From Anthoceros angustus (lineage: Eukaryota; Plantae; Anthocerotophyta), in NCBI GenBank assembly GCA_010909165.1, contig VJWM01000186.1, positions 372,001 to 436,000 on the forward strand: a DNA stretch of 64,000 nt. The letters are read 5' to 3'. This document shows, piece after piece, positions 1 through 64,000 of the stretch. A program made the position numbers and the translations under genes. Numbering within the stretch: position 1 is the first letter of the stretch; every line of letters starts with the position of its first letter. The notes under the pieces are model-generated. The model was not told the DNA's origin, searched no databases, and saw nothing but the letters and a program-made list of their open reading frames with translations.

Positions 1-95
1 GAACCTACTGATCTCAGCACTTTGTGTGCTTTCCTAGGGCTAGCCAATTACTATCTGGTTTACTTGTATGAATTCAGCAGGATCGCTCATCTGGA
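1..95 (+). mobile_element. Ty3/gypsy RT thumb-region remnant
   Basis: Frame 1 reads EPTDLSTLCAFLGLANYYLVYLYEFSRIAHL, resembling the gypsy P..lr.FLGLanYYrrfi..fs.ia.pL motif. Very short and degenerate. Confidence 0.5.
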
Positions 96-184
96 GCAAG
101 AATCACAAGGAGAAGACCAACCTCCTAACATCCAGCAAGGAGCTCACTTGCTCCACCAGTGAGAGGAAGAGGAGCAGCTGTATG

Positions 185-380
185 GCTTGAAACTGATTGT
201 TTCAAGCCATACAGTGTTTTGATTAGTTGGCAAACATAATCCTCCTTGCTCTTCACCTCGAAACCGGGAGGCTGCTGCATGTAAATTTTTGTGTCAAGCT
301 TTCCTTTTAGAAAGGCCGTCTTCACATCAAACATATGTAGCTCAAAATCCTTATAGGTTGACACTGCACTGATAGTTCGC
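185..380 (-). mobile_element. Ty1/copia reverse transcriptase fragment
   Basis: ORF 125..538 contains FELHMFDVKTAFLKGKLDTKIYMQQPPGF...LIKTLYGLKQS, the copia RT motifs DVKTAFL and LYGLKQ. Confidence 0.85.
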
Positions 381-1009
381 AAAGTTGTGTGACCGGTGCA
401 CGCCCGGCTGGCCGTCAGCAAAAGTAGTGCCACAGAACACCAGGCCAAAACTGTGTCATAGAAAGGTTTTGCCCTGCGTACGAACCTACCGAAGCTGATG
501 TGGCACATATTATACGTGTATTGTATGCAAGTATCCACGGCATCTTTCCGTAGCGTACACCCAAAAAAACAAAGTCACACACACGAAGCCGAGTGACCAG
601 AACGGTATTCCATACTTCAACGTTGTAATAAAACTTGAACTTGATGGTCCCAACCGGGAAAGGTATGATTCTCGGAAACCCCAGGTAATTCTTTGTGGGG
701 AAAGAAACTTTTTTGAGCACCACAAAAGTTTTTCACAAAAACCTTTCAACACCACAAAAAAATCTCACAAAAGCCTCTCAACCTACAAACCGTCTCTCCC
801 ACCGCCGCCAAAGTAGCGTCCTTGGGAACCAGTGGACTCAGTTCAAATTTTTGAAATTCCTCAATAGCATCTTCCGGTGATGCAAGCTAGGGTAACGAGT
901 AAAGGGTACGCCCAGCTCAACCTCTTACAAACCAACCATGGTCCATGGGCCTCATGTGGAAGTGATCAACCAAACTATGTGACGGTTAACCGTCCTTACT
1001 GGACTTTTA

Positions 1010-3376
1010 TTACAACTCTTCTATGTCTGTGGGCCCATATGTCCCAAGACTGTCCATCTCTGTGCCCAGAGCAAGGTGCAGGAAGAGTCGGATGGTATCA
1101 GCTAGAAACAAAGGACCTCTGCACCCAAATAGCTGAGTACAGAATGCACAAGGTAAATGTCCGGTAGTCTCAGTAATAAAGGAAGTGCAAGCTTCACACT
1201 CCAGCAACCTTCCAACCTGCCTAGGATACTCCCACTCACATTCCAGAGAATCCTGCCTGAGAGTACTTGAGGAACAAGCATGATGACAAGATTTGCGCTG
1301 CTTGACAAAAACTTCTTCCGAAGACATGCTCATCAAAACTTTGTAAGTTTCAGAAAGGTTATAGGAACTCTGTAGAGCCTGCTGATTCAGCTTCTTGTTT
1401 CCACAGGATCCCACTCCACTGAACTCCGCAGTGGGTTGTTCCCACGAAGTTCGATCATGGACCAATACATGGAGGTCATGCTCAGCTCTATGTAAGATGA
1501 AGGAGAAGAAGTCCACAAAGTTCATCCCTGTGACCAGACAGGGAGGACATACTGACGTGCGACATCACTTTCCAGGATCGTAACGGGGCAGTAAACAGAG
1601 ACTTCCTTACCAGAGTTAGCTGCAAGATTCCGCTGACATAGTTCCTCAAAATCGTCAGCAACTGAGCGAATATCTTCAATAGACAAGACAGCCGCCCTGT
1701 AGTCATCCTGAAGAAGAAGCCACTAGCAAGAAACAAGCCAACAATGTAGAAGATTGACGTATTGCTCAACCAAAGAAACCACGGCAGAAACTGGAGAATG
1801 CAATAGGTGCAGAGTGTGTGGGGCACTTACAGCCCAGTGGATGTTGCATGCATTGATCCAGTTGTGATTTACTGATATGGTGTCCTCCTGATACAACATC
1901 ATCATAAGTTGCAAGGCTCCAACAAAATGCCCAGACACTGCAACAGTAACAGTGCTACACTCCAGCCACCAAGATCTTATACTCTACTTTGATGTTTCTT
2001 GAAATTAAACAAATGGTATAAAAATCAGATGGCACAAAAAGACCTTACCAGATTGATAACCTGGTGGTACCAACCACTTGGGACAAAGAGGATGTCACCA
2101 GCCCTTTGATCACACTCGATCCAGCGGGTCTACTTGTGCAGACAAGACGTTAATGGTCAACTGCAACAAAGGAAAAAACATGCACAACGCAACAATTGTT
2201 GACAACAGCTGAAATACCTGTAAAAAGCCTGGAAATTTACTTTCTGACACATCACTGTAAATGTCATACACCGTATGACAATGGTGTCTGTGGACTACCA
2301 TGGTTAGATCAACAATTGTGAACCTTGGCAATTACAACACCTCAAGCATAAGTTTACTTGATGTGATGTAAATACATAAACCTGTCAAACAGAAGATGTG
2401 TTTGCTCTGGCGGAAGCAGATGCCACTGCTTTCTTCCGCAAATGTTTGCTGACCAGCTATATGACCGGAGCACATCAGCATGTAGCGGAGTCCATGTGCC
2501 TGCAGCTCGGACAAGTCAGTTCCTGTTCATGCAGGCAAGAAATCTTCATAGTCACAATTACCTTTGGGTCCCATGTACACAAATCGATAGTCTGAGGAGT
2601 CTCCTGCCTCAGAGCCACTAAGCTGCTGCTTGTCATAATAGCGGTTCAGCCAGTCATCTCTGAAGAATTTGGGAGTTCTATAAGCACAGTATTGCGGATA
2701 TTCCTACAAAAGAGATAATTTCTGTCAAAGATATCTGGGACCCATGTACACAAAAGGGTCACACAGAACCAAAGACCTTTACTTCAGGGCAGTGTAGTAA
2801 AACACCTCCACCGTCTATCTAGGCCCCACCTTCTGGTCTCCACACCACCTATCGACCGAGAGCTATCGATTGGCCACCTCATACCTTTACAAAGTGCCAG
2901 TCCTTCAGATATAGCAGTCCATTGAAGCTCCCCTGCTCAGAGCCCATATGAAGATTTTGCCAATAAGTCATGAAGGCTCGAACACTCATCTTCAACCTTT
3001 TCTGATCTGAATATTCCTGAGTCCCACATTCAGCCACCTATACTATCTCCAATTAGTCGTGCCGCTAAGATTTATCAGTTTCTCGACCACAAATTACGAG
3101 ATGTTCAATCAGCAAACTGTACCAAGAGAGAAAAATCACTACCTGCACCACGGACCCGCCAAACCGTTCAGAAATTTGCGACAGATCAGGACCACCTGCC
3201 TCCCCGACCCATTCAGAACATGCCCTCCAAGCCGGAGTCAACCCTGTCAGTAGCACAGGTACATTTCTTTTCATGTACTTCCTCCAGAAATTTTCATAGC
3301 TCAGCTCCCGGCCATTTACACGAGGGACGGTCTCAACCACTTCAAGATGATGTCTTGCACCTTGTGACGTGCCCAT
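1010..3376 (-). CDS. JMJ20: JmjC-domain 2-oxoglutarate/Fe(II) oxygenase, JMJD4 / Arabidopsis JMJ20-like, 9 exons, ~494 aa
   Basis: Exons reconstructed by hand, all introns GT-AG with consistent phase: 3376-3143, 3037-2885, 2703-2562, 2499-2382, 2287-2218, 2129-2049, 1887-1831, 1722-1611, 1527-1010. Peptides: VPRVNGRELSY, VAECGTQEYSDQKR, LYLKDWHFVK, EYPQY...DDWLN, DYRFVYMGPKG, TWTPLHADVLRSYSWSANICGRK (HxD iron motif), FVPSGWYHQVINL (distal His), EDTISVNHNWIN, LCQRNLAANSGMNF. The last exon could hide another intron. Confidence 0.92.
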
Positions 3377-3625
3377 AAGAGCTTCTTAGAATCTCGGGTC
3401 GGCAGTGAGTTGCATCAGGTTCTTGTCCCAGGTAACATACGCAGCAGAAACCTGATGACCAGCTCGGAAGACACCCAGATCTAAGGCCAGCAACACCCTG
3501 GACCAATTGGAAAATATGCCGGGCGCACCAAGAACTGGCACTCTTTAGCACCACGGATGGCCAGTGAGGACAACCTGGCGATGCTGTTCCGGTTACGGCC
3601 GCCCAAGTTCAGAACTCCTGCCGCG

Positions 3626-3633
3626 TGCATTTA
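3626..3633 (-). promoter_or_regulatory. L1 box (TAAATGCA) in the shared JMJ20 / HD-ZIP IV upstream region
   Basis: TGCATTTA on the plus strand is TAAATGCA on the minus strand, the HD-ZIP IV binding consensus TAAATG(C/T)A. Confidence 0.55.
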
Positions 3634-4165
3634 CTGAAAGGGCAGCGGCATTGCATAGTGTGAGCCCTGTGACGTTCTACAGAATAGCTCCACAGTTCAC
3701 TTTCGAGGAGGAACCTTGCTAGCGACATGGACCATTGGCGCAGAAGATAACCCGCGCATTATTCAACCTAAGTCATCCCATCTAGGTTAGTGCATGGGAC
3801 GTAGGTGGTGGACTATACGAGGCCTCCCTCCTCTCTTGTGGGAGAAGTGGATGTGTTCCCTTACCATTCGTCTGAATGTTCAAGAGTTCGGGCCGAGACA
3901 TAATGGTGTCGCCGACCAGTTTTTGCTCAGTGTGTGGGAAGAGAGAGCATTTGTATTTTCTCATGAAGCGTTTGACCGCCTTCCCCGTAGCCAGTTGTGT
4001 GAAGCGGTAGTAGGTTCAGCGCACCACTTTAAAAATCGGTGGCGGATTTATGTTATTTTCTACACAGGTAAGCGCTTGCGTAGTTAAAGAGCCCTACAGT
4101 CCCGCTGCGGTCTAGGAGCCCTGCAGTCCCGTGAGTGAGGTCCGTTGAGGTTCTATGTCCTTTTG

Positions 4166-4246
4166 GGCATTGGCGTTGGCGTTGGCGTTGGCATTGGCAT
4201 TGGCGTTGGCATTGGCGTTGGCATTGGCATTGGCATTTGCGTTGGC
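4166..4246. repeat. Hexamer microsatellite (GGCRTT) x ~13.5
   Basis: Units GGCATT/GGCGTT run in tandem from 4166, with one TGCGTT variant near the end. Confidence 0.95.
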
Positions 4247-4267
4247 TAAGCCGAGCAGACAAGCTCA

Positions 4268-7200
4268 ATGGGTCCTCCAAGACTTGGGCCACCTTCGTCA
4301 CTACCACGTCCTCCGAAGAATGTGTACTCATCTTCGGGGCTGTCTCTTGCTCTGGTGGGTTTGCAGTTCTATCATTTCACTCCGTCGCGTGTGTTGGGAT
4401 ATTGCCCCTTCAGCTACGTAATGCATTTAAGCTGGGCTGCAGCCAAGCGGACCAGAGGGCCAACGGGAGGTCAGCCAAAGTGCTGAAAGTGAGCAAGCGA
4501 AGGCAAAGGAGGAAGAATATGAAAGTCGCTCAGGGAGCGACAACATGGATGGAGGCTCAGGTGACGACCAGGATATGGAGCACCCACCTCGAAAAAAGCG
4601 CTACCATCGGCATACACCTCGTCAAATCCAAGAGATGGAAAGGTAAATATCTGGCTTTCTATACAACGCAGTTGTGTTTGGCTTGTTCGACACATGGGAG
4701 TGCTTTGATAAGCTGATGCCTTTTCTGTGCAGCCTTTTTAAAGAATGCCCCCATCCCGATGACAAACAACGACAAGAACTGAGCAAGGAGCTTGGTTTGG
4801 AGCCACGTCAAGTAAAATTCTGGTTTCAAAACCGCCGCACACAGATGAAGGTTAGCTAATGATGGGGTTTCTGGTCATCAGGACATCGTAACTTCTTCCG
4901 TCCCCCGTGGTCATCAACCAATATGAGTGTGACTCTACGCCTTTTCTACTGCAGCTCACTTGGATTTTGCATGTTATGATTACAGACTCAACAGGAGCGG
5001 GCTGAAAATTCTGTACTGAGATCAGAAAATGAGAAGTTGCGGTCAGAGAATGTGACTTTGCGGGATGCAATTAAGAATGCTGCTTGCCCGCATTGTGGTG
5101 GTCCCACAGCAATTGGCGAAATATCCCTTGATGAGCAACAGCTTCGCATGGAGAATGTGAGGTTGAAGGAGGAGGTAAATGCTCTTTTGCATTACTGCAT
5201 AATCAAGGGAAGTTTTATGTTGATGTGCTTTATGGGTGCAATTTTGTAAGAGAAGTTTCATACATGAGTATAATCGAGTTCATATACTGTGTGTCGTGAT
5301 ATGTACTGGTATTGCAGCTTGACCGTGTATCAACTATCGCTGCCAAGGTTCTGGGTAGGCCTGTGGCTCCACTTGTACCTCTTCAACTAGGCTCATCCTT
5401 GGAACTCGCAATGGGTGGAAACTTCGGGATTGCGTCTGGGCCATTACCTGGAAATGAATTCACACAGGGTCCTTCAGTCGCAGATGTAGCTACTCGTCCT
5501 GGTGGCCTGACTGATGTTGAGAAGCCAATGGTTGTAGAGCTTGCTGTCACTGCTATGGAAGAGCTTGTACAGGTAGCCCAAGGGGAAGAGCCGCTGTGGG
5601 TTCAGGGTACTGAAGGGACTTACAACAGAGAAACACTGAATTATGACCAATATATCCATCAGTTTCCAAGAGGAATTGGACCACGGCCATTGGGTTTGAA
5701 GATGGAGGCAACGAGGGGGACAGGAATAGTTATGATGAATGGAATCAATCTCGTGGAAACACTAATGGATGCGGTATGTTATTAAGTTTCAGACCATGGT
5801 GTTCTGAGCCGAGTATGTGGTGCGCTGCCAGTGACGGTTGTTTTGTCTTTTGATGCAGGAGCGTTGGATAGATATGTTTCCATGCATTGTATCCAGAGCA
5901 CTCACAGTTGACGTCATTGCCCATGGAGTTGCTGGCAGTTGCAATGGTGTGCTCCAGCTGGTCAGGTTTCCAGTCTCTGGGACCATGTTTTGCAAGTGCC
6001 TGAGTTTCTAATTTTTCTGATGAATGTCTGTGGCCACTATCTCAGATGTATGCTGAGCTCCAGCTCCTGTCCCCCTTAGTGCCCACTCGGGAGATATTTT
6101 TTCTGCGGTTCTGCAAGCAACATGGGGAGGGTCTCTGGGCCGTTGTGGATGTATCTGTAGACAGTTTACGAGACAATCCCCCACCATCACTTATGCGGTG
6201 TCGAAGGCGGCCATCTGGATTTCTTATTCAAGATATGCCGAATGGATGCTCCAAGGTACTTCTGAGGGCACTAGCTAATCTAGAACTTCGAGATGTCTGG
6301 CATATACCATAACTAATAACTGAGAATTTCCAACATCCCCTCCAGGTGACTGTTGTGGAGCACATGGAGTATGATGATAGGGGTGTGCACCAGATGTATA
6401 AAGCTCTAGTGGGAAGTGGAATAGCTTTTGGAGCTCAGCGCTGGCTTGCTACGCTGCAGCGGCAATGTGAGCGTTCAGCTAGCCTGTCAGCCTGCACCAT
6501 TTCATCTAGAGATCTTGGCGGTATGTTATCATCTAACCAGCCAGTGCCATTCTGTCGTAGCTCTTCTTTGTGCTACTAGAATTTGTAGTTGGACAGGACT
6601 TCAAGGGTTTTTGGGCCATGCTTATGCCTATATTCGGCTTATTACAGTCAAGCCTTTCTGAAAATCATATGCTATCTGACTCATTCTACCAATGGTGTAG
6701 GTATACCGACAAGTGGACGGCGCAGCATGTTGAAACTTGCGCAGCGCATGACAAACAACTTCTGTGCAGGTGTTGGTGCTTCTACAGTGCATACCTGGAC
6801 AACACTGTCAGGCAGTGGAGAGGATGATGTGCGTGTCATGACTCGGAAGAGTGTTGACAATCCTGGTGAGCCTCATGGTGTGGTCTTGAGTGCTGCAACA
6901 TCGTTGTGGCTTCCAATTGCTCCACAAAGGGTGTTCGAATTTCTTCGCGACGAGCGTGTGAGGAGCGAGGTATCACTTTTGCTACTCAAAAGCAGTTTGC
7001 TTACTTTAGGGACATCTGGTGGTCTTCTGAGTTTTTTTTCCTGAAGTGTGGATAGTGTAACAGCAGCAAATTTCTATTATGCCGCGTGTCTCGCGCACTG
7101 GGTTTTCTTGATGTCAAGTTAACGTGGGGACACATTAACACGATATTGCTGCATTATTATGTGTCTGTGCTGCAGTGGGATATTCTATCCAATGGTGGTG

Positions 7201-7756
7201 TAGTTGCTGAAATGGCACACATATCGAAAGGGCAGGACCCGGGGAATAGTGTCTCTTTACTTCGTGTAAATGTAGGTTCTGCTGCCAGTGTGGTCTGGGA
7301 TACGTTTTTTGCCTGCCATGATTGGTATTGTTGATGGGAACGCTCATGCAGCTCCCATATGTGCAGCCTATGAACGCAGGTCAAAGCAACATGCTTATAC
7401 TTCAGGAAAGTTGTACGGACGTATCTGGATCTCTCGTGATCTATGCCCCTGTGGATATTCCAGCTATGAATAATGTATTGCAGGGCGCTGACCCTGCCTA
7501 TGTTGCGCTCCTTCCATCTGGCTTTGCCATTCTTCCTGATGGGGCTGAGCCAAGGAGGCCATTTGGATTCCAGCATGACAGTATGCATGCGGACTGCTCG
7601 CCAACTGGAGGTTCTCTGTTGACTGTTGCTTTTCAAATTTTGGTGGGCAGTATTCCGTCGGCCAAATTACCGTTGCAGTCGGTTGCTATTGTCAACGATC
7701 TACTATCCTGCACAGTGCAGCGTATACGAGCTGCACTTCAGTGTCATGATCCTTAG
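4268..7756 (+). CDS. HDG (HD-ZIP IV): Class IV homeodomain-leucine zipper transcription factor (HD-ZLZ-START-SAD; ML1/HDG/ANL2/GL2 family), 11 exons, ~763 aa
   Basis: Exons 4268-4354, 4443-4642, 4733-4850, 4986-5174, 5318-5773, 5859-5960, 6046-6255, 6346-6520, 6701-6969, 7176-7271 and 7367-7756 total 2292 nt with phases matching. Motifs: [18 protein letters not shown]...[12 protein letters not shown] homeodomain, CPHCGGP zipper-loop, EEPLW, START (FLRFCKQ, WAVVDVS, CRRRPSG), [48 protein letters not shown]. The start codon and exon-2 acceptor are uncertain. Confidence 0.95.
4422..4429 (-). promoter_or_regulatory. L1 box (TAAATGCA) in HD-ZIP IV intron 1
   Basis: TGCATTTA at 4422-4429, inside the predicted intron 4355-4442. 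Confidence 0.45.
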
Positions 7757-7865
7757 TGGCTCCCTTCACATGCCAGAGTTGCAGGCCAGATTGAGCTCGG
7801 TGAAGCTTCCAAGTTTGAACCATGCAGCAAGTTGTGGCATGGGCCATGGAGGATGACTAGGTGAA

Positions 7866-8022
7866 AGTCAAGAACGCACCACATGCTCCTTGCGTTGTGG
7901 TAAAGTGGAAGAGAGGTCATGCACTCTAGTGTGCATGCGCACCACTTGCTGTGGGTCATGTACACTAGGGCACCGTGCATGTGCTTCACCACTTCGCAAG
8001 GGAAATGGTTCGGGCATTGACT
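7866..8022 (+). promoter_or_regulatory. Conserved HD-ZIP IV 3'UTR motif pair (AGTCAAGAACGCACC ... GGTTCGGGCATTGACT), predicted to base-pair
   Basis: Motif 1 is at 7866-7880 and motif 2 at 8007-8022. AGTCAA/TTGACT and GAAC/GTTC are complementary. This matches, from memory, the motifs described for angiosperm HD-ZIP IV mRNAs. Confidence 0.8.
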
Positions 8023-8439
8023 TTTTTGGGGGTCCATGTTTTTTGTGAGAGACCTGAATCTAGTGATTTTAGCGTTTTCTGTTGTAGATCTTCATTGTAA
8101 GGATTAAAGAGTACTTGAGAGATACTGGCTCCAAATTTGTGTGCTTTCCACCGTGATATCTTCAACTTGGATTTGGCAACTCCCACTACTATGAGGAATA
8201 AGCTGTGTATTTCCATGTAATATTCAAAATTTATTGATTAAGTGATAGTATAATATAAGATAAGCATTGCATGCTGTTATCTTTATGGTCTACGAGTCTA
8301 GCTTGTCTGTCGTTTCAATGGACTAGCATTTTGCGAAGACCTAGGTGTGATTATGCAAGGACATAGGGTTTGTGATTCTTAAACCCCAGAACGACGAATC
8401 GAAATGAGTCGTTCGTCCCCATTTGCGCCCTTCGATTTT

Positions 8440-9013
8440 TTTTGGAGTGTGTTTCAGGCCATGCCACCCTTGAGCAAACTATGCGGTGTCTTCAGTGGCC
8501 ATGGCCAGTTTTACGCTTGAAAAAACAAGCAGCTACATCGACATCTAGAAGTGATCATATGCCGATCTTCCGAGAGATACCATTCTTGTTGAGTGAATCC
8601 TCTTGGGGGATGGTGAAGTCTAGCCGTTCAGGATGGCACATTGCTATTGGTTTTCACCCCAAGCTACCGTCTGTAGGCAATTGCCAAGTCGGTGAGGGAG
8701 GAAACGGGACCAGCTTCCTGTGCAATATGCTCTGCATATCCACGCTTGTGGTGACCCTCTGCACTCCGGTTACCTCATATCCCAATGGCCGCGTGGCTTT
8801 CTGCTTGCCTTTCATGCCAATCCATCATGAACCTAGGTCCTTCCTCCTCTACCTTAGCACTCGCTCTCAGCCCTGTCATGAAGCCAGCTCGCTTTCAGCT
8901 TGCACGGCAATTGTCGTTGCACCTTCATCACCGAGGATGTCACAGAAGCGAGCATCCAAGAGGACGGCCTCGTTGCCGCCTCTGCCTCCGCCACCGATCG
9001 AGTTTGCACTTGA
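8440..9013 (-). mobile_element. Degenerate copia gag remnant
   Basis: The minus strand reads ...RFMMDWHERQAESHAAIG...HIAQEAGPV, similar to copia gag (W..k..kA.a.I....hi). It has several stops and frameshifts and follows an LTR-like segment. Confidence 0.45.
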
Positions 9014-9028
9014 GGCTGAGGCAATCCA

Positions 9029-9260
9029 GTTAGGGATGCATATGCGGAAGCGTCTTGCATCAAGCAAATGCTTTATTAACAATGAATATGTTTGGTTCAT
9101 AGGTGGGCTTATAAAGGATGGTTACGAGGGGGTGTGTCCTTTCATTAGCTTGCTAGTTAACTAACTACCAACTAGTTGAGTCTACTTTGACTAATCCACA
9201 TTGGGTCTGGTCTAGTCGACCTTAACCAACGCGGTCTGCACTATTCTAACTCTCCCTCTC
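9029..9260 (-). repeat. 3' LTR and polypurine tract of old copia C0
   Basis: On the minus strand, PPT GAGAGGGAGA (9260-9251) is followed by GTTAGAATAG..., a decayed TGTTAGAA start. It lies downstream of the C0 RNase H. Confidence 0.55.
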
Positions 9261-9476
9261 AGACACGTTGAGTTATTTGAGATCTCCGTAAAACAAAAGG
9301 AGACCACTCGTTGTCGGAGTCTTGCAATGTGCTACAGTCTTCCACTCGCTTGTCTTAACACACGTCGAACTCCCTCGCGCTGAGGCTGGCTCACCAGCGG
9401 CTCACGGAGTAGTACACCGGTTGTGGCGAGCGGCAAAGTGTATCACTTCAAGTGACGGAACAAAAGATGATAAGCC

Positions 9477-10012
9477 TCACCATATAAGTGACTTGTCTAG
9501 CATCATAAAGCTACTACAGTCTACTAGTCCAAGCCCTTCTCTGTGGAAGTAGTGTTTAAACTTCAGCAAGGATTCAGTCAGCACATCTGCTGTGTTGTCA
9601 TCTGTTGATACATACTGTACCTTTACTATCCCCCTTTCTGCAGCATCACGAATATAGTGATGTTGAATCTCTACGTGTTTCGTGTGTGAACACAGGGTTA
9701 GCAACTAACGCAATTGCCGACATATTATCATAGTTAAGTATTGTTGGCCCTTCCTGCGTCATACCCAGATCCTCACATAGCTTCCTTTCCCATTCAGCCT
9801 CTTTCGTGGCTTCAGTGAGAGCCTTGTACTCCGATTCTGTTGATGAAAGTAATATGGCTGCTTGTTTTCTACAAAACCAATTAACAATAGTGGAGCCAGC
9901 AAAAAAGCAATATGCTGAGATACTTTTCCGGGTGTCAGCGACCGAAGCCCAATCTGCATCCACATAACATGTAAGCAAGAGACACTTCTTTCCGCTAGGT
10001 TTGTAGCATAGG
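9477..10012 (-). mobile_element. Old copia C0, RNase H portion (left of the C1 insertion)
   Basis: CYVDADWASVADTRKSISAY, STESEYKA, YDNMSAIALVANPVF, HTKHVEIQHHYIRD, NTADVLT. Confidence 0.9.
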
Positions 10013-10190
10013 TGTAAATAATGGCAAGCATGGCTAGCTAGAGCAGTGAGCGAGAGCAAAACACTTGCACAGAAAAACTTATCAAATAAATGTGAAAGTG
10101 TAGCTTAAATACAATGAATAAATAACGGTTCATATAAAGCTAACCTAACCCTAACTTAAGTAACCAGCAAATGTGGTTATCAATTTAACA
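10013..10190 (-). repeat. C1 3' LTR (178 bp)
   Basis: TGTTAAA...TTACA termini on the minus strand; near-identical to 18021-18197. Confidence 0.9.
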
Positions 10191-10249
10191 CACCCCCTTA
10201 ACCACGTCGCTGGTTAGAATTATCCCGGCCAAGTTAAAGTTATGTGGAA

Positions 10250-13200
10250 CTAGGCAAGGAGGAAGTGTAATCCACCAAGCCCAAGGACTCCAAATGAAAA
10301 CAATGCTTGTTGGTAGGTAAGCTTTTCGTAAGAATATCGTGTATTTAGCTCCGTGGGTATATAATCAATATGAATCACCTTGCGCCCATGTAACGAACAA
10401 AGTGATGTCAATCTCGATATGCTTGGTGCGGGCATGAAACCGAGGATTCCCAACAAGCGCAATAGTGGACATATTATCACAATAAATAGTCGTTGGAGCG
10501 GGTTGTGCAAAGCTCAAGCCAGAGAGGAAAGTCCGCTCCCACTTGGCTTCCTTAGCTGAATCGGTGAGAGCCTTATACTCCGCTTCGGTGGAGGAGAGTG
10601 CTACGGAGGCTTGCTTCTTTGAGCTCCAATTGACCGCAGTGCCGGAAATGAGAAAACAATAAGCTGAGATACTCCTACTGGTCCGGATCTGCCCAATCGG
10701 CATCAAGATACCCTTGAATGATATTAGAATCCTCACTCCATTGTAGCATAACCCATAAGTGGATGTGCCCTTTAAATAGCGAAGGATGCGCTAATGTACC
10801 ATCCAATGATCCCGGCCCGGTTCTCTAAATATTGTGAAACTGAGCTCACGGCGTCAATATCCTACCGTGTCCAAAGATGCTATGTAGTTCAAACACCCAA
10901 CTGCATGACGGTAAGGGACCTGGCTCATAGCTGCTTTTTCCTCATCATCTTGTGGAGATTGCTCTATAGATAGCTTCTGACCTACTGTGCCTGGTGTACT
11001 AACGGGTTTGGCATCCGCTAGGTTGAAGCGACGAAGTGTCTCATTCACATACTTGGTCTGATGAAGAATCAAGGTACGGTTTTCCCTGTCACGCACAAGC
11101 TGAACACCAAGGACAAATGTGAGCTGATCTATGTCTTTCATGTCGTAACGCTTGTGTAGCATACTCTTGACCCATTCCAGAAGTTCTCGATTATTAGAAG
11201 CTAAAATGGCGTCGTCGACATATAGAGCCAAGATCACAATGTGGCCTCCTTTGGTATACATATACACATTGGCGTCAGCTGGATTCTGGACAAAGCCAAT
11301 GGATTTGAGGTATTTATCAATGCATTTATACCACTCCCTTGCGCCCTTAAGCCCAGAGAGTCTTCTTGAGCTTGCACCACCCCGGGTGCTCAGATCCACA
11401 AAGCCCTCGGGCTGATCCATATAGATGTCTTCTTCTAACTCTCCATACAGAAAAGCAGTTGACACGTCCATCTGTTCAAGATCCCAATCACGGGCTGCAG
11501 CAAGGGCCAACATCATCTTGATGGATTGCGTCTTCACAACAGGGCTGAAAGTCTCATTGAAATCAACACCTGCAACTTGAGAGAAGCCACGAGCTACCAA
11601 ACGTGATTTGTAACGTGCTATCTCTCCTTGTGCATTTCATTTGTGCTTGAATACCCACTTGCAGCTCACAGTTTTCCTTCCAGCAGGTAAGGGACAGAGC
11701 TCCCAGGTCTCATTTTTCATCAAAGAGTCATATTCATCCTGGATTGATGGAATCCAGTGATGCTTATCCTTCCCTGTGATTGCCTCTTTATATGTGCGAG
11801 GTTACCGGATGAGAAGTGCCGGATGAAAAGACTTCACCGAGACGTAACGAGGTCGCTCTAAAGTCCTCCGCTCATATGGTTTATATTGCCAATTTTCTCT
11901 AGAAGGACGGAACGGGTAGGGTATCTACGCTCTTCCTCATCCGTTGTGTAGGTAATGGGTCGTGCACTGATCACGGGTTCTGCACTAGGAACGTCTTCAT
12001 CATCGCAGCCGTGGATCGATCTCAATCGATTCTATAGCTACATCCGCCGGCTCTAAATCCTCACGAGCTTCTTCAAAACGTAAAGGAGCGAGGGCGCAGT
12101 GAGTCGAAGTACACTACTTTGCTGCAAATGTGGACTCGTGGTGAGATGGCTGAAAACGGCCGAGGTGATTGTGCACCTTTGTGGAGTTTCCGACTGCGTG
12201 AAATTTGCTGCCGTGCCGATCGAGAAACACTGCCGGATCGCTTGTAGATGCCGTGATCCACCCTCAAGGGCTAGCAGGAAATGTATTGGGAGAACAATCA
12301 CTGCAATTCATACACGGCATCTTGTGGAAAATCCGAAGGAGAATCATCAAAAACAGAGTCATCAGGAGCAGAACCAAAAATGGAGCAGTGGCAGATTGAG
12401 GGCTGGTGATCTCCTTGAAGGTAACGCTCCTGGCAAAAAGAGAAGTTCGTGAAACCGGGTCATAAAGCTTATATGCTTTGATTTCCTCACCATAGCCCAC
12501 AAAAATAAGGGGTCGTGCCCTGTCCTCAAGCTTTTTACGTTGTTCCTCATGTATGTAAGCATATGCTGGAGAACCGAAGACACGTAAGTGGAGCAAGCTA
12601 GGCTTCCTTTGCCAAAGAACTTCGAAAGGAGTTCGATCTAAGACAGCAGCAGTGAGGAGGCGATTCAGATGTAGGTAGCCGTAACCACAGCCTCAGCCCA
12701 ATATGATTTGTGAAGGCCAGACCAAGCTAGCATACTCCGAGTCATATTTAATAAAGTCTGGTTACGGCGCTCTGCAACGCCATTCTGCTGCTGAGTGTAG
12801 GGTATACTAAGCTGCCTTGTGATGCCTTGTGGGGAGAGGTACTCGTCAAACTGGGAGTTCACAAATTCTGTACCATTGTCGTAGCGAAGGCACTTAAGGT
12901 AACCCCCTGTTTGTCGTTGAATCATGGTCAGCCATTCCCGGAAGAAAGAAAAAGTATCGAACTTCTTCTTGATGGATACGCCCGTGAGTAACCCAGTCAT
13001 GTGATGGTCAAGTAATAAAGAGATCCACCCAAGGACGCAACATGAATCTTGCCAGATATGTCGGCATGCACAAGATCAAGGACATGGCTGGTTCTGAAAG
13101 CTGGAGTGTTTGGGAAAGGAAGCTCCTTTTGTTTAGCCAGGACACAAGACTCGCAAAGGGGAAGCTCCTTAAAGCACCTAGGTAAGGGTTCACGATAGCA

Positions 13201-16010
13201 CTCAAGATTTGACATTTTTATGAGCTTGTCTCGGTTAGCATGACCTAGACGAGCATGCCACAGTTGAGCTAGTGAGGCTTGTGATTTTTCCGCTACCCGA
13301 ACACTCTTAGAACGCAACAGATGTCTAACTGTCAGGTCATCCTCAAGAACACCTCGAGCTACGACAATCTGAGAACCTGTCTGAGAAAGCAAGCAGCCAG
13401 CAGAGGTGAAGGTAAGCTGAAAACGACGTAATTTCATGAGCTGACTAACCGACAGAAGGTGCTTGGCCATGTCAGGGACAAAAAGCACGTTGTCGAGTTG
13501 GAGAAGCTCTCCATTTGTCTGCTGGAAACAGCAGGAGCCACGGCCAAGTATCTTCAGACCTGTTCTGGTAAGCTCATCCCCATGCAAAGACACTGCTGGG
13601 ATCTAGATGCCGTGATCCACCAAGGGCTAGCAGGTGGAACAGTATTGGGAGAACAAGCCAATTCATACACGGCATCTTGTGGAAAATCCAAGGAGAATCA
13701 TCAAAAACAGAGTCATCGAGCGTAACCAAAAATGGAGCAAAGGCATTGAGGGTGGTGATCTCCTTGAAGGTAACGCCCGGCAAAAGAGAAGTTCGTGAAA
13801 CCGGTCATAAAGCTTATATGCTTTGGTTTCTTCACCATAGCCTACAAAAATAAGGGGCCGTGCCCTGTCCTCAAGCTTTTTGCATTGTTCCTCATGTATG
13901 TAAGCATATGGAGGAGAACCGAAGACACATAAGTGGAGCAAGCTAGGCTTCCTTTTCCAAAGAACTTCGAAAGGAGTCCGATCTAAGACAACAAGAAGTG
14001 AGGAGGCGATTCAGATGTAGCCGTAACTACGCCTCACCAGATGATTTGTGAAGGCCAGACCAAGCTAGCATACTCCTTGTCATATTTAATAAAGTCTGGT
14101 TACGGCGCTCCGCAACGCCATTCTGCTACTGAGTGTAGGGTATACTAAGCTGCCTTGTAATGCCTTGTGTGGAGAGGTACTCATCAAACTGAGAATTCAC
14201 AAATTCTGTACCATTGTCGGAGCGAAGGCACTTAAGGTAACCCCCTGTTTGTCGTTGAATCATGGTCAGCCATTCCTGGAAGAAAGGAAAAGTATCTGAC
14301 TTCTTCTTCAGTGGATATGTCCAAGAGTAACGGCTGTAGTCGTCAGTGATGGTCAAGTAATAGAGAGAGCCACCCAAAGACGGGACATGAATTTTGCCAG
14401 AGATGTCAGCATGCACAAGGTCGAGGACATGGCTGGTTCTAAAGGCAGGGGTGTTGGGAAAGGGGAGCTCTTTCTGCTTTGCCAAAACACACGACTCGCA
14501 GAGAGAAAGCTCCTTAAAACACCTAGGTAAGGGTTCACGATAGCACTCAAGATTTGACATTTTTATGAGCTTGTCTCGGTTAGCGTGACCTAGACGAGCA
14601 TGCCACAATTGAGCTAGTGAAGCTTGTGTTTTTTCAGCTATCCGAACACTCTTAGCTGGAACGCAGCGTATGTCTAACCTGTACAGGTCATCCTCAAGAA
14701 CACCTCGAGCTACGACAATCTGAGAACCTGTCTGAGAAAGCAAGCAGCCAGCAGAGGTGAAGGTAAGCTGAAAACGACGTAATTTCATGAGCTGACTAAC
14801 CGACAGAAGGTGCTTGGCCATGTCAGGGACATAAAGCACGTTGTCGAGTTGGAGAAGCTCTCCATCTGTCTGCTGGAAGCAGCAAGAGCCACGGCCAAGT
14901 ATCTTCAGACCTGTTCTGGTAAGCTCATCCCCAAGCAGCACACACTCTGTTGTGTAAAGGGGAACAAAATTGCTCAACAAAGAACGATTGTGGCAGATGT
15001 GTGTGGTAGCCCCTGAGTCGAGATACCAAGAGTCACCAGGTTTGGAAGATGCCAAAAGGCATGTTGTCATCACCACAGGTTGTCGATGTGAAGAGCTAGC
15101 CTGAGAAGGCTTATCCTTGGAGACATTATGGGCCTCAGCTTGTTTAGAAGTCTTCTCGGCCTTTTTAGGTTCTCCAGATTTCTTCTTACGGCACTCTCGT
15201 TCCCAGTGGCCTCGGGCACCGCACCAATTACAAGATCCAGCACGCTTTGTAGAGCTAGATTTGTTATCCTTGGCACCGCCAGCTGTGGGAGGACGAGGTC
15301 CTTTGCCGTATTGCTTAGATTTGGAAAATAGCACCTTGTCAGTTTTGGTTCGACCAGAAAAGGTATGTGTTCCTTGTCGGGTTTGTTCTTCTTGGTAAAG
15401 AGCTCCGATTACCTCTGTGAGACTGACGAGGGCTGGTTGTCCTGCAGCTAAGGCTCTACCAGCATCCCTAAGAGTGGCTTGGTAACTAGACACAAAGGGT
15501 TGATAGCTGGGTGGAAGGCTTGTTAAAAGTTGTGCTACAGCATCAAGCTCAGTCATGGTACAGCCAAGGGAAATGAATTGTGACCTGAGCTGTCTGAACT
15601 TGCCTACAAATGTAGCTGCCTTATCACCTTCACGCATGCGAAGAGAGAACAGCTCACTTCGTACAGAACACATGGTGACCATGTTCTTCACGTCATAAGT
15701 GTCACTGAGCTGTTTCCACATTTCCTCAGCACTTGTGAGGTAAGCAATGTCCGGTACAAGCACGTCCCAAACGCTTATGAGGAGAGCGGGCAACATTATT
15801 AGAGTGTGTCCATTTGTCCCGATCATCTTGGCATTATGGCAGGCGAGGAGTGCTCCCACACACCACGTCCCACACATGTCGAGCTTCAAGAGCGCCTCAT
15901 GCGGACACTCCACATAGGATATCGCCCATTGAACCGGTCTCGCTTCTTTAAATCAAGTGTATGTAGGTTGGTGCACAGGAAGCGCGTACATGTGTTGTCC
16001 AAGTCCTCCA
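10250..16010 (-). pseudogene. C1 gag-pol (gag, zinc knuckle, protease, GAG-pre, integrase, RT, RNase H)
   Basis: Gag ORF 14126..15913 contains EMWKQL, CNWCGARGHWERECRK, WYLDSGATTH, LWHARLGH, LVHADISG and LRSDNGTEF. Also QQNGVAERRNQT, RT ORF 10854..11600 (QMDVSTAFL, LYVDD) and RNase H (STEAEY, CDN). Multiple frameshifts. Confidence 0.93.
12225..14930 (-). repeat. ~1.35-kb tandem duplication of the protease-end/GAG-pre/integrase region inside C1
   Basis: LGDELTRTGLKILGRGSCCFQQT...LWHARLGH...LHLxVFGS occurs twice (approx. 12225-13575 and 13580-14930). Confidence 0.9.
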
Positions 16011-16207
16011 AGGCCAGTCAAGGTTCCCGAGGCTTCAGCAAAGGTTGGGCACTTGCCCCGCCCGATGCCGGGTTGTGGAGGTTGCCCAGTCTTTGCTCCA
16101 GCAGCAGGTGTTCAAAAGGTAAGGGTTGTGCGCTAAAACCCTCCGACTCGAGCGGATTTCCGCGCCCAACTCGGCGCAGGCGGAGGAATGGCAGCCCAAC
16201 TCTGTGG

Positions 16208-16830
16208 AGCTCCAAATCCAGCCCCTAGAGGCGAGAGGGTTGAGAAATCCGCACCGAGGGTCCGGAGGAAGAGTTAGCCACCGCTCCTTGAGCTTGCGCT
16301 GATGCAACTTGTTATCGTGCCGCCAAGAGGGCCGGAGAGGTGGTGAAAGTTGTGGCGATGCTGTCAAAGAGGAGGCCGGGCCGCTGCTTTTGGCCATCCA
16401 TCACTCGCCTTGCTCTATGTCCCGGTTTGATGTGGATCCGTGTTGTGGAGGGCCTGTGCGGACATGGTAGTAGGTAGCCGCCATTCTGTGATGCGCCCCG
16501 ACAGCTCAAATCCAGCCCCTAGAGGCGGCAGAAGGTTGAGAAATCCAGACCCTGCCGAGGGTCCGGAGGAAGAGTTAGCCACCGTTCCTTGAGCTTGCGC
16601 TGATGCAGAACTTGTTGGCCGTGCGGCGCCGAAGAGGGCTGGAGAGGTGGTGAAAGTTGTGGCGGACAGTGCCGGGCCGCCGAAGAGGAGGCCAGCGGCG
16701 TTGCTCAGCCCGGTCATCCAGTCTGTACCTCGCCCTTGCTCTATGTCCTGGTTTGATGTGGATCCAGGTGTTGTGGAGGGGCCTGTGCGGACATGGTAGG
16801 TAGGGCTTGTCTGCCATTCGGGATGCGATC
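16208..16830. repeat. ~300-bp tandem duplication in the C1 leader
   Basis: AAATCCAGCCCCTAGAGGCG...GGACATGGTAG unit starts at ~16208 and again at ~16503. Confidence 0.85.
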
Positions 16831-17870
16831 CTCAGAGCCCAAATTGTGTGTGCAGGAGGCGTGGAGAATGGGAAAGGGCGTTTCAGCGGCTATGGAAGAG
16901 GCGTGTGAATATATGCAACCATACGTCGCGGGCTGAGCAGGTGAAGGGGGCCGAGACGGTTACGCAAGGGTAAGCTCGCGTCCCTTCAATTTTCTTTTGC
17001 TCACGTCCCATCGATGCTCGCACATGCCGCCCCGGTGATCTGCGCCTGACAGCTAACCCGAATCCACCCCCTTGCATGCAGTTTGGTGTCGCTTGGCTGC
17101 TATGCCTGCGACGCTTCACAGCTCCCAGTGTTGCAGCAAGGATTTGCTCACGGGAAGCTTGAAGTGGCTAGAGATCTTCAGAAAATTGAAGAGGCTCGGC
17201 CCTTCGATGCTGAATCCAGGCCGAAAGTGTGTCCGAATTGCTTGCATAGGGTTTGCATATCAAACGCAAGCTCTTCCACCATGAGCCTGGGCTTGAGCAA
17301 TTTCCTCCTTGAGCCCAATTAGCCAAAACTTCATCCGCAGTCGTGATTGTTGCTCGCAATGGAAAGGCTCGAGATGCTCGAGAGTGTCTTCAGGTCTGTG
17401 GCGAGGAGATATGTGTGGGTGGAGATGTCTATGTCGCTCACAATACTCGGTGGGTAGTCTTGGATTAAATCGATGATGATGAGGGGTGGGTGCTTCTCAC
17501 GTGTTGTGTTGTTTATTGTTGCAGGAACACGTCCAGCCACCAGTTGTGGCCTTGGAGCCTGGTGAGAGAACTCAACGTTCCTTGAAGCACGGGAACTAGA
17601 TTGCCAGCCAGCTCTGCGCCTCGGCATCTTCAGGGATCTGCAACCCAAGTAGCCAGCTTTGTGCAGCGGAAATTAGTGTAGGAATTTGCTGTACTTTTAA
17701 CTCCTATGTAAGTTGCAGGTGCGAAAGGTGTGTTGTGCACACAACTGAGAAGCCATAGAATTTGTGGCTTCTACGTAGCGTGCCCAATTATACTTCTCGC
17801 GTCTTCTCATCCAAGTTACTAGGAGTAGATTAGCATAAATAATGCTAGGTTGAGCAGCATGATATCACAT

Positions 17871-17882
17871 GCTCTGATAGCA
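17871..17882 (-). promoter_or_regulatory. C1 primer-binding site, tRNA-iMet type (TGCTATCAGAGC, one mismatch)
   Basis: Plus strand GCTCTGATAGCA; the canonical site is TGGTATCAGAGC. Confidence 0.75.
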
Positions 17883-17885
17883 ATT

Positions 17886-18197
17886 TGACGGTTAAGTCAG
17901 AGTATTGCATACAATCCATATTCCATTTTTTGAAATATGGATAATGCAAAATTCTGATTTGACCGTCTTCTAGCAATTACATGTGCATAGTAGTGTAAAA
18001 CTAGAAAGGATCAGAACACATGTGATAATGGCAAGCGTGGCTAGCTAGAGCAGTGAGCGAGAGCAAAACACTTGCACAGAAAAACTTATCAAATAAATGT
18101 GAAAGTGTAGCTTAAATACAATGAATAAATAACTGTTCATATAAAGCTAACCTAACCCTAACTTAAGTAACCAGCAAATGTGGTTATCAATTTAACA
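17886..18197 (-). repeat. C1 5' LTR (up to 312 bp if it extends to the PBS)
   Basis: 18021-18197 matches the 3' LTR. A ...GTCA end at 17886 sits 3 nt before the PBS. Confidence 0.75.
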
Positions 18198-18450
18198 ATA
18201 GGCCGTAATTCTGAGTACCCTTGAGGTACCGCATGATGCGCTTGAGAGCAACCAGTTGATCCCTCCTCGATTCTCCGAGAATTGAGCAACAAAGATTCAC
18301 GGTTTGAGATGTCCGGTCTTCCTCGACACTAAGAACATGAGAGTGCCAACCCCATGCTAGGGCATGCCCATCTCCTTCTTGTCCTCTTCTGCTTGATGGC
18401 AGGAAGCAGATGAGAGCTTGTGGAATGCAAAAGTTTGGGCAACCAGCCCA
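18198..18450 (-). mobile_element. Old copia C0, RT C-terminal portion (right of the C1 insertion)
   Basis: The minus strand reads ...EDKKEMGMP..GVGTLMFL...RPDIS...LVALKRIMRYLKGTQNYGL. Confidence 0.85.
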
Positions 18451-18496
18451 AAAGAGCCGGAGGCAGAACGAATTTGATTTTTTTTAAAAGCGATTG

Positions 18497-21400
18497 AAGA
18501 GGATCATGCGGGGAATTTTCTGGAATCCTTGAAGCTGGAGCTGTAGGATACTGGTAGGAAGACAAAGAGGATATCTCGGGGAAAAGAAACGGGTCAAAAC
18601 GACCCCCAAAGTAGAAGAAAATCCAAGGGGCGGTCAGGCTACCACCGTAGGTCGCCACACCACGCGAGGGTCGAGAGGAAGAGCGCATCTACCGCTGTAG
18701 GTCGCGACTACCGCAGAGGTATCAAGTCTCGCTAAAAAGAGAAATTAGGATAGGAGGATATCCACTATATATGCCTACCAATAGGGAAATAGATAAGTAG
18801 GATTAATTAGAATGTAAATACTTAGGGGTTGCAAATAGGGCAGGGAAATAGGTAATCTAGGCAGGATTAGGTATTTTAGGAGGGTGAATCAAATCTAGGG
18901 TTGAGAGGCTTCCAGGTGGCAGCCATCCAAGGAGGGCAAAGTGCAGTTTGGGCAGCGCCAACTCTCTCTCCGAATTGAGGCATCCTGACTACGCGAAGAG
19001 CTAGAGTTGGACCTGGAGCGTAAGAGGAGAAGAGGACGACTGTCATCGCCATCGCTGATCGGGGCAAGAGGAAGGCGAATTTGTGTCTTGTTGGAAGTTG
19101 GGAGGAAGCCCTAGCTCCAGGCAATCGGTGAAGAAGAGAAGGAAGAAAAGAAGAAGGCGAAGAGGAAAGGAGGAAGGCACCAGGAGGCGTGAAGAGCTCA
19201 TGACACCGCGAGTGTTGAGTCTTTGGGAGGCAGTGGGCGCAAGGCGGGCGCTTGACCAGAGCAACCACGAAATTGAAGGAAGAGTCACGTGAAGGCGCGA
19301 GTAATTGGTGAGAGGCACCTGCGAGGGAGAAGAAGAAGAGAAGAAGGTGGCGGGGAGTAAGCCAGGGCTAACTTCCTAATTGTGTGATTGTTCCCCACCA
19401 AGAGAGTCTCAAGGTGAAACACCGAGAGGGCGAGAGAGAGCTTGCAATTGGGAAGTAACTCCTTTTGAAGCCGCTTGGAGAGTAAGAAGGCGCCATGACT
19501 CGAGCTGCTAAGGGCAAGGGAAGGCGGCGCCCACCAAGGGCTCGTCCTCAGGAGGAGGAAGAGGCAAAAAGCCAGCAGCGGTGGCCGCGCCGCCAGGAGG
19601 AGGCGATTTCGAGATGCCCTATTTCACTTGTTTCGCAGGGCAGCTCAACCCCCGCGATTTGGTGGATTTTAGGCAGTGGGCGGAGATTGGAAGGAGAACA
19701 TCCAATTGGGATGGGTGTATGGCCGCCAGTGGGCCTACACCAATTTGGAGTTGATTGAGGAGTGCTACATCAATCTCCATCAATCAGAGGCAGCCCTTGC
19801 CGCTTTTCCCTGTGATGGATATAGGCCTCATACATTATTGTGCCCCAATCCGGCTTGGCTCCTCGCGAAATCTTCCACAAGAATTGGAGGAAGTTGGTGC
19901 TGAAATAAGAAGTGTGTTGGTAATTCACCAACCCCAGGACAATCTTGGCAAAGAGCCGCCATTTCAGCTCCTTGATGTTGTCCGTCTTCCACCGTTCTTG
20001 GCGTGGGCCTTCACCTCCGGCCCATCATGTCTAAGACCTCGGGATTTCAAAGGGAAATCCTCTTCCTCCATTTGTCCTCTCAAGGAGAGCAATTCTGAGC
20101 TCCTCCTCCTCGGTCTTCCATACACTTGACGAATGCTTGGTCTGCCAGCCGGTGATCACCCAGCATCTCCAGCCAGGCCGAATTCCTTGGATGCAGAGGG
20201 GCACGGCCATGTTACCTCAAAGACCTACTTGGTGCATTTGTGGGAGACTAAGGCTCTTGACCAGTTAAAGAGCTTGAGGATCATGCGAATTTTCCTCGAA
20301 TCCTTGAAGCCGAGTCAGAGGATACCGGTAGGAAGACAAAGAGGATATCTCGGGAAAAGAACGGGTCAAAACGACCCCCAAAGTAGAAGAAAATCCAAGG
20401 GGCGGTCAGGCTACCACCGTAGGTCGCCACACCACGCGAGGGTCGAGAGGAAGAGCGCATCTACCGCTGTAGGTCGCGACTACCGCAGAGGTATCAAGTC
20501 TCGCTAAAAAGAGAAATTAGGATAGGAGGATATCCACTATATATGCCTACCAATAGGGAAATAGATAAGTAGGATTAATTAGAATGTAAATACTTAGGGG
20601 TTGCAAATAGGGCAGGGAAATAGGTAATCTAGGCATGATTAGGTATTTTAGGAGGGTGAATCAAATCTAGGGTTGAGAGGCTCTGTGGCAAACCCATCCA
20701 AGGAGGGCAGTGGGGCTTAGCGCCAACTCTCTCTCAATTGAGGCATCCCCGACTCACGAAGAGCTAGAGTTGGACCTGGAGCGTAAGAGGAGAAGAGGAC
20801 GACTGTCATCGCCATCGTCGTCGGGAGCAAGAGGAAGACAGGCTGTGTGCGCGCTGGAAGTTGGGAGGAAGCCCTAGCTCCAGGCAATCGGTGAAGAAGA
20901 GAAGGAAGAAAAGAAGAAGGCGAAGAGGAAAGGAGGAAGGCACCACGCGCTGGGGAGCGTGAAGAGCTCGCGAAGCACCGCGAGTGTTGAGTGCTGGGAG
21001 GAGCAGTGGGCGCAAAGGCGGCGCTTCAGGCGACTGAGAGCAACCACGAAATTGAAGGAAGAGTCACCAGGAAGGCGCAGGCAATTGGGTAGAGGCACCT
21101 CTGCGAGGGAGAAGAAGAAGAGAAGAAGGTGGCGGGGAGTAAGCCAGGGCTAACTTCCTAATTGTGTGATTGTTCCCCACCAGGAGAGTCTCAAGGTGAA
21201 ACACCGAGAGGGCGAGAGAGAGCTTGCAATTGGGAAGTAACTCCTTTTGAAGCCGCTTGGAGAGTAAGAAGGCGCCATGACTCGAGCTGCTAAGGGCAAG
21301 GGAAGGCGGCGCCCACCAAGGGCCTGCCTCGGAGGAGGAAGAGGCAAAAGCCAGCCACGGTACGCGCCGGCCAGAGGAGGCGATTTCGAGATGCCCTATT

Positions 21401-23137
21401 TCACTTGTTTCGCAGGCGTACCAACCCCGCGACGGTGGATTTTAGGCAAGCATGGAGATTGAAGGAGAACATCCACTGATGGTGTATGGCCTGGGCCTAC
21501 ACCAATTTGGAGTTGATTGAGGAGTGCTACATCAATCTCCATCAATCGAGGCACCTTGCCGCTCGTGATGGATATAGGCCTCATACATTGTGCCCCAATC
21601 CGGCTTGGCTCTCATGAAATCTTCCACAAGAATTGGAGGAAGTTGGTGCCGAATAAGAAGTGTGTTGGTAATTCACCAACCCTGGACAATCTTGGCAAAG
21701 ACCGCCATTTCAACTCCTTGATGTTGTCCGCCTTCCACCGTTCTTGGCGTGGGCCTTCACCTCCGGCCCATCATGTCTAAGACCTCGGGATTTCAAAGGG
21801 AAATCCTCTTCCCTCCATTTGTCCTCTCAAGGAGAGCAATTCCTGAGCTCTCCTCCTCCGGTCTTCCATACACTTGACGAATGCTTCGGACTGTCCAGCA
21901 GCGAGGATCAGTCCAGGCATTCCTCTCCGGCTAGGCCGAATTCCTTGGATGCAGAGGGGGCACGGCCATGTTACCTCAGCACCTACTTGGTGCATTTGTG
22001 GGAGACTAAGGGGCTCTTGACCAGCAAAGAGCTTGAGGATGCTTGGCATCCTTTTGAGATTATTCACCTCCAACCAACCTTAGAGCGCCTTGCCGCTCCC
22101 GAGGAAGACAATGGGAGGAGACTCCTGGCGCACTCAAGGCCAAGGACAGAGGAGGTGGAGGCAACGAGGTTGCCGTAGTGGGAGGCCTTTCCCCCACAAG
22201 AGGAGCCGGAAGGAAGAGCAAAAATCCCGGCCATAGAGGGGCCGTGTGGTAGTCTATAAGAAGCTGCAGACTACCACGGTGAGGTACGACCCAAGGGTGG
22301 GAGGAGTCCCCACCATTGAATGGGTGCGAGGAGAGGCACCGTCATTACCCAGATGGCGCACCACAGAAGACACCATGGTAGGTAACCAGTAGACTACATG
22401 CTAGGGGTTCACCACCGCGGTGAGCACCTCTGTAGGTGAACCAAGCAGCCCCAGAGGAAGAAGAGGAAGGAGGGGCGGCGCCCAGGCCGCCATCACCCGC
22501 GCTGGGTGGAAGGGCGGATGAGGAGACTGTGCGAGGAGCTACGCCACCGCGCGATGGCCGGAGGAGTGCGAGGGAGCTGGAAATTTCCAGCAAGAGGCCG
22601 GCGGGGGCAGAATTGGGGCCCCTAGGAGATGTGCTGAGTGCCTGTGAGGTACTCAGCCATGTGGATTTGAAGGGGGCTAGGGAGCTAGCAGCCTCCTTAT
22701 GGGCGTGCCAAGAGGAAGTCCGAGATTAAGGCCCAAGAGATGACGGAGAGGAGGGCAGGGACCAAATATTGGAGGCCATGGAGTCCGATGAGAAGGCGGC
22801 TAAGTTGGAGAAGACCGTGGAGAAGCTCCAACGCGACCTTGTGGACCAACGGCGCGCGGAGAAGGTCCTGGAGGGGAGGTTGTCCCAAACCGAGGAGAGA
22901 GCTGGCCGAGCAACCACCCAACGGGACTCTTGGAGGCAAAAGGCGGAAGAGCACTTTGCCCAACTAGAGCAGGAGAGGAAGAGCAAGATTGAGGCTCTAG
23001 GGAGAGAGAAGCAGGCGACCCAACAAGTGGAGGCGCAGGAGCAAGTGATGGCTACTCAAGCCATCAAAATCCGGGACATGGAAGAAGAATTGCGGAGGAC
23101 CCGGTACAACTTGGAAGAGAAGCACGCAGGGCTGGAG
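18497..23137 (+). mobile_element. GC-rich LTR-like family A fragment: AT-rich promoter-like head plus long ORF, first ~1.78 kb tandemly duplicated
   Basis: Units ~18497-20272 and ~20273-22040 share long identical stretches, including CCACTATATATGCC. The ORF starts MTRAAKGKG (19495, 21277) and ends in a coiled-coil region (22769..23137). A homologous copy lies at 61545-64000. No gag/pol is seen, so LTR identity is inferred from architecture. Confidence 0.6.
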
Positions 23138-26100
23138 TGTGGACCACGGACTCTCCCCGGGGGTAGGAAATGAGTTAGGTATTGTTTTTTTCGTAGGTGC
23201 GGAGTAGAAAATGAGGCGGAAAGGAAGAAATAAGCCCGGAGTACTGACCGATCTCGGATGGACTCGGAGTAATTTGAAAGGACTCGGGGAGGAGCTCCGG
23301 ACCCACACCGGGAGTGCTCGGGATAAGTCCGGACCACCTCCAAGGCGGGGCCAGGATAAATCGCCAAGTAAAGTAACTTAGAAGTTGGGCGTGATTTAGA
23401 TAGGCGAAGCCACGTGGAATGATGCAGTGGTGGAGCGGGCATCGTGAGACCAGGGCCAGAGGGTTGCAGGCCGTTATAGCAGTATTCACGCGCTCGAAAT
23501 GCGCGTAAGGCGAGTAAAAGCGTGGCGTAGGCGAGTAAACCCATGCGAGACCTCACAGCGATTCACAGGCGGTGAAGGGACACCCTCCCGCTCCGCGACT
23601 ACTCCGGCGTGTCGCGACTGGAGGGTGAACCATTTCTCTTTGTGACCTCGCGATTTTTGCGGTCTCGCGCTCCACCCGCTCTTTGGCGCTATCTCTTGGC
23701 GCTCGGGCACCTTCTCGTGGCTCACCTTCGTGGTTGGAGGGCGTGACAAGCGGCGAAGAGGAGCAACATAATCGCCAACACCGACAACACGGGCAAGAAG
23801 AAGGCGGTGGGACCCAAGAAGGCAGCGGAGGTATGGGAACCTGGCGCTGGTGGAGCCGCAACATTGTCACCGGAGATACCCGACTTGGACCACAGGTGGA
23901 GGCGGAGGACTTGGTGGAGAAATGGCACCTGGACATCTTCAGCGCGGTGTGGACGTTCGACAGTGTCACACTTGTCGGGGAATCGCGGAAGATGCTGGCC
24001 GTCGCCAACAAGGAGGTCCGCTCCAAAAGCTTGAGGGAGGACCCTAGGAGGTGGACCGTGGAGGTCTGAGGCGGTTCTGGCCCGGTGGAAAATTGAGGGG
24101 TGTAGTCCGGGCCCCTCAAGGTGAGGAAGGTAGAAGCAGAAAGGCGGCGTCTGAGGCGACCAGCAGTCGTCCAATGGCTGGTTGATCGGACTGCTTGGAT
24201 GAGGCGGGTGAGGAGGCGTGGCTAAGGTCATTGTCCATTGGAACATGCTCACCAAGGTGGATCACCTTGGTGATAATCTTTGGTTCTGCACGCCCTCTGA
24301 GGGGCAAGCGGGCGCAGGCGTATTATCATCGCTCGGATCGGTCAAGGCGGAAGCTACGGAGGCGAGAAGCACCTCCGTCGGCCAGTCCTTTCCTCATCCA
24401 TGTGTGGGGACACCTCAACCTAAAGGAGGGAGAAGGAGGGGCGCTCGGAAAGTTGGCGACCTGCGGGAGGCGGGGAAGAAGGCGGCGCGGGCGGCCCGAC
24501 CTCCTAAGGCCAAGCGAGCCGGGAGGAAGATGATTGGGAGGATTCCGGACTCCATCCAGTGGGCGGACCCCTCGCCGCCCGAGAGGTATGGGAGGATATC
24601 CACTCCCTCCTTACGGTTCGGAGGTGGAGTTGCCGCACGGATGGGCACCTCACGGAAGGAGGCGTTGGCAGCCTGCCCGGCCAAACCCCACCTGGCCCCG
24701 GCAGCGCCACGCCCGGGGCAGGCGAGTCGTCAAAGGCGGAAGGTGGCTCCCTGTGGCCAAGGCGCACGGTACCTCTGCCCTAGCAGTGCGGGAGGAGGCG
24801 TGGGAGGCGGAGAGGGCGCGCCAGGCGGGGGGGAGCGGCGCAGCCACATCCGAGCCCGTCACATCTCCGGCGGAGAAGCGCCAACTCCGGACCCCTCGCC
24901 ACCAAGCCCAAAGCAGTAGGCGGAGAAGGAGTTATGACCAAGCGGCCAAGGAGGTGGAAGGGCGGACGGGGCACCCGGGACACGAGGTCTGATCAGTCCG
25001 AGCAGTCCGGACTCACTCGGACTGATCAGGGTCCTTAGCGGACGGAGATGCACTCCGACGGACTTCTTGGGTGCCTCCCAGTGGCCGGCCGTGGACACAG
25101 TTTTGGCTACCATCATGGACGGTATGCTTTGGGGTCTCTGGGGCGGAGAAGACCCGGAGGTGGAGGCAACAAGGGCGCATGGTGCTCCTCAGGAGGCGGT
25201 GGGCGGCCCGGGAGGCGAGAAGGCGGAATCCCTCGCTCGAATCGAGGAGGAAGCGTGAGGCGAGGCGGGAGGTCCGGTCTGACAGGCCGGACCAAGGTCC
25301 TTCGGTAATGAAAGCTGAGCAGTAAGGAGGCCCAAGGGCGGAGACCTCTGCGGCGGGAGGCAGCGGGGAGGCTGGAGGAAGCCGAGCAGGCGGGCGGCTC
25401 GAGACTGGGCTGGCTAGGCGAGAACAAAGCCGGAGGCTCGGTGGAGTGAGGCGGAGCGGCTAAACCAACGAGATCACTAGGCGGGATCGAAACCCGGTGG
25501 AGGAGGCGGCCCAGGGCAGCAGCTAACTGGCGGAGCAGGCGGGGCGAGCCGCAGGTCAGCCGTCGAGAAGAAGAGCCGGCAACAAGGAGATGGAGGATCT
25601 CAGGGCTCGATTCTGTGAAGTGGAAGGCGAGATGGAAGAGCCAAGGAGACCTTGCGACTCAAGATACAATCAGCGGGCAGGGGCTGCAGGCGTGATCGCG
25701 GATCACAGGCGGGGAAAGCGACTCCGGCTCTTGGCGAGAAGAGGTAGGCGGTGGAACAAGGCGGCCGTCGCGAAATGGAGAGGACACAGGAGCGAAATCA
25801 GGCGAGTTGCGGACCGCTGGGAAGGGAGATGGCGGAGCTTGAGGCGAAATGAGCGGAGGGCAAGGGCCTTGGGCCTTGAGAAAAGCTGGTCAGTTGAGGA
25901 AGGCGGAGGGGCTGCGTCATGGCGAGGGGCGGTGAGCAGAAGCAGCGGGAGGCTGGGCAGGCGAGGCGGCAATGGAGGTTGCGAGGAAATGTGAGGCCTC
26001 CCTTGTGGCCTCGCGAGATTCCGCTCGGTGACAAACACAGCGGGAGAGGCGGACCAGCAAAGCCGGACGGCACTCGACTTAGAGCACCTATGGCGAAGGA

Positions 26101-26639
26101 GTATCGGGTGCTCGGGCGCATGTGGAGAGGCAATCCAACAAATCGCTCGGATTTTGCCTACTACCGCTGAGCTCCTCAGGCGTTGAAGCTCAGCGCCATT
26201 GCAGCTGGGCGGACCTCAGGAGGGTCGAGGGTGGAAGGGAAGAAGGGCATGGGGACACGGGGCCTTGGTGGCCTTGTTTGGTGGGATGGCGGTGGAGAAG
26301 AGCCCGGGAGGGAGCGAGCGGCCAATGTAGCAGCCCTTGGTAAGTCCGCCACAACCCGGCAGGAGGAGGATAGGGACGAGGCCCCGAAAGAGGTGGGAGG
26401 AAACCAGGACCAAGCCCGAGAAGGGATCGGTGGAGGGACGGGCTAACGAGCAGTCCGGGTTGGGGTCGGGACTTGAGGACCGGACCTAATGTGAGTCGGA
26501 CCTTGAGGTCCGAACCGAGACGGACCACGAGGTGGGACTCGAAGTCAGGCCAAACCGACCCTAAAGATCGGACCCGGGAGTGAGACCGGACCCGAGGTCG
26601 GACTCAGAGGAGAGAGGAGCTGGTCCCGACTATACGTCG
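23138..26639 (+). repeat. Partial long gypsy LTR (family B) inserted into the family A ORF and interrupted by G1
   Basis: Starts TGTGGAC... and is colinear with 26640-30010 and with the reverse complement of the G2 LTRs. It lacks the TATA/R/U5 end. Confidence 0.75.
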
Positions 26640-29600
26640 TATAACGGACTCTCCTTGGGGTTGGGAAATAAGCTGGGTTTGTTTTTTTAGGGTATGGAGT
26701 GTAAAATAAAGGCGGAAAGGAGGAATAAGCAGACGGTACTCGGGTTGTACTCAGGCCCTCACAGACTCGGGGAGATGCTCAGGACCACAAACTCCGGGTC
26801 AAAGCAGGATAAATCGCCAAGTAAAGTAACTTAGAAGTTGGGCGTGAGTTAGGCAGGCGGCGCCCGTGGATGGTCTTGAGTGGTGGGCATCTGCGAGACC
26901 GGGCCGTAGGTTGCGATGGCCGTTATGGCGGTATTCACGCTCCGGGTACGCGGCGGTAATAGTGGCGGGCGTAAAGGCGAGGTAAGCCATGCGAGGCCCA
27001 CAGCGATTCTACGGACAAGCCGCCCGCGGCGGTTACTCCGGCGAGAGAGAAGCGCGGTCATTCTTCAAACAACGCGGCGATTTTTCGCATTCTCTCGCTC
27101 GAGACACGGCTCTCTGGCGTTGTCTTTTTGATTCGAGCACCCTTGGCTTGATTCGACTTGGCGAGGAAGCGGCGACACCCGGCGGGAGGCGGAGATTGCG
27201 GAGCCTCACGCCTCAGTGAGAAAGGAGTGTGAAGATGGGACCCAAGGCGGGCGTGGGAGCCATGGCGCTTGGTGGGCCTGCTGTCGTCACCGCGCTACCG
27301 GACTTGGGCCGTGGGCTGGAGGAGGCGGAGGAGGCTGGTGGAGGGCACTGGACATTTTCGGGCCGTGCGGACCTTGACGTCACCTAGTCAGAATCGCCGG
27401 AAGATGTTGGCGGCGCCAACAAGGAGGTCCGATCAAGAACTGCTGGAGGACCCTAGGAGGTGTGGAGTGGAGGTCACGAGGCGGTTACAACCGGGAGAAT
27501 AGGAGGAGTAGTACGGAACCCACGAAGGTGAAGGGGAAGGTGGCGCGGCGGCCCCTTTTGCGACCGAGGGCGGCGGTCCTCCAGCGGATGGGCGATGTCG
27601 GACCTCTACGGGAGAGGAATGCGTTCGATGGCGAAGATTATCGTCACTTTGGAACATGCTCGGTGGACCACCTTGGCGATAATCTGCTAGTGTTCCTCCA
27701 CGACCTCTGAAGGGAAGCGCCCGGGGGCGGGATAATCTTCGCCGGGTCAATCGGGAAGCTGTGAGGCGAGTGCGAAGCCACCTCCGTCGGCGTTATCGCC
27801 GTTTTGATTCATGTGTGGGGGCACGAACCTCTGAAGGAGGTGAAGAGGAGCACTCGGAAAGGGTGGCCGCTCTAGGCGGAAGGAAGAGGCAGGAGGCCCG
27901 GTCGGAGTAAGAGGTCGGGAGGAGGGCGGCGGGAGGGAATTCGGACTCCATACATGCAGGACCCCCTCGCCACCGGAAGTGTGGGAGGACATCCCTTCCT
28001 CCTCCTGTGCCGGGCGTCGGCCTTGAGCGGCCAGGGGCGAGTTGGCGGTTCCGGTAGCGGCGGGCGCCAACAACAACGGCAGTTTGACCCGGCGGACTCG
28101 GGGAACCGAAGAAGGCGGGCGCCTGCATACCCCGGGCGGTGCCCTTGCCTCCTGTGGTGGCAAGCGGAGGAGGCGTCGAAGAGGCGGAGAGGGGCCGCCC
28201 AAGGCGGGGAGGCCAGCCTCACGGGCACATCATCTCCGACGGGAGAGGAAAAGGGCCAGCTCCGGACCCCTTCCACCTCAAGCCCAGGAGGAAAAGGCGG
28301 AGAAGGAGTTAAGCGGCCAAGAGGGCCAAGGAAGGTGAGAGCTCGGACCTCGGCCTCGGGACCTAAGGGTCCTGATTAGTCAGAGCCCGATCCGGACTCG
28401 CTGATATGGTCCTTGGCGGACGGAGATGCCCGCCCACAGGACTTCTGGGCATCTCCCCAGTGGCCGTGGAAGCAGTTTTGGCTACCGTCATGGGCCGGTA
28501 TGCTTTGGGGCCTCTGGACGGAGAAGACCCAAGTGGAGGCCACCGGAGGAGGATGGTGGAACTTCAAGGCGGTGGGCGGCCCAGGCGAGCAGGCGGAGTC
28601 CCTCGCGTCGAGGAGGGCGTCGGGAGGCGGAGGAGGTCGGGCGGTCCGGAGACCAAGATCCCTTTGTCGACAGTGAAGCGTCTGTGAGGCCCAAGCACGG
28701 TGAGACCTCTGCAAGCGGAGGAGGCGGGCGAAGGAGGCGGAGGAGGTGTCGGGCGGAGCGCCGCGACACAGCGGCAGCTCGGCTAGACCAACACCAAGCG
28801 GCGAGGCTCGAGGTGGCGGCCGGGAGGCGGAGGCAGCGGGTCGAGGATCACTACGGCGTGATCGGGCCGGTGGAGAAAGCGGGGGGTAGCAGCTAACTGA
28901 AGCAGGTGGCAGGTGGCAGGCGAGCAGCGAAGAAGAGATGGAGGCCAGCACGAGAAATAGGGACCTCAGTGCAGTGCGAGAGCGGAGGCGGCGGGGCTGG
29001 AGGCAAGGACACCACAGGCAACTCCAAGGCAGCGTCGAACACAGGATTCTCATGGGAGAATCCAAGACTTGGAGGAGATTGAGCGCCTCGGCTCGCTGAG
29101 GCGGAGGAGAATAGGCGATCAAGGAGTTGGGCGTCGCGGTGAAAAGGCTGGAGGAAGCGAGTCGGGCGGAGATCTGGCCGCTTTGGAGAAGGAAGTGGCG
29201 GACCTGGGTAAGGATGAGCGGAGGGGCGCTGGAGGAGGCGCTTGTCCGTTCGGGAGGCGGAGGAGCTCGGCTCCATGGCGGCAAGTTGGTGGGCTGGCAG
29301 CGAAGGGAGGAGGAACACGTCGGCGGCGAGGCTGCGGGAGGTGTCGGAGGCCGCCTTGGCGGCATCAAATCGGCGGCTTAATTGGCGGCGGAGGCAGGTC
29401 GGCCGGCGGGCAACACGCCAGTGCCGGAGCACCTGGAGGAGAGTACCAGTGCTCGGGCCCATGTGGAGAGGCAATTCAACAAGTCACTCCGACTTTGCCT
29501 ACCGAGCTTCTCAAGGCCTTTGGAGGTGTCGCCACCCTCGGCGGTGGGCCTTCGAGTCGGAAGGAGGAGGCGAAGGAAGGCCCGAGGCGACCAGGGACCT

Positions 29601-30962
29601 TAGGGCTGTTTGGCGGCGCGAGGGGCAGTGGAGGAGGCGGGGCGTGGGGAAGGTGCGAGGTAAGCACTCCACCCCACCATGGAAGGAGGAGGAGGGCCAC
29701 AGGGGGGCCGTGAAGGCGCTGGGCAGCAGGAACCAGGAGGACTCGGTGGGTGAACCATGAGAAGTCCAGTGAGGGAAAACCAGTGCTCGTGAGTCGGACT
29801 TTGTCGGACTCTGAAGAAGAGCGGACCGAGGTCCGGCCTCTGAAATCTGGACTCGAGGTCGGACTCTGGTGGCGGACGGACCACGAGGTCAGGACTCGAG
29901 GAAAAGAAGATCGGACCGAGGTCCGGACTCGGAAAGAAGACGGACCGAGGTCCGGACCCGGGCGGACCTAGAGGTCGGACTCGGTCGAGGCCCGGACCAC
30001 AGTCAGACTCGGGAGGCGGAGGAGCCACCAATCACCAGCCGTGAGCCTTCTCTTGGGGCCCATGTACGAGGGCCCGGGAGATAAGAGAAGATGGGGAGGA
30101 GGATTTAGTGGTGACCGCCGTTGTCAGGCCGCCGCGGTAGCGGCCTGATAGAACCTCGGGGAGAGGTAGGGGCCCGCCTCGCGGATCATCCGATTGGGTG
30201 TGCGCGATTGTCGAGAGCTGGGCCTTGGGCGCCCGGTAGGCGGAATCAGGGGCAACCCCAGCCCCACCACCCACGCGTAGATAGGTGGAATAAGGGAAAT
30301 AGTAGGCGGCCGATTAGGGCGCCCAGGCCATCATTTCGAGAATAGGTGTAATAAAGGCCGCCGACCTTGACGTAGTATAAGAGGGTTGCTCTAAGTAAAG
30401 TATCTTTCTCTTGGTGTTGATGCGTCTTCTTGCGAGGCCCTTTGTGTGCCTTCTTGCTAGCGTGAGTCACGAGTCGGCGGTGCAGCTCGGGAGGCGATCA
30501 AGGTCTGGTGGCCGGACCCTAACGTGTGGTGGTGTGTGGGAAGGCGACCGGGACCCTTGCTCGTCTCGGCGGCGGCCGGCGTCGAGACGCGTGAGCGGAG
30601 GAACTCGGGAGGCGTGTAGAGCCGGACGGAGAGCCAGCGGAGGCGGCGGAGAGGTCCGGACCCGCCACCAGCGATTTTCCCAAGGATAATGTGAAGTGTG
30701 AATGGTGAGAGGAGCGGACCCGGAGGAGGCAGTGACAAACTTGAATGACTGAGCAGGTCCTTAAGCGTTTAGCCACGCTTGAACTGTCCGATTGATATTC
30801 TGGTAGTTAGTCGTAAAAGCGATGAATGTGTGTGGGAGTCAGCGGGTACTACATGAGGTGAGAAGCGATTGAAAGCGTGGTAGACCTATCATTCTCTTGG
30901 GAGCGGACCTCCTTACAACGACGGGATTGTGCGCGGTGGCCGTCGGTGAAAGTCGCGCCACA
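26640..30962 (+). repeat. G1 5' LTR (~4.3 kb, ORF-bearing)
   Basis: Ends ...GCCACA, followed by TTT and the PBS. A TATA-like GTATAAGAG lies at ~30375. Homologous to the G2 LTRs. The left boundary is approximate. Confidence 0.8.
27235..29900 (+). pseudogene. LTR-encoded long ORF (family B) in the G1 5' LTR, frameshifted; unknown function
   Basis: Starts MGPK. Conserved blocks WEPW, GHFRAVRTL/WHLDIF, RKMLAA.NKEVRS..LLEDPRR, VDHLGDN, then a low-complexity linker and an E/R/K coiled coil. The end is approximate. Confidence 0.65.
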
Positions 30963-30965
30963 TTT

Positions 30966-30980
30966 TGGCGCCGTTGCGGG
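30966..30980 (+). promoter_or_regulatory. G1 PBS TGGCGCCGTTGC(GGG), tRNA-Asp type as in Athila-like elements
   Basis: Lies directly after the LTR terminal CA plus TTT. Confidence 0.85.
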
Positions 30981-30999
30981 AATGAGATCGCTCCGTAGC

Positions 31000-33900
31000 T
31001 AGTGGGAAGGTAAGTGTGGATGCGTGGAGGGCGTGGTAGTCAAGAGCAGATTCTTTGAGTGAGCCGGACGTTGTGACCAGCGCTCCAGCGTGACGTGAGC
31101 GGCAGCTCAACGTGAGCTCCGGCCAGCGAGTAACGGTAGACTTGTCGGATCGTGAGGAGGAGCACAAGTCGAGGCGGCGATGGGGAGTGGTTCCTCAACC
31201 CCAGCTGGCGTGGCGATGCAACAACTCGACCAAAGCAAGCATACTCTCTCTTTGGAGAAGGAGAGCGGAAACCGTGGAGGATTTAGGTGTCTCGGGCCTT
31301 CAACGGAGAAGGTTCGGATCGCTCATCCGGTATTCGGGGGTCCTTGAGAAGGGGCATCGACCGGAGGAAGTACCGCCGCAGGCCCGACCTTGAGCATTGA
31401 AGGATGCCTTCTTGGAAAGATTCCGTGGGAATTGACCAAGAAGGCTAAACTATCTAAGCTCGAGAATAGGCGAGGCAAGGCGGAGAAGTTGGGATCGTAC
31501 ATGAGCGGTTCTCTCGGGACGGCACCCCACCACCACCATGCACGGTGCATGTTCGCGGCTTGCCCAAGCCAATGGCTAAGCACGTCTTGCTGTTTGGCGA
31601 GAAGGATGTGAGTAAGGCGGTCCGGTGAGACCTACGAGAATCGATGCAGCGAAGGGCGAGGCGCCTCAGGAGGAAGAAGAAAGAAGAAGCGGGGTCGAAT
31701 CCGAGGATGAAGAGCCCTCGGGAAGGAGGAGAGAGGCGGTACCCGGAGGAAGGAGGAGGACTCAGAAGAAGAATCCGAGGATGCCATGGAGGAGGAGGGT
31801 AGAAGGAATAAGAAGAAAAAAGTGGTGTTAAGCGGAGGTCGAGAAGAAGGAGGTCGTGATGCGCGAGGTTCGCCTTTGAAAGAAGTAGCGGGGTTGAGGA
31901 AGATGCAGGTAATGAAGAGGGTGGAAGAATTGACGATCAACGGTGAAGGATAGAAACGGCGAAGGCGGCCACCACGTTCGGACCCATCTATGGTGTGCGG
32001 TGTGCCAGCATGGGCATTCAAAGCTAGCGCCCCTCGGACCCGTAAACCAAGTGGAGTGACTACGGGAAGAGTCAGGAGGCGGTGGGAGGCGCCAAGTGCG
32101 AGGCGCGCGAGCGGTATCGATGTACCCTACGGCGGACCATCCATGCATCGACCCGTGCACATAAGGCCTCAGAATTCTCCGAGGCGGTGGTCTGTTGTGG
32201 GAACCAGGCACTACTCCAATGTGCCCATACCCCACTCGGCAAAGGGGGATTTTGAGCCTTTGTGTGGGGATTGCAAGCCCGGGGACATGGCGGGCGGTAC
32301 CAGAACCCTCGCTCGAGGGCGGTGCGCTATCGCCACCCGGTGAGGCCGACCCCCCACCCTCTCCCTAAGGCGCGGTGCTACTGATTGAAGATGCACGGTG
32401 GCGGAGTGGGAAGGCGCCAAGGAACTTGGGGGCGGTGGTACGCGGTTGCTAAGGAGGAGAAGGTAGACACTGGAGGTGCAGGTGTCAACGGCCGGAAGGA
32501 GGCGAAAGGAGAAGGCGGTTAAGAGGAAGAAGAATGGAGAGCACCACGGATACGGAGGGCGGGACTCGAAGGAGGAAACCAGCCAGGAAGGCGAGTTGAA
32601 TCGAGGCTGCTCAGAGGAATCACCGAAGAAACCTCCAGCGATAGTAGAAGAGCGGACCCACCACCGTTTCCACGGATGTGGTTCGTGAAGTGGCGGAGAT
32701 GCTTGAGGAGGAGATCCGGCGGGAGTGGTGGCCACCACGCAGGCGGTGGCGGGCGCTAGAAGAATCACAGCGGACACGACTCGTGAAGAGCCGCCACGCC
32801 TTCAAGGTGGGCGGCTTGATGATGGACCAACACACAGGTGTCACTCAGGCAGTTGTTAGAGACAATCCAGTATCGGCAGTCGGAGGGCCATCAAGGAGAC
32901 ACAACCACGCCGAAACGCCTCGGGTCGTAGGACCAAGAACGTGGAGGTAAGAGTGGTATCTCATACGGACCCCGGAGCGCCGGTGGTTCAGGTAGAAATC
33001 GCTGGGTGCGTGATTAAACGTACCCCTGGACACCGGTCAGGAGTCAACCTCATCACGGAGGCCACAGCAAGGCGGTTAGGGTTCACAGCATTTGAGCCAT
33101 CCACCAAAACCCTCAGGATGGCGGACATGTATCACGGCCAGCGGCGGAGTTGTCCGAGTCAAGCAACCATAGCGGGGCACCTACACATTGGACTTCGTGG
33201 TCATCAAGCCCGGGACCTCGGGGTGAGTCTTGTTGGGGCGTCCACAGGCTGGGACTCGCTCGGACAAAACTACACTTGGGAAGGAGATACACTTCAAACC
33301 ACGGGATCGAAGGTAAGGAAGGTGGCGATCACAGGCAAGGACACATCTGCGAAACCGTAAGCACCACAGGGTACACCTCCGCGAAGGCGTGGGGACGATG
33401 AGCGCTGATGATGACTACCCTTTCCAAAAATCTGTGGTCGAAGAAGAGATGGACTACGGAGAGGACACTTTTGGGCGGAGGTGGTCAATTGTTCAGTGGA
33501 GGCGCGCCTAGCCGGAGGGCGAGGGCAGGAGGAGACCCAGCGAGAGGGGGATGGAGGACCCCGTGACCAGGTTTACCTCAGACGAGCTTTTCGAGAGTGG
33601 GGATGCGTGAGGATGAACCTCGGATGGAGGATGGCTTTGGGCGTAGCGAGGAAAGGGAGGCGGTCAATCGGCGATGTGGAAGGCGTGGAGGTCCGGGAAA
33701 ATTCCTAAAATTCCGCAGGAGGTATGCAGTGAGTTGAGCGAGACCTCACCGATTGTTGGGGAATTCAGTGTTTGCTTTCAAGGTCACGGATATGAAGGCA
33801 TTCCAAGCGATGGGCGAACACGGATAGACACGAAGCCGAGGCGGTGCTGTTCGGATTCGACGGTATGCGAATCCAAACACTCGCTCAAGGTCAAGGAGGT

Positions 33901-34546
33901 CTGGACAAATATTTGGAGGCGGACATCATCTTTCCAATCGTAAGCAAATGGGTAGCACCCATTGTCGTCATGAAAGCGGCAAAGGCGGATCCGTGTCTTC
34001 GAGTTGGAGGAAACTCAACGCTCGAGAAGGACCATTTCCCCATGCCCTTCGTGGACGACATCTTGGACAAGGTGGGCGGGTGATGCCTCCTTCTTGGATG
34101 GATACTCGGCTACAACCAATTGCACCTAATTGAGATTTGGGATAAGACAACGTTCACCGGAGTGGGGCGTTTGCTAGCCAAGCGCCTTTGGGATAACGGG
34201 GCACCGGATCATTCATGCGGATGGTGACCAACGTCTTGAGGATTTTCGAGGGACTTCATGGGTATTCTTGGGCGACTTTTGCGTACATGGAGAGGAAGAC
34301 AAACACGTTGGGCACTGCGGAAGTGCTTGGGCGTTGTAAGGAAACCCGGTACATCCATCAGGAATGCTACTTTGGAATGAGGAGGGAATCCTGGGACACC
34401 GTGTAGCGAGATAGAGGTGGACCAAAGATAAGGTCGGGGTCATTCCGGTCTGCACCGCACGATGAAGAGCTGCGAGGATTCCGGCATGGTGGGTTATTAC
34501 AGGCGGTTCATCCGAGGACTTACATAAAAGCGACGCCAAGCCTAAC
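31000..34546 (+). mobile_element. Gypsy G1 gag, protease and RT (non-chromovirus, Athila-like), frameshifted
   Basis: LKDAFLERF (retrotrans gag), CCHC-like knuckles at ~31990-32300, protease DTG(S)GVNLITEATARRLGF, RT KWVAPIVV, KDHFPMPFVDDILDKV, MVGYYRRFI. Confidence 0.88.
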
Positions 34547-34642
34547 TATTGAATAGGTGTTCTCATTAGGGTTTGATATTACTAGATATATGTAGACAGC
34601 ATATAGATTTATTTTAACACCCTTTCATTAGGGTTACGCCCT

Positions 34643-37600
34643 TGTAAATGACTTTTCTTGATAGCCAGCGCGCACAATCCGTGTCGTTGTAGGAAGAAGT
34701 CCGTTCCCAAAGGGAATGATAGGCCCGTTTACGCGTTTGGTGATTCTTACCGTCCTTAGCGCTCGTTCGGTCTCAACACACACTCTAACTACTCTGGCGT
34801 TCACTCGGGGTATGGCCAAGCGTTTGAGACCCGTTCGCGTCCGTATCGTTCACACATCCTTCACGCATCCGGTCCTTTCCTCTCTCCTCTCACGCTACAC
34901 TCTTGATCTTAGAAAACAGCGATTCTGTGATCGGACCTCCTCCGTCGTTCCGGGCCTCTCGTCCGGGCTCTACACACCCTCCGGAGTTCCTCCGGCTCAC
35001 GCGTTCGATCCGTTCGGTGTCGGACGCGGCTCGGGACACGGATCACGATCACCCTTCCCAGCACACACACCACAGCAGCGTTAAGTCCGTCACGGGACCT
35101 TGATCAATCTCCCGGGTACATCGTGCTCGGTGACTCGGGACTCACGTTAGCAGAAGACTCACAAAGTGCGCAGCAGCGGCATCAACACCAAGAAAGATGC
35201 TTTACTAGGCGACCTCGGCCCTCTTATCTGCGCCCAAGGTGGCGTCTTTATTACACCCCTATTACGGTGATAGCCTCGGTATACCCTAATCGACGCCTAC
35301 CCTATCCCCCTATCTCCTTCATGGCTGGGAAGGTCCACAGGCCCGCCTCGGAATGGGTGGTCAATCCCCGTCACAGCGGTTGTGGTGCACCCAATCGGAT
35401 GATCCGTGAGGCGGGCCCCTCCTCTCCCGGAATCATCGGGTTGGGCTCTGGCGGTCGACAACCGCCCGTTACCACGGCGTCATCCTCCTGGCCCCTCCAC
35501 AGGTCCTTGGGGGTGGGGCCACCGGCTATCGGCTCCCCTAAGCGTAAGTCGAAGGGGCTCCTCCTTCTTGCCGCAGCCCGGTCCTCGAGGTCTGTCTCGA
35601 CTCACGAACTTGAGTCGGCTTATTCAGGTCCGGCCCGGCTAGGTCCGACCTTGTCAGGTCCGGACCTCGGTCGGTTGTCGGTCCGGACTTGGTCGGACTT
35701 ATTAGGTCCGGACTTGAGTCCGGACTTCTTAGTCCGGACTTGAGGTCCCTCAGTCGGACAAAGTCAGGACTCCTCCGGGTTTCCTCCCTCACGGGACTCC
35801 TCCGTGGCTCTCCTCGAAGTCCTCAGCTCCCGATCGCCCGTGGCTCGCCGTTGGCCCCTCCTTCCATGGTGAGGTGCGGGGTGCTTACCTCGATCGCATC
35901 CGCGCTCCCTCGTTCTGCTCCTCGGTTGCTCCTCTCGCGCTCCGTCATCTCAAGCAGGGGCCACTAGGGTCCCTGTCTTTGTCCCGTGGCCTTCATCTCC
36001 TTGAGCCTTCCGGTCCGTCCCGTTTGCGGCCGTCGAGGCTTCTCGCCTTGAGCTCGTGGTAATAGGCAAAGTCAGATCGACTTGTTGAATTGCCTCTTCC
36101 ACGTGTGCGGGCACCGATACTCCCTCGCCATAAGTGTTCGGAGGTCTTTGCCCGGCTTGTTGGGCCACCTCTCCCCAGTTGTGGTGGGGCCGGGCTGTAT
36201 CACGAGGCTACAAGGCCTCGGTCACCTCCTGCAATGTTGCTCACTGCTCCGGCTCCGTCGTTTCCTTTGCCATGCTTACCGCCGCCAGCGGCGTTCCCTT
36301 CCGCCTTTCTCGGTGGACCAGCGGCTTCTTTTACGCTTCCGGTGCTCGCGCTCCGTTCATTACGGCCTTTAGCTCATGACTCCTCTCAGCGGTGAGATAC
36401 CTCCGTCCGACTCGGACTTCCTCCGGCTCATACAGCAGCGTCCAACTCCTTGGATAGTCGCCGATTTTCCTCCGTCTTGAGACGGGCGGGCACTCTTTTG
36501 TGCTCGGTCGTGGATTCTCTCGTTGAGAATCACTGCGCTCAAGCGCATCTTGGGTTGTAGCTCCAGTGTCCTTGTCCTCCATCTGCTGCCGCCTCCTTCT
36601 ACCTCCTGCGGTGTACTCGGAGATCCCTATCTCCCGTCGGCCTCCATCTCCTCCATGGCCTTTGTCGCCTTGAGTTAGCCTCGGTGCCTGTGACTCTCTC
36701 CACGGTTCGATCACGTCATGTGATCCGGTCGCTCTTTCGCGGCTTCCGCCGCCGCCTTTACAGGCCTCGCCCACTTGGCGGCTCTGGGCCGCCTCCGAGT
36801 CCCGAGCTCTCTGCTTGTGCCGGGCCTCTTGCCTCTGCTGCGCTTCCCTCTTACGCAAGGTCCTCCGCGCTTGGCCTCCCAGGCTTGCTTGTTTGCCAGT
36901 GAAGAACCTTAACCCGATCTGTGAACCGGGCCTCGCGCTCCGCCACCGGCGTTTCCCCTCGATCCGGCGAGGGACTCCGCCTTTCCTTTGCCCCTCGGCC
37001 GCCTTCACTTGCTCTTGGGTTCCACCATCCTCCTCGGGTGGCCTCCACTTCACAGGTCTTCTCCATGTACCGAGACCCCAAAGCATTCCGTCCATGGCGG
37101 TAGCATTCGCCGTGTTTCTTCCACGGCCGGTGAGGCCCCACAAAGTCCGTAGTGGGAGCCGGCATTTCTCGATCAAGGACCTCCATACCGATCCGAGTAA
37201 GTCGGGGGGGTTCTCGGACCTAATCGGGACCCTCGGGTCACGAGTGGTGGTCGAGTCTCACCCTCTTGGCCCTCTTGGCCTCTAACTCCTTTGTGCCCTC
37301 TTTCTCCACAGGGCTCGGAGGAGGTGAGGGGTCGGGAGCAAGCTCTTTTGCCCCTTCACAGCCGGGGGCAGGGGGCTCGAGGTGGGGCTGCCCGGTGACC
37401 TCCTGCTCCTTGGGCCACGTCCTTCGCCCTCCTTACGCCTCTTGACCTCTTGCCACTCAGGGGCGGGGGTAAGTCACTTAGTCTTTGCGTTGGTAAGCGG
37501 CACCGTCTTCGCCTCTTGCTCCCGGAGTTCGTCGGGGCTCGGTGTCGTTGTTGGTTTGTTACCGGTGCCGGGGCCATAGCCCTCGCATCGGCTCCCTCTG

Positions 37601-39029
37601 TCCTGCTCGGAGGGCACCAAAAGGAGGAAGGGAATCGCCTCCCAAACTTCCACAGGTGGTGAGGGGTTCGCTCGGCGTAGTCAGGAATCCCTCGTCCTCC
37701 TCCTCCGAGTCTTGGTCTTGAAGGGCGACCCCCACCTCAGGCGCCCTTGCACGCTCTACAGCGGGGCCTCCGGCCCCGCCGGGCGCCCGCTCAAGCTCTC
37801 CTCCTTGAGCTCGAAATGTCCCCATACATGAATCGGGTATGGGGTCGGCCGATGGCGAGGCTTCGCTCCTTAGCTTGCCTCCTGAACCGGGCGAAGATAA
37901 TCCTTCCCAGTCGCTCTCTTCCCCTGGGCGCATGCGAGAATACCAGCAGTTATCACCAAGGTGATCCACCTTGGTGGCGAGTTCAATGGACAATGATCCG
38001 GGCTACCGCCCTTACTCGGCATCCGGCGGATCGGATATCAACCATCCGTTGGTTGTCGCTGCGTTCGAGCCTCGGCCGCGGCGTGGGCCCTATCTTCCCC
38101 TTCGCCTTAAGGGGCTCGCACACGCCCCTTCTTCCTCCTTGGCGGTTGTAGGCCATCCTCGGGACCTCAAGGTCCATCGCCTCGGGTCCTCCGGAGGTTC
38201 TTGGATCGGACCTCCTTGTTGATCGCCGCGGCATCTTCGGGCAAACTCCGGACTAGTAGCGTTGTCAAAGGTCGACCATTTGGAACACGTCCAGATGCCA
38301 CTCCACCAATTCCCTGCTTCCTCCGGCCGGGGCCCGAAGTCCGGATAGCGCGGGTCACAATGTTTGCGCTCCACGAGGTCCATGGCTCCCAGACTTGGCT
38401 TTTGGGTGCCATTGCTTTCTCCTCCTCTCTTCTTTGGCTGGCGGCGGTCCGGCACGATGTTCCTCCTTCGCCCGCGTTGTTGCTCCAACCTTGACGGTGA
38501 CGCTCTAAAGTGGCGCCCAAAAGCGCGAGCGGATTGCGGGCGCAAGGGTGAGGGTATGCGGAGGCGGCGAAATGACCTCCCTCCTTGGCGCGCTTGTGGA
38601 AGTGCTGGGCGGGCGCCTCTTCGTTGTCCGTAGCGCGAGTGCATGGCTTACTCGACCCTACGCTTCCCGGCGCCGCGCGGCCGCGGGCGTGAATACCTGC
38701 CTGCGCCTCAGCAGGAGTCACAGCCTCTGCATGCCCGACCTCCACTCGGGGCCGTCCACGTGGCGCCGCCTCGTCATCCTCACGCCTCCGCTCCTAGGTT
38801 ACTTTCCGCGTACTTATCCTATTTTGACTGGGTGGGTTCGGACTTATCCGTTACTCGGCGTAGTCGGAGCTTGCCATAGTGGTGCAGGTCCGTTGTTCAC
38901 TCAGTCGGAGTATACTCGAGCCTCGTCCGGCGCTACCCCAATTTATTCCTCCTTTTCCGCCTTATTTATCCTTCAATCCTAAAAAGCGAAACCCTACTTA
39001 TTTCTTAACTCCCGAGTGCATAGCCCACA
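34643..39029 (-). repeat. G2 3' LTR (4387 bp)
   Basis: Begins immediately after the PPT and is colinear with 44575-49226. Confidence 0.9.
35620..38412 (-). pseudogene. LTR-encoded long ORF in the G2 3' LTR
   Basis: MAPK..VWEPWTSWSANIVT, AAINKEVRSKNLRR, TKVDHLGDNCWYSR, then a coiled-coil region. A matching copy lies in the 5' LTR with ATG at 48595. Confidence 0.65.
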
Positions 39030-39049
39030 TACTCCCTTCTCTCATTGGC

Positions 39050-42000
39050 GTCTCCGCCAACACTATGATACTTCTTCACCCGCCACCCGTTTACCGAGTG
39101 GGCAGCTCTCCATCTAGGCGCCGTGGACGGACCCGTTGTCATATACTTGCACCACTTAGTACGGACCCATCCATCTCGGTGAAGTTTGCGGAAAATGCAT
39201 GTTGACTATCATAAAGGAGGGCGGTCCCTTCCTTTACATACTCACGATTCCATGATCGTGATCGTGCCAAATCTTTTGGTTTTGCACCTGCATCTTCAGG
39301 TGAGCTTCTTCCCATCCTCATGTCTTTGCACAAACCCCAAGAGTCGCTCGGTGGCTTTCCTCTTACGTCCCTTCCATCATTACTCGAAAAGTGGGCACTT
39401 CAAACTCTCGGCATTACGGAGAGTGTCGTAGGTCAAGTAAGGGTCCGTTGTGTGGTCACCTTCTCTGGTCCGGGCATACAGTCGGATGGACTTGGTATCC
39501 GATCATGGGCGTAGTTCACGTGAGTTTATTGATCTGCGGATGAGCCCATTTGTCTTCTCTGTCCCCATTGGCCTTAGGATTGTAGGGTGCCGTCTTGCGA
39601 TGATTGATGCGAAATACTCCGTCATGGCGGCCACCACATCATTAAGGAAATGGGTTCCCCTATCACTTACCAAGCTGCGGACATCCGTGCGGGTTATGAT
39701 GTTCTCGTCAGAATTTGGCCACGGTATTTGCGGAGTCCGTTCTTGCATACCGCCTCTACCCACACAGTGCGATGGTCCGTTGCCACCGGGATGTATCTCC
39801 TTTGTGTGTGTCTTGTCGTGGTGTATGGGTCCAACAAAGTCAATACCCCACTTTTCGAAGGTGCGGTGCCAATATCGGTACTAGCGGCCACGTGTCGTCG
39901 GGGTTGGCTTTCCGATCGGGACAAGCATCACACTTCTTCCTAAGCGGTGGGTGTCCCCATACATTGTTGGCCACCGGTATCCGCTTCAAAATCTTTTGGT
40001 GGTGACTGTCTTGCGTAGTGTCCACCCCAATCCTTCGTGCATTCCCTTGGGCTCCTGTCTGCGGTTGCAAGTACCTTCGTTCTACTCTCGGCCCTAATTT
40101 GAACACACACCGTTGTACATTGAAGGGTCGAGCATAGTGCGAATGCCTCCCTCATCCGAGTCGGTTGAGAGCTCCATTCCCAGTACCGCTCTATTTCTTC
40201 GTGGGTCGGACGACGGCGGCCCTCCTTCTCCGCACTAAGGCTGCCAGTTCTCGTAGCTTGGGGTTCGGTCGGTGGGCTCCTCGGTTGTACTACTGCGGCA
40301 ACCAATGTCTCATCCAGGAGCGCATCTTCACGATCTCTCAACACACACTCTGTTTTCAATCGTGAAATCGCATTTTGGTCTTGCCTCCCTTGTCTTGTTT
40401 CCACTTGACGTGAACTCCTGCGGCAACAATATCCACCTTGCTATCCGTCCGGACGGTCCGTCTTATTCACCGGATGCTTGAGCAAAGTGGTCTACATAGA
40501 ACACAAACTCCAGGTAGTAGGTAGTGTCGAATTTCTTGGACATATACCATACCCGTGCTTGGCCTCTGTTGTGTATTTTCGTTCGCGTGGGTGGTATCGT
40601 AGTATACGGGATAATCCTTGTCGTCCTTCGGCCTCCGATAGCAAAGCGGACACATCTACATACACATGAAATTTCTGCTCGATCCGGTCCTCTTAGGACG
40701 TGCGCCAAGGTGTTACGCCCGAAGGCCTCCTCTCGCTCCACACCGGTCCAAACCTCCTCCTTGATGATTACATCAACTTAGCGCCCTCGCAAAGTCCTTA
40801 ATAAACCGGTAGTATCCCACCATTCGAAACCTCTCGGCTCCTTTAGGTTCGTGTTGGAGGCGGATGACCGGACCTTGTCTGGTCCACCTCGATTCCAGCG
40901 GCACCCGATGTCACAAGATTCCTCCTCATTCCAAAGTAGCATTTCTCGGGTGTAGGCTCAATTGAGTCTCCGGCGCTCAAGCACCTTCTTAGATGCCCAA
41001 GGTGTTTGTCACCTGCTCCCCATGCACACAAAATCATCCAGAATATCTCCATGAAGTCCCTCGAAGTCACGGAAGGCGTTGGTCACCATCGCATGAGCGA
41101 CCACAGGCGCTCGGTCATCCCAAAGGCACTTCTCTTGTAGGCAAGCGTACCCCACTCGTAGTGAAGGTCGTCCCGGTCAAACTCCCTTAGGTGCAATTGG
41201 TTATATCCGAGTAGCCATCCGAGGAAGGAGTAAGTAGTCCGTCCAACCACCTTGTCCAAAATGTCGTCTGAATGGCATCGGAAGTGGTCCTTCTCCGTTC
41301 GTTGAGCTTCCTCAATCTTGGCATACCGAATTTGTCTGTTTCTTGGGAACCACCACATAGCGACCCACTGACCACTCGCTGTTGGCGATGGGGAAAATGA
41401 TGTCTGCCTCCGGTACTTATCAAGGACCTCCTTCACCTTGATCGAATACTTGGGGTTGAGCTTGTATTGTCGGATTGGGGCACGCTCCACGGCTTCAAAT
41501 CGATCTTATGCTCTCCCACTTCTTGAATGCCCTTCATGTCCGTGACCTTGAAGGCGAACACCTCATAAAACTCCCCAGCGCTTTAGTCCTTCCTTGGTCC
41601 GGAGGCATGCCTTTCTTAAACTTGAGAATTTTTGGCGGACCTCCACTTCTTCCACGTCGTCCGGGTTCACCGTCTCCGTTCCCTCGCTGCGTCCAAACCC
41701 CTCGTCCTCCTCTCGGGGATCGTCCTCGCATCCCCATTCTCTGAAGAGCTCGTCGGAGGTGAATCGTGTTACTCCTTGATGTCACTTTTCCTTGGTCCGA
41801 CTCTTGTTGTCTCCCCTTGTCTTTGGTCCGACCTCCTCTTCACTTCCTTCCTCCGGCCCGTTGTGGCGTTTACTCAAAACAATCAATCACTTCCGCACCA
41901 AAGGCATCCACGGTAGTCCATCTCCTCCTCGGACCCGGATCTTGGCGAAAGTCGCCTCCTCGGAACTATCTTGTTCGTCGCCGTGGAGTCCTCCATATAT

Positions 42001-44400
42001 ACCCTTGTAGTGCTCACGGTTTCCACAATAGGTGTCCTTGCTCCGGTGATAGCAACCTCCCTTCGCACCTTAGGGTCCCAGTCCACCGGCTTGAAGTGAA
42101 TCTCCTTCCTTCCAAAGTGTAGCTTTGCAGGCCAACCCGACCATGGCCGCCCAACACCTCATACCCTAATGGTCCGGCGGTTTGATCACAACAAAATCCG
42201 GTTTGTAGGGTGCGCTATGGTGGCCAAGACTCGGTTAACTCCCCGCGGATCTCTTCTTGACATATACGCCATTCTCGAGTCTTCGTTGAGGTTGAAGGAT
42301 GTGAAGCCCAATTTTCGTGCGTGGCGGTGATGAGGTTGACTCGGACCCGTGTCCAGCAGTACATCCTTGATGATACATCCAATCTCCACTTGTACCACTG
42401 CTGGCAGGTCCGTATGGGACACCACCCTCACTTCAACTACCCTTCACGGCTTTGGTGCTCATGTGGGTTTCCCCTAACGGCCCGGACCTCTTGTCGGTAT
42501 TTGGGTTATCCCTCGGTGTCGAGGAAAGGACTGGTCCGATTCATCATCGGTCCACATTAAAGGCGAGGCTTCTACCCCAATCGAGGATCCTGCTGCGTCC
42601 TCATCCTCTCCCGGGTCACCGTGTTACGGTATTCTCCGGATGCTTGCGCATTTCCTCCTGCAACATCTCGGTCACCTCCCGGACTACGTCCGGTGGAAAA
42701 CGTCGCCGTCGCGGGACCGTTCCTTCTCCACATCTGGAGAACTTCCTTGGGTAATCCCTCGCGAGCTGCCGTCCAGCCCTCCTTCATCGGTCGGATCCTC
42801 TGCTGGTATTTGGTTTGATTGCCTTCCTCGTGTGACGCTTCCGATCTTGTTCTTCTTCAAGCTGGCGCCTTTCTTCGCTCCTTCCTTGACTCTGATGACA
42901 CCTCAAGATTTCCATGACTCCCTTCCTTTCACCCCACCGTACCTTCTTGTTCTTTTCCATCTCGCGTACCTCAGGAATCTCTTCCCACTCCATGGCCCAG
43001 AGCATCTTGACTTGCCGTCAGTGCGGTCTTAGGAGGTGGCGTTGGTGGTCGAGTTCTCCGCTTGGTGTGGCATATCGTACACGTCCTTGTCGGGGTTGGG
43101 ACATAGCGTCTTGCTGTCATATGCCGGCCCTTGCATCGCCACCGGCTCGAAGTCCCCATTACCACCTCGTTGGAGTGCGGACACGCGTTGGAGTAATGGC
43201 GAGATTCCGTTCCAACGGACCACGGCCGTCGGAGGATACGAAGGGCTCCCATGCGGTCTTTGCATCGGTGGGGCCCGTTGTATTGGACCTCCGGTTGGCG
43301 GATACATGGTTTTGGGATATCGCGGCCCGGAGGGGCTTCACATGCACGATAGGCCTCTTCCTCCTCGGCCTCCTCCTCGTATTCGTAGTCCACTTGATGC
43401 ACGGCCTTGAGGCGGTTGGACTTCGAATGGCCGTGTTCTTGGCACCACGGCACACGCGTTCGCCGTGGTCGGTGTTTTCCGCGCTCGGTCCTTAACACAG
43501 TTTATCGCGGTCCTCTACTCTCTTTATCACTTTTCCGGGTCCTCCGCGGACACCGCTACCTCCTTTGAGGGAGTCGGGTCCGGAGCTTCTCGGACGATCT
43601 TGGTGTCACCACCTCCTTCTTACCACCTTCTTTTTAGCGGGGCTTTCTTGCTCTTCTTCTTGCGGGATACTCTTCCTCGCTAGAGACCTCCGTCTCTTCT
43701 TGGACTGCTCCTCCTCCGAAGACACCTCCGATTGGTCTTCCTCCTCCTCACGAAGACTCTTCCTCCTCGAGTCCCGAACCCCGTTTCTTCTTCTTCTTCT
43801 TGCCTCCTTGGATTTCTTTATCCTCGATGTAGCGATTCCTCGTAGTTTTCGGCCGCTCGACCGCCTTGCCACGTCCTTCTCGGCGGCGGGCGTGCACAGC
43901 CATGGGTTTGGCTAGACCGGCGCGAACCACCGTCCGCTTGCATCGTGGTATGGGTTGGATGCCGATCCTCGGGCATAGAACCGCTCGATGTCTGAGCCCG
44001 CTTCTCCTTCTTCCTCGCTTGATTTTCCAACTTTGATAATACCTCCTGGTGATCCCTCGAAACCGTTCTAAGAAGGCATTTTCAAAGCTTCAAGCGAGGC
44101 GGGTGGGGCATTCTCCGGTGGTCGGTACTTTCTCCGATACCATTGAGCGGTCCTCGGAGAACCCCTTGGAAAAGCTGGATGAGCTCGACTCCCTCTCCGT
44201 TGAAGTTGGCTTTGGACGAAGTCCTCCACAAAGGTCTCGCATCCCGCTCCTTCTTCCCTCCGAATATGGAGTCGCTTGTTTGGTCGTAGGGGCCATGGCT
44301 GCGCCATCGATGGGTTAGGCGTGGCATCCTACCTTCTTCCGTTGGCGTCCCTCGTACCCGTGCTCTTGGTCCGATTCGACCACGTTCTCCCTCCTCGATC
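39050..44400 (-). pseudogene. G2 gag-pol (gag, PR, RT, RNase H, integrase; no chromodomain seen)
   Basis: LKMPS/LEAFENAFLE gag region, HYSNACP knuckle, VLLDTG protease, IRQYKLNPKYSIKVKEVLDKY and KRSAFG RT, EFVFYVDH RNase H, SDRGTHFLNDVV integrase, C-terminal VNGWRVKKYH just before the PPT. Confidence 0.9.
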
Positions 44401-44574
44401 GGCGGTGCTCTCTCGTTGGGTTTGGCGTCTCTCCTCTCACGGCTCGGGAGGCACGCGAGGTGTCCGATCCTCCCACGGTTCACTCTTGGCCGTCGCTCGA
44501 CCGCCACGCATTCACTTACCTTCTCTTCCTAAGGGCGCACTGCGGCCTGACCGATTTCATTCCCGGCGCCAAAA

Positions 44575-47500
44575 TGTGGCGGACTTTTCTTGATGGCGGT
44601 AGGCGCGCACAATCCGTGTCGTTGTAGGAAGAAGTCCGTTCCCAAAGGGAATGATAGGCCCGTTTACGTTTGGTGATTCTTACCGTCCTTAGCGCTCGTT
44701 CGGTCTCCACACACATACTCCTAACTACTCTGGCGTTCGTCAGGCCGGTATGGCCAAGCGTTTAGGACCCGTTCGCGTCCGTATCGTTCACATACATCCT
44801 CACGCATCCGGTCCTTTCCTCTCTCCTCTCACGCTACACTCTTGATCTTAGAAAAGGCCGCGGGTTCCCGGACCTCCTCGTCGTTCGCGGGCCTCTCGTC
44901 CGGGCTCTACACGCCCTCCGTTCCTCCGGCTCACGTTCGGTCTCCACACACATACTCCTAACTACTCACGTTCACCGTCTCGGTATGGCCAAGCGTTTAA
45001 GGACCCGTTCGCGTCCGTATCGTTCACCGCCTCACGCATCGTCCTTTCTCTCCTCTCCTCGCTACACTCTTGGTCTTAGAAAAGCGCGGTTCTGTGATCC
45101 GGACCTCCTCCGTCGTTCCGCGGGCCTCTCCGTCCGGGCTCTACACACCCTCCGGAGTTCCTCCGGCTCCACGTTCGTCCGTTCGGTGTCGGACGCGGCT
45201 CGGGGCGAGCACGGATCGATCACCCTTCCGCACACCACAGCGCGTTAAGTCCGTCACGGGACCTTGATCAATCTCCCGGGTGCCGTGCACCTTTCGGTGA
45301 CTCGGGACTCACGTTAGCAAGAAGACTCACAAAGGTGCAGCAGCGGCATCAACACCAAGAGAAAGATGCTTTACTAGGCCTCGGCCCCTCTTATCTGCGC
45401 CCAAGGTGGCGTCTTTATTACACCCCTATTACGTGATAGACCGGTATACCCTAATCGGCCGCCTATTTCCCCTATCTCCTTCGCCGTTGTAGGTGGGAAG
45501 GTCCACAGGCCCTCGGAATGGGTGGTCCAATCCCCGTCCACAGTTGTGGTGCACCAATCGGATGATCCGTGAGGCGGGCCTCCTCTCCCGGAATCACAGC
45601 CGGGTTGGGCTCGGCGTGGTCGACAACCGCCGTTACCACGGCGTCATCCTCCCTGGCCTCCTCGGTCCGCGGTGGGGCCACCGGCTCCTCCCCTAAGCGT
45701 AAGTCGAAGGGGCTCCTCCTTCTTGCCGCCGGTCCTCGAGGTCTGTCTCGACTCAGAACGAGTCGGCTTATTCAGGTCCGGCCGGCTGGGTCCCCTCGGG
45801 GTCGGACCTCGGTCGGTTATTAGTCCGGACTTGAGTCGGACTTATTCGAGTCCGGACTTGAGTCGGACTTATTAGTCCGGACTTGAGGTCGGCCTCCCTC
45901 AGTCCGGACAAAGTCCGGACTCACGCCACCGGGTTTCCTCCCTCACGGGACTCCTCCGTGGCTCTCCTCGAAGTCCTCCCTGTTCCCGATCGCGTGACTC
46001 CTTCGTTGGCCCCTCCTTCCATGGTGAGGTGCGGGGTGCCTCGATCGCATCCGCTCCCTCGTTCGCTCCTCGGTTGCTCTCTCGCGCTCCGTCATCTCCA
46101 GCAGGCCACTAGGGTCCCTGTCTTTGTCCCGTGGCCTTCATCTCCTTCAGGCCTTCCGGTCCGTCCGTTTTGTGTCGAGAGGCTTCACGCCTTCAGGAGC
46201 TCGGTGGTAATAGGCAAAGTCAGATCGACTTGTTGAATTGCCTCTTCCACGTGTGCGGAGCACCGATACTCCCTCCGCCATAAGTGTTCGAGGCGTCTTT
46301 GCCGGCTTGTTGGGCCACCTCTCACCCGGTTGTGGTGGGCGGTATCACGCGAGGCTACAAGGCGGCCTCGGTCACCTCCTGCATTGCCAGTTGCTCACAC
46401 TCGGCTCGTCGTTTCCTTCCATTGCCCGCTTACCGCCATAGCGCGGCGTTCCGCCTTTCTCGGTGGACGGCGGCTTCTTTTACGCTTCCGTGCTCGCGCT
46501 CCTCCGTTCATTCGGCCTTTAGCTCCGCTCCTCTCCAGTGATGATACCTCCGTCCAGACTCGGACTTCCTCCGGCTCATACATGGCAGCAGCGTCCAACT
46601 CCTTGGATAGTCGCCGATTTTCCTCCGTCTTGAGACGGGAGCTACTCTGTTTCGTGCTCGAGTCGTGGATTCTCTCGTTGAGAATCACTGCTGCTCAAGC
46701 GCATCTTGGGTTGTAGCTCCAGCGTGTCCTTCTTGTCCTCCATCTGCTGCCGCCTCCTCTACCTCCTGCGGTCGGAGATCCCCTATCTCCCAGTCTTGGC
46801 CCTTACTCCTCCATAGCCGCTGTCGGCCTTGAGTAGCCTCGGTACTGTGGACTCTCCACGGTTCGATCACGTCATGGTAGTGATCGCTCTTTGTGACTTG
46901 CTCCTTCGCCGCCTTTACAGGCCTCGCCCACTTGGCTCTGGCCGGGCCGCCTCCGCCAGTCCAGCTCTCTGCCTTGTGCCGGGCCTCTTCCGCCTCTGCT
47001 GCGCTTCCCTCTTCGCTGCAAGGTCCTCCGCCCCGCTTGGGCCTCAGCTTGCTTTGTTCGCCTGGTGAAGAACCTTGGCCCGGTCTGTGAACCGCCGGGC
47101 CTCGCGCTCCGCCACCGTTTCCCTTCCTCGATCCGGCGAGGGACTCCGCCTTTCCTTTGCCTCGGCCGCCTTCACTTGCTCTTGGGTTCCACCATCCTCC
47201 TCGGGTGGCCTCCACTTCACAGGTCTTCTCCATTGCACGAGACCCCAAAGCATTCCGTCCATGACGGTAGCAGCCGTGTTTCTTCCACGGCCGTGAGGCC
47301 CCACAAAGTCCGTAGTGGAGCCGGCATTTCTCGATCCAGGACCTCCATACCACCATCGGGAGTAAGTCGGGGTGGGTTCTCGGACCTAATCGGGACCCTC
47401 GGGTCGAGTGGTGAGTCAGTCTCACCCTCTTTGGCCCTCTTGGCCTCTAACTCCTTTGTGCCCTCTTTCTCACAGGGCTCGGAGGAGGTGAGGGGTCGGG

Positions 47501-49226
47501 AGCAAGCTCTTTTGCCCCTTCACATGGGGGCAGGACCCGGCTCGGTGGGGGCTGCGGTGACCTCCACTCCTTGGGCCACGTCCCTTCGCCCTCCTTCGCC
47601 TCTTGACCTCTTGCCACTCGTGGGCGGGGGAAAGTACCGGCACCTTCGAGGTCTTTGCGTTGGTGGCACCGTCTTCCGCCTCTTGGCTCCGTTGAGTTCG
47701 TCGGGGCTCGGCGGCCGTCGTGGTTGTTGGTCAGCCGGTCTGCGGGCCGCCAGCGCCCTCCGGCATCGGCTCCCTCTGTCGCTCGGAGGGCACCAAAAGG
47801 AGGAAGGGGAATCGCCTCCCAAACTTCCACAGGTGGTGAGGGGTTCGCTCAGGGCGTATGGAGTCAGGAATCCTCCCGGTCGTCCTCCTCCGAGTCGCTT
47901 GGTCTTGAAGGCGACCCCCACCTCAGGCGCCCTTGCACGCTCTACCGCGGGGCCTCCGGCCTTGGGCGCCGCTCAAGCTCTCCCTCCTTGAGCTCGAAAT
48001 GTCCCCATACATGAATCGGTATGGGGTCGGCCCCGATGGCGAGGCTTCTCGCTCCTTAGCTTGCGTGCCTCTGGCCGCAGGCGAAGATAATCCTTCCCAG
48101 TCCGCTCTTCCCATTGGGCGCATGCGAGAATACCAGCGAGTTATCACCAAGGTGATCCACCTTGGTGGCGAGTTCAATGGACAATGATCCGGGCCGCCCT
48201 TACTCGGTCGGCGGATCGGATATCAACCATCCGTTGGTTGTCCGTGCGTTCGAGCCTCGGCATCGCGGCGTGGTGGCCCTATCTTCCCCTTCGCCTTAAG
48301 GGGCTACCACGCCCCTTCTTCCTCCTTGAGCGGTTGTAGGCCATCCTCGGGACCTCAAGGTCCATCGCCTCGAGTCCTCCGGAGGTTCTTGGATCGGACC
48401 TCCTTGTTGATCGCCGGCATCTTCGGGCAAACTCCGGACTAGGTATTGTCAAAGGTCCAGACCATTTGGAACACGTCCGGATGCCACTCACCAATTCCCA
48501 CCCTCCGGCCGGGCCCGAAGTCCGGATAGCGCGGGTCACAATGTTGCGCTCCACGGTCCATGGCTCCCAGACTTCCGTCGGCTTTTGGGTGCCATTGCTT
48601 TCTCCTCCTCTTGTTCTTTGTAGGCTGGCGAGTCCGGCACGATGTTCCTCCTTCGCCGCGCGTTGTTGCTCCAACCTTGGATGCGCGCTCTAAAGTGGCG
48701 CCCAAAAAGCGCGAGCGGATTGCGGGCGCAAGGCTGAGGTATGCGGAGCGCGGCGGGCAGCCTCCCTCCTTGGCGCTTGTGGAAATGCGCTGGGCGGAAG
48801 GCGCCTCTTCGTTGTCCGTGCGCGAGTATGGCCTCGACCCTCGCTTACTGCGGCCTTCGCGCGCCGCGGGCGTGAATACCTGCGGCCTCGGCAGGTTCAG
48901 TCTGGCCTCTGCATGCCCGACCTCCACTCGGGGCCGTCCGTGGCGCCGCCTCGTGCATCCTCACGCCTCCGCTCCTGGGTTACTTTCCACAGGCGTACTT
49001 ATCCTATTTTGACACTGGGTGGGTTCCGGACTTATCCGTTACTCGGCGTGGTCGGAGCTTGCCATAGTGGTCTGCAGGTCCGTTGTTCCTCCAGTCGGAG
49101 TATACTCGAGCCTCGTCGCGCTACCCCAATTTATTCCCCACTTTTCCGCCTTATTTATCCTTCAATCCTAAAAAAAACAGAAACCCTACTTATTTCTTAA
49201 CTCCCCAGGGAAGTGCATAGCCCACA
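44575..49226 (-). repeat. G2 5' LTR (4652 bp, includes a 237-bp internal tandem duplication)
   Basis: Followed on the minus strand by TTT and the PBS. The duplicated unit GGTCTCCACACACATACTCCTAACTACTC occurs at ~44702 and ~44939. Confidence 0.9.
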
Positions 49227-49367
49227 CCCCTTTATGAAGAGTTATGTCTTTTCACTTAGATTAAGTCTAGCCTTTCTTGGTTATTCAATTAATTCACTCT
49301 TATGAACATATATATAATAATGTAATTACTCAATGTAATTGGTCTACACCATTTCCATATTTCGTAA

Positions 49368-49379
49368 TGGTATCAGAGC
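49368..49379 (+). promoter_or_regulatory. C2 PBS, tRNA-iMet (TGGTATCAGAGC)
   Basis: Exact canonical sequence directly after the LTR. Confidence 0.95.
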
Positions 49380-49728
49380 CATGCTAGGTGTAGATTGCAT
49401 TCATGAGAATGCACATTAAATTCTGCACATGAAGATGTGCATATATAAATTTTTATGTTGTTTCTTGATTAGAAAATAGCTTCTAATCAGAAATATAGAA
49501 AATGTTCAAGAAAATAAATTGTGATTTGCTTTCTTGATTTTTATTTAGAAAATTTGCTTTTCTAGGAGTCACTCCTAGTGCACCTGCTGTCAAATTGCTG
49601 CAAAGCAATTTGATATCAGGTACACTAGAACGACTGCCTAAAGAGGCAAAAATTCTTTATAAAAACATATAGAAATTACAATATGCTTCTTGAAGCATTT
49701 CAGAAAACATAAAAATGTTGCCATGTCA

Positions 49729-50298
49729 ATGGCTAATCTACATGGAGGACAGCAATGGCAGCCTCGCCCTGCTGAGCGAGTTCCACAACAGAATCGCGGC
49801 CGGGGAGGCACACAAGTAAACAGGCACAACGTGGCTGGAATTCTCCATCAACTCACCCAAGAATGGATGATTCAGACACAAGATCAACCTATACTTGCGC
49901 TGGAATTAAGGGAGTCTCTCAATACTATAATTGAAACCCTATTTCCTGACCAACGTCACCTTGCATTCGTTCCTCCACCTAGAAATCCTAATCAACTCCC
50001 AGAAATACGTGTACAGCGTGCATTTGATGGAAATGGTCACCCCAGAGGTTTCCTAACCACACATGTCACACCACACACAAGTGTTACACAATTGATTGAT
50101 AGGATTGACGCCCATCAGCAGCATGTCGACAGGAGATTTCAAACAATCAGCTACAAGCTTGCTGCATCTAGTGTTGATATGCGAGACATTATAGAAAAGA
50201 TAGAGCACCTGGATTTTAAACTACTTACCTTGTTGAAGCCTGCATTACTTGCAAACCACAATCGGAGGCCTTTGCATGTAAGCAAAGCAAGCAGATAG
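49729..50298 (+). CDS. Extra ~190-aa ORF between PBS and gag of copia C2 (unknown function, C-terminal heptad-rich helix)
   Basis: Uninterrupted ORF MANLHGGQQWQ...PPRNPNQLPEIRVQRAFDGNGHPRGFLTT...VDMRDIIEKIEHLDFKLLTLLKP. A homologous frame lies upstream of gag in C3. Confidence 0.7.
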   Translation: MANLHGGQQWQPRPAERVPQQNRGRGGTQVNRHNVAGILHQLTQEWMIQTQDQPILALELRESLNTIIETLFPDQRHLAFVPPPRNPNQLPEIRVQRAFDGNGHPRGFLTTHVTPHTSVTQLIDRIDAHQQHVDRRFQTISYKLAASSVDMRDIIEKIEHLDFKLLTLLKPALLANHNRRPLHVSKASR

Positions 50299-50609
50299 TT
50301 TTCACATGTTTAATACTCCAAACTCGTGCCCATCTTGTTCTACATACGCTTTCAATAGATGGGAAAGTAGGAAGCAGAAAATTGAAAAGCGAGTCAATAT
50401 GCAAGTTAACCTACCTCGGTGGCAGACTTGCGACCTCTGAACCCTTGTAGGTTTCTTTGCGGTGGCGGCATACCTAGATGCGACAATAGCATCTTACCCT
50501 AACTCATTACATCACGAATCATCAGCCATTGACTGCAGGATAGGTCGAGCAGTGCATTACACCGTCATAAGCTCCTAACTTTTAGGAAGGGCTAACGTTA
50601 GTCCTAGAC

Positions 50610-53600
50610 ATGGCTGACTCGAACAATTCGAGTATTGATGTATTCAAGGAAAAGGACAGATTTGGGGGGTTAGACTACGACATATGGGTCATGCGAATGC
50701 GTGGAGCATTGCAACATAAGCAGCTTTGGAGAGTGGTGAAGGGTGAAGATAAATACCCTACTACTGTACCTGCAGACTCTTCTCTTTCAGTTGCTGAAAA
50801 GAAGTTGCAGGATACTTGGACACTCAAGGATGAGTCTGCTCAGTACATCATCAGGAGTGGTCTAACCTCTGACATGTTAAGACAAACTTCAGGTTGCAAA
50901 ACTGCAGCTGAGATATGGTCCAGACTAACGGATCTGTATGCTGGAGTTAACACAACATGTCAGATGGCAGCAATCCGCAATCTTCAAAACTGCAAAATGA
51001 GAGATGGGGATACAATCGAGAAACACCTTGGATACTTTAGATCTTTGGTGTCCAAGCTCGAGAGTGCAACACGAACCGATCTCGAACATGCTCATCTTGT
51101 ATTTTGTAATGTCCCTACGACTCGTGGTCACACTTTGTGACATCTTATAATGCCTCACAACTTCAAGGAAAGAAGATTGCAAAGGCTGCAAATGTCACAT
51201 TGCCCCAAACGACATTTTCGAGTTGGTGGGAGCTCTCCTCCGGAGGAAGCTACAAGAGGATCAAACAAGCGTCTTTGGCAAGCGGCGGGCCTTATACACC
51301 AACAACAAAGGAAAGGCGGTAAGCCCAACCCGGTAATACAATATCTCGGTGCTAAGCTCTCAAAAGGCTACTACGGAAGAAGCCCAAGAAGGCTGGAAAG
51401 TGCAACGGTGCCAAATTCCGGTCATTGGGAGGCAGTGTCGTGAAGCGGTAGGAGTACCTAGCAGGAGGCTAACTCCCTTCTCGACACATGTTGTGGTGAC
51501 AAAACAAGGCTCTCCTTGACCCTCACAATAGGGAGCAGGAAGTTTATTCACCCTCTTGCTAACCCCACTTGTCTATCGGCAAATACACAAGGCAAACCCA
51601 TACAAGAGTGGTTCCTTGATACAGTGCCACCATTTGCCATAGAAATGCATTCGTCACTTACAGACTAGTTAAAGATCAGTTTGTTTACCTAGGTGACGAT
51701 AGCTCACTTGTGTCTCCAGGTCAAGGCACAGTAAAGCTTCCAGTTCCTTCAGGCATTACACTTCTCCTTACAGATGTGTACCATGTACCTGAAATGACAA
51801 GGAACCTAATCTCTGTTAGGAAGTTGAACATGGATAATAATTCTCATATCTTATTCACTCCAACAGAATGTAGGATTATCGATGCTTTTGATCATCGTAA
51901 AATCCTAGCTTATGGGTCATCGAGACCATGACCTCTTAAGCACACTCACCTTAGTCATGCCAAAGCCAATTTATCTTCCCGATCGCGAGCAAGCGGAAGA
52001 AAAGGCTCTGTTATGGCATAACGCTTAGGTCACCCTCACAGTGCTAAAAATGCGAGCAACTAGTGACATGATGGGAAAATTGGCGATTGCCACTCTTACC
52101 CCTCAGGCTGTGTGTGTCAAACGCCATCAAGCGAGCCTTCAAGAACAAAGCTCCTCACGGGGCCTCTGAAGTTCTTGAGCTTGTACACACTGACATATGT
52201 GGGCCCTTTTCGCAGCCCTCTATAGGTGGTGGCCGATATTTCCTCACATTCACAGACGACAAGACAAGATTTGTCATTGCTTATATCCTTAAAGCAAAAA
52301 GTGAATGCTTTTCCCTCTTCAAGGACTATCTGAAGCTTGCAGAAAGATGGACAGGGAAACAGTTGAAGACTCTGCGTTCTGATAATGGGGGGGAATTCAC
52401 ATCTAACGAGTTCCAAGCCTATTGCAGGGATGAGGGATAGGCGGAACAACTTCGTGTTTACACCGCGAGCGGTGTCTTGGCGCTTGAACGACTTTGCGAG
52501 ATGCTTTCATCCATGCTTCATCAAGCCTCCTTGCCACTATCCTACTGGGATGAAGCCCTTATGACAGCTGTGTATCTACGCAACAGGTTGCCTACAACTG
52601 CTGTCACAGGGCAAACTCCCTATGAAGCTTTCTATGGCAGAAAACCAGCTATTCTACATCTTCGTACCTTCGGATGCATTGCTTATGCCTTCATCCCTAA
52701 GGCCAAGAGATCTAAGTTAGCTGACAAAGCCCAAAAGCTCCTCATGCTAGGATACACTGAGGGAATCAAAGCCTACAAGCTTTACAACGTACCTCAGAAT
52801 AGGGTTATCTATGCCCGCAGCGTTACCTTTGATGAAAACCGGACTTGGCCGCAAGTGGGAGCTGTTCCCACCTCAGAGGAGGACTTTGACCTATCTGTCC
52901 TGCCAGACGTCACCATTTTTCCTGAACCTGAGGAGATTGCTCCTGCCGGGGGGGAAGAACAACAGCAAAATGACGATCAGCAGGAACATGCAGATGCACA
53001 AGAAGAAAACAATGTTTTTGCTGATGCGTGACCACCTCCTCAAAAATGTAGAACCTTATCCGGACATACGATCCGATCCTGTTTTGGGACGAGGACGAGC
53101 ATGATAGCGATTCGGTGAACCTCATGCTCATCCTTGTTGCAATCCACGGCTGGCCGTTACCCTACAAGAGATAGACGGGCACCAGACTATTATCAGTCAC
53201 AGGACTTTAGAAGAGCAACTGCTAATGCTACCTACCTGGACCCCATTGAACCACAGTCCTATGAGGAAGCACTTCGTCGTCCTGATGCAGCTGAGTGGAA
53301 AAAGGCTATACAATCTGAGTATGATTCACTCATAAAAAACGGGACATGGGAATTAGCCAAGTTACCTCCAGGACGGAAGGTGGTATCTTGTAAATGGGTA
53401 TTCAAATTGAAGGTGAAAGCAGATGGATCTTTCGACAGGTATAAGGCACGACTCGTAGCTCGTGGTTTCTCACAAGTACCTGGTCTGGATTACTTTGAAA
53501 CATATGCTCCCGTGATGAAGCTGGCCACCTTTCGCACAATCTGTGCCCTGGCAGCACATCAGGACTATGAGTTAGACATGTTCGATGTTAAAACAGCGTT

Positions 53601-54824
53601 CTTACATGGCAAGCTAGATCGAAATCTACATGCGGCTGAGATATGAAGTGAAAGGCAAAGAGGATCATGTCCTACGTCTAATCAAAACACTTTATGGCCT
53701 GAAGCAGTCAGCTTTAGAGTGGAATGCAGTCCTTGATGAAGAGTTGCGTGCACTTGGTTTCATCAAATGTGTCTCTGACAGCAGCTTATATGTCTATAGA
53801 TCTGGTGATGTGGTGTGCTATCTCGCAGTATATGTCGATGACCTGATTTTATCCTGCAACAGCCCCACATTCATTACCAAGATCAACAAGTTGCTGGCCA
53901 CCAAATTTGAAATGACAAATCTTGGACCCCTTCATAGCTGTCTGGGAATTCTCATTCAGAGAGATAGAAAAAACAGATCTATATCTCTCACATGACCTAG
54001 ATACATTAGAGTGTTGAGCTTGGGAAGGATGCAAAGCGGCCATTACTCCATACAATTTGAAGTTTAGCAGATCCATGTGTCCTGAAACGCAAAAGGACAT
54101 AGATGAAATGAGATCTGTCCCTTACAGGAAGGGTGTTGGTAAACTTATCTATGCCGCTAATACCACCCGACCTGATGTGGCCTATACTACGAGTGTTCTT
54201 TCTCAATACCTCGAGAACCCTGGACAAACACATTGGACTGGCGTCAAGAGAGTTGTTAGATATCTCAAGGGGACATCAAACATAGGAATTCGGTTCAGAC
54301 ACATACCTGGTATGCCGCTTGAGCTTGATGTTTATACTGACTCCGACTATGCAGGCGACATAGACACACGGAGGTCAGTATCTGGCTATGTTGTCATGGT
54401 GGCTGGTGGGCCCATATGCTGGTCAAGCAAAAAGCAACCTACAGTTGCAACCTCCAGCACAGAAGCTGAATATCGTGTACTGACAGCTGCCGCTAAAGAA
54501 ATAGCTTGGTGCAAGCTAATGTTTAAGGAGCTGGGACTTCCTCTCCCTACTTGCACAACCATCAGAACCGACAACCAAGGGTCCATGAACCTAGCCAAAA
54601 ACCCTGTTTTTCACTCCCGTACTAAGCACGTGGAAGTGGAATACCATTTCATAAGGGATCTTATCAAATCAGGCCAAATTATGCTGGAATACATACCAAC
54701 AGCAGACAACCCGGCAGATTTGTTCACAAAGGCCCTCAGTAGGGACACACACAACAAGCATATGAAAAGTTTGGGCATGGGCAGCCATGAGGGCTACCCA
54801 GTGGCCACAGAAAACCAATCCTAA
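50610..54824 (+). pseudogene. C2 gag-pol, frameshifted
   Basis: Gag FKEKDRFGGLDYDIWVMRMRGAL, integrase LVHTDICGP, LRSDNGGEF and YWDEALMTAVYLRNR, RT WELAKLP, YKARLVARGF, FDVKTAFL, LYGLKQ and YVDD, RNase H YTDSDYAGD, TEAEY, TDNQG and NPADLFTK. Confidence 0.95.
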
Positions 54825-55226
54825 CCTAGCCTACAGGCTAGGTACAGCCCCAATCGTTGCTGTCACTATCATCTGGGTCATTATCGTAGCCTGGTGAAAA
54901 GCTATCAAGAGACCTCCTACTTACAGATTCAGAGGAGTCCGAGATCTTCTCCCATGAAGCGTAACTGTCAGATTTTGGACGAGAAGACCTCTCCACCAGA
55001 GCGAGGGGAGTTCCTCTTCTTTCTCTCCTGGAATGAAACTCTCTCTTTCGTCTCGAGGCTCTCTTCCTCATCCAAGCGATCCTCGGATCCTACAAGGAGC
55101 AGAGCAAGTGGGAGCCATCAGCAAAGGCCAGGATACATGACTGCAAACTTACAGGGGGCTTTAGGAAGTTAGTATAAACCAGAAATGGCAACAGATCACA
55201 TCACTACAAGACAGGACTTCCGTCGA

Positions 55227-55760
55227 TTACATGGTCTTCAAAGTGCAGGCAGTGCGGATGCGCACGGACCATCTTAAGCCCGATGTGAGCACTGTGCAGG
55301 GCAGACTTCTGGGCGGCCGAGTAGGGACAATTCTAGTCTCGGACATAACACCTTTGGGCTTGGGAAACTTTGGAGGCGCAGGAGGATGCGAATCGCATAA
55401 AGCATAGTGGAACTCACCACGTTCGCGCCTGCGTACATCAAATGCTGCTCTGGTGAAAGATTGGCTTACAGGCTGTGGAGGTACAAGGCGGCGAGGTGGA
55501 GCTCCCATTCTCGTTGTGGGCGTTGGGGCCCCCTGATAATCGGCGATGGTAGCTTCGTCGCTCCTCAAGCCTGACTCTTGTTGTGCCCTTCGGCCTTCCC
55601 CTAGGGCGGCCACCTCCAGCAGATGTTGTAGCACCGCCAGTTTCTTGTGCTCCATTTCTCTTTCAGTAGGCGAGGCGATCGTTCTAGTTGCAGGAGCAAA
55701 CCTGCCTAGAGAATCCCTACAGTAGACACGGCGCTTGGCGGTGAAGCAGTCGCGAGACAC
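55227..55760 (-). CDS. Antisense ORF in the 1.2-kb region between C2 RNase H and the PPT (possibly continuing into 54838..55071)
   Basis: 177-aa ORF from the ORF track, with a further 77-aa ORF ending in an acidic tail. No recognisable domain. Confidence 0.35.
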   Translation of the reverse strand: MSRDCFTAKRRVYCRDSLGRFAPATRTIASPTEREMEHKKLAVLQHLLEVAALGEGRRAQQESGLRSDEATIADYQGAPTPTTRMGAPPRRLVPPQPVSQSFTRAAFDVRRRERGEFHYALCDSHPPAPPKFPKPKGVMSETRIVPTRPPRSLPCTVLTSGLRWSVRIRTACTLKTM

Positions 55761-56003
55761 GAGACGAAGACATCGTGTCTAGGAGCTTCGCTCCGGGAGA
55801 ATCGTGTGAGAATGAAGGAGGACGTAAAACAAGCTATTATGCTTATGGCACACACAGAATCGCCTTCACATAGAGTGTTCCATTACGCTCTTATGAAATT
55901 TGGTTGCTGATCAATCTGGTACACACACACTTGAGCTCAGCGGTCTCCACAAGGCGTTCACGGAGAAGAAGGCATCACATGCGTAATGATCAACAAGTGG
56001 GAG

Positions 56004-56235
56004 TATTGAATAGGTGTTGACTCATTAGGGTTTGATATTACCTAGATATATGTGGTGTGTATATAGATTTCAAATTAGCTTACCCTTTCATTAGGTTCGC
56101 CTTTATGAAGAGTTATGTCTTTTCACTTAGATTAAGTCTAGCCTTTCTTGGTTATTCAATTAATTCTCTTATGAACATATATATAATAATGTAATTACTC
56201 AATGTAATTGGTCTACACCATTCCATATTTAGTAA
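56004..56235 (+). repeat. C2 3' LTR (232 bp)
   Basis: Matches 34547-34642 joined to 49227-49367. Confidence 0.92.
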
Positions 56236-57650
56236 CTAGCGAATTACTCGGGGAAGGAGGAGGTGGACCTAGACACGAGGAAAGGGGCAGAGGCATTCGA
56301 GGAGATCTGAGACCACCACGATAAGCGCTCCAAGATTAAAGGGTCGGGGATTTGGAGTAAGCGGTTCCATGTGTATGTAGATGTGTCGCCCGCCATCGGA
56401 GTAGTGCTTTCGGCCAAAAGGCGACAGCGGAGGATCATCCAATCTACTATGCCGAAAGATAGCTCACGCATGCGGGCAGGTACACTACTACGGGCGAGAG
56501 GCGTTGGGAATGGTATATCGGTCAAGAAATTGGGCACTATGCCCAGCAGGTTTGTGTTCTATGTCGATCACTTCGCTCAAGCATCCGGTGAATAAAGCGG
56601 GCACAGTCGGCGGTGCGAGGTGGATTCTGCTGCTCCGGAGTTCACCTTTGAGGTGGAGGCGAGGCAAGGAGGCAACACCAAAATCGACTTCTTGTCGAGT
56701 TGAAGACCTCCCTGCGGATCAGGAGGATGACTTCCCGGACGAGGAATTGGTGGCCACAGTGGAGACACAGGAGGAGGAGCGCAGTCTGAGGAACCCCAAA
56801 CTTGTGGATAGCGTAACCGTAGCAGAAGCGGAGAAGGGGAGCGGACGTAGAGGATGGCCCACCTATCCGGAGTTGGAACGGTACCTGTGGGAGATGGAGA
56901 TTCCAAGCGGGTTAAAGCGTGCCTAGCAATAGGCCTTTGTACACTACGCTCAGCCCTTCAGGATGTACAATGGATGTATCTTCAAGGTGGGACTGGACAG
57001 CGTGGAGCGTAGGTACCTTCAACAGGCGGAAACGGAGGTAGTCATAAAAGGGTTGCATGAAGGTTTGGGTGGTGGACATTATGCAGCACAGGTCACCACC
57101 AAGAAAATCTTGGAGGCGGATCTTTGGTGGCCCACCATGTATGGAAAGCCGCCGGTTGTGAAGAGATGTGATGCTTGTCGTGGATCAGGCCACGATGCAA
57201 TGGCCGCTGGTGCCCAAACTCGCACTGGCACCTTTTGAGAAATGGGGTATCGACTTCATCGGACCTATCTGACCTACTGACGAAGCACACGGAGGTACAT
57301 CCACGGTGGCAGCGGACTCACATGCCGGTGGGTGCGGCGGCGGCAACAAGGGCGAACTGCAAGCACGGTGGCAAAGTTCCTCTATGAGAACATCATCCGC
57401 GCAGTACGGGTGCCGTTGCTGATTAGTGGCGATAGAACTCATTTCCTCAATGATGTGATAAGCGCAATGACGAACTATTCGGTATAACTCATGTGCAAAG
57501 GCAACTTGGCGAAGGCCAATGGGTTACGAGAAGACCAGCGGACTTATCATCGCATCTTGAATAAACTACGGTTAACTATCTTGATTTGGGATACCAGCTA
57601 CCATCGCTATGGGCTTTACGGGCGGAGGAAGGTAACTCATAGCGAACTCC
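56236..57650 (+). mobile_element. G1 RNase H and integrase (continuation after C2)
   Basis: FVFYVDHF, GGHYAAQVTTKKILEADLWWPTM, CDAC, FEKWGIDFIGP, a D..THFLNDV-like block and an LWA.R-like block. No 3' LTR in the window. Confidence 0.88.
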
Positions 57651-58143
57651 GTGTTACTTGAAGAAGGCAAGTGGGGCGACAATGGACTAGCAAACTCCTA
57701 GTCCCAGCTGTAAGAGTGGGGTATTAGCCTTCTTTACCACAACATTGGCGTGTGGTGCCCTCCTTGTGAGGAATTCCACGCTTACTTTTTCTGACACTCT
57801 TTTCCCAATGTCCTGTGACTTGCACTAGTTGCGGTGCACCTTTTTAGTCTTCTTCCGGATGAGGATCCGGCTTTGAGCTACCTCCCTAGGAAGGATTTCC
57901 ACCACCTCCTTTGGAGAAGGATTTCTTGCCTCCTCGCCCTTGATTTGAGGTGTCTGAGGGCTGTTGTTTCCCTGCTTTCTTGTGATTAGTTACGCTTGCC
58001 TCTTCTTGCACATGGAACTCACAAGTTGTGAGAATGACATCTCGGGCATCTCATGCCTTGCTTTAGCCAGCAGTAGCGTATACGTATTTATGTGGGAGGT
58101 CACGAAGTGTGACCAAGACTCGGGAAGCGAAAGAAGGAGCCTC

Positions 58144-59768
58144 CACTACTAGGAAACGGGCCCTTTTACTACGGACATTACTACGGATTTTACTATGACT
58201 TTACTAAGGTTGTAGTAAAACACTGCGTAGTAAGCGCCTTTATGTGTGTGTGTAGTAAAGGCTTCACGCCATATCTGTGTATTCATATACGGTATGGGCA
58301 CATGTATAGTGTACCTAAACCCGATCAGTACTCAGTTGCTACAACATCTTCTACTACATTCTTTGTACAAAGCTTTCACGGTGCTCATGATTTAAATACT
58401 AGGGTTCCTCCAACCATGGTTAGTTTATCAGTCTTGTGTTAGAAGTTGGCTAACCAAGGTTCGATTCATACTATATAACCTTAGTTAGATAGGTTAACTA
58501 ACCCTCTTGGCGTTGTAAACTCTTTACAACATTATATCAATGTACATCTCCGTTGTAAAGGTCACTTCCGTTGTAATGTGCACCTCCGTTGTAAAGTTCA
58601 ATTCCGTTGCAAATAGTAGGCCCATTTAGTCTGTTGTAAAGTACTGGCTTGTAGTAAAGTTTTATTTCGTTGTAAAGTTTAGTTCCGTAGTAAAACAAAA
58701 CACTATAGTCCAGGGGCCCGTAGTAATGTCATTTGGTTTAGTTTGAACTTGAAACTCTACAAATGCAATACAGGCAGCCTATTCACTTTCTACCCATAGA
58801 CCTAACAAAGCAAATTTCTCCAGTCCACCCTCGGGTCTAAAGCATGCTGGTTCACAAGTTAGCCAACTACGCAAAATAGAAAGTGTCCCCAATTAAGCGT
58901 CACACAATTTCCACCTTAATCGAGCACTAATAAACCCTAAAGCGAACAAGGATAAGTGCAGGTGTAAACTCTCACCGTGGATTAGCTGGATTTCTTTGCT
59001 TTCTTTGCTTTGCCGAGGAAGCAATGCTCACCATGAAGCCTTCATCCAAAACATTCTTCTGAAGAATTGCCTCCATGACTTTTTCATCACACTCTTCACT
59101 CTCATACCCTGCTTCATGTAAAAGATTCCACACATTCACAGCCTTGTCCAGCTTCCCTACTACATCCTTCTGAGTCCCCAATGGAGGACTTGCAGTTTGG
59201 CTAGCCTTCCAATATGCATGTTTTCAATATGAAATGGCGACATCTAAACCTAACCCCATTGGATATGCCTGTAAATATATCATGGTCAGATTGTTAAGTC
59301 TCACGAATCGTTGTAAAGTCGTTGTCCTTATGAACTACGGTGTTGTAAACCGTGGGCTCGCATTGTAAACCCGTTCTTATTGTAATGTCCATATGAAGTC
59401 GTTGTTAAACCTGCCATTGTAAACCAGCACGTGTCGTAGTAAACCCGGGTCCGTTGTAATGTGACCAAATGAGTTGTAATGGGTATCATTGTAAAACCAC
59501 CAACCGGTGTATTGTCATATCGTTAATACACCCCTATTCTGATTATTAGTAACACTTGCCATGCCCGTAGCCATGGTGTGTGCCACATCATCGAAACCCG
59601 CTGCAAAATACGGTTGTGGTAAAATCACGAGGTCATGTTGTAAAGGCATGGGCTATACTATAAAATAGTCCGTGGTCCCTAAACATCTGTAGTAAAACGA
59701 ATGGACCCCAGACTCTCTCTTCTCTCTACAAATCTGCCAGTAGTAAAAGGGCCCGTTTCCTAGTAGTG
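58144..59768. mobile_element. Non-autonomous CACTA (En/Spm) element, 1625 bp
   Basis: Perfect 29-bp TIRs CACTACTAGGAAACGGGCCCTTTTACTAC / GTAGTAAAAGGGCCCGTTTCCTAGTAGTG, 3-bp TSD CTC on both sides, and many subterminal GTTGTAAA/GTAGTAAA motifs. No transposase. Confidence 0.96.
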
Positions 59769-60297
59769 CTCATCACCATCTCATCATCCTTGATGGCAAC
59801 TTTAGAGGCACCCTGAAGCCGGGAGGCTAGGGTCCTAAAGGTACTCACGTGCTTCTCCACTGAGTCCCCATCCTTCATTCTCAAGTTCTAGAAATTTCTT
59901 AAAGTCATGACCGACCATGTTCGCTGCGTAGAGTTCCTTTAGACGATTCATGATTTTTGAAGTTTCCACCCCATTCGCCTCAACATTTTGTTGTCGGCCA
60001 CTGCGAATGAGGTACTTGGCTCCGCTATCCTTAGCTAACCATTCTTCTTCTCCCAAGATCCTCGTCTGGTTTCACTACCTTTCCGGTTGCATGTTTGAGC
60101 CCCTCATTTCGAGGACGCCCTCCATCCGGATCGCCATATGTCAAAGTCATTGCCATTGAACCGATCCTTCTCCTTGAAGGATTCATTACCTCCATAGTTT
60201 GGAGTTGAGGTGCGTCGCCATATTTATGGCTTGTTGTTCGACCTCGTGTTCAAATTCAGTGTATTGAATATATCCCCAAAACCGTGATCGGACACGC

Positions 60298-60949
60298 TCA
60301 TAACGCTTGTTGATTGCGTTGCGGTTTTGATCCCGATCCTCCTCGTAGGGCAATTTTGGAGCTCCTCATCTCGAACCTATTGTAGGCATACGTGGAGCAA
60401 GATGGACACGAGTTAAGTGAGCTAAAGCTTCGCTCACGATTTGTCTTACTTGCGTGTTTAGTGTTTCTTGGATTTTTGAGCATCTCGGGCTTCAACCAAC
60501 ACTTGTAGTCCAAGTGTGCAACTTGCTCCTTCGGATCCGTAAGTCAACGCTTGCTAGACAAGTGTCCATTAATTTGTGTGCGTCGTCCACTATCCTATTA
60601 TTTGCTTGATGCGATTAATTATTGTCGACACTCGTGTTTGTGGCGCTTGAGTTGTGATGAAACCACGGGGCTGCTTTCCATCAAAAGCTCTTTGTACACG
60701 CACTTGCAAATTTAGTGGATTTCTTGGAGGAAGAGTAAACAGATTACGCTCTTGAGGATAGAGAAATTCCACAATAGTATTAAATGCGTCTCGGATCAGC
60801 AATTTGCATAGGTCTATTTTGGTTTTGTTGGCTCCATTGTAGGATGCGAATGTAAGCGAAGCAATTGTGTGCCAATTCTTGACCTATTTTGCCTAGGATG
60901 ATTACGAGTAGCGGTGTTGCGACCGCTGGTGCGCATCTAAATTGGCCAT
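60298..60949 (-). pseudogene. Homolog of the C2 leader ORF upstream of C3 gag
   Basis: MANLDAHQ..., LIRDAFNTIVEFLYPQERNLFTLPPRNPLNLQVRVQRAFDGKQPRGFITT, LASVDL..EQVAHLDYKCWLKPEML, with stops and frameshifts. Confidence 0.75.
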
Positions 60950-61544
60950 GTGCGAAGGATTTGTGTTTTATAAGTGCGAAATTGCATCTTATATTTCTTT
61001 TGTATTTTCTATATATAATTTTGCCCATTGGGCATTTGTTCTAGTGTATGTTCATTGCAATTGCTCAAGGAGCAATTCAATGAATGCACGCTAGAATGGC
61101 TACCTAATGCAGCAAGAATTTGTATAGATTTTTAAAGAAAACAACACAAAATTCATTTCTTGATGTTTCTTTAAAAGTTCCTTTTCAAGAACATGTTATT
61201 ATTCAAAACAATAATAAAACATCTTTCGCACATCTTCTAATGCAGAAAATTTGTGTGTGCATACTAGATGCATCTCCATCTATCCTGCTCGATACCATGA
61301 AGATTTTATGTGAATTGAATTAATAAAACACAATTACATTCATTGTTGATTGAATTGAAAGATCAAATAAAGAGTAACACTTGCTTAAAACAACCTAATT
61401 AAGATACCAAGTGTTACGTCTACTCGTAAGAGTCACAACAACCTAGCGAAGGGTACTAGGTGACTAGACCTGGTTACACATCGGATAAGTTAACTAAACT
61501 AAGGTAACCTAACATGAGTCAACACATAAACAATAATTATTCCT

Positions 61545-64000
61545 TCAGGGAGCATGCCGGGAATTTTCTGAATTCTTTGAAGCTGGAGTTGGAGGATACT
61601 GTTAAAGAAGCATAGAGGATATCCCAGGGAAAAGAAATGGGTCAAAAGGCAGGCAGACAGGCGTTCGAGAGGGGGTGAGACTGGCATGGTAGTGCTACAC
61701 CATTATGAGGAGCGGAAGGGCAGACTACCGTGGTAGGCTGACGAGATCTCGGCCAGAAAAGGAAATTAGAATAGGGGGGATATCCACTATATATGCTCAC
61801 CAATAGGGGAATAGATGAATAGGATTAATTAGAAGGTAATTAATTCGCGGTTATACATAGGATAGGGACAGAATTAGGAATTTAGGAATGGGAGACCCAA
61901 TCTAGGGTTGAGCCTCCAGGTGGCAGACATCTAAGGAGGCCAAAGTGCGGTTTTGGCAGCGCCTCCTTCACTTCGCGACGGACTGAAGTTGGGGCGTAAG
62001 AAGAAGGAGAAGAAGGTGAAGGAAAAGTGTGGTGCTATCGCCATATTGTCGCCGCCACTGCGAGCGAGGAAGGCGTGGCATGAGGAGGAAAGAGAGAGAG
62101 CCCTAGCTGAGCGCGGCGGAACGGAGGAGTGAAGGCCCACGCCAAGAATGGCTGGAAGACGGACAACATCAAGGAGCTGAAGTGGCGGCTCTTTGCTAAG
62201 ATTATGTTGGGGTTGGTGAATTACCAGCGGACTTCTTATTTCGGCACCAACTTCCTTCAATTTTTGTGGAAGATTTTTGTGGAGGAGCCAAGCCGGATTG
62301 GGGCACCATAATGTATGAAAACTACATACACCGAGAGAAGCTCCTTAAGCGTTGATTGGATGAAGAAGGCCAAAAGGCCATGCTACCTCGGCCACCTATT
62401 TGGTGCATTTGTGGGAAGCGGAGGACTCACTCGCGACCTTGAGGCTGGAGGATACTTGGCATCCCGGAGATAATCCACCTTGACCAAGCTTAGCGACCTT
62501 TGCCTTTTGCTGCGGGGAAGACCGTGGGAGGCCCAGGACCTCCTGAGCACACAGGACCAAGGCGGAAAGTAGAGCATAGTGCGGAATGGGAGGCCTTTCC
62601 CCACAAGAGCAAGGGAAGGAGAGGGCAAGGTCCGGCCGAGGAGGCGGATGGTAGTCTATGAGAGGAGGACTACCACGGGAGGGTGAACGAGCCCAAGGGT
62701 GGGAGGAGTCCCCACCATTTCGTGGGTGCCTGGGAAGAGGCACCCCGCCCCCGGTGAGGAGGCGGCCTACCGGTGGGTAGGCAACTACCGTGGTGGCGAT
62801 CGACCACCATGGTAGGTAGCGAACTACCGCGGTGGGGGATCAGCCTACGCGGTGGCGGGCACCCCTCGCGGTGAGGTAGCGACCTATGGCTAGGAAGAGA
62901 GGAAGGAGGCGGTACGAGGAGCACCTGGCGGCGCCGCCTTCACCACCCGTGCTAGGAAGAGCGGATGGGGCGGCTGTGAGGGACCGCCCGGCGTGGCCCT
63001 AAGTCTGAGGGATGGAATTTCCAAAGAAGAGGCCAGGGGCGGGTGGGCCCTAGGGGACTTGCAGTGCTTGTGAAGCACTCGACCATGTAGATTTTGAAGG
63101 GGCTAGAGAACTAGCAGCCTCCTTGTGGGCATGCCAAGAGGAGATCCGGGCAAATAAGGCCCAAGAGATGACTGAGAGGAGGGCAGGGACCAAATGGCAA
63201 TTGGAGGCCATGGAGTCCGACGAGAAGGTAGCCAAGTTGGAAAAGGCTGTGGAGAAGCTCCAGCACGATCTTATGGACCAACGGCGCGCGGAAAAGGTCT
63301 TGGAGGGAAGGTTGGCTCAAACGGAGGAGAGAGCTGTCCGGGCAACCACCCAAAAAGACTCATGGAGATAGAAGGCGGAAGAGCATTTGGCCCAATTAGA
63401 GCAAGAGCGGAAGGGCAAAACAGAGGCCCTAGGAAGGGAGAAGGTGGCGGTCCAGCAAATGGACGCGCGGGAGCAGGTGATGGCTACCCAAGCCATCAAA
63501 ATCCAGGACATGGAGGAAGAATTGAGACGAACCCGGTACAGTATGGAGGAGAAGCGCGCGGAACTGGAAGTTCAAGACCAGCAATTGCAAGAGGCCGGGC
63601 GAAGAGTGTGCAAGCGGAGAGGAAGGCTTGCTCTCAACTAGCCTGAGATTTAGAAAGAGGTCAGGAGGAGTACCACAAGAAAGTGGTACATAGGATGCTG
63701 GTGGTAAGGAAGAGGAGATTTTGGGCAGATTATGCCCTTCAGGCAAAGATGGCCAACCAACTGAGAGAAGTAAGGGAGGAGAACGTGACCCGCCATGTGA
63801 AGGTGGGGGAATTGACCACCGCGAGAGATGCCTACAAGGGTAGGTGTGAGGACGGAGAGTGGCCCACGGAGATTGATGATCTCCAAATGCAGTATCATAG
63901 CTTGAGGGCTCATCTCCACAACAGGATTTTGAAGGCCAACAATGAAGTGTTGTGTTTGGCCAAGAGGAGGACATTAGGTCCTCATGATGATGACAGGAAG
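61545..64000 (+). mobile_element. Second family A copy (promoter-like head, internally deleted ORF, coiled-coil tail), running off the window
   Basis: Head homologous to 18500-18900. Encodes KAHAKNGWKTDNIKELKWRLFAKIMLGLVNYQ, RPCYL..YLVHLWE and EAMESDEKVAKLEKAVEKLQHDL...EEELRRTRY. Confidence 0.7.

Follow-up and report, generated by a model that had tools for sequence, protein, structure and literature searches.

Whether the long terminal repeat (LTR) of a plant retrotransposon can contain a protein-coding gene, and if so where in the LTR that gene lies and how it would be expressed, is a question raised by a 64,000-nucleotide stretch of the Anthoceros angustus genome (contig VJWM01000186.1, positions 372,001 to 436,000; hereafter the window). 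It holds three insertions of one Ty3/gypsy family, designated G2, G1, and A, with very long LTRs.

Nested elements with very long LTRs

The insertions belong to three subfamilies and comprise the following features.

34643..49226, minus strand: G2, full-length Athila-like Ty3/gypsy element of 14.6 kb, with LTR pair, PBS, PPT, near-TSD and empty site
44575..49226, minus strand: 5' LTR of G2, 4652 bp
44555..44571, minus strand: PBS of tRNA-Asp/Asn type, shortened in G2 (G1 copy at 30966)
39030..44330, minus strand: gag-protease-RT-RNase H-integrase of G2, frameshifted
39030..39041, minus strand: PPT adjoining the 3' LTR and overlapping the last pol codons of G2
34643..39029, minus strand: 3' LTR of G2, 4387 bp
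26640..30962, plus strand: 5' LTR of G1 (second subfamily), with an LTR-borne frame from 27235 to about 29790
30965..34546, resuming at 56236-57670 past a copia element, plus strand: internal region of G1, whose 3' LTR is outside the window
23138..26639, plus strand: copy A (third subfamily), an LTR truncated by G1, with a frame from GTG 23807 to about 26450

Both G2 LTRs start with TGTGGG and end with CA, with about six terminal bases not identical between them, and most of the gap in their lengths is accounted for by a 237-bp tandem duplication towards the end of the 5' copy. The flanks, AGGGG and AGGGC, form a near-TSD matching at four of five positions. The insertion that gave rise to G2 hit the 5' LTR of a copia element; in the 3' LTR of that element (56004-56235) the two flanks are still joined as the empty target site, which adds to the TG/CA ends, near-TSD, PPT, and PBS by which the original prediction had fixed the ends of G2 and an LTR length of 4.4-4.65 kb. 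Three nucleotides separate the LTR end from the PBS in both G2 (44571) and G1 (30966), and the G1 PBS, TGGCGCCGTTGC, is preceded by CA-TTT, i.e., a short AT-rich spacer. The Ty3/gypsy hallmarks, namely LTRs, PBS, PPT, and the order gag-PR-RT-RH-INT, are all found, and a Pfam scan detected the zinc-binding domain in the G1 homologue. G1 has no clean TG start. The same homologous start point occurs in three separate insertions, A (23138), G1 (~26640), and G2 (49226), which interrupt another element's frame, A, and the copia element, respectively.

Athila elements, a non-chromovirus lineage of Ty3/gypsy, have a 5-bp TSD in 95% of cases, measure 7.3-22.8 kb, and contain PF03078 in 16% of elements (REXdb, PMC6317226), and the tRNA-Asp/Asn-type PBS motif is documented in PMC2844528 (Table 1) and the ATHILAfinder preprint. 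G2 resembles them in its tRNA-Asp-type PBS, its 5-bp TSD (the 4/5 match and the empty site), and its size. Neither a chromodomain nor an additional RNase H (aRH) was found in the three sense frames of G2, where pol ends at the PPT; frameshifts weaken the motif scan for aRH. Because no aRH was found, Tat elements (Ogre, Retand, TatI-III) were set aside, as were Phygy/Selgy, whose 4-bp TSD, tRNA-Trp or -Ala PBS, and size of 4.4-10 kb are not those of G2. Basal Tat elements lacking aRH, Z1/Z2, do exist (PMC13468544). By its sequence features, then, G2 is Athila-like in a sense that does not distinguish Athila from Z1/Z2.

A reading frame inside the LTR

The LTR-borne frame and its parts, given for the 5' copy of G2, are as follows.

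45920..48595, minus strand: LTR-borne frame, G2 5' copy, ATG at 48595, end approximate, about 66 breaks
47960..48595, minus strand: N-terminal conserved domain (N-domain), about 210 codons, with coding constraint
46370..47200, minus strand: region rich in E/K/R/Q/A, likely a coiled coil judged by composition alone
45930..46380, minus strand: C-terminal conserved block and charged tail
35780..38412, minus strand: LTR-borne frame, G2 3' copy, ATG at 38412, end approximate; predicted expressed copy

This sense frame of ~2.65 kb, in line with the 2.6-2.8 kb first estimated, is collinear in four LTR copies from three subfamilies over 868 codons (A versus G2 5') and 848 codons (G1 versus G2 3'), with its length held at 880-920 positions. 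The original prediction that all four copies open a frame ~600-670 bp into the LTR stands for the start, which is collinear at 596-670 bp. It does not stand for openness: every copy carries 52-67 breaks, and an ATG occupies the homologous position in three of the four, copy A having GTG at 23807. The motif string quoted with it proved to be a composite of several frames and copies.

Coding constraint was assessed with frameshift-tolerant codon alignments between subfamilies, in which a sense-minus-antisense score was compared with 40 neutral simulations per pair. The N-domain scored +0.32 to +0.36, a level matched by 0/40 simulations in each of three pairs and comparable in strength to the RT control (+0.39, 0/40). 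The C-terminal block (last ~140 codons) scored +0.17 to +0.34 (0-1/40, three pairs), the LTR leader and post-frame LTR were at the null (17-25/40), and no pairwise constraint was detected in the linker, middle block, and coiled coil (4-31/40, nine pairs). When a codon model was trained on 902 codons from non-LTR sequence and tested against dinucleotide shuffles, all four copies gave z scores of 2.4-5.2 for the N-domain and 3.6-5.6 for the coiled-coil part, compared to 0.1-1.1 for the leader, with the caveat that some antisense readings reached 4.1 and post-frame LTR 2.4. A frame-free test of periodicity gave little signal in the N-domain (pooled p 0.07; p<0.05 in 2/5 pairs) and was null elsewhere, with controls at p 0.0005-0.04. 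These data derive from four copies of three subfamilies in one genome, with copies shared between pairs. They indicate that both ends of the frame are under protein-coding constraint and that codon bias supports the coding nature of the coiled-coil part. The earlier claim of blocks conserved as protein across subfamilies thus holds for the N-domain and C-terminal block, while the middle is at the null in pairwise tests and shows codon bias. We consider it very probable that a real gene resides inside the LTR.

Promoter-like signals, splice motifs and frame breaks

Four further features bear on how such a gene would be expressed.

45360..45420, minus strand: TAATAAAG, GATAAGAG and a pyrimidine-rich initiator-like motif, predicted U3/R boundary (G1 30349-30410; G2 3' LTR from 35253)
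45740..45930, minus strand: array of short CGGAC-core repeats directly after the frame (all four copies, 6-12 cores)
44514..44522, minus strand: perfect splice-donor motif AAG/GTAAGT, about 50 nt after the PBS (G1 copy 31007-31015)
38976..38996, minus strand: U-rich acceptor-like site at +50 of the G2 3' LTR (homologous AG at 49169, 26689 and 23195)

As anticipated for a TATA-like signal after the ORF at ~3.7 kb, TAATAAAG and (T/G)ATAAGAG occur 3.7-3.8 kb into the LTR in all three copies that extend that far. Since this conserved TATA-like/initiator-like motif follows the frame, and the frame adjoins the PPT, the frame is probably located in U3. A purine tract ~60-80 nt ahead of TAATAAAG may be either a remnant PPT, such as the PPT relocation put forward in the original prediction might leave, or part of the promoter.

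The pairing of a splice donor with an acceptor is a new observation here. AGGTAAGT occurs three times on both strands of the 64 kb, twice directly behind the two PBSs, and T5+N0-3(Y)AGG occurs 11 times, four of them at the four LTR starts; across copies, the best acceptor is 50-58 nt inside the LTR. With weights that were set by hand once the motifs had been seen, the post-PBS site ranks first as donor among 682 GT in G2 and 438 in G1 (two homologous donors, hence one origin), and the LTR-start site ranks first as acceptor among 1325, 726, and 336 AG in G2, G1, and A, with that of the G2 3' LTR only tied for second place. A message spliced at the acceptor would contain several ATGs before the start codon of the frame, four in the case of the G2 3' LTR. 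A donor after the PBS and an acceptor inside the LTR suggest a spliced message from the 3' copy, which on these motifs we judge somewhat likely.

The model that we modestly favor as a whole is a ~900-codon sense frame in the LTR, likely in U3, that is spliced from the 3' LTR and encodes a soluble nuclear accessory factor. A promoter ~3.75 kb into the LTR would start the genomic RNA there, and the RNA would end in the 3' LTR, so that the gene would be carried once, after pol. Reverse transcription would duplicate it into both LTRs, leaving the 5' copy silent upstream of the promoter, and gag-pol would be spliced out between the post-PBS donor and the acceptor near the start of the 3' LTR, in the way that the Arabidopsis Athila env-like gene is expressed from a spliced message (PMC7197481, in the part available).

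The gene could instead be driven by a separate promoter within the initial 600 bp of the LTR, which would allow expression from both LTRs, and from solo LTRs, without gag-pol. In favor of this, GGATAA boxes are found between +168 and +223 in all four leaders, G2 has an additional TATA-like GATAAATA at +59/+67, a donor-like GTAA(G/A) at +343 to +398 is followed by a pyrimidine-rich stretch, the extra gene of Grande has its own promoter (PMC7264820), and MMTV Sag is served by a U3 promoter (available part of PMC9412291). However, the TATA-like word of G2 is not retained in A or G1, and a separate promoter gives no account of the conserved post-PBS donor and LTR-start acceptor; we regard this arrangement as rather unlikely.

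The breaks raise the possibility that an extra gene was captured into U3 long ago, functioned during subfamily divergence, and is now a dead relic decaying by real indels. All four copies are broken, the middle two thirds lack pairwise constraint, and the indels show no bias toward multiples of three (16/156 in the frame, 8/70 after it). The indel places in short-read contigs of run X1 mostly have a minority share of summed depth, which also fits a relic. However, gag-pol is broken alike (longest stop-free runs of 166-176 codons versus 253-308 in the LTR frame) in an element whose two LTRs differ by 267 small indels but only 48 isolated substitutions (~1.2%), and over the N-domain the X1 contigs show 27 indel places versus five substitution places. 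A copia element of the window that looks about as old (2 substitutions and 0 indels in 173 bp of LTR) keeps a 608-codon open stretch, and frame length has been maintained in three subfamilies. A relic is therefore an unlikely reading, and the breaks in these copies are likely to be mostly long-read assembly error. Summed X1 depth is higher over the LTR than over the internal region, depth not being equivalent to copy number.

If transcription instead started near the LTR 5' end, the frame would belong to an unusually long R/U5 and would be a 5' extra ORF preceding gag, comparable to rice Retrosat2 ORF0 or Ogre ORF1. Such 5' extra ORFs are known from Tekay and Ogre, but ORF0 is described upstream of gag-pol, outside the LTR (PMC3485330), a strong-stop DNA of ~4 kb would be required, and the TATA-like and initiator-like pair is downstream of the frame in 3/3 copies, making this improbable. 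That there is no gene, with long frames arising from GC- and purine-rich LTR DNA and motifs from shared descent, accords with the scarcity of stops at 60-65% GC, the weak periodicity, and the failure to find a database homologue, but is largely refuted by strand-specific N-domain constraint equal to that of RT, with flanking LTR of similar composition at the null, and by codon-model signal exceeding dinucleotide shuffles.

Relatives, predicted product and significance

Homologues were sought with a 74-aa unbroken piece of the N-domain, which returned none among 105 candidates from longer proteins, 340 stretches in metagenome contigs, and 29 viral contigs, and none in Atlas. A HMMER scan of 1.84 billion representatives gave one match, an 11-fold repeat protein that was rejected as summed noise (24 bits for a single repeat). 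A four-row alignment of the middle block found 0/5510 candidates and, in Atlas, only unnamed clusters at 0.92 or less. These blanks are weak, because an 80-aa piece of integrase, run as positive control, was equally unsuccessful (0/24 and 0/30, plus three chance bacterial loci). Pfam gave no meaningful match on 14 + 8 LTR-frame fragments (scans of 20 and 9 proteins), all short unbroken pieces, on which PF03078, PF04195 (TRP28) and PMD were likewise not matched. A suspected likeness of one short motif to PF20167 got no Pfam support. Rfam returned no matches in 23000-49400, and the N-domain showed no homology to a second orphan gene family of the window (in eight pairs, scores did not go beyond the edge of the shuffled range). 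Folding the 74-aa piece from its sequence alone gave a single helix at pLDDT 57.5, which was not used. Four short collinear frame pieces match a 1635-nt contig of run X4; this run, only guessed to be RNA, comes from the same sample as X1, and the match was not counted as expression.

A literature search retrieved no described ORF inside the LTR of a plant retrotransposon, including plant Ty3 elements; PMC6673714 was rejected as a precedent, since its wording refers to ORFs between LTRs. REXdb gives sense extra ORFs on the 5' side for 23% and on the 3' side for 26% of TatII, and for 33% and 18% of Tekay, and such an arrangement might be concealed among these. The frame resembles the Athila env-like 3' ORF as a sense extra gene after pol. 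However, that ORF lies between pol and the 3' LTR, whereas in G2 there is no pol-PPT gap: pol runs directly into the PPT and the extra gene is beyond it, inside LTRs of 4.4-4.65 kb and therefore in two copies per element, with no common transmembrane segment and, on the short fragments scanned, no PF03078 match. Soybean Diaspora, of the Athila group, shares the Asp PBS, a pol stop near the PPT, the absence of an internal env-like gene, and a long LTR, but the available part of PMC1142308 reports no lengthy extra ORF, and the junction lengths given there imply an LTR of about 2.5 kb.

The extra ORFs of Retand and Ogre likewise specify large accessory proteins of orphan-like character, in which a conserved domain is often accompanied by an Smc-like coiled coil. 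Their products carry TRP28/PF04195, PMD/PF10536, or Smc-like coils (TRP28 and Smc domains in the antisense ORFs of Retand) and are proposed to be nuclear DNA-binding regulators (PMC6317226 and PMC11963269, as far as available). In contrast, they occupy the interval from pol to the 3' LTR, for the most part on the antisense strand, of elements that possess an aRH, with Retand LTRs of 315-1194 bp; a Retand-type ORF, being antisense, internal, and TRP28-bearing, was thus rejected for a sense frame in the LTR with no PF04195 match. The grass elements Retrosat2, RIRE3, and RIRE8 combine LTRs of about 3 kb or more with an orphan ORF0 (Ka/Ks below 1), but ORF0 is upstream of gag-pol and present once per element (PMC3485330).

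A frame inside both LTRs, the sag-type arrangement of MMTV, is found here. HIV nef overlaps U3, and the LTR-encoded accessory proteins of MMTV and HIV are far smaller than the plant LTR frame product. Sag is encoded in U3, and sag/naf is an accessory gene in the LTR that is copied to both ends (PMC9412291, available part), but these are vertebrate retroviruses with unrelated proteins and no sequence link to the plant frame.

The predicted product would consist of a conserved head, a low-complexity linker, a long charged helical stalk, and a conserved tail. Hydropathy in 19-residue windows over any sense frame peaked at 0.66-1.24 in three copies and reached 1.69 in one G1 window only, and no transmembrane segment is common to the four copies. 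A membrane or envelope role is therefore disfavored; an anti-silencing function, as originally proposed, is a candidate. The protein may instead be a dimeric nucleic-acid- or chromatin-binding regulator akin to the Retand/Ogre extra-ORF products; by this analogy, we tentatively put a nuclear regulator at slightly short of even. A doubtful extension is that it binds the CGGAC array between its own stop and the promoter, so that each LTR would combine a trans-activator or anti-silencing factor and the site it acts on in one self-sufficient cassette, in the manner of VANDAL VANC proteins and retroviral trans-activators. If true, this would explain the high copy number of a CpG-rich family of 60% GC.

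Plant retrotransposon LTRs are treated as non-coding, and a review of extra genes places them in the internal region (PMC7264820). A constrained gene of 2.65 kb in the LTR would be a concrete reason for very long LTRs, would exist in two copies per insertion and one per solo LTR, and would be missed by annotation restricted to the region between the LTRs. Its product is a candidate new protein family, of interest for understanding the role of accessory genes in retrotransposons.

Nested insertions and the limits of the LTR

Plant retrotransposons are nested one in another across the window. An unrelated coding frame is broken at 23138 by copy A, a third-subfamily LTR (23138-26639, +), which is itself broken near 26640 by G1, a second-subfamily element (5' LTR 26640-30962, +). 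The RNase H of G1 is split by a copia (34547-56235, +; LTRs of ~230 bp) whose 5' LTR holds G2, the full-length Athila-like Ty3/gypsy element (34643-49226, minus). Kin of this copia were present in sequencing runs X2 and X3 (another organism code), whose contigs gave nearly no coverage of the G2 LTR. Further features were as follows.

10018-18197, minus: young copia; 2 substitutions and no indel in 173 bp of LTR; 608-codon open stretch
12245-13586 / 13604-14937: 1.35-kb tandem duplication inside the young copia
16208-16827: GC-rich tandem pair, ~300 bp, in the young copia
18499-23137 and 61549-64000, plus: second orphan gene family
44697-45177: tandem duplication of 237 bp, confined to the G2 5' LTR and close to its end
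58143-59769: CACTA-type element, non-autonomous, bounded by terminal inverted repeats; CTC (3 bp) duplicated at the target

The second orphan gene family combines a long coiled coil with a linker and a conserved head; a TATA-like box lies near 18765 and an ATG near 19497, and there is a partial tandem duplication (18499-20281 / 20276-22040). It had no Pfam match and no homology to the LTR-borne N-terminal domain, and element ends were not found.

The G2 repeats aligned end to end (4652 and 4387 bp, TG...CA), the PBS begins three T past the LTR, and the PPT shares bases with the final pol codons. Together with flanks identical at 4/5 bases and an empty site kept in the 3' LTR of the enclosing copia, this bore out the predicted LTR length of 4.4-4.65 kb, with the caveats that the G1 start lacks a clean TG and that the last ~6 bases differ between the two G2 LTRs. 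Three independent insertions share a homologous start point, indicating that the LTR that integrates spans the full 4.4 kb and ruling out an internal region with a short LTR. Contigs from run X1 include a form lacking about one unit of the 237-bp duplication.

The G1 PBS is TGGCGCCGTTGC; the published motifs for FIDEL's tRNA-Asp PBS (PMC2844528) and for Athila junctions (bioRxiv 10.64898/2026.03.20.713144) are identical. The element matches Athila of REXdb (PMC6317226) in domain order, Asp-type PBS, 5-bp TSD and size, and chromodomain and aRH motifs were not found in the element, which also fits. Since basal Tat elements without aRH exist (PMC13468544) and placement was by traits rather than a tree, we call the element only Athila-like. 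Non-chromovirus LTRs reach about 5 kb (PMC6317226), so length by itself is not new.

Coding constraint and breaks in the frame

The sense frame starts 596-670 bp into each LTR, as originally predicted; the start codon is ATG in three of four copies (GTG in copy A), and all copies are broken, each reading as 882-923 positions with 52-67 breaks. Between subfamilies the frame is collinear over 848-868 codons. Within each copy, a ~210-residue N-terminal head is succeeded by a Pro-richer linker, a short block with GMLWGL and a stretch in which E/K/R/Q make up 35-46%; the C-terminal block that comes next is conserved and leads into a charged tail, with CGGAC repeats directly behind.

Three coding tests were employed. 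In a frame-free periodicity test the head gave a weak signal (pooled p 0.07, against p 0.0005-0.04 for controls), and other frame parts were null. Frameshift-tolerant codon alignment against neutral simulations gave a clearer result. The first null was slightly liberal, because the LTR after the frame also exceeded it on third positions; the final null used patchy rates and a sense-minus-antisense score. The head scored +0.32 to +0.36 (three pairs), reached in 0/40 simulations, and the RT control +0.39 (0/40). Scores for the C-terminal block were reached in 0-1/40 (three pairs). This score gave null results for the linker, the middle block and the coiled coil, and also for the leader preceding the frame and the post-frame LTR, though the linker's synonymous share was high (0-1/40). 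A codon model built from 902 non-LTR codons gave z of 2.4-5.2 for the head, -0.6 to 4.8 for the linker and 3.6-5.6 for the coil, compared to 0.1-1.1 for the leader, -0.3 to 2.4 post-frame and 2.3-6.1 for controls. Judged from these alignment and codon-model results, both frame ends are under protein constraint (the compared pairs are not independent), and the middle looks coding-like by composition. The predicted protein conservation thus holds for the head and C-terminal block, whereas the middle was null on the pairwise score and carries a composition signal only.

Between the two G2 LTRs there are 267 small indels and 120 substitutions; 48 substitutions lie away from gaps. Indel density is equal in and out of the frame, multiples of three are not favoured, and gag-pol is broken to a like degree; the young copia, similar in apparent age, keeps its 608 codons open. 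Indel load is uneven, at 62/kb between the GC-rich G2 LTRs, 19-41/kb in three other duplicated pairs and zero in the 173 bp of copia LTR, with mild enrichment at CpG (124/267 versus 102 expected). Of the 6529 short contigs from run X1 that map to 39000-56300, 2806 do so at ≥99%; summed depth is 780-2930 over G2 and at most 51 over the copia, and over the head the run showed 27 indel and 5 substitution places. Together these observations are consistent with a family both young and abundant, and with an assembly unpolished in GC-rich repeats. Alternatively, the breaks may be real indel decay; X1 is possibly the source sample, and most of its listed indels show a minority share.

Expression, function and novelty

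In 3/3 copies (T/G)ATAAGAG sits 3.7-3.8 kb into the LTR; TAATAAAG lies ahead of it, and a pyrimidine-rich motif comes ~26-30 nt downstream. The predicted TATA-like signal after the frame was therefore recovered, and from its position the frame would fall in U3. With splice-site weights set by hand once motifs had been seen, the top-scoring donor in G2 and G1 lies 44-52 nt past the PBS start and the top-scoring acceptor in G2, G1 and copy A 50-58 nt inside the LTR. Splicing between them is predicted to remove gag-pol and present the 3' frame copy, a proposed likeness to the Athila env-like ORF, which is spliced from full-length RNA (PMC7197481). An internal promoter may instead drive the frame from the leader, which carries upstream ATGs and GGATAA boxes.

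Searches found no homologue, family or fold for the frame, and their positive control likewise lacked a match. An envelope role is disfavoured, as the frame copies have no hydrophobic segment in common. The layout resembles that of the Retand antisense ORFs. Those have TRP28 and, in many cases, Smc-like domains (PMC11963269) and are proposed as DNA-binding regulators (PMC11963269, PMC7264820). By this analogy the product could be a soluble nuclear regulator, a tentative reading to which we give slightly less than even weight.

In the literature, mostly open-access papers, we found no description of a gene inside the LTR of a plant Ty3 element, and PMC7497039 and PMC13469084 contributed nothing on this point. 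The paired 5'/3' extra-ORF rates of TatII and Tekay in REXdb may conceal such a layout. Among the nearest known systems are Retrosat2 ORF0 (PMC3485330), Diaspora (PMC1142308) and MMTV sag (PMC9412291). The LTR-borne frame is a real feature and a variation on the known accessory-ORF theme; its mechanism is one that we infer.
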